Source: Amoebophrya sp. A120 (Eukaryota > Protista > Dinoflagellata). Taken from it: a stretch of 64,000 bases of DNA. The notes under the pieces are model-generated. The model was not told the origin of the DNA, did not search any database, and saw nothing but the letters and a program-made list of their open reading frames with translations. Below are positions 1 to 64,000 of this stretch, in pieces. Positions within the stretch are counted from its first letter, which is position 1; the number at the start of each line of letters is the position of its first letter. Position numbers and translations under genes: made by a program. The DNA is taken from positions 13,590,702-13,654,701 of the forward strand of contig CAJINV010000001.1 in NCBI GenBank assembly GCA_905178155.1. The letters are read 5' to 3'.

Positions 1-1
1 C

Positions 2-406
2 TCCAGCTCGGGCAGTGACTCCGATGGCGGCGCCCGGAGGGGGGAAGCCGAGCAGGACTGCATGGACCAGACTCTCTGCACCCTGGCCGGCTGCAAGATC
101 ACGGGTTTCTGGACGGGGGTCATTGTGGGTTCGGTGATGCTGGTGACCATCGTTATCGTAATTATCGTCTGCACGCGCGGATCCGAAAAGGAGGAGGAGG
201 ACGACGAATCGGAGGGCAGCGGCTTCCTGCAAAATGTCGGACTTCTCGGAAGACGAGGCGCAGCCGCCCTGGGGACGACGGGCGACAGCGCGAAGCCGTT
301 TTCGCACCCTAGGCTCCGGGGGTCGAAGGCCGCGCGCTCGGCCGCCTTCGCGGGTTCGGAATTTGTGGAGGTGTGGAGCAGTCCCAAAGACGTGATTAAG
401 TTGTAA
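2..406 (+). CDS. 5'-truncated member 1 of tandem single-TM 'SFLE/RLRG-tail' family
   Basis: The frame is open from position 2 (SSSGSDSDGG...DCMDQTLC...). It has a TM helix FWTGVIVGSVMLVTIVIVIIVC and a tail with SGFLQ and PRLRGSKAARSAAFAGSE. It aligns by eye with 1663..2487. Confidence 0.75.
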   Translation, partial: SSSGSDSDGGARRGEAEQDCMDQTLCTLAGCKITGFWTGVIVGSVMLVTIVIVIIVCTRGSEKEEEDDESEGSGFLQNVGLLGRRGAAALGTTGDSAKPFSHPRLRGSKAARSAAFAGSEFVEVWSSPKDVIKL

Positions 407-1662
407 AGGACCCATTTTTCGACGCTCGAGTTGATGCAGTTTTTCGGATAGGAGCACGCAGTTTTATTGTCCAACGTAGATTGTGAATGTTGATTGTCTT
501 TGAAGATTTTTAATTTTAGTGTTACGTATTTTTTCAGGCATGGCATTTTTCTTCATTTTTTCCCCAACTCTTCTCATTTGTAATTAACGATAACGACCCC
601 GCCTCTCTTGGCACTAGCTGTAACTTTTTACTCTTTAACTTTTTGATGTTTGTCGCATAATTTTGCTCTCCCCCACTGGCATTTTGAAGAATTAACGAGA
701 AAGAGCTAAGTACACTATACCTTTCAGTTCGTTGTTGTCAGCACTGATGAAGAAGTCTTTTTTTACAGTATGGACCTGCCAGACTTTCCAGCCCGCGAGT
801 GTTGCGCCGTCCGTCAAAGATCATGGCCATACAGCGCATAGGAGGCGACACATATGAGTAACGGCCAAGGCAGCGAGTGCTTGATTTTTTTTGCGCTGGT
901 AACACGACGCACCATTCTCGGGAGGCAGGGAAAAGAATCAATTGTTTTACGTACACGATCACGAACAAAGCATGTGGACATGAAAAAGTATATAGTTTCG
1001 CGCACCCGGTCGTTCCCTTCGCCGATTTTTCGCTCGCTTACCCGATTTCTTTGGTAGGTTCGACGTATACTCGAAAACAATTTTCGGTCACAGAGAAGTC
1101 ATTTCAGATTTCCTTTCATCGTGATTTCTTCAGTTTTGAAGAATATAGATTGCTTTCGGTACTGCCACCTTCGTCATTGCGAACAGTCATTGCGAATCTG
1201 TTCGTCTCAGCTTCGAGTTCGGTTCTTGTTTCGCTTTCAACTTTAAACAAAACGTCGGTGCCATGCGGTTGCTTTGTCATGTTCGGTTCCGCTGTTTCGT
1301 AATGTACACGGTTAGTAGTTCTGATATAAGTGTCCGGATATTGTCGAACTTTCCGAATCCCGACAATCATGCTGACCCAATTAACCTGCCAGAAGTACTA
1401 AAATTCCCCGGTTTGAAAATTAATGGAGAAAAAAAGACTGTTGCTGTTCCCAATCCCATCAATTATGTCTATATTCCCCCTTTATTTTTGAAGAGCCTCC
1501 TGCTCCACCTAAAGAAGTTTTTCTTTCTTTTTTCGTATGCCGCAGCGGCAGCCCCACGGATTCACTACTTGAAATGGCACGACGTAATAAGCTTCTCCCT
1601 TCGTTCGGAAAATAAAAGCTGCACTCGATAAATCACGCCATCGGCCTACGCGCAAGGAAGGA

Positions 1663-2487
1663 ATGGAGGAAATTTCGGAAGATTCGGAAAGCGCTGCACT
1701 GCTGGCCGAGGAGAGCAAAAATGACCCGGGCGAGGATGTTGAACGCGCGACCACCGCAACAAAGATGCCGCCGAAAAATCTTAGAAGTGAGGGTAGCGGC
1801 TTGAGATCCTCGTCTTCTTCGAGCGACGGCAGCGGTGGAAGCAGACGGAAAGCAAAGGAGTCTACGTTTTTGAGCGGGCGACAGCGCACTTCCTTATCAA
1901 AGCAGTCGCTGTCGAAGCAGTCGTTTAAGGACGAGAGGAGCCCCCGCCGTTCGATGTCAAGACAGAATGCGTCGGTGTCGAAACAGAGCAGGCAATCCAT
2001 GTCGAGAATGGACAAAAAGCCGCCGCAGCATCATTCCTCGTCGTCGGATAGTGATCCGGAGCACCACGATTGTATGGAGGTTCCCTTTTGCGACTGTGGT
2101 TGTGTTATCCTGACAAGGTTCTGGTGTGCGGTGGTCGTTGCCGTTTCTTTATTCGTCGGCCTGGGCACAATCATAGTCATCCTCTTGATCGTCAAGAACA
2201 ACAAGGATCAGGACCAAACGGTTGAATTGAAAGAGGCAGAAGAAGACCGTCGTCAAGCGGGCCAGGTCGCCATTGAGTCCGCGTTTTTGGAGATGGATTT
2301 CTACCCCACCTCGGGACGAGAGAGGAGGCGCCCGCGGCCCGCAGACTATGAGAACATACAGCCTGAAAAGACACCGAGGTTGCGAGGAACCCGAAAAGCG
2401 CAAATGCGCGCTTCGCGTGCCGCCGCGCTTGCAGCGTCGGAATCGAGGACTGTGGATTTGCTTAGCGAGATGAAGAGGGGACACTAG
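1663..2487 (+). CDS. Family member 2 (S/R-rich disordered region, Cys cluster, TM, SAFLE, PRLRG); an upstream exon is possible
   Basis: 274-aa ORF. SSSDSD..DCM..C..G..T.FW..V.V and PRLRG...SRAAALAASE are shared with member 1. Confidence 0.75.
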   Translation: MEEISEDSESAALLAEESKNDPGEDVERATTATKMPPKNLRSEGSGLRSSSSSSDGSGGSRRKAKESTFLSGRQRTSLSKQSLSKQSFKDERSPRRSMSRQNASVSKQSRQSMSRMDKKPPQHHSSSSDSDPEHHDCMEVPFCDCGCVILTRFWCAVVVAVSLFVGLGTIIVILLIVKNNKDQDQTVELKEAEEDRRQAGQVAIESAFLEMDFYPTSGRERRRPRPADYENIQPEKTPRLRGTRKAQMRASRAAALAASESRTVDLLSEMKRGH

Positions 2488-3713
2488 CTGTGAGCCTTTA
2501 ATTTTTTTGTACTCCGCCAAGAGCTACGTACTTACCATCTATCAAAGAAGTTTTGTCATTTTTTACTTGGAAGGTTTCATTTCATGTCGCGTATTCTTTC
2601 CTTGTGATCGCGACCCTGCTCATTTTCACTGTTTTTGACGTTGTTATTGACGTTGGTTGTCATTTTTACAGATAAAGATTCACATCGATCCTGCTAGATT
2701 CTTCCGCTCGTATTTCATAAGTGTATAACACTGACTACACACGGACACGCAGAGCTCCAGTGAAGCAAAGATATTTATTTGAATGTTTGTCTTCGTCAAA
2801 ATCAATCTCCCTCTCTTATACTCGCCGTGCCCCATGGGAAGGAGGAGCTGCATATTTCTTCTTAGAGTGCGAGTGCTCTCGTATGGTGTTTACCACCTAC
2901 GGGACAGACGACCAACGCACTGACTTCTCTCTGGGCGCGCACAAATTTTCGTTTCGTACTGACGCCGTTAGACAGGAAGGTCGGTATTTGTCTTGTGCAG
3001 CCCCGTTGAATATAGCCAGGTCGGTTCGCTTTGTGCATCATTATCACCTCATTCAGCCTCGGTTTGTCGAGTTTTTCTCGGTGTACGTCGTCTTTTCTGT
3101 GCTGGAGCCACTTCGAAGGTCTTTCGGTTTGAGCAAATTCGCGCATGAGCAGTCGCAGTGACGCCGACCCAGCGGCTTCGGTGCAGCCACGGTGCTTGCA
3201 TTGTCTTCGTATTTGTGACGTCCTCTCCTGGTGGTAGCTAATTTACCAAATGCTACTTAGGACGTGTAGCTGCGGCTCGGTTCTATGCGACTACTCATGT
3301 CTGTGCGTTTTCTTAAAATCGACTCACCGGTTCTCCTCCAGGCGTCTTTCTCCTGTTATTAATTTTTTTTACAAGTCGTACACAATATCACGTCCCCAAG
3401 TATTCTTTCATCTGAAGCTCGCTTGTCGAAGATTCGCTTTTATTTTTATGCCGTTTCTTGAATTTTGCTTTCAAAAACAAAGCCGATTGGACTTCTGACC
3501 GATGTGCTTTATTTGACTTTGGCTTCCCTTCCGTAGTTCTAGTTCACCTTTCCTTCAAGACTAAAAATGTTTTCGCGTCGATCGCAAGTGCGAGGGTCTA
3601 GCAGCAGAGCCTTGCCTTGTTTTTGACCAGCAGTAGTTGTTCCGTTTTGATTACAACATTGAAGACCACTACTCTACTCACGAATTCGCTGAACGGCTCT
3701 TTACCCCATCAAC

Positions 3714-5037
3714 ATGGGCAACACCAACTCGAATTCCACCGGCCTCGTTTTCCCGGAGTCCACCTCGGTGGGGAGACAGGCGGGAGAAGCGGAACTGGAT
3801 GAAGATGACGCATCGACGTCAGGTTCCTCCGAGGAGCAGACGGCATCGAACGAAGAGGAAAATTTTGGTGTGGAAAGACCGCTGGTGCAGTTGCGGCGGT
3901 CCCGAAATACACGGCAAAAGGAAGTACAACAGCCTAGGAGTCCTCGTCCGGAGGGGGAGGGAACCTACTACGACAGCGGCGATGATCAAGCCGGCAGTCA
4001 ACTGTTCGCTGGGGCAAGCACCAACCAAAGCGGTGCGGGCATGGCGACGGCAGCGACGAAGCGGTACCACAGCGGACGACAACAGCACCGTTCGAAGGGA
4101 AAGGGTAAAGGGAAGGAGCACAGCTACAAGTCGGCCCTCAGCGGCGGATCTTCGCCTGTTCCTATCAAGAGTGAAGAACGCAGTTGTACTTTTAGTATCT
4201 CTGTATAATATTCTTGCGTCGCTGCTGCTAGAAAGCTTCATGGGCCGGCGCTGCTCTGCAAAAATATGTATCTATGTGGTCCAATACTTGATGTTGACCA
4301 AAAGTAAAAGAGCAGGGTGTTTCTGGCAAGGGCCCGGCACTGCCACATCAGATGAATAAAATTGTAGATACAAAAGAAGGGCTGGAGTTTTACTCCTGAT
4401 AGGGACCTTCTCAGGAGACTTCGGCGAAGAAGAAGTTGACTCCTCGCCCAGGGACAAGATCCAGAAAAGGGAGGGTGAAGAAAAGCAGCCAACTGTTGCT
4501 GGCGGGGCCTCGCAGGTCTCCACGATGTCCCCCGCCTCTCGCAGTACCGCCTCCCGGGCAACCGCGATGCCGAGACCGGGCTACTCGTCCAGTGCCGGAA
4601 CTAAAGCTACCGACTATTCCTCCACGGGGGGCGCAAAACCTTCTACTATCACGACCGGGCGCTCGCCCTCCGGGGCGGGGTCGTCGAGACATCACTTGGA
4701 GAAACAGCACACCGGCGAACATACCGACGGCTTCTGGTCAAGTTGGAGCCGCCCGATCTACTGGATGGGAAGCTGTCCGATCTCTCTGGGACTGCTCTTC
4801 GTCCTGTGTGGGGGGATCGTCCTCCTGGGCACGTTCATTGGCGTGATGGCATGCATGTGCGCCCCGAGTGAAGAAGCGGAGGAAGAGAAAACCGAGAATC
4901 AGTCGTCCTTTGTGGCGCTGCGTCGTGGGCGGCGCTGGCGCCACGCATCGGGAATCGACCGGCCGAGACTCCGCGGGGCACTGATTACGAAGATGATGAC
5001 TGCATGTTCACTTTACTTGTTTTGTTTTGCACACTAG
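3714..5037 (+). CDS. Family member 3 (MGNTNS start; at least 2 exons; TM; SSFV...PRLRG)
   Basis: The 3714 ORF joins the 4525-frame ORF in frame, either by GT4171..AG4402 or by removing the inverted-repeat insert 4163..4406. TM is ISLGLLFVLCGGIVLLGTFIGVMACMC. Confidence 0.7.
4163..4401. mobile_element. TAT...ATA inverted-repeat intron (introner-like), degenerate
   Basis: Left end tatcaagagtgaagaacgcag...cttttagtatct; reverse complement of right end tatcaggagtaaaactccag...cttttgtatct. 5-bp flanks GTTCC/GGGAC. Removing the insert plus 5 nt keeps the frame. Confidence 0.65.
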
Positions 5038-5339
5038 GATCGATTGTTGAAAAATACTGTCGAAGAAACGGCTAGTGCTCGACATTGGTGTTCTTTTTGG
5101 GCTTGATAGTACTATGAAGAATTACAACCGCACCAAAAAGAACACGCTCACGATCCGCCACCGCAGCCCCGGGATTATGAAATGTGGATCATATGCTGCC
5201 TCATGGACGTATGTTGCTGTTTTTAATCCCGTACGCGAAAAATGTCGATGTACTCCCGCAAGCTAGAACTACATATGTTTATACGATTTGATGAGGCTAA
5301 TGGTTTTGCAGGACGCGTTGTCACGCAGGACTGCCACCA

Positions 5340-5579
5340 GTGCAGGAAAAGCAAAACAAGAAACTTTGCACCTCTATTACAACTCGCAGTGCCAGACAGT
5401 TGGCCGCTTCCCGCGCCGCTGAGGTCACCCCCTTCGAGGAGGCCTCTAGCGCGGCATCGGTGGACGGTGAGGGGGAATCTTCCCCGGCGGACCAGCAGTC
5501 AGCGGACCAACACGCGGCGGACCAGCACTTGGCGGACCAGCACTCAGCGGTCGGCCATCATTCGGCGACACCCAAGTAA
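5340..5579 (+). CDS. Possible terminal exon of member 3 with ADQ[QH] repeats
   Basis: LAASRAAE resembles the post-RLRG tail of members 1-2. It has four ADQ[QH] repeats. The splice junction is not resolved. Confidence 0.35.
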   Translation: MQEKQNKKLCTSITTRSARQLAASRAAEVTPFEEASSAASVDGEGESSPADQQSADQHAADQHLADQHSAVGHHSATPK

Positions 5580-7143
5580 AAACTCTCGGTTTTAATATAC
5601 GATAAGCATCTTCACGAGCAACCTGGAGCGGAGGAGTAGCCGCATCGACGGGCAACTCTGATCACGATGAATGCTGATTTCCATTTTTTTCGACTCCCAG
5701 AGATTTTTAAGCCTCGGGGTTACTTTTATTCGCATACTAGAGCTAAACTAAAATTTTGTGTTATTGCATTCGGTCTTTCGTTACACATCTTGCTAGTACT
5801 ATTGTCATTGCATTTTCCACCAGGTAAAGATTTCATTTCAACACTGAACCACTTGCTTTTTTTTGTTTGGCCTTACATTGATTTGACTCGCACGTAACAT
5901 TTATTTAGAGTATTGAAACCGTTTCTCTAGCGTTCTGCCTACCTCTCAGGGGGAGTGGATTATCTCGGCATATTGAATATTGCCGGGCTGTTACTTTCTG
6001 TTTATTCTGAAGGTGGAGACCCTGCTCTGAGAAGCCATGAGATGTCTCCTCCGCGTAAATGCACGGACTATGCCGCGACGTCTAGTATCCCTTGCGAACA
6101 AGAAAAGGCAACAAGAAGTACAAGTGGAAGGTAGCAGTTTTGTTGGTCGGTAGTAATGCCCTCCGGAGCAGAGGTTTTGGTTTTCTCTCGATCAGCCCCC
6201 GGGATTCGATGTGTCCGTTTCAATACTTCCGTTTTGGCAAGGATGAATAAGATAAAATGCAAATGAACTACACCAGTTTTGCGTGGTAGTGCGTCGGTGT
6301 CGTATGAGTTGATATTTTCGGTCTTCGTCCATTGATTTTTGCCATCTGCGATGAATATTCAGTCATTCCGCAGTGGCCATCTTCGTCTCTTTGCTCTATC
6401 GGTGATTTTTCCGCTGACAACTCGGTGTTGAACTCCTGGATGAGCGTGTGAAATTTAGAACGCCTTTTTATTCTGTCGGTGCGAAGCAGAGAATCAATCA
6501 TGAGGCTCGGTTTTGTACGTCGTGCAACTTGCTTATCGTTTTTCTCTTGTCATCGCTTGCCTTTCGTTGTTGCAAGGCCGCGCCAGCCACGCTGCGCATT
6601 GCTAGTCGTACTTTTTGAAACAAGCGGCAATGAATCCTGCCGTCTCTCTTTTTTTATCTTTTTAGTAGATTGCATTGATTGTGTACTCCCCCCAAAATTT
6701 TGTACATTGTGACCCGATACGAGAATCAATGCTAAGCGATGTACTCCCCCCGAAATGTACACTGATCTGAGACGAGAACTCAATACAATTCTAAGCTAAT
6801 ATCACCTTTTAAATCGTTTTTTTCTTCCTCCTCGAATTTATTTAAGAGCCATTCTCCGAATCGCGCTAGCAACATGTGTTGATGTAGCAGCCCTGTTGCT
6901 CATCGTATTTCTTCTTCATCTCGCGTCGTTGCCTATGTGCTTTACTATGTTGGTACAACACGATGTACTCTTACTACTACCGCTGCGTGCAGAACAGCAT
7001 AGCACGAAGACTACTGTACAACATGCAATTGTTATTTGTACGGAGATCAAGTACTAAAAGTTGGTCGTGATCAACCATCAATCGATCCTGATTGAACACA
7101 AAGTTCATCATCTTTCCTCGTTCTGCTGACAGGACAAGAAGTC

Positions 7144-8613
7144 ATGGGAAACGCGAAGAGCTTGTCGCTAGCGGAAGCCAGAGAAATTGTGGACCAGATG
7201 GAGGAGGAGGAAGGGCTTTTCTCCGGCGACGAAGTCACGGTGGAGGAACTTCAGGTTGCGAAGGAAACCTACTTCGACGACGAACACTTTGACGACGATG
7301 TTGATGCAAAAACATCAAAACTCAAGCAGCCACTTCTGAACAGGGAAGATGTAACATCGGTGGAAAGACCAGTTGGAGCCGGTTCGTCTGTCGACACAAA
7401 TAATCTTCGCGCGAATATTAAAACTAAGCATCAGGGAACAATACCACGACGGCCGGAGGGCGAGGGCCCTGGAAGCTTTGATTCCAACGAGCGGGTTACC
7501 ATTCAAGTGTCCCCCGGCACCGGGGAAGATGTGCCCGTGGAAATGTTCGGCCTGACTCCGCCGTCGACTTTGGGCCACGCGAATCTCATGAAACCTCGCA
7601 CCGCACCAGCACCAGGCGGACGCATCTCGGGTGTGGTCAAGAGTGCCTTCGTGACGGGAGACAAAGAGACTTCCGGAAGAGCACCTTTTGTGCGCGACTC
7701 GTTCGGCCCCCGAAAATCGCGAAGCTCGACGTCGTCTATCCCCCCGGTGAGCGACATTACGACCTCGCTTCACCGAGAGCGAGGCGAGCGGCTGAACCGC
7801 GAACCGGGCTCGGCCGCAGCGCCGCATGGCCGTTTCAGTGCGCGGACCGCGCAGAAGCAGTTCCGGTCGGCGGGGGCTAAGCACAAGCAGTCGAGGGAGA
7901 ACCTGATCCGGGGAAGTCGAGGAGTGCGGATCGAAGACGAGGAAGATGATGATGAGCGCGTGTTCGACCACAATTCCCATTCTGGTTCCGAAGAATCAGT
8001 GTACGCCAACCTGAGCCTGAACCTGAACCCGAACGCACCATTGCCGGCTCCCCCCCCCGCGCTCGGCGCGAACCTCGTCGACCTACTGCACGGCGAAGGG
8101 TCGGGGAAACAGCGGAGCCTGTTGGTCGAATCCGGACAGTCGGGCCAGCAGAGCGCCGGCCAGCGGAGCTTTGCGCTGGAGTCGGGGCAACTTACCGACG
8201 ACGGCCGGAAAAAAATGAGTAACATCATGGCCAATGTCCGAACAAATACCGATTCGTTCAGGAACGGAAGCCGGGGTCGCGATGGAATCGCGGCTGGCGA
8301 TGAAGACGAGGATGATGATCGCGACCCGGTGAATTGGACGTTGGTGTGGCTCGCCTTAGCGGGGGTTGGCCTCCTCATCGTGATTGGTGCCGTCGTGATC
8401 GTCATGTGCTGTTGCAAGAACAAGGCGGACGCGGACGACGACGATGGAAACGATGAGAACGAAGGAGGTAACAACGGCAACAAGAAGAACGCAAAGACAA
8501 CCGGAAAGTCAGCGTTTTTGGAGGACTGGCGACCTCTCAACGTCCGGCTGCGCGGGAGCGTCGCGCTTATGAACTTGAATTCGGTCGTCGTCGGCCCCAC
8601 AACCAGTCCCTGA
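7144..8613 (+). CDS. Family member 4 (MGNAKS; disordered; TM then CCC; SAFLE; RLRG)
   Basis: 489-aa single ORF. TM is WTLVWLALAGVGLLIVIGAVVIVMCCC; tail is SAFLEDWRPLNVRLRGS. Confidence 0.8.
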   Translation: MGNAKSLSLAEAREIVDQMEEEEGLFSGDEVTVEELQVAKETYFDDEHFDDDVDAKTSKLKQPLLNREDVTSVERPVGAGSSVDTNNLRANIKTKHQGTIPRRPEGEGPGSFDSNERVTIQVSPGTGEDVPVEMFGLTPPSTLGHANLMKPRTAPAPGGRISGVVKSAFVTGDKETSGRAPFVRDSFGPRKSRSSTSSIPPVSDITTSLHRERGERLNREPGSAAAPHGRFSARTAQKQFRSAGAKHKQSRENLIRGSRGVRIEDEEDDDERVFDHNSHSGSEESVYANLSLNLNPNAPLPAPPPALGANLVDLLHGEGSGKQRSLLVESGQSGQQSAGQRSFALESGQLTDDGRKKMSNIMANVRTNTDSFRNGSRGRDGIAAGDEDEDDDRDPVNWTLVWLALAGVGLLIVIGAVVIVMCCCKNKADADDDDGNDENEGGNNGNKKNAKTTGKSAFLEDWRPLNVRLRGSVALMNLNSVVVGPTTSP

Positions 8614-9970
8614 GAGTCACCAGATATCAACCATAGTGCCGTTTTTTTGCATATACAGCATACAGTGCGCGGCAAAGTTAGTAGTGTCCCCTGCTGTGTA
8701 TAAAATGATTTTCAGGCCACCAAGATGAAGAAATAAATGAAAAACAAGAGAGGCGCGGCTTCGTTCAACAGCCCCTGTTTCCTGGGCACAGTTATCGTGG
8801 CTCGAGGGAAAAAATGTAGTTGTGGGGGCAGGCGTTTTGCATTAGGATAAATCGCCAATCAGCCGCATCGCGGGCAGCGGCTTCAACACTATCCTCTGCC
8901 AACGAAGGAGTTCCAATGGTGGACTACGATTTCAAGCGGGTCTCGGGTGGTGAATCTTAAATGCTTTCGACTCTTTTCACTTTACATTACATATCTGTTT
9001 AGCATCACGTTTCTTTTACTGGTTTATTTTTTACAGCTTTTACAAAGAAAAACAAAAATTCCAAGCTTTGAGCTTTTTTGAACTCATATCGAAGATTTCA
9101 TAGTTATTCCAATGACCTTAAAAAAGAGCGTCCATCGCGAACTCGGAGAATTACTAGCGTGGGTTGAAGCGACATCGTCGTTGTGTGCCTGCACCATTTT
9201 TTTGTTTATTTTTTCATACTAACTTTCAATAACGTAAAGAAAAAGAATAGAACTACAATTAGCCCCCTCTTCGGCCTATCAGGTCTGGGCGCTCAACATC
9301 TACCGATACTACAAAGATTTTTGCTTGAGTACTTGAGTAACAGAAATGGAAGTAATTGCTTTCGCAGAAAAGCTTTCGAGTAGGGTAATTTTTTTTGCCC
9401 CTCGTGCTCCCTGTTTAGTGTACTCATTGCCACCTCCTCCGTGGTCCTATCTTGCTTCGGTAGAGCGCGTCGTTAATTTCGGTCCTGATTTCGTGAGCTT
9501 TTCGGATGACTTCAGTTTTTGGTTTTCGGTTGTCGAGTACACATGTTGTTTTTCGGTTTTCGTCCATCTTGCGCCTGATTGGATTTGGCAGGCTACTTTA
9601 GCTTATGTCTGATGTATCATTTCGGCAGCCCAGTAATTTTCACCTGCTATGCTACTAGTTCGTTTCGGAAAAAACACAGTTCTTCCGTTGACACAGCTGC
9701 TATAACCCCATTAAGTTTTGTACACAGTAGTCGATGTAAAAAGTAGTAACAGGAATTTGATCATCATCATCTCAATGTCAATCTCCTCCATATATAATTT
9801 CGATTGTAGTTTAAGTTTTCCTTTTCTAAAGCTTGCTTCAACCAGCAGCAGCGCCGGCATAGCTTGAGACGCCTAGCTACTCGGCGGGCGTATCGTTTTG
9901 TTTTCGCGCGTGGGTTGTTGTTTTGCGCGAACGCGATTTTTTGATTTCTGACGACAAGGCGAACGCGATC

Positions 9971-12900
9971 ATGGGAAATAGCAACGTGATTATGGGCAAT
10001 GGTGCTTTCTTTCCTACCGCAGGACAGGACGAAGGCGAAGGGCACCAGGCTGATGCTGCGGAGCAGCAGCTTCAAGAGCCGCTCATCACGACAGGTATGT
10101 AACACAGTAAAGCCACGCTGGTGGAGGTCTGGATATGTGCATTATCGGTCCTAGGCCCTTACCTACAGGCTGCTAGCGCGGCCGCTTCCCGTCTTGCTTG
10201 AAAGAGGTCAGCGAATAAAAGTACCACTTCTAGAGCTTTGCAAATGCTGGAGCGATGGCCGCTGCGACCTTTTTTCGTCTTGTTTTTTGTGGTTCTCACT
10301 ACATTTTTTCTTTGGTGTCATAATCGATCTAATCTTGCCGCAGCCTTCTAGAGTTCTCCCGCCCTGACGTCTGCTGTGTACCAGCAGCGATTTCTCTCTT
10401 GAGCGGAACTTATTGATTTGCTTCTTTTCTTCCCCACTACAGGTAGAAGATCCGGGTCGCGGCGGAGCCGAACGAGCGGCCGGCAAAACCAGGACCCGAG
10501 GCTACTGAACCGCCACCAGCCCGTGTACAGCAAGGGAAGACCGGCGAATAAATCACGGGCTAGTAGTACAACCGAGGGTGACGGACCGGCACTGGCCGCT
10601 ATTCAGGAGGGGGAGGCTTTCGAGAATGTTTTAGCCGCCGGGGGCAGTGACGATGAAGGTGGGCCCCCGCACGGGCTCTTCAGCGAGCTCAACCAGCCTG
10701 CCGTGTTTGGCCTTCCGAGCAGTCTTCCCCCCACTGCGTCGGATGAGGAGCACCTCGATTTGGGCAACGCGTCCGCCGAAACCATAATGACGGAAGCACC
10801 GATGTCGGGGGAAGGGATCACGAGTCTCATCCTGGAGAGTGTGCTGCGGAGTGGGGTTAGCGATGAAGGGAGCGCTATCCTGAGTAAAAACGTACCCACA
10901 CCAGAGTCAGGATGGGGATTTTGCAACACAAACCTAGGAGTTTTGTGAGTCACGCATGACAAGTTGCGCTATGCAGTGTAGTGCAGGTTAGCAAGTGCAG
11001 CCGCATCACAGATTCATCTGCTCATCCTGTTCACAGCATCACAAATTCCAAAACACGACTGGAAATGGCTCTCATGGGGATGCGCATTACAAGTCTTCCT
11101 GTCTTTGCAAATCTGCATTACAACTCTGGTGTGTCAAGCCATCTGCGGCCTGGGGCAGGGGGGGGGGCAAAGTGTGCTGCAATTCCGTTTAGCATTACAA
11201 CTCTGGTGTGGGTATGTTTTTACTCAGGATAAGCGCCCCGTCCAAGGCGGCGACGTTGAGCGCGATGACGGGCACGAGTGCGCCCTCCACGGCATCCGTT
11301 AACACGCTCGGACAGATATCAAAAGGAAAAATCCCCCCTTCCCATATCGAAAACGAAATTTGTGATTCTGTATTTGAGTACACAAATCGACTTGTAATGC
11401 TAGAAGGCCAAGAGCCGCAGTCGTGGCCTAGTTTGCAGGTAATTTGTCATGTTGTTTCCCACTTCCGCCGCGTCCTGTCATGCTGAAGACGCAAGGCTTT
11501 CCCACGCCAACCAGCCCTACAGTCCGCATCTTTTCCCTTCTAGCATGACAAAGCTGTGACCACAAATCTGCATCACAGATTTTCGTTTTGATGTGGGGAG
11601 CGGGAATTTTTCCTCTTGATAACAGATGGCAGCTGGCGCCGCGGGTGGATCTCGCCCGGGCGTGTCGACGCAGTCCACCTTCGGCAGTTTTCTGACGCTG
11701 AAAAGTCAGATCTCCAGCTCTAAATTGGTGAGCGACGCGCGGCAGACCGCACAGCCGGACAACACGTGGGTTCCTGCGCAGTTCGGCATGCACCAGCCCG
11801 GCACGGGAGACGCAGGCAGCGGAACAAACGAAATTTCGCCCAGGGGCACCACTCTGGGCGAAATTGCAGGCATCACGTCCTCCGCCGGGGGTGCTCGCCG
11901 GGAGTCGGTCACGCTCGGGCAGCTGGCGGGCATCGCGGGGGCGGCGTCGCCCCCGGGAAGCAACGACCAATCGGGGTCCAATATGGATGGGTCAGGTGTG
12001 GGAAATGCACAAAATGGAAATGTGTTTGTAGAATGCATGTGCTGATGTGCTCCCTCTAGGACGGGCAAAAGCTCCGTATTGCATGGGAGGCAATAACGGA
12101 AGAAGATTGTATGTAATGCTGACAGGCCCGCCTGAACAGCGTGAGTGAATGCCTCAACGCGTTTGAGAAATTCTGTCGCTTGGAGGTGCGGATGCCACAT
12201 TTTTTACTGTGGAGCCGCTTCTAGTCATCACAAGTAAAAATGATTTCTGCGGAAGCGTGCTTTTTGGGTCGGGGTTGTGTAGTTTGTTTGCGACTCATCT
12301 CGGTTCTTTAGCATGACAAAGCATCTACTCCAGGTTGGGTGTAATTTCCCTTCTGACACTTCCATATCTAAAGCGATGAGTCGCGGGGGGCGTACGACCG
12401 CGCAACCGGATTCGGACCCGGCGTGGATGCCTGGCCAATTTGGGCATCGGGAGGATCATCCTTCCCAAGGAGACACGGAGGCGCACTGGATGTTTCAAAA
12501 TGGTCAACAAAGGCCCTCCCAAAACCAGCAAGGGGGGCCTGCCAACGCCGCAGATGGGGACACTGAGGCGCACTGGATGTTTCAACAGGGCCAACGGCCG
12601 TCCCAAGCGGACCGCCAACAAGGGGCGGATCCTTTCTACGGCGCAACGGATGCTGCAGATGCAGACGCGCACTGGATGTTTCAAGAAGGGCAGCAAAGGC
12701 CCGGGCAAGGCGGCGTGGCCGCAGGCGTACCTGGCGATGAAGACACCGAGGCGCATTGGATGTTCCTTCAACAGCAAGCGCAGATGAATGCGCAGTACGA
12801 CCATAAGGCCGGGGCGCACATGGGCATGATTGCGGCGACCAGGAAGAAGGTAAACTGCTGGTTCGAGGTGCTGCACCAGTGTGGACCGTTCAAAGTCACG

Positions 12901-13173
12901 CGGTTTTCGATTGTGACCGTGGCAACCTCGTGGGCCATCGGGATTACCATCATCTGCATCCTGATTTGCGGATTCCTCGTCGAGCGCAAAAGCGTCAAAC
13001 TTTCAAGCACCGAGGTCACGACCTCATCGTCGACTGCTGCGACCAGTACTACCGTGTCAACTGGAACGGGGAGCGCGCAAACATCCTCCTTGGAGGAACG
13101 GAACTGGTGGTGGCAGCCGAGCTCGCAGAACCCCCGATTACGAGGACGGGTGCTTATCCCCGTGAGAAAATAA
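9971..13173 (+). CDS. Family member 5 (MGNSN; 5 exons; WMFQ repeats; TM; SSLEE; PRLRG)
   Basis: ATG at 9971, a GT-AG intron at 10095..10442, then three inverted-repeat inserts. Their removal gives the in-frame junctions EGSAPSKAA, LGQMAAGA and GSKAMSRG. Confidence 0.75.
10876..11231. mobile_element. TAT...ATA inverted-repeat intron (introner-like)
   Basis: 32-bp TIR tatcctgagtaaaaac[g/a]tacccacaccagagt with 1 mismatch. Perfect 5-bp direct repeat AGCGC at 10871..10875 and 11232..11236. The internal GT10884..AG11227 pair would give a stop codon. Confidence 0.9.
11317..11621. mobile_element. TAT...ATA inverted-repeat intron (introner-like)
   Basis: Imperfect TIR of about 50-80 bp (tatcaa.aggaaaa.t.ccc...aaaacgaaa..tgtgat). 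Perfect direct repeat ACAGA at 11312..11316 and 11622..11626. Confidence 0.88.
11982..12366. mobile_element. TAT...ATA inverted-repeat intron (introner-like)
   Basis: Termini tatgga...tccata with a degenerate TIR (gtcag..gggaaat). Flanks TCCAA/TCTAA. Removal restores the frame. Confidence 0.8.
12469..12770 (+). repeat. Coding repeat, 4 x (G)D[TA][ED]AHWMF
   Basis: GDTEAHWMFQNGQQRP, GDTEAHWMFQQGQRP, DADAHWMFQEGQQRP and EDTEAHWMFLQQQ in the 12313 ORF. Confidence 0.9.
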
Positions 13174-14525
13174 CAGGTGTTCCACTTTGCAAGCCGGCTT
13201 TGATCATATTTATTGTGCTGCTGCTCCTGGGCTAGAAGATTAGTTCTGGATGGATATTTTCTCTTAGCAGTAGCACAAAATATAATCTTCAAATTCCTTT
13301 TGCAGCAGTTGTGCATATTCAATGTTTTGCAGCACCCTTTATCGATTAACAAAGGTTAATTTTAAGTATGGCAAAAAATTCTGCACGGCGCTGCTTCAGT
13401 CTGTCGTGAATTTTGGACAACAGGGTCGGCTTTTGAAAGTCGCGCGTTTGACAAGGAGGCAACACCGGTTTTCCCACACGATGAGTGGCAAATCAGCGAC
13501 AGCACCTGCAGCAGCGGTGACGACGTCCGATGGGGAGTCAGAACTGGCAGAGGACGACGATCAGGAGTAGGTTTGAGATTTTAAACGTTTCTGTTTTTTT
13601 TACCTTCAACACTGTCGACGTAAACGTATTATATGATGAAGTGCCATATCAAAATCAATTAATCTTCACAAAAATTCTTGACAAAAAATTTTACTCATTT
13701 ATCATCTTAAGGAGCGCAAGCTCTAGCCGTGTCGCGCATGTATTTCACGATCTCTGAAGTCATTCATTTAATTTTGCTTCAACAACAAGTACACTAGCAC
13801 TAGACACAGTAGCAAGATTTGAAATTGTCCAACGCTCGTGCTTCCGGGAGCCTATCAGGCCTGGGAGCTAGTTGTCGTAGCTTTTTCATGGATGTGTAAC
13901 TTCACGATTATTGGGAAAGACTAAGACAGCACGGAGATTGCGCTATCCTCCTGTGTCTGTCTCTGTGGCGATGGCGTACTGATCGACTTCGTAAGTATTC
14001 TGCACAGGAAAGGCTTTTGCAGTGATGTCGGTAGCTCGTCTTCGTCTGATTCTCTGACGTACCGTCGGTCTGCACCCGTTCTACTGAAGATTGATTCGTC
14101 GAAAATTTCCTTCACTATTTCGCAACGGATTTCGGTCGAGAGACAGTACACCTGTCGGTGCTCCCCGTTTCGTGAGTCGATATTCTATTACAGCTGCTTG
14201 TGTATCTTCGTCGGTTTACCAGAAGCTTGAGCTTCCAGGTTCGGTGCGCCCAGTAAAGGCTCGGAAAAGTTTTCGCTTTTGGTTGTACTATAACGGTTGT
14301 CAGGTTTTCCTCGGTATCAATGTGTTGCATCTTCATTTCGTCGAAGTTTTCGATAGCTCGACGCTCGAGGAGTACCACTCAAATTTTGCAATCTACAAGC
14401 ACGACAGGCTTTCCCCCGAGCCTATTCTTTACATACTCCCACATTTTCAAGATCTGAGAATTACGTACAAACATTCCTACGTGTATTTCATCAAATAATT
14501 GCTGAAGCTAATCTACCGAAAATTT

Positions 14526-16172
14526 GATACTGTAAAAATATTGGGTTTTAAGTTTAAGAATTAATTAATTCGTCCCCGGACTGTGTGTGTCGGGGCCGGC
14601 GAAAGTTCCACGACCTGGTAAGCTTTTTGATATTTGATCATTAGAATTGAAAACTTCGCCATACACGATGCCTGCGCATTTAGTTTTTTTTCACACATGT
14701 TTTCCCACGGACGAATTAATTTTCGATAGAACAAGGAGTGGCACGATACAGACACACAGGTGACTCAGAGACAGACACCCACACAAGATCCGTCGCGCAA
14801 TCATTTGTCGACATACATGACGAACGGAGTTAATTTTTTCCTCATACACACACTCCGGGAATTAATTAATTAACTTAGAAACTTAGAATCTAAGTAAATT
14901 AATTAATTCCGGGACTGTGTGTGTGAAAAGTCAGTCTAGCCTCTTGGCGTTGTTTGCATACCCCGCTTGTAGCCACTACGCCCGCGCGGGCGCGCAGGCG
15001 ATTGACGAGCGCCCGCCTGCGCACAGTACAGCGAAAAGCATGTCTGTGCGTGAAAGCTACAAAGGCCCGCACTTTACTAAGTAATTCCAAAAATGCCGCG
15101 CGCCGTCGACGTCATTCGCGTCGCATTGGGCCGATGCGGCCACCTCGTTCTATTCCTGCCGTGCACACTCGTCCACGGCAGCCCAGAGACATCCTGCGAG
15201 CGCGCGCCAGCCCGCCTTCTCCGCGCGCGCGCGCGCGACGCAGGCCATCTGCCCGCGCGCGCACACAGGCTCGACCTCCTGTGTGTGCGCGCGGGCTATT
15301 CGCCCTGCGTGCGCGGCCCCAACCTTCTGCGCGTCTGCGCGCGCGCGAGCCCACCGCCTGCGAGCGCGCGCGGTACAGGAAGATTTCTGCGCACCCGGAG
15401 AGCATGAGGATGGTTGCGCGCGCGCGCGCGCGGTGCACAGGACACGGCGACGGTTGCGAGCGCGCGGGGCATGTGGATGTCTGCATGCGCGCGCGCGCGA
15501 TTGAGATTGCGCACTCGCACAGGGCATGAGGCTGTCTGCGCGTCCGCGCGCGCGATTGCGTGCGCGCACAGGACATGAAGATAAAGGCCGCAAGTGGGTG
15601 CGCGCGCGCGCGCGCGAAAGACCTAAAATTCTGCGCCCGTGCTCACACACACAAAAATCTGAGTGCGCCCGCAAAACTCACAGCCGTACGCGTTGGTTTT
15701 TGGGCCCGGCTCGGCCACACGAAAACGCGCCGCGTCATTGTGCCTGGCGCGCTGAAAATGGGCGCCGAAGCTGCCAGTGCTCGCCCTGAAGCTGAACACA
15801 GAGGGCCCCTGAATTAATTAATTAACTTAGAAACTAAGTTTCTAAGAAAATTAATTAATTCCCGGATAACCTGTGTCCAGGGAAATAATGCCGTGGTCCG
15901 TGTGTGTATTGGATAAAGTGAGCGGCCACTGCCCTCATGTGTGGCCCGAAATTGCCCGCGCCGTCCTCCCCTGTGGCCATGAAAATTAAACTCCCCGACC
16001 ATGTATATCAAACATTTTCCGTCCCGCCGCCGTCGTCTGTCGCCGAGAATCCACATCTGCGCCGCGCTCTCCGAATCCGCTCCGACACCACATGGAGACG
16101 CCGGCCCCGACACACACAGTCCGGGGACGAATTAATTAATTCTTAAACTTAAAACCCAATATTTTTACAGCC
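14526..16172. mobile_element. Non-autonomous TIR DNA transposon (MITE-like) with (CG)n-rich core
   Basis: Perfect 72-bp TIR at 14530..14601 and 16099..16170. Direct repeat ccgaaaattt at 14516..14525 and 16173..16182 (8-10 bp depending on where the ends are placed). No credible transposase ORF. Confidence 0.88.
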
Positions 16173-16425
16173 CCGAAAATTTTGTTTTAAGTCCTTCACG
16201 ACAGAAAATTTGAAAGGTTTATTGTATGTATCAAGTCGTATCAACTACATTCCAATTCGTATTCGATTCAAGACGAAAACGAACGCAAACAAAGCATCCC
16301 GACTTACGATACGAGAGTTTTGCATCTCTGTTGACACTACAACGTCGCACACTAAACTTTTTTGCCATTTGAAGCTTTCTAGGTCTTGCTCCTGATGTTC
16401 GGATTCAATATTGCCCCCTAGCACG

Positions 16426-19252
16426 ATGGGAAATACCGAATCAAGTGGTGGAACAGCGCCGGCAGGCCGAATTCGTGGCTCCTCACGACGGGGAGATGAT
16501 CTTCAGCGGAAGAAGCAGGTGCGTGCCGACGGCGAAGCGGGTGCGTTTTCCGTGCTTATGCAACCCAATCGCGCGGAGGGCTCCAGTACAGACGAGAACA
16601 ACAGCACCAGCGCGTCCCGAATCCGGCGAGGCCACGAGGGGGAGAACACGACGTCCCAACGCAAGGACACCCCGGGCAGCTACGCCCATGACGCCCAGAT
16701 TCCGGTGCCGTCCGACGGGACCACGGAGGCCGGGACCGGGTCCGCGGAGCGTGCCCGCAGCCTGCAATTGGGATCCGCCACGGCGCAGGATCTGCAGAGG
16801 ACCTCGTTCGGGTCCGTAGATCTGCAGAACCGGTCCGCCGACGTGCAAACGCTCGCCCAACGCACGATTCAATTGATGGCCGAGGCCAATCAATCGGGGA
16901 AGACCAATGCTTCCGCGGCGACCACCGGAGGAATGGATCAGATCCTGGTCCAGCCGCCACTTCGAAATACGGCGGCGATCCAGCAATCCAACCCTGCTGT
17001 ATCGGCGAAGAAATCGTACACGGGGAATGATTCCGGCACAGCCGGGGGCCGGCAGTCCACCTCCTTAGCCAAACAAGGAAGCGCGGACCAGCCGAAACAA
17101 GGAAGTGGGGATCGCCGAAGCTTTCTTCCGAGCAGGATCACGGCAACCGGAACTTCTACCCAGCAGGCCGGACCGGCACCTGCGGGTAGTGCCCAACAAC
17201 AAGCCTCCCATCCGCACCAGACCCTTGCGGACTTGGCCCGAGCAGGCGGTGGTTCCGTGCCCGCCCAGAGCCAACCGATGAGCCTCGGCCCGAGCCAAGC
17301 GACAGGCTTCGGCCAGACGAGTCAAGCGACAGGCTTCGGCCAGAGCCAACCGACAGGCCACGGCCCGAGCCAACCGACAGGCTTCGGCCAGAGCCAGCCA
17401 GGAGCTTTTGGTGCCACCATCGCACCGGGGCAACAGTCTTCCGCGCAGAGCCGGACACCATCGCACCTGGACCAGAGCCGGACAGTGCCGTTTCAGGCGG
17501 CCTCGGCTCGCACCGACCAGCCGTCGGAAATCGTCCAGACACAAGGCACCGCCGACCGATCGACGAGGCGCGTGGTTCGCAAAACCCGAGTCACCACACA
17601 TAGGCGTGGGAAAAAGTTGCTGCTCAAACAGGTGGACTGGTTAGTCCTCTATTATTCTGAAGTAGTCACTTCGTACAAAGACAAACGAGCGAAATCTGAA
17701 GAGCCTACTTATCTCGTGGCGTCTTCTTATGAGAAGTTCTTGGTTTACTACGATTTTTATCGTCAACTGACAGCACGACCCGCGCCTTTGACATAGACAG
17801 AATTTTTCTGCAGATAATGCCGGTGCAGGCTGTTGGACCGATGTAATAGTGCGGTTTGTAAAAAAACTTGTATGCGCACAAAAGCAAAACAATTGTACTA
17901 TTGAACTTGGGATGTTGCAGCTGAAAACAAAGAACTAGTTTTTGTTGCCCTGTACAGAGCAGCAACTATTGCCCAGGATAAGGAAAGGCAGGTCGATTCT
18001 GACAAATCAAGATTTTGGCGAGGCGCAAACCACGGGCGTTGGCCACACGTACGGGAGTTCGCCGTACGGAGGGGGTCGGCCAGACGAACAGCCGTTGCTG
18101 GGGCAGTCGTTTCTGCCGGGACAATACCAGAACGTGACGGCGGGCGGAGATGGTGAAGCGTACTCCATGGCAGCGGGCGAGGATCCGAACCTGTGCTGCA
18201 CGTGCGGTTATTTGAAGTGCTCTCGCACGATGGTTTATGCAACAGAAAAGGAATGGACGTCGACGCCGCTCAAGTCGTCGTCACAGGCACGGCTCGTTTA
18301 ACTTGTGTGGAGTGTCTGTATGTTGACATAATTAAAAGATGGTCCTTGCGTGTCTACTAGGGGCACAAATTAGAAATCCATCTCCACAAACCACACGACC
18401 ACTTTCTGAGAAATCACAGAGATCTGGGAATAACAAACCAAAAAACAAGAAGACTTTGCATGTTTGTTCCTCTGACGACGGACAACAACGACGTTCACAT
18501 GATCCTTATCTGTTGCATAGTCTCATCGTCACCGTAGTGCTAGGGGTGTTGGTGCTGATTTCGGCCGCAGTGATTTTGGCCGTCTGCCTGAGGAAGAAGA
18601 GCACAAAGGTTGAAATATCAGAAATGAAGAACTCATTCGCAGTGGTGTACCTGACTTCAGCATCATAACTTCTGAGCCTGTGGCTTTCTCCGGTTCCTGT
18701 GCATTTTTGGCAGTCAATTTGCCTTACTCCGAGGTAGGTTCGGGGGAGATGTAAAAATGTATAGAGATTTCGTTTATATTCCCACCTTGTGGCGGCGTTA
18801 CTGTTCCTGCTATGGTACAACTACGAAATGGGTTCTTTTCTGCAGCATAAACTACTTCGCACTACTACAACCAGTACACGATCGACAACGGTCAAGACGC
18901 TGCTGCCGCCGCTGCTGCCCCTGCGCAGTCGCCCCAGATCACGATTAGCGTTCTGCAACCCGAGGTATTCCCCTGGGAACAAACACCGGTTGGAAGTGGG
19001 GAACTACCCAGGAGCGGGCAAGCGGGTGCGTCCGCGGCGGCCGGGCCTCCCGCGGCTCAATTGCCCGCGGCGGCGGGATCTTTTCTGGAACATGACGACC
19101 ACAGCTCCATTTCCTCGGAAGATGCGTTGCACGTGGCGCACACGGCTGGCAAGCAGGTAAGAAACTGGTCGCAGTCCTCCATGCTCAACCCGAACGGCGA
19201 AGCGGGAGGCAAAAAACCGCGCCGCACCAAAAACTTGCGCGGGAGGTCGTGA
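16426..19252 (+). CDS. Family member 6 (MGNTES; GFGQSQ repeats; Cys cluster; TM; GSFLE; NLRG)
   Basis: Exons are joined across inverted-repeat inserts 17601..17980, 18236..18519 and 18616..18849. TM is IVTVVLGVLVLISAAVILAVCL. The final exon ends AAAGSFLEHDD...KNLRGRS*. The last junction is uncertain. Confidence 0.65.
17265..17410 (+). repeat. Coding tandem repeat SQ[PA]TG[FH]G[QP]
   Basis: About five copies of a 24-27 nt unit (agccaa[c/g]cgacaggcttcggccag). Confidence 0.85.
17601..17980. mobile_element. TAG...ATA inverted-repeat intron, degenerate
   Basis: Left end taggcgtgggaaaaagttgctgctcaaacagg; reverse complement of right end tatcctgggcaatagttgctgctctgtacagg. Flanks ACACA/AGGAA. Removing the insert plus 5 nt gives in-frame VTTQGRSIL. 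Confidence 0.6.
18236..18519. mobile_element. TAT...ATA inverted-repeat intron (introner-like)
   Basis: TIR tatgcaacaga[a/t]aagga plus further degenerate pairing. Flanks TGGTT/GTCTC. Removing the insert plus 5 nt gives RTMVIVTVV. The nearest GT-AG pair is out of frame. Confidence 0.8.
18616..18849. mobile_element. TAT...ATA inverted-repeat intron, degenerate; junction unresolved
   Basis: Left end tatcagaaatgaagaactcattcgcagtggtgtacc; reverse complement of right end tatgctgcagaaaagaacccatttcgtagttgtacc. Reaching the SFLE frame needs removal of +1 or +4 nt, not +5. Confidence 0.55.
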
Positions 19253-20324
19253 AGGAAAAAACAAACAAAATTGAGGTGATACAAAATCGAGATGTTTTTA
19301 TTATGGATTTATTATTGAACAATTGATTTTCACAAGCTTTTCACATCGATTCTCATTTTCATTGTTTTATTTTTACATTATTCCATACTACCATGTCCAT
19401 GTCATCCGAACAGATTGTTTTATCGCTCATCTGAAGATAATGAGGAGCGGATGCATTACTTTCATTTTTTCTCTTCTATTCCACCATAGAATAATACGAT
19501 ACGGTTATCTTTTTCTGTCGAACTCACTCCTACATCTCGATTATCACGAATCATGCCGTCTGTATCAGTAAGAAAAGCAAAACGAAGTATTTTGCTTTTG
19601 AGTTTCATTTGAGGCGTGCTTGATGAAACAAACATTTTCAGTATGATTCACAGTCGGGATTTCGGGAGCGTAAAATGTACTTACAGGTGGATACCGTTGC
19701 AGCTTTTCAACACTTAGCTTCAAGTGCTTTTTTTCTACTGTTCCACCGAGATAGCGCCTATAGAGTACGCACTGAAATCGGTTATATCCATGGCAAAGGT
19801 TTCGGTTCGTGCTTGGAGAAAACCGTTTTGGACCTTCTGCTCTCTCTGTTCGGTCAATTGCAATTCTGATCGGAATGCCTTGTCGTGTACGTTTCAAAAA
19901 CGTGTCTTTCGTCTTTTGCTGCCCTTCAGCATGAACTCGGTTTTCGTGCAAGCGTTCTGTGGATATGAGTATTTGATTTCTGGCTGAAGCGTCGTCAACG
20001 TACAACGTGATAATTTCGTCCTCTGATGTTGTCAGGATTCTAGTTCTGAAGAGGATCTAATCTTCTTCCCGTGTGTCGCTTCCATTTTCCCATTCTTTCA
20101 GCTTCACTTGACAGGATGTGCTTCACACACAAAAATAGAAGAATTGCGTCCCCCTAATGTCATAGTAAGTAGTCGTGTGAACAACTGGATCTTGGGCCCT
20201 TTTTCTCCCGCTCTTCTAGTCCAGATGAATCAAGTAGTGCAAGATTTTCTCCATCTAAAAACTACTCCGTCATTTCTTTGACAACAATTTTTGAAGCAAA
20301 GTTTCTTCTTTGATCCCCCAAGAA

Positions 20325-21941
20325 ATGGGTGGCAGACAGTCCGTTCCGAAGAAGGATATGGAAGAGGGGAAAACCACGTCGTCTTCTGAGGAGGATGGCC
20401 AGCTGGCGAAGGAGCAGGCGGCGCGCGCGCGTGCGGAGGGCGAGACGGCGCGTTTCGGCGCAGGGCATAATAAGGAATATCCGGATTCCGCCGCGCTTCG
20501 GCAGCCTCTGTCCGACACTCTGCAGCCAATAACGTACGCATTTTCACCCAGCCACTCGGAGGGGGAATCGACTCCGGGCGGAGCAGCATCCCCGAAACAC
20601 AGCAAGTTGATTTACAGTGGCGTATTTGATGGAATGAGCGGGCTCAGCGGACCGGTTTCGTTCGACGCCAGTGTCGCCCCCAGGATGAGTGTCGCGCGGG
20701 ACACGTACACCGTAGTCAAAGACCCAAATCGGCGTCGTCGAAGTAGCAGCGGCCGGCGGCGGAAGAGTGCAACCTCTACTCCGGCTAGTACATCCAGACC
20801 CGCGAGCAGACCCAGTATCCTGGGCCGCGCCGCCGAGTCACCAGCGGGTCCTTCCGCCGGACGGCCGAGCAAAGGGTCGTCCCCGCCACGGAAGACCGCA
20901 ACTGCCGGCTCCGTTGCCACGTCGCCACCACCCCCCTCGCCGTCCCCACCGACCGGAAGGGCCACCTCCGGCTCACCGGCGCGGCGAACCGGAGTTATGG
21001 CGGGTAGTGCGCCACAACTGCAACAGCCGGAAAGAAAGTCGTCGCTGAGACGGACCCTCGACGAGGTCGCGAGGGAGAAAGAGGCAGCTCTGGCCCCATC
21101 GACGTGGCTCAGACGGACACAGGACGAACTTGCGAGGGATAAGGAAAGTCGGGCCGCGGGCCCGTCGCAAGCACAGAAACCATCGACCTATCTGAGTCCG
21201 CGAACAACGGGCGGCGATTCCAGCAGTTCCAGACAGCGCGGGCGCTCCCTCGTGAAATCCTCGGCCTCAGATTCCTCGAGGAGTAGAGCGGGCGAGATGC
21301 AGGTGTCCGGCGCGACGAGAACAAAAGATACGGCCGCTTTGAATCCAAATGTGAGTACGACAAGCTCAGCCCCGGCGACCAAGGCCACAACCCACATGAG
21401 CCCCCGGTCGCCACGGTCCGCCTACGAGCCCGGCACAGTCTGGACCGGCGTCCTGCAGTCCGACAGAAGTGGCTCTACTCCTTTGCGGTCGAATAACAAG
21501 ACGCTGGAGAAGATCGCCGCCGCGGGAGGCGGCGCTAGTTCGCGGCGAAGCGCGTCGGCGGGGAGACGACCACAAGGGCAGCTCAGTTACCATCGACGGC
21601 AGGACGAGTTCGACCCGTCCACGTCCAACTCGGAGCTGGAACCGGCACAGAAGTCTTCCCGAACTACCAGCCTTCTGCACTCGAGAGGCTGCGCGCTCTG
21701 CCTTGCAGTGTCCATCGGCGTTCTGGGCGTCGCGATTGTCATAACCTTGATTGTGTACTGTTGCATTTTGGAAGATACCGTGGATGAAGCCAAGGAGGCG
21801 ATGCGCGCGGGGCAGGAGAACCAGGTCGCTACGGGCAGAAAATTCATGGCGGCGCGGACGGGAAACAGAGGGGACCAGGGGAACATACCGGTTTCCGCAC
21901 TGCAACTAGATCCGGCAGGTGACGTGAAGCAACACCCATGA
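20325..21941 (+). CDS. Family member 7 (MGGRQS; S/R/P-rich; TM then YCC; SALQ)
   Basis: Single ORF. TM is ALCLAVSIGVLGVAIVITLIVYCCIL; tail is VSALQLDP. It lacks RLRG. Confidence 0.7.
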   Translation: MGGRQSVPKKDMEEGKTTSSSEEDGQLAKEQAARARAEGETARFGAGHNKEYPDSAALRQPLSDTLQPITYAFSPSHSEGESTPGGAASPKHSKLIYSGVFDGMSGLSGPVSFDASVAPRMSVARDTYTVVKDPNRRRRSSSGRRRKSATSTPASTSRPASRPSILGRAAESPAGPSAGRPSKGSSPPRKTATAGSVATSPPPPSPSPPTGRATSGSPARRTGVMAGSAPQLQQPERKSSLRRTLDEVAREKEAALAPSTWLRRTQDELARDKESRAAGPSQAQKPSTYLSPRTTGGDSSSSRQRGRSLVKSSASDSSRSRAGEMQVSGATRTKDTAALNPNVSTTSSAPATKATTHMSPRSPRSAYEPGTVWTGVLQSDRSGSTPLRSNNKTLEKIAAAGGGASSRRSASAGRRPQGQLSYHRRQDEFDPSTSNSELEPAQKSSRTTSLLHSRGCALCLAVSIGVLGVAIVITLIVYCCILEDTVDEAKEAMRAGQENQVATGRKFMAARTGNRGDQGNIPVSALQLDPAGDVKQHP

Positions 21942-23061
21942 CGAGAAAAACCTGATGTTAATATCCGTCGAAGCTGCGACTTTGTGAAGAGTCACAGCTG
22001 TAGTAAGTTGCTACCGAGTTGTAATATACGTGAATTGCCTGCTGCTCCTTAGCGATTGAAACTTCTTTTAAATCACACTGGATCGGAGAATGGTATAGAC
22101 CGCATGTGTGGAGCTCATTTTTGCTGGCTCTACCTACATAGTGTATCTTCAGCGAGAAAAACAACGAGTAGACGCTTTTCAAGGTATATTTCTGCGTTGA
22201 TAATCGTAAGAACACCAAGAACGAGTGCTGTATCCATTTCTCCAATTCAGTCGAAGTTCGTATAGCAATTTAGGCTGTTTTAGCAAAAAGACTACAATAC
22301 TTTATGTTCAATCACCTCTCAATTTCCACCCCATTCTTGAAGATACCAAACATGTGTCTACTTTGTCGTAACTCAAACTGTATCGTATTCACCATGTCTT
22401 TGTCATCCAAAAAAGGCTTTTTTGCACCCTAGCGGGTACCTGGGTGTCTCGCACACCGCATATTTTGTTCACCATTCGGTTCTCCTTAGACAAGATTCGA
22501 ATCCGATCAGACTGAAGAAGCAAAGTCTCTTTTATCTGTGCTTCAAGTCGGAACAAGCCTGTGCCTCGCAAACGACAAACACGCACGCACATGTTCAGAG
22601 TTTACGAAGCAGCTACTAGGTCTAGGTCACAATTTGCTCCTGGAGTAAGGGTACGTATCTAAGTATTTATTTCACCCGCTGCTGCGGACAAACGGCAGCA
22701 CTCCCATGTCCACTACCACTTCGCTTTACCAGCTGACTGGTATAACTCTCAGATCGGAAAAGGCACCTTCACAGAGCAAAAAACTCGGCCTGGCACGTCC
22801 AGCGTGAGACGCTGATGCTGGAAGGAGGAAGCGGAACGAGGAAACGCGTTTCTGGTGCGAGGACAGAATTTGCGAGCAGTTGCCCTGTCGTTGTGTACGG
22901 AGCCTCCAGTTTACCATTGACTCACTCTGGGATCGGGTGGTTTTAAGTACTTCGGAACGCACGTGAGCACGGCAGTGGACTACAACTCCACGAAATTGGA
23001 ACTCCAAAGAGTCGCTCTTGCTGTTTCTCGATATTGAAAACGAATCGACGTTGCAGAAACC

Positions 23062-24437
23062 ATGGGAGCAATCGATCGGACGGAGGAGTTCCAGAAAATT
23101 CTGGAGGGCATGGGTGTCAATGTTGCAATCGGGAAAGGTATAATTAACTCTAGGTGTCATTGTCCAGGTAGGTTTTCAACATCTCGTGGCGGACTAAAGT
23201 GAGTGTGCATTATTTGCACGTTTTTTGAACGAAAAAATGAAAAATATGCAAAAAGACAAAAACTTTAAAGCAAAAATTACGTACACAACAGCAACCTCGA
23301 GCAGCAGCGACAACCGCATGCCGAACGCGATCTACATGGCAAGCAGTGAAATTGGTCGGGATATCCAACTGATGCAGAACCAAATAGACGAGCTGCGAAA
23401 AGTCGCGAAAAAGAAAAACATTTTTGACGACAAGAGCTCGAAAAGCGACCAGCTCATCGTGTCAATAAAACAGGTAAAAGTCGAAATGTGATTCGCATGC
23501 GTGATGTACAATTGGTGAATAATCTGGGCAAGCTGTGTTGATCTTACTCAATATCATCCGCCTAAGTATCTATTCTTCCCCGACTAGAATGAAAAAAAAT
23601 CAAGATCAAAAACCTCAAAACTACAGATGTGCGAGCAAGTAGAGCAGAAGATTCAGCGACTGGACAGTCAGACTGCCGGCATCGTGCGCGGAATCGGCAA
23701 ACAGGCTGGCGAGGCGGCCAAGAATGCGGTAGAAGCGCTGAAACTCCGACACAAGGACATCACGCTCGACTTCTACCGCGTTTGCGAGGAGCGAAACCGG
23801 GCCGCCATGGCCATGCAGAAGCAGCGGGACCAATACAGTATGCGGCCTCCGGCGAAGCCGATCCGCGGCGCGGATTTGTTCGAGCCCGGAACGAGTGCCA
23901 CCGAGATGAGCACCATGGGCGAACGCGACGGTCTGATGCGCGCGGGGCAGACGCAAATAGACCCTGGCTACACCGACAGTCGGGCGGAAGCCATGCAAAC
24001 CGTGCAGCGTGCGATCGCGGACGTTGGTACTTACATTAGATTGATAACTCCACTCGGACGAGTGTGTAGTGGCTGTAGTTGAAGGAATTGCTTTCATACA
24101 GCATGCTCGCAGCAGCCCTCCATGGCTGCTAGCCGTTATGTTTGCTTATTTTGCATTTTCTTTGTCACGGACTTGCAACGAATGAAATCTGGTACTCGGC
24201 GTTGCTTACTTAACTACAGGTCAAATGTTTAAGCGCATGCGGGACCTTATCAACGAGCAGGAGTATGCAGTGATGAGAATAGACCAGGACGTCACTGACA
24301 CCCAGGACAACTTGGATCAGGCGGAGCGGTCGCTGCTGCAATACTTAGACAGCATAAGCTCCAATCGCATGCTGATCCTGAAGGTGTTTGGCATCATCAT
24401 CGCCTTTATCATCATCTTCATTGTCTTCCTATCATAG
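23062..24437 (+). CDS. STX5: Syntaxin-5 / Sed5 (Qa-SNARE)
   Basis: MGAIDRTEEF, AKKKNIFDD, SNARE SRAEAMQTVQRAIADVGQMFKRMRDLINEQEYAVMRID, then SNRMLILKVF and a C-terminal TM. GT-AG introns at 23138..23291, 23474..23626 and 24027..24219. Confidence 0.88.
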
Positions 24438-25172
24438 GCCAGAGCGCGATGAAGCTGCCGAAAGTTAATCGAGCTACCTGTAGTTGTTGTACATCTGATA
24501 ACCTCGGAAGTAGGAACAACGACACAGCGGCGCATATTTTAGCTCTACCCCTTGAGAAACGAACACAGCGACACTATCACTCACGGCATTGCTCACGAAC
24601 CGAAATGTCACATGTGACATCACAAAAGACGCGACGAAAGACAAAACACATGAAATAATGCACCTTCATGGAATCGTGGTTCACTGGCTCAGTTGCGACC
24701 TGATGGAGTCCAAATTTTTCTCGAAGCGAAGCGCAGCGCGAGCCTCTATAAATGGACAAAGTTCTTAGCATTTACTGCTACAGCAAAATACGGAATTCAA
24801 TACTGCGTCCGAAAGCAGTCGGTCAGAATTGACTTGCTACAGCTCTAGAGCTCCTCTCAACTTTGGATCAGTAACGCGATCGCTAAATCCTATGAATTGC
24901 TTCTTTGCTTCAATCGCAATTCTTGCATGATGCCAATACAGGACCTCAGAGATGCGCCTAGATATTTTTTATAGTAAATCAGAAGTTTATAGATTTTATT
25001 CGCGAGTAGTCATTTGTTTTTGTCCCCTAACATCATTTTTCATCCGGATAATTGAAGTTATCCGTCCTGCTATTGCTTTTCCTTTTCACCATCTGCTTTT
25101 TCTAAATGGCGGTCTCTTACCCCGACGATACGCTGCGAATCGTTTTAGAAAGTCGAAGAAGCGAGAAGAACC

Positions 25173-26177
25173 ATGCCAGAGTATTGGCCGTGGGGTTACG
25201 AAGAGGACTTATTTGAAAGGCGAGCGGCAATCATGTTTTCGTCGCGGTTGAATTCCAAGCTTTCCAACCGCGTCGCCGGCCCGGCAGAAACGGATAAGCA
25301 GTACCAGCACCAAATCACCCGGGACGTACCCCGAGCAAAGAAGAAGCCGAAGTTTAGCTTCAGAGATAGAAAAAACTCCTCAGATGAGGATTCGGAAGCG
25401 GAAGACGAAACCAATGACCCACTAACAGCAGCCTCTCGCGGAAGTACAACAACCAAACCGCAGAAAATTCGGCGCATTGCGCACGTGGAGGGGCACTATG
25501 CGACGTTCGCGTTCTTCGACTGCGCCGACCTACCGTGGTTGCCGTTCATGCAGAGACAGTGCGCGAAGCGGCTGCAGGACGCGCAGGGGCCGGACGGGGA
25601 CTTGGTGGGGAGAATCGAGAATCCGCACATCAGCGTGTCCCCGTTGGTGATGATTCGGTACCAGTTCATTGACACGTTGATCAACCGCGCGAAGGAGCTG
25701 GTGAAGAAGCACACGAAGGGCCCCTTCACCGTGCAGTTCCACCCGAAGGGGGACATTTTCGCCAACATGGACCACAACCGGTGGTTCGGCGCGCTGCCGC
25801 TGAAGGGGCAGCAGGGGATCGACCAGGTCACGCGGTACTCCATGATTCTAGAGCGGATGTTCGAGCACTACGACGCCACGGACCACACGCAGCCTCTGGA
25901 AAAGGGGCAGACCAACATCGAGACGCAGATCGAGAAGGCCAGCACGGTGCAGCCGGCGTTGTGGAAGGAACCGCGGCCGCACCTGTCCCTCGCGTGGTGT
26001 CTGACGCAACCGGAAAACCTGCCCACCGGGGGCGGTCACGCGGATTTTGGGCCGAACTGCTGGCCGGGCATCCTCGGAGACCTGCCCGTTCCGGTCACGG
26101 AGGGAGACGGACTGGAAATGAAGGTGGACACGCTCGTGGTGCAGGTCGGGAATCGATTTACGAAGATTCCGCTGTGA
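25173..26177 (+). CDS. USB1: U6 snRNA phosphodiesterase USB1-like (2H phosphoesterase)
   Basis: RRIAHVEGHYATFAF resembles USB1 RxFPHxxGNWATxVY. Two HxS motifs (PHISVS, PHLSLAW) and a C-terminal VGNR. Confidence 0.8.
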   Translation: MPEYWPWGYEEDLFERRAAIMFSSRLNSKLSNRVAGPAETDKQYQHQITRDVPRAKKKPKFSFRDRKNSSDEDSEAEDETNDPLTAASRGSTTTKPQKIRRIAHVEGHYATFAFFDCADLPWLPFMQRQCAKRLQDAQGPDGDLVGRIENPHISVSPLVMIRYQFIDTLINRAKELVKKHTKGPFTVQFHPKGDIFANMDHNRWFGALPLKGQQGIDQVTRYSMILERMFEHYDATDHTQPLEKGQTNIETQIEKASTVQPALWKEPRPHLSLAWCLTQPENLPTGGGHADFGPNCWPGILGDLPVPVTEGDGLEMKVDTLVVQVGNRFTKIPL

Positions 26178-26820
26178 TGAACGAGTAAAAGCGGAAGATT
26201 TTTATACACCACTCCGTAGTAGTTGTTTCAGCCCAAATTGATGTGAAAAAACGGCTCAAGAAGTTATAATTGCTGGTCTGCAATACAGCAAAGGCGAAAT
26301 TTTCATCCCCAATCATTTCAACAGCGACAGTTTCTTTTTCTTTGTCGATCAAGCGCGCGCCCCGTTTGTATCGAGTCAATCTAACAACTTCGAATAATTC
26401 CGTAAGACCCGTTGCCGGCTCCAGCTTGATTCAGGTCCGGGACATCCGCGGATGCTGTGTTCCTTGACCTTCTGACGAAAAAGATGAATTGTCGATGCTA
26501 TCATGCATGCCGATTGGTGGTGATGATAAGGAGCACGTCAGATGCTGTGGAAACTGTACATAGTACCTTGAACAACTAGAAAGCAGGTTACAGTTTTCTG
26601 CTGGAATCGTCTTTCTCTCTTTTGCGCTTGTTGGTTTTGGTTTTCGTCTTTCGTGTCGGATGGAAAAGATCATAGTGCCGCCGTAAGAAGTTAAGAAGAT
26701 AAGACTTCAACACTTTTCTTTTCTCTGTTGATAGGCAAAGTGGCTGCATGTGTAGTGGGAGAACATCAAGTAGAGGCGCGCGTTTTGTAGACTCCTAGGT
26801 TCGCAAAGCGCGGGGGCATT

Positions 26821-28041
<1,221 letters not shown>

Positions 28042-28473
28042 AGGGGCTACTTGCGCGGAGAAATGCACCTTGTGAAGAAGAGTTGCGCACTATTGGTTTA
28101 TTATGAGATCTAAGGTTTTCGTAAGGAAATAGTTGATCGTCAATTGTGGGAGTTGTCTATAGTCGGTTTCGTATCCGGGGCTGTGAGCATCCGGTCACCA
28201 CACTCACATTTTGTTGAAAAGCGACTTTCACGTTCGCCCTTCGGCTTTTGCCTTCGGCATTGTGGCAGCTCCTTTTCGCGCGTTTGGTCAGCAAACGCTG
28301 CTCCGACGCGCCTCTCGTCGTCCCGGTTTCTTCTCTTGTATGTTTGTCGATTGCGATGTCGTTGGGCGTTAGCATGTCCGCTGCGCACACACGACAGGGC
28401 AGTCGCTGGCGACAGTGCCAGCACCTCTCGTTCAGTTGTTGGACAGAGTACCTCATTGGTGGTAGCAGCAAGT

Positions 28474-29350
28474 ATGCATGTGAAGTCGTGTCCCGAACAC
28501 ACTTGGCGTAAGACTACCGCATGTATGTGTTCTATGGCTCTTGGCTAAGACATGGCATGCTACATGTTGATCTTGACATCACACATGTTCACATGGTTAG
28601 ACATTCGTACTGCGTACCGGGATCATACGATGTCTGTTACAAGAGCGAAAAAAGATCTTTTAGAGCTCTTACAGTTTTGCCGTGCGTCAGAGACAACAGT
28701 AATACGAATTTGGTCGTCCAACAAGATGGTCGTTTCTCTGTCCGCAGCGGATCTTCCGCAGTTGCAACGCATTATGTCTGCTTGCTCCAACGACGTCTCG
28801 CTACACACACCTGTGTGGTGTGCGCTGGTATACGGCAGCCGCACCCTGGAGTCGGTGGCCAACATTGTGGAATCGCACGCCTTGCGCATGCAAGCAGCGG
28901 GTCCGAAAGTGGTCATCGAAGCGAATAATGACCCGATGACCACAGTTGCCGCCGTGGAGGCCATGCGCCGCACAATTACTGAGTCTCACGACCTGACAGT
29001 GAACACTTTGATGGTACGTTTTTTTCCTTTTGCGATACGCATGACTGCATGACGCTCGACGATACCGCATGATACAACCCATCAAATTGTCTCAGGAATC
29101 GGTGCAGACGGTGCTGCCGGGGACGAAACCCTGCGCCAAATTCAAGCAAATGCTCTGGGAGATTCCGGTGGTGATCCCGCCGCAGTTCGCGGCCGCCAAG
29201 GCTTGGAATCCCAAATTCAAGGAATGGGTCCACGGCACAGCCCCGATCCAGCAGACTGGTTTGGTGCGCCTGCTGATGGACCGCAACGTGGCGAAAATGT
29301 TCGAAGACACAAATGCTAGTGTTAGCACTACGAGTACTTCCGCAAGCTAA
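28474..29350 (+). CDS. Unknown protein, possibly an accessory gene of the retroelement
   Basis: Phase-consistent GT-AG introns 28523..28600 and 29014..29095 join three ORF segments. No recognisable domain. Confidence 0.45.
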
Positions 29351-29632
29351 TTTTCCCACAGATTCGTGTCGTTACAAGACGTATTTGTCTTTATGATTTA
29401 GACGAACCAGTCTAACTTTCAGGACAATTCTGAACACGAATTCAACTTTTTTAAAAATCCTGAACACGAATTACTGGCACTACCATCTTGACCTGTCAAC
29501 GCAATGGTGTTCGAGATTTTCGTTTTCTTTGGTTTGAGTTTTTCGTTTCTTTTGTTTGATCCAGATCCTGTGTTGTATCTCACGCCGTTGCGTATAGATT
29601 GCTTAAGCCGCCGTGCAAGCCACAGCGAAATC

Positions 29633-31326
29633 ATGTCAAGATGCGTAATCTGTTACGACGACAGCGTAGTCGACGCTGACAGAGAGCTATGGTGCACAGA
29701 AGTCGCTTGCGCGAACAAGCACTGCATCTGCTCCACCTGCTACTCCAGCAAAGGAGGTGTCATCCTGATAGCCGAATTCGGAGCCTGGGACCAGTCCACA
29801 AAGTGTGGCAAGTGCAAAGCATGCGCCAGATCCAAGACAGTTGCGAATTCAGCAAAAGTGAAAGATAGAATCGACCAACGAGCAGGAACTGCAGCCGTTA
29901 CGGAGCAAGTCATCGCAGCTTTCCCTTGGTACGCCCAATTCGCCGCTACGTCGGTAGAGACAAAGTCGAAGTACTACGACATTCTGAAAAGGCCGCCGAT
30001 ACGCCGCTCCCAAAAGATTGAGAAAGATCAAGGAAAGTACATGATGAAGCTGTTCGGCCAGTGCCTGGCCAACACCAACCAAGCAGCTCAGGTACTCTTT
30101 TTTGCTTTGTAGCACAGCAGACTATGATTGCCTTGGAAATACAGCATGACAATTTCTTCATCGTTATCACCACAGGACTTCATCGACAGCACGAACATGC
30201 AAGAGATTCCGAAGTGTTCGTGGAAGACGATGATTCTCCCGCCGGAGGGATCGCTGTTGGAACTCAAGCAATACTTGCAAACCTTGATCGACTTGTTTCC
30301 GTCCGAGGATTGGATCATTCTGGCCCGATATTTCTTGTGGCCCGTGACCTTCTACGAAAAAAAGTCAGCCGCCCTGACCAAAAACTCCGTGGCCAAGAAG
30401 AATTTGTCCTTGAATTACAATTATCAACTGTACAGACAATTTCCTTTTCATGTTGCTCTCGTCCTGACTCGTGATACACAAGCAAATATCCATGCAGACC
30501 ACCACATAATTCTCATGCGATTGTTCGCTAGGTAATCACAAAAATTACAAAAACCAGGTATTTTTTCATCAAAGACTTTGCGGCCGCCCTCAAAAACAAG
30601 TACGTTGCGTCCGCGGTCGACGAGGCTTTTTATAACCTCGAATACGCCTGTGCAATGACACAGGCGGCTTGCGATAATTTATGCAAGCCCAGTATTATGC
30701 AGCGCATGATGCAGATGGGCGGAAGCTTCATGTCGATGATCGCAGGAGGCAGCGGCAGGAACGCCTTCCCCGAGCTGGGACAGAACCCCACGGGCAACAA
30801 CGCGATCCAGCAAAAGAATCAGCAGCTGTACAACGAGATCAACCGTATCATGACCGAGGCACCGCGCACCACCGCAGGAGCATACGCTGCGATGGAAACG
30901 GCGAAAGCCAAGAGCGAAGCGATTTTGTCGCAGTGGATGCAGAAAACCCAGAGCTGTGTCAACTGCCTCATGGGCGGCAAAGGTCCAGGAAGCCATCACG
31001 TGGGGAAGAAGATGGGCTTGAAGGCCTGCTCGGACTCGAACAACACGTGCTACATCAAGTGCCCACGCCCGCAGTGCAACGGAGAAGCCCACTGGAACAA
31101 GAGCTGCCCGGTCGTCCTTGCGGGAAAGAACGGGGGTGGCAACCAGCAGTTCGGTGGGAACCAGCAGTTTGGTGGTAACCAAAATTTTCAAAAAGGTCTT
31201 GGTAACAATTTGCTCCGTCCGTTCAATGGAAATGGAGGTCAACCGTTTGCGAAAAGAACCAAAAACAACAATGGTGGAAAAGGGAACAACATTTCTAACA
31301 TTCCTACTTATACCAACCCTTTCTAA
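29633..31326 (+). CDS. Gag-like protein: N-terminal RING-like finger, C-terminal zinc knuckle, N/G/Q-rich tail
   Basis: CVIC...C..KHCICSTC...CGKC at the N-terminus; CVNC and CPRPQCNGEAHWNKSC (CX4CX4HX4C) near the C-terminus. Phase-consistent GT-AG introns at 30092..30175 and 30364..30557. Confidence 0.65.
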
Positions 31327-31616
31327 CATGTTTCAATTTCTTTATCGATAGAAGAATACTTGAGTCAAGGCAGATATAAGCGTCCCCCTTTCCATGACAT
31401 CAATGGAGCTCGACATAGACGGCGACATGTTCTTGAAGTTGTATCACACAGACGAGATCATGGCGAGAGACGAGCGAGTCCTCACCTTTTCCTTTATTTG
31501 CTTTCTTTCGTCGGTTGCCGGTTTTTCGTTTTCCTGTTTGTTGTGTCAGGAGTGCACTTGGCACACACAGATCTCCCAGCAACCTTCACGACAGCCTTGT
31601 AGGTAGTTATTTCACG

Positions 31617-33875
31617 ATGAACAAATTAATTGCAAATGATGCGATAAAAGACGCTCTTGGCCAAGAGGTCAGGCAGCGCGAGTTACACAAAATTGCTGAG
31701 CAAGCGGCGGTAGCAGCATCGCTGAAAGAATTAGCGAACGCTGAAAGGAAATCAAGCAAAAAGCCGATCGTCGCGCCACCACAAGCCGCATCTATCGCCC
31801 CTGCATCATCGAAGCGGAAATCACCTGAGTACTACATCTCTCTGATGGACGCTGTGGAGACAGAGTTAGTGTGTGTGGATGACTGGCACGAGGAGGCTCT
31901 AGAGGATTTCAGCGCAATCGTGCCGTCGTCTGGATTCGTGACTGCCGTCTCTTCACCAGCGTTGGAGCATAAATTCTCGACAACGCTATTCGGAGTTACG
32001 GGAATACTCGAGCACATGGAATTACGGAAAGAGGCGTTGATGAAACCGCTTGTCTCACTAATGTGCATGAACGCCTGGTCTGATGTATCGCTGTGTATCT
32101 CCAGTGCATGCAATTCTTCGCAAGGAGCAGCAGCTGGTTCTGTTACGTCGTCGAGTTCAATTTCATCGAGTGCAACGTCGTCAAGCGACGCCACGTCTGA
32201 CTCCATCGCTATCATATCGAAACCGGGAAACATAGTGCTCACGACTCCCACTCCGTCGATATCGAGTGTTTTACATTTTTACCAGCATGCAAAAGGAAAA
32301 GCTGCTAAGAATTACACGCCAGTTTCTGAAGAAGGTCTCAAGATCGATTTTACAATAAAGGCCGCAATCAGCGAGATTTTCGGTGCCTTCCCGCTTTCTG
32401 ACCAAGCAGCCCAGTTATTAGAATCGGCGACTGCGGACCACGCCAACTCCTCTATAACAGAGGGTACGTCGAGAAGCTATACATCGATCTTGTCGAAGGT
32501 GATCCCAGCCGTCGCTCGTGAATTTGGTTTCATTTTGTGGCCGATAACCACGGATGCCGAGGCATCGCTTCTGTTCGTGACGTTCGCACATGTTCACTCG
32601 GTCCACAGCGCCTACAATAATGAAGATTCGAATCGAATACGGTGGGGCGCTTTTTTACAATTGAGCGCGGCGATAAACGCCTTCAATTCCTCGAGAATCG
32701 AGTTAAGCGGCTACACCACGAAGAACAGAGGCGCTTTCTTCCAGAAGCTATGGAAAGGGTACATTTTATTTGTTTCTCGTGGCTAAAAGTTTGATGATGT
32801 CTTCTCTCAGCATAAATTATGGAACTTCGTCTCGAATCATCACATATTTCCATATCACAGGTTCAAAAAAGAAGCACACCATGGAGCCCCACTGGATGCA
32901 AAGTGGTGTCCGACGACCACCGAGATGCTCGACGCCTACACGACAGAATGGGAGCACTGGCAGCGACACCACAAGCACATGGTAGACAGCGACGGAGATT
33001 TCCAGAAGAAAGTCTTGAGAAACATGTCGTGCAACGATATAGATCTAGTTTTACGACTTCAAAAATTAGCAATAGTTGTCATAGCTTTCTTCTGTGTTAG
33101 GAGGAGCGACGAGGTCAGACTGTTGCGGTTGCGTGATGTAACAATCACCGCGTCACCAGGGTCGGGACCGCAGTACGCAATTTTCGTTTCTCAAGCAAAG
33201 AATGACCAGCTCTCATTCGGCTCAGAAGCCTGGGTGCCAACGCATTTCACAAGAATGATAGCCGATTACCAGCGATTTGCCCGCGCCTTCTTTGACATAG
33301 TACTAGGACAAAAAATGGCCCCCGACGATGCCTTTTTCTTCGTGATAGGGAATGCAAACATTAAAACCAGGGGTGCATTCAAATCTAGCAAAGATGGTAT
33401 TAGGAAAGACATCAAAGCCTTTTTTAGCTACGCCTTGTCAGGAACGGTTCCTGAAAAACCAATTTCGCTGCGCAAAGGAGGGGCAAAGCATTATATTGAA
33501 CATGATGTCTCACGACGTTTAGCTTATTATCAAGGCGGATGGAGGAACAGCTACTGTCTCGATGTGCACTACGCACCTATCTCGAGTATGGAACTAAGAC
33601 AGATGGTAAACAGACACTCGTCCAAAAGCTTAGAAACCTATGCGAATATCGCAAGCCTGAGGGCACTTGACCGCGCTCACACGATATACCTACACGATGA
33701 CGACGCGATCAAATTTTCGCGCGAGGTCGAGAAGGTGGCATGGGACAGAACTTCTTTAGAATCCTTCCAGGAGGAATGCCCTAGGCTTTTCTCTCACGCC
33801 ACGTGCAGCTCTTGCGATGCGGCAGTATACGGAAAAACTTTAGATTTTTTGTCAAAATGTGACGAAGATTCATAA
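31617..33875 (+). CDS. Tyrosine recombinase of DIRS-order type
   Basis: FFCVRRSDEV (R), AKNDQ (K), SLRKGGA (R), QGGWRNS (W) and VHY (Y). GT-AG intron 32759..32860 gives KLWKGFKKEA. Confidence 0.85.
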
Positions 33876-34613
33876 TTAAAAATCTCACACCAAGCATGTA
33901 AACTTCAGCCACGCAGGCTTCTTGCACGACGTGATATGTTGTCCTTGTTTACAGCTACTGACACAGAGCGTCAGCAGTTCAGAGCGCAGGCGCGACGCAG
34001 AGAGAAATATATGCGGTAGCACACGGTGCAAATCAGATCCAAAATTTCATCACCACAAACAATCATTAGCCTAGTACTAGCAGCTCAGCCTCAGTTTACA
34101 GCAGAAATAATGGAACGACCGCTAGGGCATTTGCCGGGATGGCGCTTCTGGTGCTTTGTGACCAAGGTGACCATCCAGAAATGCTGGTTGCTATTAAAGC
34201 GTCTCAGCACCGTACCGCAACTAATGGCACGCGCAGTCTATGATGACGATAGAATGCTCGTGGGCCATTTCTTCCGCAATTTCCGGTCCGCACAGCACTG
34301 GACCTTCCTGGCCAAGTTCTATACGACAACCATACTGCGCGTGATGGTACTTCTAGTTTTGATTCCATAATTTATATGCATCTTTAGGCACAGCGAAAGC
34401 CTTTCATTACCGGACTCTCATGATCAAAAATTCACAAGGTTCCGTATATTCTGATCGAAATCGGCATCATCAACGGGCAATCGCTGATGTACGCATGCAT
34501 TTCTTACGCAGTAGTCCAGCGGGCGGAATCTTGTCGGTATTTGTTGTCATTTCCAAAATTTCAGGGACAATTAATAGAAATCCACATATCCTTCTAGTAC
34601 CGAACGCAATAAA

Positions 34614-35243
34614 ATGGACCTAGGAAATCTCGGCTATTACGAGAAACTGCCGTTGCTTCGGCAGGCAAAGTCGATGCGGTCCATGATTGATGATTTGAGT
34701 ACGAAGGAGCAAAAAAATTCCACCTTTTCGCAAGTTGTCACTTCTTATCGCTGGTGCATGCGCAAAACCCTCCCCAAAAATTGCGATGCCAACGAGTTAC
34801 GCAGCACCTGCAACGTGCTGTTAGACACGCTGGAGGCAATTTGTGCCAAACAAAAATGTCAAGCAAAATTAGCGGAGGGGATGGCGTCTGCGATTGATTC
34901 GCTGTATAGCCACTTGTCGGAAATCTGGAATTATCCGGCCCAGGACGAGGTGATGATGGGACGCAAGTGGGCGTCTGTGCTCCTCGCGCGCCAGTTCGCC
35001 CACACCGCAGTGCAGATCTATCGCACCTACCACAAGCAGTCCTCAGCCGACATCGCGAATTTCTACAACAACGAGAAAAAGAAGTACAAAGAAGCCCGCC
35101 TGAAGCAGTTCAACTTGCGAAAAGAAGGAAAAGCTCTGCATGATGAGAAGAAGGAGGAATTCAAGAAGGAAGATTTGCAGAAACCGACTGTTATGGACTC
35201 GTCCGAGGACGATAGCTCATACCCGTCTTCGGATTCTGACTAA
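34614..35243 (+). CDS. Unknown helical protein/exon within the retroelement
   Basis: 209-aa ORF with coding-like composition and a K/E-rich end. Upstream exons are possible (34026..34345). Confidence 0.5.
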   Translation: MDLGNLGYYEKLPLLRQAKSMRSMIDDLSTKEQKNSTFSQVVTSYRWCMRKTLPKNCDANELRSTCNVLLDTLEAICAKQKCQAKLAEGMASAIDSLYSHLSEIWNYPAQDEVMMGRKWASVLLARQFAHTAVQIYRTYHKQSSADIANFYNNEKKKYKEARLKQFNLRKEGKALHDEKKEEFKKEDLQKPTVMDSSEDDSSYPSSDSD

Positions 35244-35270
35244 ACAACTTTAAAAAAATTTTTTCTTCAG

Positions 35271-35625
35271 TTGTCTTGGACGGATCGTCGGGTCGCAGAT
35301 CGCAGTACGCAACTTCGTCCAGACTAACGGACGACTAATCGCACGCGCCTTGGCTCGATACCTGGAACTGAACCCGGAGCCGTATAATGTTACCTTTCTT
35401 TCCTTTTCGCGCAATGGCACATGTTTTTTGTTTGCATCATGATGATACTGGCATGACAAAAATACTTTATACCACTCGACCAGGTTAGATGACGACTTGC
35501 CACCGAGCAGACACACATCCTCATCGGAAGACGAGCGAGTGGATTCATCATCGGATGATGATTCCGATGCAGAGGTCGTGAACCCGCAAGAAGCCCTTGA
35601 TGTAGTCCACCAGCACTTAGACTGA
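35271..35625 (+). CDS. Two exons of a small acidic-tailed protein within the retroelement (5' end unresolved)
   Basis: RIVGSQIAVRNFVQTNGRLIARALARYLELNPE is joined by GT-AG intron 35382..35482 to PLDDDLPPS...SSSDDDSDAE...HLD*. Confidence 0.4.
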
Positions 35626-36194
35626 TGTGTGCCAATCTCATCGTGAATTTCAAAAATTTTTTTCATCTTGTAGAAACACTTGATTCAACAAGAACGGAAA
35701 ATAGATAGACAAAAACACAGACGACAGAGGACCACGACAGCACGATTGTTCTTCTTTCGTTTTGATCACAATCTGTGCAAGGGCACCGGTTCTTTCAGTA
35801 CTTTGTTGCGTCTTTTCCAATAGTCAGTGTCATTTTGATTTCGTCGTCCGATCCCGCTAACGTCGATTCCAATAAGCTTCTCACACAGTTTCACAGATGT
35901 CGTATACACATGTTTGGTTTGTGAGTGGGCGCAGGTGGCCTCACGAGCGAATATGTTATTTTCAGAAACTGGAGAGAATTGAGCGTAATTTCATGCGCAA
36001 ACTGAGGGGATGCTCAGATGAGATTTTATGTGAAATACAATCAAACTGGCTACAAAAAAATGCGAACCTCCTCTCCACGTCCTCCGCGGACGCACATGAA
36101 GGCCTAGCGGCAGCATGCGCAGACGCAAAATGTCATTTATCTAGGTTTCGGATTTTTGATCTGATCGAAAATGAACGAAAAATGAGATAAAAAG

Positions 36195-39100
36195 ATGCGT
36201 TCGTCACCTCTCGTTATGTTTTGCGGGGTGCAAATAGGCCGCTCAGCGGCATCGCTGCGCGCACAAGATGCTCAGGACAGGAGAGCGACAAAAAGACACA
36301 AATCGCAGCACGCCTCCTTCTGCGGAGCCCAAATAGGAAAGCCACCAAAAGTAGCGGAGCCGGCACAAGAAATTCATCACTGGATAGCACAAGAAAATGC
36401 GGCATCCAACATGAAAGATAAGCCGAGGCCATGCAAGAAGGATCTGCAGAAAGAATATGACGCGTGCTGGGACGACCCCTCGCTGATCTTTCCACAGGAA
36501 GCAGTGGTGACATGGGACAGCTACCTACCGCAGCCGGGAAAAGCGCCACGAAGCCACCAGTGCGACATCGACACCGTAGACCTGTCACGCCTGTTTACAT
36601 GCGGGAATGAGTTCGGCGACCCGTTTAATTTCGCGCCGTACTCCCCCTTCAAAAATGAAGACTACGAGAAGGCGGGTGCACCTCTGACACGAGCAGCAGT
36701 TAGAAAACTGCTGCAAGACCAAGAGGGCCCGAACGACAGGTGGCGCAAAGCAGAGGACGATCAGGCTTTCGCGGGTCTAACGATAAATCCAGAAGAATGC
36801 GTACGGTTTGGACTACAGCCAGAAGTTTTGCTGAAAGCCTGCACGGGGATAAAGTTCCAACAGATCGCAGAGCACCTGGACCCGATAGTATGCGAGAATT
36901 ACCCGGCGGCCAAGCAGAACCCGGAAGTCTACAATAACGAGTTCAAGCGCTTCTTCGAGTGCAAAAAGATCATCCTATACGATGTGAAATCAGAAAAGAA
37001 CGACAAAGGCGAAGATGTGGAAGTGTGCGACTACCCCAGCGACTTGACGTGCGTGCCAGGAAATCTGCTGTTCCAACGCGACGACAAGATTAGGGTAATC
37101 AGTGACTACAGCAGCGAGTGGGCCCTGATAAACCAGTCCATTTTTTCCACCGAGGTAAACTACAAGACCTACTGGGATATGTTTCTGCTGCTGAAGCCGA
37201 ACTCAGTCGGGAGTGGTATCGACTTCATGGACTCCTTCGGCCACTGGTTGGTGCACGCACGTTTTCGCCGCATGCTTGGAATAAATCTCGAAGGGACAGT
37301 ACAAAAAGGAGGACATTTGTACTGTCCTTTTGGCATCGGTATCTCGTGAAAACATTTTTTAACGGATCAGCGAAAATTCTCACAGGCTCCACTATAAACC
37401 TAGCCAGATGCATGTGGTTTTTTGTCGTGCATCAATCCGAAAAAACTGTTTTCACACGCATACCGAGACCAGCACCGGGTGAGAACGATTTCTTCGTGAA
37501 AGCTTTTCTCGCTGCAGCGAAGAGAAACGGAGTATCGTCGCCAGCACTCGACTACGTAGACGACGTGAGATTTATAACCAGCCCGGTCGACGGCAAACCA
37601 CACTTCGATAAAGCCAAGTTCGACCTAGACCGAGCAGTGTACATCCTAACCCGCATGGGCATCAAGATTCACCACAAGGAATCAAAGCTAATACAGCCGT
37701 CAACAATTTTCCCCTGGCTGGGAAACGTTTTCAACACCGACCCGAGGTCGTACAACATCATGCTCGAGCCTAAAAGACGCAAAGAATACCTGCAAGCAGT
37801 GCGAGACTTCAAGCAGGCAGGCAGAAACAAAGAAGCGAAAGCCAGAGACGTAGCCAGCATCAAAGGAAAATTAGGTTCCTGCGCGCTTATCCACCCACGC
37901 GGGCCATTGGACGAGCTGAACAAGTTGCTGGTAGCTTCAACAGCACCGAAGCAGTGGGCGAAGCTGAACAGGCAGTTCAACCCGCCAGTCGAAATCTCGG
38001 ACGCCGCTTTCGAAGACTTGGATTTGTGGGAAGACCTGCTGTCGACCGACCACACAAGACAAATGTTCTTCAACGGCGAGCAGACTTTTATTTGGTCTCA
38101 CGAAGTCTTGGCCTTCGGAAAAGCCTTTTTCGCGTCTTTGGGACCAGAGCTGTTTATCGGTGTCTACATGGACGCTGCAAAAGGCGACATCGAGAACTGC
38201 GAAGACCGAAGAAACAGAGGCTGGGGCGGCACCGTAGCGGAGCACTATTTCCATGGACTCTTCGACGAAAAAGTGCCAGGTAGTTTTGATTTGTTTTTTC
38301 TGGTTTTCACATATACTTGTTGATGTTACATCAAATCTACAAGAATAAAATTCCTTCTATTTCCCACCATCAGATACTGCCAGCATCAACGAGTTAGAGG
38401 CCTTGGCAGTTCAGCACGTGCTAGACGCAGCCAGGGAGAAGTTAGGAGACGCATATTTTCACCAGAAAATAATCCTGATCAAGACCGACAATCCAACGGC
38501 AAAAAGAACCACGAACAAGGGCTCCGCGGCTACGCCGATTCTCAAGAACGTGACGAAAAGCTTGACATCCTTCGCATCCAGCACAGGCACAGAAATAGTC
38601 GCGGCCAAGATCGCGGGCGAAGTGAACATAATCGCCGACGCCCTGTCACGCCACGAAGAGCATTTATTTGCGTTTAAAGATCCCTTTCCGGATAAAACTT
38701 TGTGTAAGCGCTCGTGGAACATTGTGATGCGCGAGATACCGGGTCTGAATGTCGACTGTTTTGCAGATCACCACAACTGGCGTTTCCCGGAATACTACAC
38801 GGCACACAGTCATCCGTTCGATAACTTCGACTTGTTTTATAACAAGCGTTCCTGGTGGTTCCCACCAATACACCTCGCAATAGTAACAGCTCGCTTCCTC
38901 GCCAACTTCCAAAAAATTCCAGTAGCTCAAAGACCACGTTTTGCACTGATGCTGCCGATGATCAACCCCATGTTCTACGACCTGGCGTCCAACTTCGTAC
39001 AGTTCTGCACGTACAAGAAGGGTTCCAAGGTATTTTGCACAGCGCAGTGCCCACTCGTATACGGAGCACACGAAGATTGGACGTTGTTGTTGTCTGTGCA

Positions 39101-39707
39101 TCTACACGACTGGGGTAGAGACAGAGAAAAAACAGAAATAGGCGCACAAGTTACAAAAATTTTACGCAAGCCTTACTTTCGTCAATTTCCCGAGCTCGCT
39201 AGGAGCAAGTTAAGAATTATGGATATTTGTTATGCGCGCGAGAGGTTTATAGTCCACATCACATGCTGCGTCCCGTGCAAACCCAGCGGTTTGGCGGCAC
39301 AGTTGTTTGCAAAATATCCGAAGGCAAACCGCTATGGAGAGCCGTTTTCTGCGAAACCACTAGGAGGATATGAAGTGATAGGAAAAATTGTCAATATTTA
39401 CGCTATGGTCTGGCCAGGAAAACCCGTTCTCAACAGAGTCCCACGACCATCAGATGTAGTACCGGTAGAAGCATTTACAGCAGATGACTCAGCAGAAGCT
39501 CGCCTTTTTCGTTTCAAAAACGCGTTGTACGACTTTATTTTGTCAATCATAGACGAGACAGAATCAGTAGCAATCCCGCTCAGAATTGGACAAGGCTCAT
39601 GCGCAGGCGGACAAAAAGAATACTGCGCAGTGATCGCCAAAGCCATCGACGTCGCATTTCGAAACAATGTTGACGTCAGTATTTATGAGAAGCCGTGCGC
39701 TCTATAA
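36195..39707 (+). CDS. Reverse transcriptase - RNase H - DIRS-type methyltransferase-like - macrodomain-like polyprotein
   Basis: RT: KIRVISD, GIDFMDSFGHW, CPFGIGPAPGEND (after insert removal), YVDD, WLG. RNase H: YMDAA..GWGG, INELEALAV, TDN, NIIADALSR. MT: VDCFAD..WWFPP. Macro-like tail. Introns at 37340..37467 (non-canonical) and 38280..38373 (GT-AG). Confidence 0.88.
37340..37462. mobile_element. TAT...ATA inverted-repeat intron inside the RT PFG motif
   Basis: Left end tatctcgtgaaaacattttttaacggat; reverse complement of right end tatgcgtgtgaaaacagttttttcggat. Flanks ATCGG/CCGAG. Removing the insert plus 5 nt gives PFGIGPAPGEND. Confidence 0.8.
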
Positions 39708-40249
39708 TATCAAACACACACATCTTACCTTGGGATACTCTGGAATTAGCGCCCAGACTACATGTTTGTAGCATGTGCTCTGTTCTAGTCCTATCTGGAA
39801 AACTCAGATCACTTCAAGATCAAGACCTCGTGGGTCTCTCGGTCTAGATCGCGTGTGTGTGTGTCGGGTACTGAGCTTGTACGGTCGCTCAGCAAAATAA
39901 TTACGAAACCTTTTCTCTACGACAACAATTTAGATCGTCTTACAGTCACGCGTGAGAGCGTTTGCGATTTGTGTAGAAACATTTTTTTGGATTACCTTTA
40001 GTACACTATTTATTTTCCATTGATACTGATTCCTTTGTTACACAAGACAAAACTGCATTAGCCAACGAGTGCGGAATGAGATGCCACCAGCGGGGAGCAA
40101 AGATCTTTCCTGCTAGCGCTATGGTTTCGAAGATTTTTACGACGTGTCAGGAAAACGCAAATGAAACGGACCAAGACACACCATCCAAGTTATCAGACGC
40201 GTGTTCTTTTCCGGTATACTATGTGACGGCGGCGAGTTCGCGGAATTCT

Positions 40250-41150
40250 TCAGTCAACCCTTGCCGTTCTTCCGATGCATCGACCAGGTCGCGCGGGAGT
40301 TCCGCGGCGGCCCCAAACGACCGGCCTCTGGGGGCTCTAGTGGAGACAGCCAAAAGGGCCGCGCAGATTCGGGGCCGCAGCCTGGTGGAAGTCTACGAGT
40401 GCGCCGGGCAGGTGGCGAAGTCTTCCCGGGTCGATGGTTCGCTACGCCGGGAGCTGCGTCGTGCCCACTCCGCCCCCGGGCGACGCCGCCTACAGGCGGC
40501 AGCGCCGGCGCCGGGGCTTTGCCGCAGCGCGGCCCCCCGGGCAGCCCGCGGGCTTCCCTGTCGCCCCAGGGGCCGCCCACCAGCTGCAGGGATATGGCGC
40601 CACTGCGCGCGCGGCGCGGGGGATGATCGCGGAAAAAGGCTCCCGGAAAGTCCGGGAGGAAGAAGCGCGGGGGCGCGGCAAGCAGCTGGCTAACACTGAG
40701 CGCGGGCGGGGCGCCCCCGCGTGCGCTGCCGTTTGCCGGGGAGAATGCCCGGGCGGGCGGGAACTTGCCGCGCCGCCCCCGGTGTGGGGTGCGCCGCTAT
40801 TCGGGGCCTGCCGTACGCCGGGGCGGCGGCAGTCTGCCGGCCCCGCGCGCCGGCTTGCGCGCCCGCTTGTTGTTGCGGGCGGCTGCGGCGTGCTGCGCGG
40901 CGCCCATGTGGGCGACAGGCCCCGGGCACTGTAGGCGCGCCGCGCTCGTAGCGCCGCCGCGCTTGGGGATCGGGCCGGGCCCCTCCCTTGTCGTGCAGCG
41001 GGCGCTCCTGGTCTGTAGTGCGGCGCCTTTGCGGCCGGCCGGCCTCGGTGATTTCGGGCGCGCGCACTTCGTTGGCGTCGTCGCACTTGTTCCGCCGACG
41101 GCCAATTGCCTGCCCGCTGAAATAGCTCGGCGCCGCCGTGGGGCCTCATT
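40250..41150. other. Very GC-rich island, no credible protein
   Basis: Abrupt shift to very high GC. The overlapping R/A/P/G ORFs on both strands are typical of stop-codon depletion. Confidence 0.55.
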
Positions 41151-41663
41151 TGTAAGTAACTGCTTCAAGGGTTTTGGGCCAGTACAAAGTGCGGCCGTTC
41201 TCGAGTATGGCGCAGCTGGCAAGTTTGGCTGCTTTGCGCAAAGCGGTGTCCCTGTTCCAAATTTCAAGCAAGTAGCGAGCTGATCCGTCTGAGTATACAT
41301 AGATCGTGTTGCGTTTCGGCAGTTTTTCCCAACCGATCTTGCCTAGGCCATTTGCTGAAGATCATGTGCTGTCGTTTACTGAACTCGCGATCTTGTAATG
41401 TTATTTGCCTCTTGTGACCGGTTACAGTATCGAAAAAGCGATGGGCGTTCTGAAACCGAGAAATCAAAGCAGGACATACGACGTTTTCGCACTAGCATAT
41501 CCTCTATGCACGCTGCTTTTTCTACGAATTTTTACCTCTCATCTGAAGAACCGCTCGTGTCTTCCTTTCTCGACGCACCTCCTTTTGTTTCTAATCCTAT
41601 TGACGCCGGTTACCTGGCAGCACTGACATTGTTCTCTATCAAACCATTCGTTTGAGGGCATTC

Positions 41664-44600
41664 ATGTCGATCAGAATAAACAATGGCGAATCCGACGGGA
41701 GCACCGGCAAGACCGTCTCTGTAGATGAGGTACTTCGCCTCTTGCAAGCTCCGGTCAACGACGCAACCCTCGATGAGGCGCAAAGCCATGGAGCAAGTGA
41801 TCGGGATAGCAAACCGGCGCCGGCAGCAACCACAAGCGCTTCGCGAGTTCTCGGCGAAGGACGAGAAGCAGACGTCCTAGCCAGTGTTTTACAGAACTAC
41901 GCCGCTGAGCTCGTTCCACCGCTCCCGGAAGACGAGATCTCCGAGGCGCATTTCACAAGTTTTCATCTCGGACGCGGGAGTTCCGACCACATTGCCGTTT
42001 TGGCCGACTACGCGAACCCACATGACACGCCCGGTCTCGCACTAAAATGGAGTCGTCGCGTGTTTGGCGCAGAACCCCTCGCCGAGTGGCAGCAGAATTT
42101 TTGTGCGAAGGACGAAGCTGTGTTCGTGCACGCCATCGCAAATCAGACATCGGACTGGTTTGCGCGGTTCTCGGGGGCGAAGGACCTGAATGCTGCAGTC
42201 AAGACGGTGTTCGGCGCCAGTGTGTCGGGGGTCGAAAACAAGCAAGCCGACTTGGTCACGATAGCAGCAGGAAGCGACGGACCAGAGAAAAGTGAACATC
42301 GCGCTGTACTTCGCTACGGCCATCGCTGCATGGCCGTCCTTTTCGCAACTCATTTGGTGAAAGCGAACAGCGGAGGCCTGGTAGTCGTTTTGGATGCGGA
42401 AGAGGTGGGCCAAAGGTCTCACCAGGAGCGGCGAAGCAGAGAGCTTGCAACCGTCCTCAGCTGTCTCTTCGAGGAAGTGAATCAGTATTCGGAAGCTATC
42501 GTCTGTTTGCGGCGGCGCGATGCTGACGGCGCGCAACGAGAGCTTCTGAAAGCCTTTCGCGCCGCATCAGAGAAACTAGCAGCTGGCGTTGAGCGCACCT
42601 TTCTTTTTGGCGACGAGGCGGTATTGAAAAGTTCTAACTCTGATGGCACTGTACGCAGCTTGCTGGAAAATCGCACCCACGCAAGAACTAATGACGAAAG
42701 GGAGGAGGAACCAGCAGCGAAGCGACGGCGTGTGGAGACGCTGAAGCATCGAAAGGTTTGTGAGGAGTACATAGGAACGCCGCAGACCCCTGGGGCGGGC
42801 CATTTCGAGTTGAGCATACCATCGCTGACGTCAGGTAGCAGAGCCAATTCCGAGGTCATTCTTTCTTTGCGAGCCGACACGCTAGCGAAGTCCGCAGAGC
42901 AGGATGTCGTTGGTGTTTCTCATCAGCCCGGCTTCGAAATGGAGCGGAACGCCGCGGAATACGGGTCGCTTATGGTTGCTGTGAGCGCCGGGAACTTCGT
43001 AACAGGCGGGGAGCGAAAGGTAGAAGGAATAAAAAAGTGGCTTGCGAGCACAGAAGCGCTGGAGAGGAACAGGCACAGCAGTTCGAGGGACTCAGGGCGA
43101 GATGAACATGTTTCTGACAAGTTTGGATTCGCTTGCCGCTTCTCATCGATGGTCCCCGAATCTTCCCTCTCGAAATTCTCGGATGCCCTATCTTCGCTTG
43201 CGTCTCGCCAGGGGGAAGCTACGGAGCTAGATTCGCACTGGCACCACAATTCCACTTTCCGTCAAGAGGGACCGTGGCGAGCATTCCTGCCGTCAATGCC
43301 AGATCTTTCCAACAGCGAGGTGCGCACGAACCTTGGTTTTTTGCAGAAATTGTTCGCGGGGCGAAGAAGTGTGCCGACGCGAGATGAAGGGAAAAAGTGC
43401 GCTGTCATCGCTATGGTCGACGCCACACCCGCACCGCAAGCCCCGAAAGAGACTTCATCGCCACTGCGGTTCAACTTGAGTAGAACACTCCGCGTAGGGG
43501 TTTTGCGGTCACCGCACGACGCGACGACATCGATGGAGCTTTTAGCCACCACTATCCTGGAAGGGCTGCAATTATTACAAAGTGCTGCAGGTGAAGATCC
43601 ACCAATGTCCACGTGCAGTTTAGTCCTCCGATTTCGGAGCGCGCTGCTTACTCGAACTGAAGTCTCACTCATGCTTCTCGTGGCCGCTTGCTTCCGCAAG
43701 ATCACTATCCAAGCGAGCGACTGCGCACCGCCTTTCGCCTTTGGTGGAGGTGATCGGTTTTTAGTCGCAACGGGCGGAAACCATTCGCGGATACAAAAAT
43801 TGGCTGAGACGCTTGCGAAAAATCCCGTCGCGATTCGCGACCCACGGGGCCCATGTATCCATCCGGTCTACGTGTCAACAGGAAGCAGTTTCAGAAAGTT
43901 CATGCGGGACCGAAACGAGGCGTTTTTCGCACGGGAAGTGGCTTTATTAGAGCAGTATCTGTCGAGGACACAAGTGCCTACGGGTTTCACTTCTCAAACC
44001 AGTCCAAGCCCAAACGCAGATCATAATGAAGCGCATTCTCGCCACCTTCCGGTCGATTTTCTCGCGACCACGCTAGCGATTCGAGACTTGTCGTATTTCT
44101 TGAAGGACGAGCCAACATCATCGTCAAGTCACCAAGCAGCAGTAGACGCCACCACGCGGTGGAGGTCACCAGCTATTTACTACCTCTACTTCGGGACCTT
44201 CGACCCCTTTCACGAGAATCACGTTGCGATGGTTAAGCACGTGCTGTCACGCGGTGACGGCGTTCTGCTGTTTCCCAACGAGGACACGAACCCGCTGAAG
44301 AGAACAAAAGTCACCCTCGCCGACAGGATTGAGATGCTCTCTTGTCGAGTGGGAGAATTTGCAATAGAGGAAAAAAACAACGAAATCGCAGCCGCGGTTG
44401 CCAGCAAGCGTCTGCGAGTGGTGCAGCTCACTACGTCTTCCAGCAGCGTCGACAAGGATTTTTCAGTATCATCGACAAGTTCTTACGACCCTGAACTCGC
44501 ACAGTTAGGGACGAATTGGCCTGGGCGGTTGAAGTGCCGCTCAGTCCTCGAGCGGCAACTGAGTCTGGAAACCGGACGCGTCGTCCGTGTTGGCTTCATG

Positions 44601-46370
44601 CTCGGGGAGGACTCTTGGCGTTCGAGTTTGAAACGCGCAGATCAGCACAAGCAGTCCGGCGTGTTTGCTTTGTTGAAAGACAAGAGAATCGAGGAGGCAC
44701 AAGATCACCTGGCGAAAATACCGCGGCCGGATGTGGATAGGAAATTGATTCTCGTGTTCCCCCGATCGGTGGAAGAAGCCCAAAAAGCCGAAAAAGCCGC
44801 GGGTCGGGAAGAGGTGGACCGGTTTTGGGTCGGGTCAAATTTCGCGCATCTCGTCGGCTATGCCCGGGACTACGAAGACCCAACGCAGGAGTTGTCTTCG
44901 ACGAAGCTGCGGGCACAGCTCGCGGAGAAGAGCGGACGAATACCGGCGAATCACCTCCACCCTTCGCTCGTGGAATTCGCGCGACAACGAGGACTATACG
45001 AGGAGGTTTCAACTATAACACCAGCGGGGCATAATTCGCTTGTTGAAGATTTTCGTGAGCAATCGCGCACCGCAGTCGTCGGGAATAAAGCAGCAAATGC
45101 GCATCATCTTCAAGCAATCTCGCAAGAACAGCAAGCTGGAAATAATGATCAAGTCACTCCTGCGTTTCCACAACCTTCCTCTTCCTCGCGCGTTCGCGAG
45201 CACTACGACGAGCGCACCGTGCAGGCAGAGGCGCAAAACCGCAAGAATTCGGCTTCCGTCCAGTCGCGGAACACGCACAACTTGTTGAAAAGCTGTGTCA
45301 TCTTGCGCTACCTGGAGCTCGTGCGGAAGCTTCTGCCGAGCGACAAAAAGTTTTTATCGCTACTGGACTTGGGGATCGGGAAGGGCGGCGACCTCGCAAA
45401 GTACCGCAATGCGGGGGTGCTGCAGCTGTTCGGCGTAGATATTTCGGGAAAAAGTCTTCAGGAAGCACTACGGCGGGCACGGGAAGAGGCCGCGAAGGAT
45501 CAGCGGGCCAGGCACGGGGAGCTGAAGAAACTGGCTGATACGAAGCTGGAGTTACTGCTCCTCGAAGGCAATTCCTTTTCGCCTGGGGCGGAACTGCGGT
45601 TCGATTCCTACGATTTCGGCACGAGCAGGGTGGCAGCGACGAAGAACCAAGTTTGGTTTCACGCCGTGGCTTCCATGTTCGCGTGCCACTACGCGTTCAG
45701 CTCCGAAGCCAGCGTCCGCGCGCTGCTGAAGGCGGTTTCCTCCCGGCTTTGCGAAAAAGGGGTCTTCTTCGGCGTCATCCCCGACATGGACAGTATCGTG
45801 GAACACTGCCAGAAGTCGTCGGACGAGAACAAAGACACTACTAGCTCCGCACCGTGCTGGAAAACCGACTGCTTTTCCGTCGAGTTCTTGGACAAAACAG
45901 CGTGGAGCGCGGCACAAAGGTTGGGCAACCAGAATAAAGAACAGGGCAAAAATATTAATGCAGCAGGAAGCGAACAACAACTCGAGGTGGATCCCTTCGG
46001 CCACGAGTACTCCTTTTCTTTCGTCGACGGTGTGGAGCAGCTTTCCGAGCCGCTGGTCTACTGGCCTAAGTTCGCGGAATTGGCATCGGAGTATGGCTTA
46101 GAGGTGGTGCAGAAGCAGCGACTGTCGGATCTGGTGCCGCTGCGAGCAAACGCAACAGAACCGTCCACGATCAGCAGTGGCGGCGACACGGAGCGACTAA
46201 TTCGGCAGTACCATTATAAGGGCGGGCTAAACCCGGTCATCGGAGATCTGTACTGCTGCTTCGCGTTTCGAAAGACACAAAGCACTGTGATGACGCTGAG
46301 AACTTTGCAAGAAGCGATCGCAAGCATGGTGGACACGCACAAGATTCATGAAAAAGTAGAAAGCATGTGA
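41664..46370 (+). CDS. Multidomain protein: 2 degenerate CMTR-like folds, HIGH-family (NMNAT-like) nucleotidyltransferase, mRNA cap guanine-N7 methyltransferase
   Basis: Intronless ORF of about 1570 aa. NTase: YFGTFDPFHENH...LGED...LSSTKLR. RNMT: VREHYD, RNTHNLLKS, LDLGIGKGGDLAKY, GVDIS, MFACHYAFSSE, YSFSF..VE..EPLVYW. The CMTR-like resemblance is weak. Confidence 0.8.
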   Translation: MSIRINNGESDGSTGKTVSVDEVLRLLQAPVNDATLDEAQSHGASDRDSKPAPAATTSASRVLGEGREADVLASVLQNYAAELVPPLPEDEISEAHFTSFHLGRGSSDHIAVLADYANPHDTPGLALKWSRRVFGAEPLAEWQQNFCAKDEAVFVHAIANQTSDWFARFSGAKDLNAAVKTVFGASVSGVENKQADLVTIAAGSDGPEKSEHRAVLRYGHRCMAVLFATHLVKANSGGLVVVLDAEEVGQRSHQERRSRELATVLSCLFEEVNQYSEAIVCLRRRDADGAQRELLKAFRAASEKLAAGVERTFLFGDEAVLKSSNSDGTVRSLLENRTHARTNDEREEEPAAKRRRVETLKHRKVCEEYIGTPQTPGAGHFELSIPSLTSGSRANSEVILSLRADTLAKSAEQDVVGVSHQPGFEMERNAAEYGSLMVAVSAGNFVTGGERKVEGIKKWLASTEALERNRHSSSRDSGRDEHVSDKFGFACRFSSMVPESSLSKFSDALSSLASRQGEATELDSHWHHNSTFRQEGPWRAFLPSMPDLSNSEVRTNLGFLQKLFAGRRSVPTRDEGKKCAVIAMVDATPAPQAPKETSSPLRFNLSRTLRVGVLRSPHDATTSMELLATTILEGLQLLQSAAGEDPPMSTCSLVLRFRSALLTRTEVSLMLLVAACFRKITIQASDCAPPFAFGGGDRFLVATGGNHSRIQKLAETLAKNPVAIRDPRGPCIHPVYVSTGSSFRKFMRDRNEAFFAREVALLEQYLSRTQVPTGFTSQTSPSPNADHNEAHSRHLPVDFLATTLAIRDLSYFLKDEPTSSSSHQAAVDATTRWRSPAIYYLYFGTFDPFHENHVAMVKHVLSRGDGVLLFPNEDTNPLKRTKVTLADRIEMLSCRVGEFAIEEKNNEIAAAVASKRLRVVQLTTSSSSVDKDFSVSSTSSYDPELAQLGTNWPGRLKCRSVLERQLSLETGRVVRVGFMLGEDSWRSSLKRADQHKQSGVFALLKDKRIEEAQDHLAKIPRPDVDRKLILVFPRSVEEAQKAEKAAGREEVDRFWVGSNFAHLVGYARDYEDPTQELSSTKLRAQLAEKSGRIPANHLHPSLVEFARQRGLYEEVSTITPAGHNSLVEDFREQSRTAVVGNKAANAHHLQAISQEQQAGNNDQVTPAFPQPSSSSRVREHYDERTVQAEAQNRKNSASVQSRNTHNLLKSCVILRYLELVRKLLPSDKKFLSLLDLGIGKGGDLAKYRNAGVLQLFGVDISGKSLQEALRRAREEAAKDQRARHGELKKLADTKLELLLLEGNSFSPGAELRFDSYDFGTSRVAATKNQVWFHAVASMFACHYAFSSEASVRALLKAVSSRLCEKGVFFGVIPDMDSIVEHCQKSSDENKDTTSSAPCWKTDCFSVEFLDKTAWSAAQRLGNQNKEQGKNINAAGSEQQLEVDPFGHEYSFSFVDGVEQLSEPLVYWPKFAELASEYGLEVVQKQRLSDLVPLRANATEPSTISSGGDTERLIRQYHYKGGLNPVIGDLYCCFAFRKTQSTVMTLRTLQEAIASMVDTHKIHEKVESM

Positions 46371-46896
46371 TAGACCTTTTTTCTCACCGAGAGGTTTTTA
46401 CATAACGACGAGACGCGACAATCACGACTTACTTTGGTTGATGGCAAGGGGCCCCGAACCTGCATAATCTTTGTGAGGGATCTCACAACTGCAATTGAGT
46501 GTTCGGAGATGAAAAAGGATCAGTTTATTTGTTTGTGCCCGCGAGATCTGTCTAGATCCACGTATGTATATGCTGAAGCCTTCGACTTCCATACAGTAAC
46601 CCGAGACTTTTCGTGAATACATTTGGCAGTCGAAGTAGATGATCTGTCTTTGACGGCACATTTTTTCGGTTTTATTTCTGATTGGTCGCTTCTAATACCT
46701 TCGGGCCGCTTGATAAGTTTTCGAAAACTATCTTCTGCTTTCAAACTTAACGTTGAATCCTTCACACTACCACTCCACCTACACTCCATCCTTATTTACT
46801 TGCCGGAAACTGAGCATGAGGCTGCTCGCTCTGCACTCCTCCTGCATCTCTACTTCTGCTAATATGAGGTAACAAACCTTGAACTAATTTCTTGCC

Positions 46897-49800
46897 ATGG
46901 CGACAGCCCGGCAGCTGTACGCGGTCTCGTGCGAATGTCCGCACGGGTTGCGGATCGAGGTGGACTGGCAGCCGGGCGACGACGTGACGGCAAGTTTGTT
47001 CATCGACCACTTGCTGGTTTGCCAGCGACAAAACCCGTTTTCCACGAGCAGCAGTGGCAAATGGATGCATTTCCCGGTGCGCGTTCGGGATTTGCCGCTC
47101 ACAGCGCGCATAAATTTTCAGGTGGTACGCGAGAACGGGGGCATCTACGAGACGGTTTTGCATTTGTTTCAACCGGACGCAGTGCTGAAACAAGGGCGGC
47201 AGTTGCTAATCCTGCGCGACCCGTTGGAGTTGGCCATAGCCGAAGAGCAGGACGAGGTTGATGAAAGCAATGGTGACAGCACCGAGACGGCTGATATAAT
47301 TAGAGTGAGGTAACAAACCAAATCTGGAACTTCGCGGTTGAGTTCTCATCCGGCCGGCCGGCCGGATGAGAACTCAACCACGTCACCGGCGGAATCGATC
47401 CGGCCGCCCGGCCGGCCCAGTCGTCTTCTCCCCTCCCTCAACCGGTGTGGACCCACTCTCACTCTGCTCCCCCGCTGTCCCGCCCGAGCCGCGTTTTATT
47501 TACTATGCAAAAAGCCCCTGTTGTCATGCAAAAGCAGCGGAAAGCGCCGAAACCGAGAAAAACAGACGCTAATAGTAATTTATTACTCCTTTATTTGCTT
47601 TTCACACCACCAGGCAGGGCACTACTCCCAGTTCCGCGCTGTAGTGTTGTTTTGCTATGCAAAAAGCCCGTCTCTTGTCATGCAAAAGCAGCGGAAAGTG
47701 CCGAAACCGAGAAAAACAGATCATATGTTGCTTCTTCTTCAACTGCTACGACTACTACTGGGCGCTGCTACGTACAACTACTGCTGGGTGCTGCAGTACA
47801 CACTTACTACAACTTGGTTGGTCGGTGGTTGGTTACTTGGTTGTTGGTCGGTGGTTGGCGTGCCGTCGCGATTCGAGAAGCCTAAGTGCAAGGCTTTTGC
47901 GTGTGGCACTCACGAGAAGGAGAGCGCGCTCCTATTTTTGGAAGCAATACGAGAAGAAAAAGCACAAAAGTGAGTAAGTAACTTTCTTTATCGTGTCGGA
48001 TCCTCTAGAGGGATCCTCATCCTGCTCTGGCCAGTTTTAAATTGCAACTGGAAGACCCTCTTCATTTTTGATCAGAATTAGATCCGCATCCTGGCGCTGG
48101 CTGGCATTGATCATTTACGATCTTGCGCACGCTTACATGGTCGATACAGAGGGCGCGCTTCGTCTGCCGCGGAAGGTTGCGACTTGTCCCTGCGGGTTGC
48201 GAGTCTGGTTTAACTCGCAACCAAGTAACCAGTAGTAGTTGTACGTAGCAGCGCCCAGTAGTAGTTGTAGGAGTTGAAGTAGAAGCGACGTATGATCTGC
48301 TTTTCTCGGTTTCGGCACTTTCCGCTGCTTTTGTATGACAAAAGAGGGGCGTTTTGCATAGCAAAACAACACTACAGCGCGGAAGCGGGAGTAGTGCCCT
48401 GCCTGGTGGTGTGAAAAGCAAATAAAGGAGTAATGAATTACTATTAGCATCTGTTTTTCTCGGTTTCGGCGCTTTCCGCTGCTTTTGCATGACAAAAGTG
48501 GGGCTTTTTGCATAGTAAAAACGCGGCTCGGGCGGGACAGCGGGGGAGCAGAGTGACAGTGGGTCCACACCGGTTGAGGGAGGGGAGAAGACGACTGGGC
48601 CGGCCGGGCGGCCGGATCGATTCCGCCGGTGACGTGGTTGAGTTCTCATCCGGCCGGCCGGCCGGATGAGAACTCAACCGCGAAGTTCCAGATTTGGTTT
48701 GTTACCTCACTCTTACAGTTTCTTCGCCCACTGCAGAGGCAGAACAGGAGTTGCTGAATTGGGACAAGTTACTGGATCTCGCGGACCGTGGACTCCTCGC
48801 GGAAGGCGGCGGCTTTGCGCGTGAGCACATCCAGAATCTCGCGGACGATGCTTTGCATCGGCTGGGAAAGGAGGTGCTGACGGTCCACTTACCGTGTTTC
48901 ACGTACCCGGTCATCTGGGGCGAAACCACGTACGCGGATTCTGTGGCGGTGCGACACATGTACGCAACCAGCCCCAACGCGCCCCCGGTGCTGCTTGCGG
49001 GGGCGGATGAAGCGGTCCCTTGGACGACGAGCTCTCAAGACGGAGATGATGACGACGCTGAAAATGTTGAACCCTGCATCAACAGCGGCGAGTTGTCACG
49101 TGCAGAAAGAGGGGGCAGTACGAACCCAAAAAATAGCATCACGCCTTCCAGCTCCAAAAGCACGGCGGTTTCGCTGATGGACGTGTTGTCGCAAACGTGG
49201 TATCCCGACACAGGCGTGGATGCACACAGCGGGCTTGGCAGGTCGCACTTTGTCGTGCTCGTGGATCACGAGCTGGAAAGCAATTTCGAACATCCCGCGC
49301 ACCTCAAGTACCTCAAACTTCAAAAGGGCGAGGGTGGGGAGAAGGAACAGAGTCAGGTATTGTAAAATGAATGTAGACTGATGTTAGAAACAAATTCATG
49401 GATCCACCATTTAAGATGAGAATTCGGGGGGTAGTTCGTTGGGTGTCGCAAGATGAAGAACTCACATTGTAAATAGACTCTCCTTTTCAAATACCCCAGG
49501 GCGTCCTCCGTCCGAACGGGGAGGAACTCACCCGGTTGAACGAGCTGGTCCGGCGGCCAAAACGGACGTACAGTGTGGAGGAGAAGTTGTTGCTGTACAA
49601 GTTTCGGCACTCGCTGATGGACAAAAAGGAGGCCCTGGTGAAGTTTTTGCTCGTGGTCGACTGGCTGGACGCGGCGGAGAAGAAGCACGCGCTCGAACTG
49701 ATGTCGCAGTGGCAGGCCATCGACACGGATGACGCGCTAGCGCTGTTGAGCAAGGATTTCCGGGGCGTCGCCGAAGTGCGCCGGTACGCGGTGGACCGGC

Positions 49801-52565
49801 TGGAAAACGCGTCGCAGGAAGAGCTGCTCGGGTATTTGCTCCAGCTGGTGCAGGCGCTGCGGTACGCGCCGGGCAACCGCGGCGCGTCCGGAGAGAACGA
49901 CCCGTCGTCCGAAGTTGCGGAAGGGGTCGCAAAAGACGCGTTCGACAATAGCGGGGAGGCGGACCCATTACTGGTGTTTTTGATACACCGAGCGCAGAGG
50001 AACGTGGTAAGCGAGGGTAGTAGTTTTGCATACTGCATAGAAAGCAGGATCTTCATGTCTGTATAAGAGCCTCACTTGAGAAATTGCTTAAGGATTCACT
50101 CTCTACTACTTGTATCTGCAGCCCGGTTTTGTACTTGTGACGTGGCAGCTATCAGACAGGAAGAAGTGACGAGCTCGCCCTGCGTAAGTATTGACTTCAT
50201 AATTTCAGCACTTTCATTCATTCCTTCTTTCAGGTTCTCGCCACCTACTTCCACTGGTTTCTGATCGCCGAAATCGAAGCGAGCGACAGCGGGCAATTTC
50301 GGGAGGGTGAGGCCGCGCTGTTCAACGCGTACATCTTCGTGAAGGCGCGGCAGCAGCTGCTGGACTCCCTGGAGGAGAACCAGCCGGCGTTCGCGAAGAT
50401 CATCACGGACCAGATCACCTTCCGGCGGAAGCTGCTCTGGGCCATGCGGATCAGCAAGGCGCAGAAGCGGCAGAACATCGAGCTGAAGATCGCGAAGTTC
50501 CAGGACGCGCTGTCGGGCAAGCAGGTCCCGGACCCGGACCTGGGGGACCGGATGGTCTCCAAGCAGTTCCAAGTGCTGGATCTGCCCATGATCGTGGACC
50601 CCACCAAGCGGCTGGTGCGGATCATCCCCTCGAAGTGTTTCCTGATCAAGTCTGCCATGTACCCGGCAGTTTTGCATTGCGAGGTCAAGGTATGACAGTG
50701 CACAACCCCCCCTCCCCCTCTTTGTCATGCAAAAACGCAAACTCAGCTGCTACCTTATGGCACCGCGTGCATGACAAATTCCGGAACTCCAAACAGTACT
50801 ACACTCGGCGCATGAACTTGTCATGCACAGGGTCCACCTGTACTGGTGTTTGTAATGCTGTTGATGCCATACAAATGAGGGGGAGGGAGAGTTGTGCACT
50901 CTCATACAAGGACGAGAACGAAATCGTGTCCCTGCGGAAGTTATCAAATGCAAAAATGTCTGGGTCTGGAAACTTGTGATGCTAAAATGTGAATGGTGGG
51001 CGCACTGCAATACGCAGCCAAGCATGACAAATTTTTGAGCTGCTCTTGTGTTTCGTTTTCCGCATGGCAGCCTGCGTTTCTGCGTGACAGACAAGAGGCC
51101 CTTTTCCTGCTCCTGCATCAGACTTTCTCGAGTCATGCCAGACAAGCATGACATTCTTCCAGACCCAGACATTTTTGCATTTGATAGAAGTACATGTTCA
51201 AAGAGGGCGACGACCTGCGACAGGACCAGCTGGTGCTGCAGATGATCATTCTGATGGACTCGCTGCTGAAGAAGTACGGTCTGGACCTCCGGCTCACGCC
51301 CTACCAAGTGATTGCCTGCTCTACTGTAGACGGCTTCATCGAATTTGTTCCCGACGCGCAAAATTTGTCCGCGGTTCTGGCGGAGAACAACAACGACCTG
51401 TGGGGCTATTTCAAGTCCATCTCGGCAGAAAACAATGCGGCAATGCTTTTGAAAACATCAGCTTCGGGTGGTGGAGGTACTACCAAAGGAGCTTCATTGT
51501 GTGGCATTTATACCACATCAACAGCACAGCAAGGCGCTAGTGGAGGCTACTCGACTAGTAAAGAACTCAATGTGACCAACAAACCCTTGTCGTCTACCCT
51601 AAGTTCTGCTACCTCTACTGCTTCACACCAGAGACCAGAGGTAGACCCGGAGATCTTGGACAACTTCGTGCGCAGCTGTGCCGGTTACTGTGTGATCACG
51701 TACATTTTGGGCATCGGGGACCGGCACCTGGATAATCTGATGGTGTCGAAGTCCGGCCAAATGTTTCACATCGATTTTGGTTACATTCTGGGCAATATCC
51801 ACTGCAAAGAAAAATTACATGTCGGGGGCTGGATTATAAACCTATGATGCTGCAGCTCGCTGAATTGTGGATGCTTTTTGCAACACTTGCAGTCGCAGAT
51901 TTTCCTGGAATTATGCAAGACAATTAACAGATACAGAAGCTTTAGTTTTCATTCACAGCACCCAGGCATATTTGCAAAGCATAAACAAGGACCCGAAGCC
52001 GCTACCGCCGCCGATGAAGTTGTGTCGCGAGATGGTGGACGGCATGGGCGGGAAGGATTCCACGGGGTACCAAACCTTTTTGAGCAACGCGTGCGAAGCC
52101 TTCAAAATTCTGCGGCGGCATCAGAATTTGGTCGTGAATCTACTCTACCTGATGTCCGACGCGGGGATTAAGGACATCTCGCAGTTTGCCCTTTCAAAGC
52201 TGCAGGAGAAATTCATGTATGCAATGCAAAAGAAATATCGTTGATTTGGTAGAGAAGAGTAAGTACGTACCTGCAAGTTGTAGGCTCCTGCATTGAAGAG
52301 AGCGGATGAAGCAATTATGCGATTTTCTAGATGCATCTACTAATAAATCTCTAGCCAGCAGCGCAACTTTTGCCTGTCGGGTCTTGCCAAGATTTGTACT
52401 TACACGACCTTTGCTATTCCTATTGCTTTTGCAATGCATATCACGCCGGAGAAACGAGACGAGGAAGCTGAGAAGGAATTCATTTTGCTCATTAACGAGT
52501 CCGTAAACGCGCTCTTCCCACAGGTCCTCGAGAAACTACACAAATGGGCGGTGTACTGGAGGTAG
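46897..52565 (+). CDS. VPS34: Class III PI3-kinase Vps34 (5' end uncertain)
   Basis: C2 region (VRVRDLP, LKQGRQ), helical domain (LLQLVQALRY), kinase motifs FKEGDDLRQDQ, LGIGDRHLDN and HIDFGYILGKDPKP, and C-terminal LHKWAVYWR*. GT-AG introns at 49357..49499 and 50007..50233, plus five inverted-repeat inserts. Confidence 0.95.
47303..48712. mobile_element. 1.41-kb foldback element with TTA target duplication (PIF/Harbinger-like signature) in the Vps34 ORF
   Basis: Inverted arms of about 485 bp, starting gagtgaggtaacaaacc and ending ggtttgttacctcactc. TTA at 47300..47302 and 48713..48715. Removal with one TTA gives in-frame ETADIITVSSPTAEAE. Confidence 0.88.
50691..50906. mobile_element. TAT...ATA inverted-repeat intron in Vps34
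   Basis: TIR tatga[c/g]agtgcacaac..ccctccccctc. Perfect direct repeat CAAGG at 50686..50690 and 50907..50911. It can also be read as GT50690..AG50910. Confidence 0.9.
50942..51186. mobile_element. TAT...ATA inverted-repeat intron in Vps34 (subfamily A)
   Basis: Perfect 30-bp TIR tatcaaatgcaaaaatgtctgggtctggaa. Perfect direct repeat GAAGT. Removal gives LRKYMFKEGDDLRQD. No GT-AG register for this junction. Confidence 0.92.
51796..51983. mobile_element. TAT...ATA inverted-repeat intron in Vps34 (degenerate subfamily A)
   Basis: Termini tatccactgcaaa and tttgcaaagcata. Flanks GGCAA/AACAA. Removal gives the conserved GYILGKDPKP. Confidence 0.8.
52218..52440. mobile_element. TAT...ATA inverted-repeat intron in Vps34
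   Basis: TIR tatgca[a/t]tgcaaaag. Flanks TCATG/TCACG. Removal gives EKFMPEKRDEEAEKEF...YWR*. Confidence 0.88.
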
Positions 52566-53417
52566 ACGGGCGATGTACTGGACGCAGGTAAAACAAATGG
52601 CCGCCAAAAGTGGTTTTGCAGAAAGAGCACAGTGCAAGAACATTTTGATGCAGCTCGAGACCAGGAGAAACGGGTCAATAAGGGTGTGAACAATAAAGCT
52701 CATCTTTTTTGCTGCTGGTGGGTGCCTATTTCGTTCTGTAGGAGATGTGCAGATGATGAACCCGAAGCAAAGAGACTGAAAGTTGTGAAGACAATATGGC
52801 AAATAGATCGGTCGACTCTGAATGAGGCCCGTGTCCTTGAGGCACAAATTTACCTTGAGGGGTTTGGTTCGTGACGCCGCATCATTTTCTTGTGATGCCG
52901 CATTATCGTTTTGTTGACTCCAAGCACACTCTTCAATCGCAGGGAAACGTCGTGATCAATAACATGCTAAAAGTCGTGTCGTCACTGGCAGTCGGGGCCT
53001 ACAGAATCATCGTCACCGCGTTAGAAAAAAAGTATCGTCGTGTCGCGTTTGCCAAACGGTTTAGCGCTATCGCAGGAAAAATCAAAGATCACAGGCTGCA
53101 GCCCGTTGCCATTTTTCGTGCAGAAGGCATCTTCGTGTCTTCTAGGGGGTGTGTTGTGTGGCACGTGACGTGATGTCGTACGTACAGGCATCGCGTATTT
53201 ATTCAATGAATGTTTCTACGGCTCACGTTTTCGCCTCGATCTTGAAGGATAATTGTCCGCGAGTATGATTCATTCCTGCAAGAAGTGTCCTCATAAATAC
53301 AAGTTTGAACGTGTTTTTTCAATGCGCCGGAAGGCGAAGTCACGGCAGAAGAAAGTAGGATCGATTCCAATTTACCTTCCCAATCTGTAAGATCGTTGCC
53401 AACTAGGGCTGATTCTC

Positions 53418-55673
53418 ATGATGGAGGGGGATACAAGGCGACCGCAAGTAGAGACAGCAAGCGTGTCGACAACATACTCGGTGGACACCGAATCGACCAG
53501 TGCCTTGGTGTACATATCCAACGGGGAACTTGTCCCCGGCTACGCCGCTACTGCGCTCCTGAAAGAGGAAAGTTGGAGATCACGACTGTCCGCTACAACC
53601 AGCGGTTCAACAAGTGGGAGCAGAGCGAAGGGGGTCGTGTCCGCGTCGCCGACGGACGAAGTAGAAGATGGTGCAGAGGAGCATGCTGATGTTGAACAAG
53701 GATTGCTCTACGCTCCTCCGCAAGCGACAGGAGATAATCATCTACACCGCGGGCGAAGGGGACGCACTAATGCGCAGAAGGTCTTTGACGCAGTGAATGG
53801 CGACGGTGCGGCAGAGCAGCGCGTGAGTGCGTTGGAGAACCTGGATCACAGTCTCCAGTCGGCGGTTCTCGTGTCTTCCATGTATGCGCTGGCCGGGCTG
53901 AAGTGCACTGCTGGGGGGACAAATGTCCAACTGTATGCGGAGGCCTTGTGGATGTGGGGCATCACTTTTGCCTCCTACTCGCTGCAGTTTCTTCTCGTCA
54001 TCGCGGTGCAAATGGAGATCACGGGGAAGTTTGCCGTCGCGTGGAAGCAAAGTCTCCAGGAGCTGATTCCAGCGTTGGGCACAACCACCTCCGAAACCGT
54101 CAAAACTGCCTTCTCAAGCTTTCTCAGCCTGGGATCCGCCGAGCATCTCGCGCAGCAGCCTGGTGCTGGGTTCCACTGGTCAGCGGACAGGCGGTTCCTG
54201 CCCGCAGGGGCCAACAACAACCCGCGGCTTGACCAGCAGCCCGCCAGCAGCAATATCGAGGATCGAGCCAACATGTGGACCACACATCATGCTGCGGCGA
54301 ACATCACAGAGCACCTAACGTACCTTCGCGAAAACCAACCGGACAAATTTAATGAAGTCTGTGACTGGTCCATTTCTTCCGACATTTGGCTGATTCTCTC
54401 CCTGGCCCTAATTCACGTGTTTGCGGTCTGGGCAGAAACTGGGAAGCGGCTGCACATCACTGGCTGGTGCTTTCTCGGATCGCACCGGATTCCGTCTGGC
54501 CGTGCCGCTGACTCGATTGCACTGGAAGCGAGCGTGGAATTTGAAGATGAAGACGCGAAACAGGTGGAGGGCGGACGACGACTTTCGCACAAAATCACGT
54601 CTGTCGACAAGGACCTTATGTTCGTGCTGGTTGGCTGCCCGCGGTGGTTCAAGCTGATCTTTAACCTATTCGTCGTGTTGCCGCAGGTTGTGGTCGCGGC
54701 CTCGACCCTTGCAATCGGTTTGGAGTACTACATCACTGCGACCATTGACAACATCCTAGGTAACGCCGCACTCTTCCTGATTGTTTTACAGGTCGACGAC
54801 TACGTGTATGAGGCCGTGACGACGCCCGAGCGCCAGAAGGAGACAACGGATGCGCGGATTCTGATCTCGCGGCACATGAAAGCGGACAAACTGAACCCTC
54901 GGACCATGTGGGTACGCTCGCTCTTTGCGGTCTTGATTCCCCTTCTGCTGTGGTACTTGATAGTACACATCGTCCCTGCGAGGGTTGGTAGTATCAACTG
55001 CAAAAATGTCTGGGTCTGGAAACTTGTAATGCTAAAAGTGGATGATAGCTGGACTGCAATACGCAGCCAGGCATGACAAATTTTTGAGCTGCTATGTGTT
55101 GCGTATTCCGCATGAGAAACAACGTTTTCACATGACAGATAGGAGACCCTTTTCGTGCCCATGCATCACAGATTCTCGAGTCATGTCAGCCATGCATGAC
55201 AAATGTAAGAATCTTCCAGACCCAGACATTTTTGCAATCCATAGGTAGGACGCCGGAGCAGATCGAAGAAATGATGGACTACTGCAAGACTATCCACTGC
55301 AGATGCGTTGTCGGGGTCTGGAAATTACGTAGCGAGTTCATGCTTGTTTTATCGCACTCCCGGGAATATATAATTCTGTGTTCTTGCATGAGGGGCAATA
55401 AAAGCAGAGCTTTGATGTCTGGCACGCGATGAACGCGCAACTTTTAATGGATGCGCACTACGCATGGGGGGGCGTAGTTCGCGCTCCAAAGACTTGCTGT
55501 CCTCTGCTGTACTCACAAGCGTCCCTGGTTTCATTCGCAAATTTATGCGTGATGCATGTACATGTTTGCAGACCAAGACACATTTGCAGTTGATAAGAAC
55601 GGATCTGAGAACACGGATATTCAACAACACCTGGGACTGGACGGATTTGCTCAATATTCTGGAGGAGTACTGA
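53418..55673 (+). CDS. Multi-pass membrane protein of unknown function
   Basis: About 5 hydrophobic helices, including ILGNAALFLIVLQVDDYVY. Two terminal exons (RTPEQIEEMMDYCK, TDLRTRIF...LEEY*) are recovered by removing two inverted-repeat inserts. Confidence 0.7.
54992..55243. mobile_element. TAT...ATA inverted-repeat intron (subfamily A)
   Basis: TIR core tgcaaaaatgtctgggtctggaa. Perfect direct repeat GGTAG at 54987..54991 and 55244..55248. Colinear with 50942..51186 over its whole length. Confidence 0.92.
55291..55595. mobile_element. TAT...ATA inverted-repeat intron (degenerate subfamily A)
   Basis: Left end tatccactgcagatgcgttgtcggggtctggaaa; reverse complement of right end tatcaactgcaaatgtgtcttggtctgcaaa. 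Flanks AAGAC/AGAAC. Removal restores the frame. Confidence 0.82.
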
Positions 55674-57219
55674 AGGGGCCGACTCGCTTTATAAGAGGGC
55701 ACGAGTCCTCCTTCCACTCATTTGTAATGCAAAATACCAAATTAATCCACTTCCACATCTTGCCGGGCCCCGCACTCCCGGCATGGAAAGTTAATTTCGG
55801 AACCCTAAACTGTACTAGCATCCGTGTGCGGGCGTGTTATGCGAATAAAATTAAGATAAATTAAAGTTTTTGCCCAGTTTCGGAAGTCTGTACACTGTAC
55901 TAGAAAGTAAGAGAATGCGTTTGTTCAAGAAATTGTTTCACTTCAATACATTGATTTGTGTCCGTAAGTTGCCGGTCCATCGTGTACAACGGCGCAAAGG
56001 AAGTTCGTCTGCTCGTTGGACCACTAGGCTCTGAAATGCGAAGATTCACTTCCGTCAGCAAATAGTTCGACCGTGGCTGTTTTTCTATTCGCTGTCAGGC
56101 TACCTGTGTGTATCTCACCTTAATGAAAATTAATGTTAGACCTGTACAATGAGAATGATCCAGAAACTCGAAGAACGGCTCAGAAAAGTATTGCGACGCA
56201 GTTCTGTCGCAGGGCAGTGAAGTTCATTCCAACTACGCAAGATGAGCACTTCCTATGATGATTGGATCACTTGGGACACCTTCTGAACTAAGCTTTCTCA
56301 AGCAACAAGTTTAGTAATGTGAACAACTACGTGACCGCCCCAGTCTGAACGGATGTGCTCTCGGCAAAAGTTTTTCTGTTCTCAGTTATCAGATCCGCCA
56401 TGGCCAACATGAATAAAGTTCCCGTATTATGTCTTAGGATCTCACGAAGCAGTATCTTTATTCCCTCCGCTCTCTATCTTCCCGTTCCGTTGGCAACTTT
56501 CGTGGCTGGAAAAAGTTAGAATTCAGTCGCTGTAAAACCGGAACTAGAACAATATATGGCAGTGTCTGTTTTCACGCTTCTGTGTGCATTCAGCATTGCC
56601 GGGTTTAGTCAGGGTCGGCTGAGGCTTAAGTTGTCGCTCAGCCGGCAGTCGATAGAAGCCCAACAGACTGAGCTCGGTTTTTGTTTACTTACAATCTCGT
56701 AGAAAGATAAATGAATTTCATGCTCTCGAACATGATATTAGTTCCTTCGACGTGTTGAACTCGAACTTTGCACAACGTCGCGCTCACGTGGAGCAAAAGT
56801 GTGGTCGATCGAAAATATTCGCTCGAGAACTCGTGATGAAGCCCGCGGCGGTAGATGTGGGAGAAACTAGTTTTTGATGCTCTCTAGTTGTGTGGCGAAA
56901 CTCGGAGCGCCTCTCGTCGTCCTGGTTGAGAAGTCACCGAAGGTCGTGTCCTCGAAGCAATTTGTTTCGAAGATCGGTGCACGTTTGAAGGGAGCCCTCT
57001 ACGTCATACTGACTGATTCGCTTACGGCTTACGAGCGGGATCATTGAGCCCGAGAACACTGAAATTCAATCAAATAAAGAAGTGCTGGAGACAGCTGCTG
57101 ACTGATCTGCTACCGCCCCGACCTCGCGGCAGGACCTATTTCTAGAAGTACGTGCTAAGATTACTCGACCTCGGGAGACAGTTGTGCAGTATCGTTTCGC
57201 AAGTACGAGGAAGTACAAG

Positions 57220-58035
57220 ATGACTTTGCATTCTGCGAGCACCTCTCATCTGCACTTCCAGGGGCACGTTCTTCGCGCCACACTGTGCCTCATTTTCTCT
57301 CTCACCCACGCTAGTGCCATCGTCTGGGACCACCCTGCTGCAGGCTCGAGTCTCAGCACCACGATTCCCGGGTTATTTTCCTACAGCGCCAATGGTGCAT
57401 TGGAAACAAGTGCCGTGCTGACAAGTGACAGTGCGCCTGCGCCACTCGATGCGCCGGCGGTTGCGACAAATGAGAAAAATCAAAAGCAGGGCGGAAAGAA
57501 AAAGCAAGAGCTCCAGACTACCCAAGCGAAAGAACCGTCTTCCGCGCTCGAAAAAAAAGTGGAAAAACAAGGACAGGAAGAAATGAAAGCCCAACTACCT
57601 CCGGGTGCTGTTGCGACGCAAACGCCCCCGGGTGCGACGCCGAATGCCGCACTGTCGAACAGCATGACGAACCTGATGAACACACCCGCCACGCCCGGCG
57701 GCCCAGGTCCAGCACCCCCGGCGCCGCAGGCCGTCCCAGCGACTGGCGGAGTGCAAGCAGGGGCGGGAGTCCTGCCCGCCGCCCAAACCGGTTTGCCAGC
57801 GGGGGCAGAACAAGCGTCGCCGACGGAGGGAATGAAACCGGCCGGGGGCGAAGAAGACAACAAGCCGTGCAGCGACAAGGAGTGCAAGTGCTGGTGCTGT
57901 CCGTACTGCATGCTGTACTACGGGCTGTCGTTCGTAGGCGGGGTCCTGCTGGTTGCGGGGGTTTTCTACTGCTTGCGCAGCGGCGGAGGCGGACCCAGGG
58001 GTGGAGCAGAGCAACCGGTGGCGGCGGAAGTGTGA
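57220..58035 (+). CDS. Type I membrane protein: signal peptide, P/A-rich stalk, Cys cluster, TM
   Basis: Hydrophobic N-terminus (LRATLCLIFSLTHASA), then CSDKECKCWCCPYC followed by TM YYGLSFVGGVLLVAGVFYCL. Confidence 0.65.
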   Translation: MTLHSASTSHLHFQGHVLRATLCLIFSLTHASAIVWDHPAAGSSLSTTIPGLFSYSANGALETSAVLTSDSAPAPLDAPAVATNEKNQKQGGKKKQELQTTQAKEPSSALEKKVEKQGQEEMKAQLPPGAVATQTPPGATPNAALSNSMTNLMNTPATPGGPGPAPPAPQAVPATGGVQAGAGVLPAAQTGLPAGAEQASPTEGMKPAGGEEDNKPCSDKECKCWCCPYCMLYYGLSFVGGVLLVAGVFYCLRSGGGGPRGGAEQPVAAEV

Positions 58036-59020
58036 GGGCAGCGACGCGCCACTCAAGAATTCCTTAGCACCCTAGGAAAAGAAAAAACTTTCCCTGTAAA
58101 TTTGTACGTACATATACGGTGTAAATTAATGAAGCAGATGAAACAGAAGGCACCAAATCACTGCCGCGATCAATACTGTATCGAAATGTACCTTGATTTA
58201 GTATCCATGTATAACACTGAAATTCTTGTGTAATTCCACCAGCCGTCTTGTAGACCCCGATCCTGACTGCGACTTCATATCGACTTGTAATAATTAAACT
58301 CGATGACTGCGCCTGTTTCACCGACAACAAGGAAACTGTATCAATTTCGTGTACCAGAAATGATTTTTTGTACGTTTGTTTCTGAAAATTAGTGAGAGAG
58401 CATCTCACCTACGAAAGCCAAAAGCCCAACGTGGACGAGTCAGGATATCAATTTTTGTCGGAATTATTCAAGGAGCAGCCAAGTCGGTGTTCATGCAAAA
58501 GATCTCAAATGAAGACAAGCAGTCTTGAACGATCAACTGCTTTCCTGTTCAGAAGTGCAGAAGAACGACATGATGAGTTGAAAAAAATGGACGACAAATG
58601 ACTTCTGTGCTGGTTCATCTTCTTCTTGTTCTTCAAAGTGTTGGCTTTTCGACGTATTTTTTCGCTCTATTCCATCTGGTCGCAGAAAGACTTTTTCTAC
58701 GATGGATTCCATCACAACGTAGTGGAGGTGATGAGTTTTGCTTTTGTATGATCTATCACCCACGGCCAGCTCTTGAGCACGGCCTAACTGTTTGTTCAAG
58801 TGTAAGTACGCGGTGTTAATGCCACACTGAGGACTTTGACGGCTTCTTCATAAGTAAATCAATTTGAACCAGTGTACTATAATTCGAGTTTTTCCTTCTT
58901 AAAACCCATGATTCGCTACGGCACAATTTTCTTCTAGTCCGTGGGTCCACCGCCCAACTGCCTGAGAAAACTACCCAGAAAACCTACCAGCTGAAGCCTT
59001 CGGGAAGATCGAGGACGATC

Positions 59021-60900
59021 ATGCAGTTTGCGGGGTCCGTCCCAGCCCTGAACAAGGCCGCGATCAAGGCGGATGGGTTCAGTATCGAGCTGGAAAAGTA
59101 CCGGGGAGTGGAGGTGTTGATAGAAGACGAGAGCTTCAAGGCAGGGGTGCGCGCACCGCTGAGCAGCAGTCTCAACGCGGCCTTCGACCAGTTGAGAAGT
59201 GCCATCCAAGAGAAACCGGGGCCCCGGTTTTTCCTGGCGAATGGCGACACGGTGAACGTGTTTATCATGTGGATACCCGAAGACGTCCCAACAAAAAAGA
59301 AATTCCTGTAAGCATTATCATACGGAATCTTTCGTGATGGGTGATGATTCAGAAAGAAAAGTAGCAGGGCCATAAGTACGAAGAACACAATCTCAACTAT
59401 CAAACTTTTTTTCTTGCTCTGTCCAAGCATGTATTTGTTCGCGATCCCGATAACGGAGAGGAAAGTCACACGACCTTGTTGATCTTTCCTATTTGGTCTT
59501 GCCTTCCCTCAGGTACACACAGGCAGCAAGTCAACTGAAAGGTCTCGAACCATCGGCAGCGGGCAAAAGTTGGAAAGACTTTCGCACTGACGAGATCGAC
59601 GAGCTTGAGTACATACTGTCTTTTTCACTTTTGAAAGTCATTGATTCCCCAGGGCTTTTTCGCTTTCCAGAAGGATATCTATCGGTCTTGGTCAAAAAAA
59701 AAAATCAAGACTCAGCATGGTTCATGCTTGCTTTGACGAGATTAATACTTACAATAAAATTTCAACAGCGAGTCATGTATTCGGAGCAGCATCACGGGTC
59801 TTTCTGCCGAAGAGCGAAACTCCGTTATGACGGAAAGCGAAAGAGGAGTCGCCGAAGCGAAGGCCGCCATGGAGCGCGAGCGAAACTCGCAGGGTTTCCG
59901 CCTCCCAGGTATGGCAACCGTCGGGGCTAAAGTCGACGAGGGGCTAAAGTCAGCAATAAAAAGGTACCGTAAACGTCATGAATGAAAATTATATGATGTC
60001 GTAGTTGACTTCGATTGTGTAGTGGAGGACGAGGTTTGAAAGAAACGCTATTTTGAAATAAGACTGCGGCTGTGCTGCTTGTAACACGCGACGGCCCAAA
60101 TTATAAAAACAGCTTGCAGCCCGGCGGCATCGTGGCTGCACGAATAGGGATGGACGGGACAATATCAGGCAACGTAGAACAGGGGAGCTTGACGACAATA
60201 ACCCTCGCCCCCGCAGACTGCACCTACCTGGTTTGGCGCCGGGACGACGGAAACGTGTCGATGATATCTTACACTGCCGATGGCGCGCCAAGTATTTTTG
60301 CTTAGCACTATTGTATTGATTTCGATCCAGAAGGGTTTTTGTTTAGGTTTCAGGGTTTAGGCTATTCACGCTTAACACTATTGATTTACTGCATTTCTCA
60401 AGAATCGATGGAATTTATTTTCATGTAGGCTGGTTTAGATGAAGACACAAGTTAGCTATGCACGACGAGTGCCGCAGCGGGGCTCGGCGCTCGGACTTAT
60501 CCACTCGACGATAATTCTCGGTTCAGGTCGAAGCAAGATGAAGCACAGCAGCCTTCTTGCCGCTATGAAGGCCGCCGTACGAGACGAGTGCGGTTGGGCC
60601 GGGCTAACCTTCAAAGAGGCTCATGATGCGGACGACCTCGCGGACATCGAGAAGAACCCGTCCCAAATGGAGCCCGTTTCGATGGGCGGCTTCGGGCAGT
60701 CGGGCAGTCGGACAAAAAGCGGGCTGCCAAGCGGGCTGCCAAGCACACGCATGTCCGAGTTTTTAAAGGACGCCGACGCGGGGGAGCAGGACCGGTCCTC
60801 CACTGTATCGAATGGTCCGAAGAAGCCTCCACCCGGGGCAGTGGCCCTGCCCGGAATGGGCATGATGCCGATGGGTGGTCTGCCTAAAAGGATAGAATAA
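59021..60900 (+). CDS. Twinfilin-like protein (two ADF-H domains)
   Basis: FIMWIPEDVPTKKKFLYTQAASQLK, linker VMTESE, and MISYTADGAPSRSKMKHSS. Phase-consistent GT-AG introns at 59308..59512, 59609..59768, 59964..60112 and 60292..60526. Confidence 0.65.
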
Positions 60901-61326
60901 GATGCAGTTCACTTGTGCGGATGAATATCTTTTGTGACTTCCTAGAAGGAGATTTACAGTCGTGTGTGAAGAAGTGTAGTGTAACGTTAATTTTCTAGCG
61001 CGCAAAAGCAAGAAGTGTGTTTAGGATGTGAAAGAACAAAACGCGTGAAATCCACCGGAAACGACGAATCTCGACTTACTTACTTCTACGCGGCGTTGAC
61101 AAGAAGTTCGCAGACGGGGGGCTCCTTTGTTCAAGCGTTCGTCTTGTTGAGATAGTAAGGGTTTAGGTGATTTGTCCCCGGCCCTAGAAATATCGCTCGT
61201 CCGTCTACACACTCTCCGTTTCGCACACGCCATAGTATGTGTCCGTCAGGCTCGATTCCGCGGGCGTAGGCGTAAGGCTGTCTGATCCGGCCGCGGCGGG
61301 CGCGCCGGCTATACTAGGACGTCATA

Positions 61327-62805
61327 ATGACACAGATCAGCAGGATGTCGGGGGTCCGTTGTCTATTGGTATCGACAATCAGCACTTCTATTGTGGGGAC
61401 GGCGCACTTGATTCTCTTCAGCGCCCAACAGACTGCAGCCGCGTCTGTCCGGCGTAAAGCCACCTCTTCGCTCCTGCACCGGCAGTTTCAACGGCATGAA
61501 AAGCGTAGAAAAGTGCGACAAACCGCGGCAGCCTCGACGCCGTTCCCCTTTTACCACACCACGCAAGAGATCCACACGCAGCTGCTCGCGTTACAGAGCC
61601 GATGCCACGGGTGGATCACCGTCGCGACGAAGGGCAGCGACCCGCAAATCGACGTGGTCTCGATCCGGAAGACTGACAGCAGCCCGCCCAACCGGTTCTT
61701 TCTGCTTTTCGGCGAGCACGCGCGCGAGCTGATCTCCCCCGAGAGCGGCCTGCACTTTCTGCAGACGCTGTGCGGGGAGTCTGACCTGGCGAAAACCGAC
61801 GGAGCGCGGTACGGAACCGAGCGCATGGCGGAGTTGCTGGACACGACGGAGTTCCAACTCGTGGTGAACGGCAACCCGGACAGCCGGCAGAGAGTGGAGA
61901 ACGGGGAGTACTGTTTGCGGGTGAACACCAAGAACGGGGTCGACCTAAACCGGAATTGGGACGACCGGTGGGAGCCGGCGGAGGACGAGATGAGCCCGGA
62001 CACGAACCCCGGGCCGAAGCCCTTTTCCGAGAACGAAACGCAGATCTTCAAAACCGCCGTGGCGGACTTCAAGCCCACCGGGTTTTTGACGATCCACTCC
62101 GGGACCCGGGGGATGTACTCGCCCTGGGCCTACGACATGCGGCACGAGGCGGTGCGCAACGGCCCGGCGATGCTGAACATGCTGCAGCAGCTGGACGCCA
62201 ACTACTGCAAGTGCCCCTTCGGCGCCGCGGGCAAGGAGGTGGGGTACAGTTGCCCGGGCACGTGCCTCGACTACGTGTACGACAAGCTCGGGGTGGACTA
62301 CGCGTTTGCCTTCGAGATCTACGGGAACCCCGCGGAGAACTTCGAGTTGGAGCAGCGGTTCGACGAAATCGTGGACGAACGGAAACTGAGCAGCGAGAAT
62401 GCTCTGACCTCGTCGATTTCGGCGGTCGGGAAAGACGAGAAGAAACCGAACTACTTACAGCTGTTGCAGGAGTTTGGGGCATCAACTTCTAAGAAGAGAC
62501 ACGACACTTCTGCTGCGGCGTCCCTTCTGCACCAGCACCAGCACCGCCACCACCGCGCGTCATTTAGTACGTCCGCGAAGAAGTGGCGCGAAGAGGGCTG
62601 TCTGGCCCAGTTCAATCCCACGACCGAGTCGGACTTCAAGGACACCGTCGAGAACTGGACCCAGGTCTACGTGAATTTAGCCAAGCTGGTTGCGGCGGAC
62701 GCGGAAAAGCGGGCGGGCGTGACGGCGGACGTGAGCTTAGTGCGTGGTCGTGGGGAAAAGGAAAGAGCGTTCGAGAAGTCTGACTTTCCCGTGTGGAAGC
62801 CGTAA
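61327..62805 (+). CDS. M14 zinc carboxypeptidase, secreted or signal-anchored
   Basis: GEHARE (HxxE), NPD, GVDLNRNW, GPKPFSENET, TIHSG and AFEI, with a hydrophobic N-terminus. Confidence 0.9.
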   Translation: MTQISRMSGVRCLLVSTISTSIVGTAHLILFSAQQTAAASVRRKATSSLLHRQFQRHEKRRKVRQTAAASTPFPFYHTTQEIHTQLLALQSRCHGWITVATKGSDPQIDVVSIRKTDSSPPNRFFLLFGEHARELISPESGLHFLQTLCGESDLAKTDGARYGTERMAELLDTTEFQLVVNGNPDSRQRVENGEYCLRVNTKNGVDLNRNWDDRWEPAEDEMSPDTNPGPKPFSENETQIFKTAVADFKPTGFLTIHSGTRGMYSPWAYDMRHEAVRNGPAMLNMLQQLDANYCKCPFGAAGKEVGYSCPGTCLDYVYDKLGVDYAFAFEIYGNPAENFELEQRFDEIVDERKLSSENALTSSISAVGKDEKKPNYLQLLQEFGASTSKKRHDTSAAASLLHQHQHRHHRASFSTSAKKWREEGCLAQFNPTTESDFKDTVENWTQVYVNLAKLVAADAEKRAGVTADVSLVRGRGEKERAFEKSDFPVWKP

Positions 62806-64000
62806 ACGAAGTTGATTTTTTTCCTTGACAAAAGATTGATGATTCCTGTTTTTTTCCCGTTGGTTGAAATTGGAAAAAGAAACAGTGACGGAAGCTGGAG
62901 ATGCCTGCTTCTCTAGTATGAATGACCGACCTGGCTGCCTTCGCGCACTGTTTCGAGAATGTTGGTCGATCGTACTCCTTTCACGATTCTTCGCTTTTTC
63001 GTGTCAGCTGTTGCAGGTATTTTTGAGTGTTGATATTTCAATTGAGACGAGATTGTATTCTTGAGTTGATCGAGAGAGAGGGAGCACCGCACGAGTTTCG
63101 TGCGCTCGACGCCTGTCACGAGGATTTTCTCGGCGGTCGTCCTCTCCACGAATTCGCTACGCGCAGTTGTATCCATGAAATGCTTCAAGGTTTTAACTGA
63201 AGTACTATACGTCTCATACAAATAAAATGCTTCGTAGATACGCTCGGGATCGATCGATAGGTAGCTCGGTTGTTTTATCCGAGACATGTAGTTCTACTTA
63301 TGTGATGTATTTGTATGTGTTTCATTTTCATCCTCCTCCAAGAAGATTTCAATCAAAGTAGGGACGACCACAAATGAAAGCGTTGTTGGAAAATATGGTC
63401 GCTAGATCTCGTCACCAGGGATATCAGAACGCGTAATATCGTTCAAAGCAACAGGAAGAGGCGTAGAAGCGCGATGCCGCGGCTTTTGACTGTTGCGGAG
63501 GGGTTGGACCCGTTAAACTGGGATGCTGGAGGTCCGACAGATAATGTTTTCGGAAGGCGAAGCCGAGCTTCAACCTCCTTTCGACACGTGGAAGCATCCT
63601 TCCGCCTCGAGCCTGGACGCCAAGACGTTGATACTGCGACGCACAGTTGGGCACTTGCGCGCGAGGTTGATTTGTTGGTGAGTAGAATTCGGCGGAATCT
63701 TTCGAAACACCAAAAGCTTCAGGTTTTGGAGGCGCTGCATGTTTGGATCGTAAATTGTCCACCTCCAGCCCAAAGTCAAAATGTCGTGATCCAAATCTTA
63801 AATCGCTACGATCTAAACACGCTCTAAATCTTAGCTAGAATATTCGAAACACCATAAGACGGGCACGAATGGCAAGACCAGAAATGTGAGATATTCCAAA
63901 GGCCCCAGATTTACCATGGACCACCATACCGCCGGGATTATGAATGAACAATGTTTACAGGGCCCTTGAGTCAACACTTACTACCACTCTGAATCTCCAA

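What the first reader, a model, noticed from the sequence alone, without database searches (positions are those of the whole stretch)
4163..55600. A rule-governed class of non-canonical introns: TA(T)...ATA hairpin plus 5 nt
Seen: 14 inserts of 123-385 bp interrupt six genes, starting at 4163, 10876, 11317, 11982, 17601, 18236, 18616, 37340, 50691, 50942, 51796, 52218, 54992 and 55291. Their TIR sequences differ, but all begin TAT (one TAG) and end ATA. Five have perfect 5-bp flanking repeats. In 13 of 14, deleting the insert plus 5 nt restores the frame, even where the repeat has fully decayed. Most have no usable GT-AG register, yet four sit in Vps34 kinase-region exons. Established: IR/DR introner elements are reported from Amoebophrya genomes and their excision mechanism is unresolved. 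Inference: excision is defined by the terminal stem and a fixed 5-nt offset, not by splice dinucleotides.
Basis: partly seen in the sequence, partly recalled or inferred. Interest (0 to 1): 0.88.

Follow-up and report, generated by a model that had tools for sequence, protein, structure and literature searches.

The report
Hairpin transposon introns with fixed cuts
Fourteen small hairpin-ended inserts in six genes of a marine parasite belong to an already described class of transposon-like introns, and for thirteen of them the published transcript-based proteins lack exactly the insert plus five bases although most have no normal splice signals, which suggests that the hairpin likely sets a fixed cut position.

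Summary
The window's proteins match NCBI Amoebophrya sp. A120 proteins at 100% identity. Farhat 2021 described these TAT-starting introners but called their splice sites variable or unknown.

Removing insert plus exactly 5 nt fits 14 of 14. Thirteen fit transcript-based proteins and one fits RT homologues. RNA-like contigs from one sample give the same sums for four inserts, while DNA contigs keep the inserts.

The 5 nt equal the target-site duplication: 89 of 104 copies from another assembly have an exact 5-bp repeat. Where the repeat has decayed, the upstream copy is kept, so the 5' cut lies at TAT or one base before it. Only 2 of 14 allow GT-AG, and both orientations occur.

The stem persists where the repeat has decayed (13 of 14 predicted end-to-end stems). 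Two additional introns with unique junctions disagree on the register (-1 versus 0), and one spliced insert folds poorly.

The catalyst is untested; a hairpin-guided, U1-less spliceosome is my inferred lead. I found the fixed register in none of six literature searches. This scan noted similar hairpin introns in other dinoflagellates.

The parts
4163..4401 (+). TAT..ATA insert in gene starting 3714; repeat decayed (2/5); flanks have become mutually complementary
   Evidence: P0122 needs +5, cut -1..+1
10876..11231 (+). young insert, perfect 5-bp repeat, multi-copy family
   Evidence: P0124 needs +5
11317..11621 (+). insert, perfect 5-bp repeat
   Evidence: P0124 needs +5
11982..12366 (+). insert, repeat 4/5
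   Evidence: P0124 needs +5
17601..17980 (+). TAG..ATA insert, repeat 2/5, terminal stem out of register by one base
   Evidence: P0121 needs +5, cut -1 or 0
18236..18519 (+). insert, repeat 1/5, stem intact (folding z -4.0)
   Evidence: P0121 needs +5, cut -2..0
18616..18849 (+). insert, repeat 1/5, bulged stem
   Evidence: P0121 needs +5, cut -1 or 0
37340..37462 (+). insert inside a reverse-transcriptase gene, repeat 1/5; its splicing is not shown
   Evidence: +5 with cut 0 or -1 scores best against a profile of 20 homologues, 295.8 bits versus at most 288.9 for other in-frame lengths; RT label
50691..50906 (+). Vps34 insert, perfect repeat, GT-AG possible at cut -1
   Evidence: P0001; RNA-like contig sum
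50942..51186 (+). Vps34 insert, perfect repeat, member of a large family
51796..51983 (+). insert in the Vps34 DFG-ILG/KDPKP motif, repeat 3/5, weak predicted stem
   Evidence: RNA-like contig pieces end at 51792, cut 0..-3; motif gap-free in 25 aligned Vps34; folding z -0.08
52218..52440 (+). Vps34 insert, repeat 4/5
   Evidence: P0001 needs +5, cut -1 or 0
54992..55243 (+). insert, perfect repeat, same family as 50942
   Evidence: P0123; RNA-like contig sum
55291..55595 (+). insert, repeat 3/5
   Evidence: RNA-like contig pieces restart at 55599, cut 0..-2; P0123
47310..48710 (+). additional 1401-nt GT..AC intron in Vps34 made of a long-TIR element; unique junction inside the stem; intron +1 pairs with -6
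   Evidence: P0001; X1 contig piece starts at 48711; 16 of 16 pairs
13154..13487 (+). additional TT..TG intron: decayed TAT(13155)..ATG(13483) element plus 5 nt, unique junction at cut -1
   Evidence: P0124 only; no RNA cover
49357..49499 (+). GT-AG intron in Vps34 that looks like an old G-TAT..ATA-C element plus 5 nt; stem weak

Best explanation
The inserts are short inverted-repeat elements with a 5-bp target-site duplication that stay in the DNA and are missing, together with exactly five flanking bases, from the transcript-based proteins, and the terminal RNA hairpin likely fixes the cut for what is likely a U1-less spliceosome. Shown: element anatomy, 5-bp duplication, removed length of insert+5, retention of the upstream repeat copy, and no need for GT-AG or for one orientation. 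Inferred step 1: a DNA transposase acting in trans spreads the elements (MITE-like). Inferred step 2: the TIRs pair in the pre-mRNA and bring both junctions together. Inferred step 3: the 5' cut falls one base before TAT, so that intron position +2 is always U as in a spliceosomal donor, and the 3' cut falls four bases after ATA; cut 0 with five bases is the alternative. Inferred step 4: the stagger of the cuts equals the duplication length, so insertions are healed without a scar, which would let the elements invade even the Vps34 kinase domain. I put fixed, structure-positioned RNA removal at about 0.8 and the spliceosome as catalyst at about 0.55-0.6 of that case.
For: (1) Length: P0001, P0121, P0122, P0123 and P0124 each accept only extra=5 for 13 of 13 inserts they span. 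The annotation is built from transcript alignments (PMC7789003 section 25). RT homologues give the same for the 14th. (2) RNA-like contigs X1 and X2 remove 567 = 252+305+10 nt, and X2 removes 698 = 227+216+245+10 nt. Piece ends 51792, 55599, 54986, 51187, 49353/49497, 50005 and 59307 equal the predicted left-shifted junctions. (3) DNA-like X5 contigs run unbroken over 51162-55017 and 55218-56283. (4) Duplication: 89 of 104 distinct copies exact at 5 bp and 12 of 104 at 4/5; exact repeats of 3, 4, 6, 7, 8, 9 bp occur in 1, 1, 0, 1, 0, 0. 107 of 110 perfect repeats are distinct. (5) Register: every decayed case allows cut 0 and -1. Intron 13154 needs -1. All nine leading A120 splice motifs in Table S4 have T at +2. 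(6) No dinucleotide selection: GT-AG is possible in 0 of 34 strand-called coding insertions with perfect repeats, and in 3 of 110 on either strand against 9.3 +/- 3.0 expected. Orientation is 13 opposite and 9 same among 22 resolvable. The strand caller was right in 60 of 60 held-out calls and called 0 of 31 non-coding stretches. (7) Stem: at least 12 predicted end-to-end pairs in 13 of 14 inserts against at most 5.9 in 11 GT-AG introns, including unrelated old copies. (8) A120 keeps U2, U4, U5 and U6, while U1 was not detected.
Against: The two unique junctions disagree: 13154 gives +1 paired with -4, whereas 47310-48710 gives +1 paired with -6. The terminal three pairs are predicted in register in only 10 of 14 inserts, and 51796 has no predicted end stem yet is spliced. 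The annotated intron at about 4983-5382 has no stem. No AG, branch or pyrimidine consensus is seen at the 3' end under either register, which is hard for a spliceosome. T at +2 in Table S4 may come from aligners sliding towards GT-AG (inference). The annotation prefers the longest ORF, and it may rest on the same RNA as X1-X4. Those runs are one sample, are only guessed to be RNA, and cover none of the exons around the seven inserts in 3600-19400. All RNA evidence is cDNA-derived. The 31 of 32 frame result in the loci (6 more unsure) is partly circular, because strand calls assumed +5.
Confidence: 0.5

Rival explanations
1. Same elements and same fixed stagger, but the catalyst is not the spliceosome. 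A structure-specific nuclease cuts both strands at the base of the hairpin and a ligase joins the exons, releasing a linear or circular intron, as suspected for euglenid nonconventional introns.
For: Any dinucleotide, either orientation and no 3' consensus. The 47310 intron uses a non-AG end although an AG lies 8 nt further on. Euglenid stem-closed introns are released as circles (review PMC11282704).
Against: T at +2 is common to 13154, 47310, 49357 and the -1 register. The 47310 cut sits on a GT inside a continuous stem. Register differs between the two unique junctions. No nuclease candidate was looked for.
Confidence: 0.3
2. No ruler exists. A tolerant machinery cuts at several positions near the stem ends, and only insertions or products that rebuild the original frame survive selection, decay and annotation, so the 5 nt merely record the duplication length.
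For: 5 equals the duplication length. Registers of 13154 and 47310 differ. Annotation favours long ORFs. Contigs drop rare variants.
Against: +2, +8 and other in-frame lengths are never used in 13 of 13 annotated cases. The upstream copy is kept in every informative case, even in low-complexity proteins where other choices should be tolerated.
Confidence: 0.13
3. The deletions are reverse-transcriptase template switches across a hairpin between short direct repeats (recalled artefact), so the true mRNAs keep the inserts.
For: A hairpin with direct repeats is the recalled signature of this artefact, and all RNA evidence here is cDNA-based.
Against: Exact +5 removal holds where only 1-2 of 5 repeat bases match. 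Four inserts break a Vps34 whose motifs are otherwise conserved, and P0001 is the only A120 protein among the 120 hits listed.
Confidence: 0.04
4. The inserts are cut out of the DNA in some life stage, like ciliate internal eliminated sequences.
For: TIR plus duplication is transposon anatomy. The joint table was truncated (204 rows not shown), and contigs drop rare alleles.
Against: X5 contigs cross 51796, 52218 and 55291 without gaps. The contigs that lack the inserts also lack ordinary GT-AG introns.
Confidence: 0.03

Closest known systems
Introner elements among the non-canonical introns of Amoebophrya sp. A120 (Farhat et al. 2021, PMC7789003)
   Same: Same organism by protein identity. 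IR starting TAT, then 7 variable bases and an A run; direct repeats of 3-5 nt with a 5-bp example; about 240 nt; strain-specific families; mechanism open.
   Different: [quoted passage not shown] Here the repeat is 5 bp in 101 of 104 copies (4/5 or better), removal is insert+5, and the 5' cut is confined to 0 or -1. Its Figures S19-S25 could not be seen and may show part of this.
A120 introner families classed as TIR DNA transposons (PMC12130899, Dataset S2)
   Same: TIR elements of about 250-300 bp with mixed, mostly non-canonical splice sites.
   Different: In the 22 of 58 A120 rows I saw, duplication lengths are 2-5 or NA (5 in fam19, fam160, fam183). No fixed junction register is given.
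Euglenid nonconventional introns (PMC12501133; review PMC11282704)
   Same: Ends joined by a stem, non-GT-AG, direct repeats that make junctions slidable.
   Different: They have CAG/CTG motifs at +4..6 and -8..-6 (so +1 faces -3) and are released as circles. Here the ends are TAT/ATA, +1 faces -4 or -6, and the product form is unknown.
Non-canonical MITE-derived introns of Fritillaria borealis (review PMC11282704; PMC13326754)
   Same: TIR and duplication origin; excised by a modified U2 spliceosome.
   Different: They have preferred ends (AG-AC, AG-AT) and U1 is kept. Here no dinucleotide is preferred and U1 was not detected.

Membership tests
Amoebophrya A120 introner elements | Inverted repeat joining the 5' and 3' ends of the intron | tested here: met
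   13 of 14 have at least 12 predicted end pairs; 51796 does not
Amoebophrya A120 introner elements | Direct repeat of 3-5 nt at the boundaries | tested here: met
   5 perfect and 9 decayed in the window; 89 of 104 exact in the loci
Amoebophrya A120 introner elements | IR begins TAT and has an A run after seven variable bases | tested here: met
   13 of 14 begin TAT; positions 11 and 12 are A in 99 and 103 of 110 loci elements, where TAT itself was imposed by the scan
Amoebophrya A120 introner elements | Transcript-supported non-canonical junction | tested here: met
   RNA-like contigs bear on five inserts; transcript-based proteins span 13; 37340 not shown
Amoebophrya A120 introner elements | Repeated in the genome | tested here: met
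   50942 family in 128 loci of another assembly and at very high contig depth in X5; old copies have no relative in the window
MITE / TIR DNA transposon | TIRs and a fixed-length target-site duplication | tested here: met
MITE / TIR DNA transposon | Autonomous partner encoding the transposase | not tested
   no whole genome held; the longest ORF of the 1.4-kb element has no Pfam hit
U2-type spliceosomal intron | GT(GC)-AG ends | tested here: not met
   2 of 14; 0 of 34 and 3 of 110 in the loci
U2-type spliceosomal intron | Pyrimidine tract or branch consensus | tested here: inconclusive
   pyrimidine fraction 0.43-0.76 in inserts and 0.33-0.90 in 11 GT-AG introns
U2-type spliceosomal intron | Lariat intermediate and snRNP dependence | not testable with these tools
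   no raw reads of this strain covered the genes
Euglenid nonconventional intron | CAG/CTG motif near the ends | tested here: not met
   end sequences
Euglenid nonconventional intron | Release as full-length circle | not testable with these tools
   contigs only
Ciliate IES (features recalled) | Excision from DNA | tested here: not met
   X5 contigs keep 51796, 52218 and 55291; rare alleles not excluded

The most novel reading that the evidence does not exclude
A120 has a splicing route that ignores dinucleotides and measures both cuts from the base of an RNA hairpin, with a stagger matched to the 5-bp duplication of its resident transposons. Tens of thousands of apparently random non-canonical introns would then follow one geometric rule, carried out by a non-spliceosomal nuclease-ligase or by a spliceosome in which the hairpin replaces U1 and 3'-AG recognition.
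Probability: 0.4. Interest if true: 0.82.

Novelty: already known. Interest (0 to 1): 0.5.

Why it matters
About 65% of RNA-supported A120 introns are non-canonical, and their excision is an open question (PMC7789003). Reading the published variability as junction ambiguity inside a constant 5-bp duplication gives a sharp prediction: removal equals element+5, with the 5' cut at 0 or -1. This can be tested with existing reads and would correct gene models. It also separates spliceosomal from nuclease-ligase models and would explain how transposons sit harmlessly in conserved exons. The elements themselves are not new.

Tried and rejected
No whole genome is held, and the locus records could not be searched, so no genome-wide tally or empty-site orthologue was possible.

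No RNA holder is on record as RNA. Raw-read run X9 matched only the TIR of the 50942 family, at other loci (89 reads). X1-X4 did not cover the exons in 3600-19400, which says nothing about splicing there. Including DNA run X5 swamped the joint table, so junctions were derived from piece ends and record coordinates.

Idea that repeat position 5 is conserved: 8 of 9 decayed window repeats keep it (P=0.005 for that position, picked after the fact). In strand-called loci, 4 of 14 mismatches fall at position 5, one in a probably mis-paired element. Not accepted.

Idea that decayed repeats are converted to extend the stem: striking in 4163 and 37340, but 8 of 24 overall, about chance.

Idea of a fixed branch A at -6: the base there is C in 47310 and 49357. 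Dropped.

Nearby in-frame GT-AG pairs exist for 4163, 11982 and 17601 but do not give the annotated peptides. Rfam found nothing in the window. No annotated A120 protein was recovered for the RT gene. One column (Vps34 3' part and gene 53418) was run in the wrong frame and was replaced.

Rows dropped: one search kept 104 distinct elements with both ends from 128 loci, of about 150 estimated. strand-called 44 of 152 elements.
Full report
Identity. A Vps34 exon retrieved P0001 at 100% identity, labelled Amoebophrya sp. A120 by its source. Four more window genes retrieved A120 proteins. No whole genome is held.

Observation. All 14 inserts are present, 123-385 bp long, with TAT (one TAG) and ATA ends, and five have perfect 5-bp repeats. 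TAT is the only starting triplet whose stems commonly carry the repeat: 7 of 13 pairs, against at most 3 for any other triplet. Four old inserts have imperfect stems, and their ends were set by TAT/ATA. 50942 and 54992 are one family; most of the others are unrelated to one another.

Removed length. For each insert I tested all combinations of removed length and 5' cut against the annotated proteins. Only insert+5 reproduces them: four Vps34 inserts, 4163, 17601, 18236 and 18616, and 10876, 11317, 11982, 54992 and 55291. These models come from transcript alignments, with a preference for the longest ORF (PMC7789003 section 25). For 37340, +5 rebuilds PFGIGPAPG, which matches the PFGLGPAPG motif of homologous reverse transcriptases and scores best of 42 variants. 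That shows the ancestral site, not splicing.

RNA and DNA. Contigs X1 and X2 (one sample, guessed to be RNA) skip 54987-55598 leaving 45 nt, and X2 skips 50006-51186 leaving 483 nt. That is two inserts plus 10 nt in each case. Their piece ends equal the predicted left-shifted junctions, including those of ordinary GT-AG introns. X5 contigs cross 51796, 52218 and 55291 unbroken. The genes in 3600-19400 were not covered, and X9 matched only the TIR.

What the 5 nt are. A scan with one element end gave 128 loci from another assembly; their matches to the window fall only on the elements. Of 104 distinct complete copies, 89 have an exact 5-bp duplication and 12 a 4/5 one, and other lengths are at background. 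The repeats are nearly all different. The elements are therefore TIR transposon-like with a 5-bp target-site duplication, and splicing removes one copy. A subterminal motif is shared by the six youngest-looking inserts and the long element, and is absent from exons and from eight other inserts.

Register. Where the copies differ, the upstream copy is kept. Allowed 5' cuts are -1..+1 (4163), -1..0 (17601, 18616, 52218), -2..0 (18236, 55291), -3..0 (51796), and 0 or -1 by best score (37340). Two additional introns have unique junctions. Intron 13154-13487 is a decayed element plus 5 nt cut at -1 (annotation only). Intron 47310-48710 is a 1.4-kb GT..AC intron cut inside a perfect stem with +1 facing -6 (3' end supported by X1), which matches cut 0. 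They disagree by one base on each side. The nine leading A120 motifs in Table S4 all have T at +2, as cut -1 predicts, but aligner bias could cause this. An annotated intron near 4983-5382 has no stem and does not fit.

Signals. GT-AG is available in 2 of 14 window inserts, in 0 of 34 strand-called coding insertions, and in 3 of 110 on either strand against 9.3 expected. Elements lie in both orientations, 13 versus 9 (caller checked). Frames on the two flanks fit +5 in 31 of 32 confident loci, a partly circular test. End-to-end stems are predicted in 13 of 14 inserts and in none of 11 GT-AG introns, but the terminal three pairs are in register in only 10 of 14, and 51796 is not predicted to pair.

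Mechanism. I commit to hairpin-positioned removal in the pre-mRNA with a stagger equal to the duplication length. The catalyst is most likely a U1-less U2-type spliceosome that reads only U at +2 (inferred; U1 undetected and U2, U4, U5, U6 present). A nuclease-ligase route is a close rival. Loose cutting followed by selection, template switching and DNA excision are less likely.

Literature seen. PMC7789003: abstract, passages, sections 10, 11, 12 and 25, supplement part 2 and Table S4 rows; figures not visible, and S19-S25 may bear on novelty. PMC12130899: passages and 22 of 58 A120 rows of Dataset S2; two supplementary files were not searched. PMC12501133: passages and section 5. PMC11282704: passages and section 6. 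PMC12005148 and PMC13326754: passages. Henriet 2019, Guminska 2021 and Roy 2023 were seen only as cited. The template-switch artefact and IES features are recalled. Six searches listed no paper that I could see stating a fixed register for A120; most subscription papers are outside the library. Earlier scan notes describe similar element-plus-one-duplication removal in other dinoflagellates (unchecked), and none for this genome.

Verdict. Real, and a known class. The fixed 5-bp duplication and the junction confined to 0 or -1 are a useful and apparently unpublished refinement. They rest on one window, one RNA sample and one further assembly. Interest 0.5.

Noticed in passing
window 47303-48712: A 1.4-kb long-TIR element in the Vps34 5' region is spliced as a GT..AC intron and leaves a 12-nt in-frame footprint. 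It can be read with a TTA duplication or as an altered TAT-type element, and it carries three copies of the shared subterminal motif.
   Followed up: partly
window 46863-46885: A solo TAT-starting copy of that element's TIR lies just upstream of the Vps34 start codon.
   Followed up: no
window 49357-49499: A GT-AG intron whose ends also read as a G-TAT..ATA-C element plus 5 nt with a 3/5 repeat, possibly an old element turned canonical; the stem is not predicted in the full fold.
   Followed up: partly
window 4983-5382: An annotated non-canonical intron in P0122 with no stem, flanked by a 5-nt repeat that the annotated junction does not use; an artefact or another intron type.
   Followed up: partly
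window about 29600-39700: A retrotransposon-like region: an RT gene (RVT_1 in homologues) with an apparent GT-AG intron at 38280-38373 and insert 37340, plus an ORF at 32787-33875 with a tyrosine-recombinase-like motif (recalled, untested).
   Followed up: partly
window about 14530-16170: An intergenic element of about 1.6 kb with inverted ends of about 70 bp, internal AT-rich palindromes and a CG-repeat core.
   Followed up: no
window 1591-21941: A tandem run of low-complexity genes, most starting MG(N/G) and ending in a hydrophobic segment with cysteines, with no Pfam hits; those in 3600-19400 were not covered by X1-X4.
   Followed up: no
window 25173-26177 and 41604-46370: An HVSL-family gene (PF09749; USB1-like U6-processing role recalled), and a 1588-aa ORF joining a cytidylyltransferase-like domain to an mRNA cap methyltransferase.
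   Followed up: no
window 4158-4406 and 37335-37467: In two old inserts the downstream 5 nt have become complementary to the upstream exon end, extending the stem across the junction; not enriched overall.
   Followed up: yes
window 51155-51186: Raw RNA reads of run X9 carry this family's TIR with different flanks, so the family occurs at other loci in that sample.
   Followed up: no

What the first reader, a model, noticed from the sequence alone, without database searches (positions are those of the whole stretch)
37335..51990. Conserved motifs show it is the upstream 5-bp copy that stays in the mRNA
Seen: where the two flanking copies differ, only keeping the upstream one gives the expected protein. 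In Vps34, GGCAA/AACAA gives ILGKDPKP rather than ILNKDPKP. In the RT, ATCGG/CCGAG gives PFGIGPAPG rather than PFGPRPAPG. Inference: the 5' cut is at or near the base of the stem (before TA) and the 3' cut is 5 nt past it. This staggered geometry leaves the downstream copy as a sequence-free spacer, and looks more like structure-guided endonuclease/ligase splicing than U1/U2AF recognition.
Basis: partly seen in the sequence, partly recalled or inferred. Interest (0 to 1): 0.72.

Follow-up and report, generated by a model that had tools for sequence, protein, structure and literature searches.

The report
Amoebophrya introners with hidden splice signals
These are already published mini-transposon introns of the plankton parasite Amoebophrya A120; transcript assemblies keep the upstream copy of their 5-base duplication wherever the copies differ, but the cut likely lies one base earlier than proposed, which would give them the same U-A start and the same A seven bases from the end as the parasite's ordinary introns and point to a loosened spliceosome rather than a separate cutting-and-joining enzyme.

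Summary
Observation confirmed. The window is Amoebophrya sp. A120 (the spliced Vps34 equals the annotated protein); the inserts are its published introner elements, with a 5-bp target duplication and TAT…ATA inverted ends. Likely-RNA contigs keep the upstream bases in 3 of 3 mismatched elements covered. RT homologues back PFGIGPAPG. The spacer's length is fixed while its sequence drifts, with no trend to AG.

Indirect evidence favours −1/+4. All nine top published A120 non-canonical end pairs begin N-T, none TA. In that register the elements read N-U-A…A(−7); canonical introns here read GTA (13/13) with A at −7 (11/13), as does the one unambiguous GT–AC junction. So a relaxed spliceosome with a fixed branch-to-cut distance is more likely than an endonuclease/ligase. 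No lariat or slide-free TAT junction was seen. This scan noted the 1+4 register before on other DNA of this genome.

The parts
37335..37339 (+). Upstream copy of target duplication (ATCGG), RT element
   Evidence: sequence; homologue motif needs ATCG from this copy
37340..37462 (+). Old TAT..ATA introner in the RT gene of a DIRS-like retrotransposon; folds end to end
   Evidence: junction not covered by RNA contigs
37463..37467 (+). Downstream copy (CCGAG), only the 5th base shared
   Evidence: sequence
36186..39707 (+). RT-bearing open frames of a DIRS-like element (introner 37340-37462, canonical intron 38280-38373)
   Evidence: ORFs; no direct Pfam hit; of 8 homologues scanned, 2 hit RVT_1 (one above cut-off) and 1 Dam
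46897..52565 (+). Vps34 (class III PI3-kinase) gene, 8 exons
   Evidence: RNA joints; spliced product identical to P0001, Amoebophrya sp. A120; PF00454
47310..48710 (+). 1401-nt GT-AC intron from a long-TIR element (arms 47302-47497/48518-48713); junction without slide; GTA start, A at -7; AG 8 nt further on not used
   Evidence: (3 of 4 runs)
49357..49499 (+). Canonical GT-AG intron, A at -7
50007..50233 (+). Canonical GT-AG intron, C at -7 (exception)
50686..50911 (+). Introner 50691-50906 with perfect CAAGG repeats; reads GT-AG at -1/+4
50937..51191 (+). Introner 50942-51186 with perfect GAAGT repeats; young high-copy family; TT-AG at -1/+4
51791..51988 (+). Introner 51796-51983, GGCAA/AACAA; allowed cuts -3..0; AT-CA at -1/+4
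52213..52445 (+). Introner 52218-52440, TCATG/TCACG; allowed cuts -1 or 0; GT-AC at -1/+4
54987..55248 (+). Introner 54992-55243, perfect GGTAG repeats, in the next gene
55286..55600 (+). Introner 55291-55595, AAGAC/AGAAC; allowed cuts -2..0
4158..4406 (+). Introner 4163-4401, GTTCC/GGGAC; frame fits removal of element + 5
   Evidence: no RNA laid
10871..12371 (+). Three introners (10876-11231, 11317-11621, 11982-12366) in one gene; one open frame after removing each element + 5
   Evidence: no RNA laid
18231..18524 (+). Introner 18236-18519, TGGTT/GTCTC: the only element found in the window with a mismatched 5th base, hence the decisive junction (synonymous, so only RNA can tell)
   Evidence: no RNA laid

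Best explanation
These are MITE-like transposon insertions with a 5-bp target duplication that are missing from likely-RNA contigs, and they are likely excised by a relaxed U2-type spliceosome cutting one base before the TAT and four bases after the ATA. Shown: TAT..ATA elements with 5-bp duplications in either orientation; removal of element + 5 nt; duplicated positions 1-4 kept from the upstream copy; no need for AG or for G at +1. Inferred: the -1/+4 register (about 0.8). In it the element's TA becomes intron U+2/A+3, as in GTA of the host's canonical donors, and the first A of ATA lands at -7, where the canonical introns also carry an A. Predicted: that A is the branch point, the 3' cut is set by a fixed 7-nt distance from it rather than by AG, and the hairpin helps by holding the ends together, not by marking the cut. 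Because the element end is symmetric, it would supply both signals in either orientation, which would let it spread through exons at little cost.
For: (1) RNA joints allow -1 or 0 in 3 of 3 mismatched elements; RT homologues allow -1..+1. (2) Farhat Table S4: all 9 predominant A120 non-canonical pairs start N-T (GT-AC, CT-AG, AT-AG, GT-CG, GT-AA, CT-AC, AT-AT, AT-AC, TT-AG), none TA. All 9 A25 pairs start TT, and A25 inverted repeats start TTA. Both strains thus read N-U-A. (3) 13 canonical introns modelled in the window: GTA 13 of 13, A at -7 in 11 of 13 against 37% A locally, p=6e-4. (4) The only slide-free junction (47310-48710) starts GTA, has A at -7, ends AC and is cut inside the stem. 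(5) Of 161 elements, none has lost the A at -7 at its 3' end. Of 8 with a changed terminal triplet, 7 lie in the orientation that keeps UA and A-7 (p=0.035); the 8th makes a GC start. (6) At the 5th base a coding model prefers the downstream letter in 8 of 11 mismatches (2 upstream, 1 tie). (7) Passages read: A120 has nearly all spliceosomal proteins and U2, U4, U5, U6; the U2 spliceosome is needed for non-GT-AG introns in Fritillaria; fixed branch-to-AG distances occur in Trichomonas, Giardia and Yarrowia.
Against: No TAT element with a slide-free RNA junction was seen, so -1 versus 0 is indirect. How the aligner behind Table S4 placed ambiguous junctions is not known to me. In paralogous loci L077/L078 the downstream 5th base changed, which is silent at 0/+5 but G-to-E at -1/+4. 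The coding-model test has a flat positive control (18 of 34 at positions 1-4; rank test p=0.049). A-7 in the elements may be kept by the transposase rather than by splicing. The predicted donor and branch A pair with each other in the hairpin and must be melted. U1 snRNA was not found. Only 2 of the 13 canonical introns are RNA-confirmed (1 has A-7); the others rest on homology or frame, and some acceptors were picked by eye. Strand calls for the 161 elements come from a small Markov model.
Confidence: 0.6

Rival explanations
1. One reading: a structure-guided endonuclease cuts before TAT and 5 nt past the stem, and a ligase joins the exons (like tRNA or IRE1 splicing), without the spliceosome.
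For: All RNA joints fit 0/+5. In the 47310 intron base +1 pairs with -6, the same stagger. Spacer length is fixed and its sequence free. No U1 found. L077/L078 fits a silent intronic 5th base.
Against: No TA-starting pair among the top A120 pairs. Cut 8 bp inside a stem at a GTA donor. Terminal pairs can be lost (GATG, GACA, CATT ends). Canonical introns share the signals only at -1/+4. No such enzyme was sought or found here.
Confidence: 0.15
2. Register -1/+4, but read by a separate non-spliceosomal machinery that uses hairpin plus a short code, as proposed for Euglena nonconventional introns.
For: Euglena introns have a staggered code (N3 CDG ... CHG N5-6, then purine) and are proposed to use other factors and to circularise. 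The A120 hairpins are strong.
Against: The signals coincide with the host's canonical ones, and hybrids occur (GT-AG at 50690-50910; GT-AC at 47310 and 52217), whereas hybrids are rare in Euglena. Farhat reports 15% of A120 canonical introns with the same repeats.
Confidence: 0.17
3. Spliceosome with register 0/+5, or sliding between -1 and 0.
For: The 5th base is shared in 6 of the 7 mismatched window elements.
Against: In the larger set the 5th base is mismatched most often (12 of 44 mismatches in 161 elements), so it is not protected. U at +1 with A at +2 matches no donor here.
Confidence: 0.05
4. The joints are reverse-transcriptase template-switch artefacts at hairpins flanked by short repeats.
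For: Hairpins plus short direct repeats can give such artefacts (PMC8240250, search listing only). The evidence is contigs of one sample with RNA status guessed.
Against: Joints occur with 1 or 0 shared bases (52216>52445; 47309>48711). They give one full-length, conserved Vps34 frame, and 5 of the 6 RNA-covered elements would shift the frame if kept.
Confidence: 0.03

Closest known systems
Introner elements / non-canonical introns of Amoebophrya sp. A120 (Farhat et al. 2021, PMC7789003)
   Same: Same organism and elements: TAT-starting inverted repeats, 3-5 nt direct repeats, non-GT-AG ends, many families.
   Different: The text and legends call the splice position relative to the hairpin variable or unknown and give no register, branch point or shared code with canonical introns. 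Its figures were not visible to me.
MITE-derived non-canonical introns of Fritillaria borealis (as described in PMC13326754 and PMC11282704)
   Same: Transposon origin with TIR and TSD; non-GT-AG ends; U2 spliceosome reported as necessary.
   Different: There AG-AC/AG-AT prevail, U1 is kept and U2AF is duplicated. Here N-U-A starts, free 3' ends, U1 not found, and spliceosome use is only inferred.
Nonconventional introns of Euglena (Nomura et al. 2025, PMC12501133)
   Same: Terminal stem with staggered cuts and spacers of constrained length; MITE-like origin proposed.
   Different: Other code (CAG/CTG, purine after the cut), circular product, hybrids rare. Here the code overlaps the canonical one.
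Fixed branch-point-to-AG introns of Trichomonas, Giardia and Yarrowia (Irimia and Roy 2008, PMC2483917)
   Same: 3' end anchored at a set distance from the branch A.
   Different: Those keep a full CTAAC motif and AG. Here only an A at -7 is seen, AG is dispensable, and branching is untested.

Membership tests
Amoebophrya A120 introner elements | Host is Amoebophrya A120 | tested here: met
   Spliced Vps34 identical to P0001, named Amoebophrya sp. A120 by its source
Amoebophrya A120 introner elements | Terminal inverted repeat starting TAT | tested here: met
Amoebophrya A120 introner elements | 3-5 nt direct repeat at the boundaries | tested here: met
   99 of 116 family copies have a perfect 5-bp repeat
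Amoebophrya A120 introner elements | Removed from transcripts without GT-AG | tested here: met
   6 of 6 covered elements skipped in likely-RNA contigs; 4 of 6 have no GT-AG reading at any allowed slide
Amoebophrya A120 introner elements | Repeated in families | tested here: met
   127 stretches in one metagenome assembly, scan stopped at its limit; very high depth in DNA run X5
U2-type spliceosomal intron | GT (GC) ... AG ends | tested here: not met
   3 of 161 elements read GT-AG at -1/+4
U2-type spliceosomal intron | U+2 and purine +3 at the donor | tested here: inconclusive
   Met only if the register is -1
U2-type spliceosomal intron | Branch adenosine and lariat | not testable with these tools
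   Candidate A at -7 shared with 11 of 13 canonical introns; no lariat reads
U2-type spliceosomal intron | Dependence on snRNPs | not testable with these tools
   Needs inhibition or knock-down
tRNA-endonuclease or IRE1-type splicing | Conserved local structure at each cut (bulge-helix-bulge or 7-nt loop; recalled, from no call) | tested here: inconclusive
   Folds of 10 elements show long stems but no common bulge or loop at the cuts; no motif search was run
tRNA-endonuclease or IRE1-type splicing | Cyclic-phosphate/5'-OH intermediates and a ligase | not testable with these tools
Euglena nonconventional introns | N3-CDG ... CHG-N5-6 then purine | tested here: not met
   Ends of the 6 RNA-covered elements read TAT..ATA with random flanks; code as given

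The most novel reading that the evidence does not exclude
Amoebophrya runs one spliceosome, without a recognisable U1, on a three-letter code: U+2, A+3 and a branch A exactly 7 nt from the 3' cut. A symmetric TAT..ATA transposon end supplies that code in either orientation, so nearly any such insertion is born as a clean intron. The same code may even splice an 11.8-kb DIRS-like retrotransposon out of a 3' UTR.
Probability: 0.4. Interest if true: 0.8.

Novelty: new variant of a known kind. Interest (0 to 1): 0.5.

Why it matters
About two thirds of A120 introns break the GT-AG rule, and the paper that described them left the cut position and the machinery open. A defined register turns this into direct tests: one predicted branch nucleotide, one predicted base at mismatched repeats, three positions to mutate. 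If right, it shows how little sequence a spliceosome needs and how a transposon end can be pre-adapted to be an intron. It would also fix tens of thousands of intron boundaries in the annotation. The elements themselves are already published; only the code is an addition.

Tried and rejected
No whole genome was held, and the metagenome records could not be opened further, so statistics rest on the window and 127 short loci that may be the same strain. Raw-read runs X9-X11 laid almost nothing (85, 2 and 0 reads, all partial): no test. No RNA holder is on record as RNA; X1-X4 are guessed RNA, one sample. The RT junction had no RNA cover. A word-index protein search with the RT's second exon found nothing. 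My idea that the 5th duplicated base is protected in both copies was rejected (12 of 44 mismatches fall there). G enrichment at the upstream 5th base among mismatches (6 of 12 versus 2 of 12) is not significant (p=0.19). Drift of the spacer toward AG was not seen (A in 3 of 11 at position 3, G in 1 of 6 at position 4). Protein-level tests at 5th-base mismatches failed: 6 of 11 are synonymous, and the other five were not compared with homologues. Corrections: RT offsets were off by one (redone); three intron coordinates were wrong (redone); an apparent stop codon for element 11982 came from a wrong frame and was dropped. Rows dropped before the 161: L050 and L090 (shifted or mis-paired ends) and 7 of 54 other hits (internal repeats or a family with longer ends). 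Two joints with sides of 21-23 nt were treated as repeat noise. The Rab6/DIRS joints do not separate -1 from 0.

Full report
What the window is. The Vps34 gene at 46897-52565, spliced by the joints seen in likely-RNA contigs, gives a 1001-aa protein identical to P0001, named Amoebophrya sp. A120 by its source. P0001 and these contigs may not be independent. The inserts match the introner elements of Farhat et al. 2021 (PMC7789003; I read the abstract, sections 10, 11, 12, 16, 25, 32 and 36, and passages of the supplement's legends and tables; figures were not visible). That paper reports inverted repeats starting TAT, direct repeats of 3-5 nt, nearly all spliceosomal proteins, U2/U4/U5/U6 but no U1, and says the splice position relative to the hairpin is variable or unknown.

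The observation. Both examples are at the stated places. I call a cut just before TAT and 5 nt after ATA 'register 0'. Contigs of runs X1-X4 (guessed RNA, one sample) skip all 6 TAT elements that they cover, each by element + 5 nt. Three have mismatched repeats. GGCAA/AACAA allows registers -3..0 (4 of 4 runs), TCATG/TCACG allows -1 or 0 (4 of 4), AAGAC/AGAAC allows -2..0 (3 of 4). G of ILGKDPKP is present in 113 of 113 homologues whose motif was matched, of 120. The RT junction has no RNA cover. Among 25 phmmer hits, 12 show the motif (11 by pattern, 1 by eye), with G or A and never R at the second place; this allows -1, 0 or +1. So upstream positions 1-4 are kept in 4 of 4 testable cases. 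The 5th base is shared in all four and cannot be assigned.

The repeat and the spacer. One exact-pattern scan gave 127 stretches from one metagenome assembly. Of 116 paired family copies, 99 have a perfect 5-bp repeat, as expected of a target-site duplication. Copies lie in either orientation in genes (16 versus 31 of the 47 with both calls). In 161 elements (114 family, 47 others) 131 are perfect; mismatches by position are 6, 9, 11, 6, 12, with no drift toward AG, and 3 of 161 read GT-AG at -1. Where a coding model could choose, removing element + 5 beat + 4 or + 6 in 77 of 88 cases, including 4 of 4 with three or fewer matching bases.

Which register. (a) Table S4 lists nine predominant A120 non-canonical pairs, all starting N-T and none TA, and nine A25 pairs, all starting TT, where the repeat starts TTA. 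This is what -1 predicts for A120 and makes both strains N-U-A. How the aligner placed ambiguous junctions is not stated. I reached -1 from this table before opening earlier scan notes. I tested it on canonical introns: of 13 modelled in the window, 13 start GTA and 11 have A at -7 (local A 37%, p=6e-4); C at -6 (9 of 13) and A at -4 (10 of 13) are also common. Two are RNA-confirmed (one has the A), four are fixed by Rab6 conservation (all have it), the rest by frame. (c) The only slide-free junction, 47310-48710, starts GTAAC, ends AC with A at -7, lies 8 bp inside a 196-bp stem and passes over an AG 8 nt on; that AG would shift the frame, so decay could hide its use. (d) No element has lost A-7 at its 3' end; 7 of 8 changed terminal triplets lie in the orientation that spares UA and A-7 (p=0.035). 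(e) At 5th-base mismatches the coding model prefers the downstream letter in 8 of 11, but its control is flat (18 of 34), so this is weak. I put -1/+4 at about 0.8.

Mechanism. Shown: insertion with a 5-bp duplication, precise loss of element + 5 nt, no need for G+1 or AG. Inferred: cut at -1/+4. Predicted: the spliceosome reads U+2/A+3, branches at A-7 and cuts 7 nt on; the hairpin only juxtaposes the ends. Fixed branch-to-3'-end distances are documented in Trichomonas, Giardia and Yarrowia (PMC2483917, passages), and spliceosomal removal of transposon-derived non-GT-AG introns in Fritillaria (PMC13326754, passages; PMC11282704, passages). Nothing here shows a lariat or an enzyme, so the overall confidence is 0.6.

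Novelty. The elements are published (also PMC12130899, passages). I found no statement of the register or of a branch point for Amoebophrya in searches; one search (Amoebophrya + intron + branch point) listed one paper, on Entamoeba. Subscription papers cited in those texts (Roy et al. 2023; Henriet et al. 2019) were not seen, and Farhat's Fig. 3 and Figs S19-S23 may show part of this. Earlier notes of this scan reached a 1+4 register on other DNA of the genome; they are unreviewed and not counted as support.

Verdict. Observation right; register probably off by one; mechanism more likely a relaxed spliceosome. Interest 0.5.

Noticed in passing
window 28098-39930: Loose ends of likely-RNA contigs join the Rab6 3' UTR across an 11.8-kb DIRS-like element (gag-like, recombinase-like and RT frames): 28099 to 39928 in X1, X2, X4 and a form 3 nt shorter in X3. 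Both fit one 3' end with A at -7 and two tandem T-T-A starts. A DNA contig of X5 runs from 39901 into the flank without a break at 39928. Spliced retrotransposon or empty allele is not settled; one contig per run.
   Followed up: partly
window 47302-48713: 1.4-kb non-coding element with nested inverted repeats (196 and 278 bp arms, two 50-bp palindromes) spliced as a GT-AC intron, leaving 8 + 3 bases of its repeat in the Vps34 coding sequence.
   Followed up: partly
window 46866-46880: A 14-base copy of that element's end lies in the Vps34 5' UTR and is not spliced (contig X2 runs through it); perhaps a remnant.
   Followed up: no
window 28600-39700: The DIRS-like element carries several canonical GT-AG introns (30092-30175, 32759-32860, 38280-38373, by frame) and an introner, which is odd for an element that moves through RNA.
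   Followed up: partly
window 14530-16170: Another nested inverted-repeat element (72-bp perfect ends, GC-rich core), intergenic.
   Followed up: no
window 41604-46370: Single-exon 1588-codon frame with a cytidylyltransferase-like domain and an mRNA cap guanine-N7 methyltransferase domain: an unusual fusion.
   Followed up: no
window 1663-21940: Tandem run of low-complexity genes, several starting MGN and ending in one hydrophobic helix followed by an S-x-F-L/V...L-R-G-like motif; possibly a membrane-anchored family.
   Followed up: no
L050:501-755 (minus strand): Family element whose downstream repeat overlaps its last base (spacer one base short); coding status unclear.
   Followed up: no
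L002, L037, L073, L126: A 79-122-nt element family whose inverted repeat runs on beyond TAT..ATA and has no 5-bp repeat at that position.
   Followed up: no
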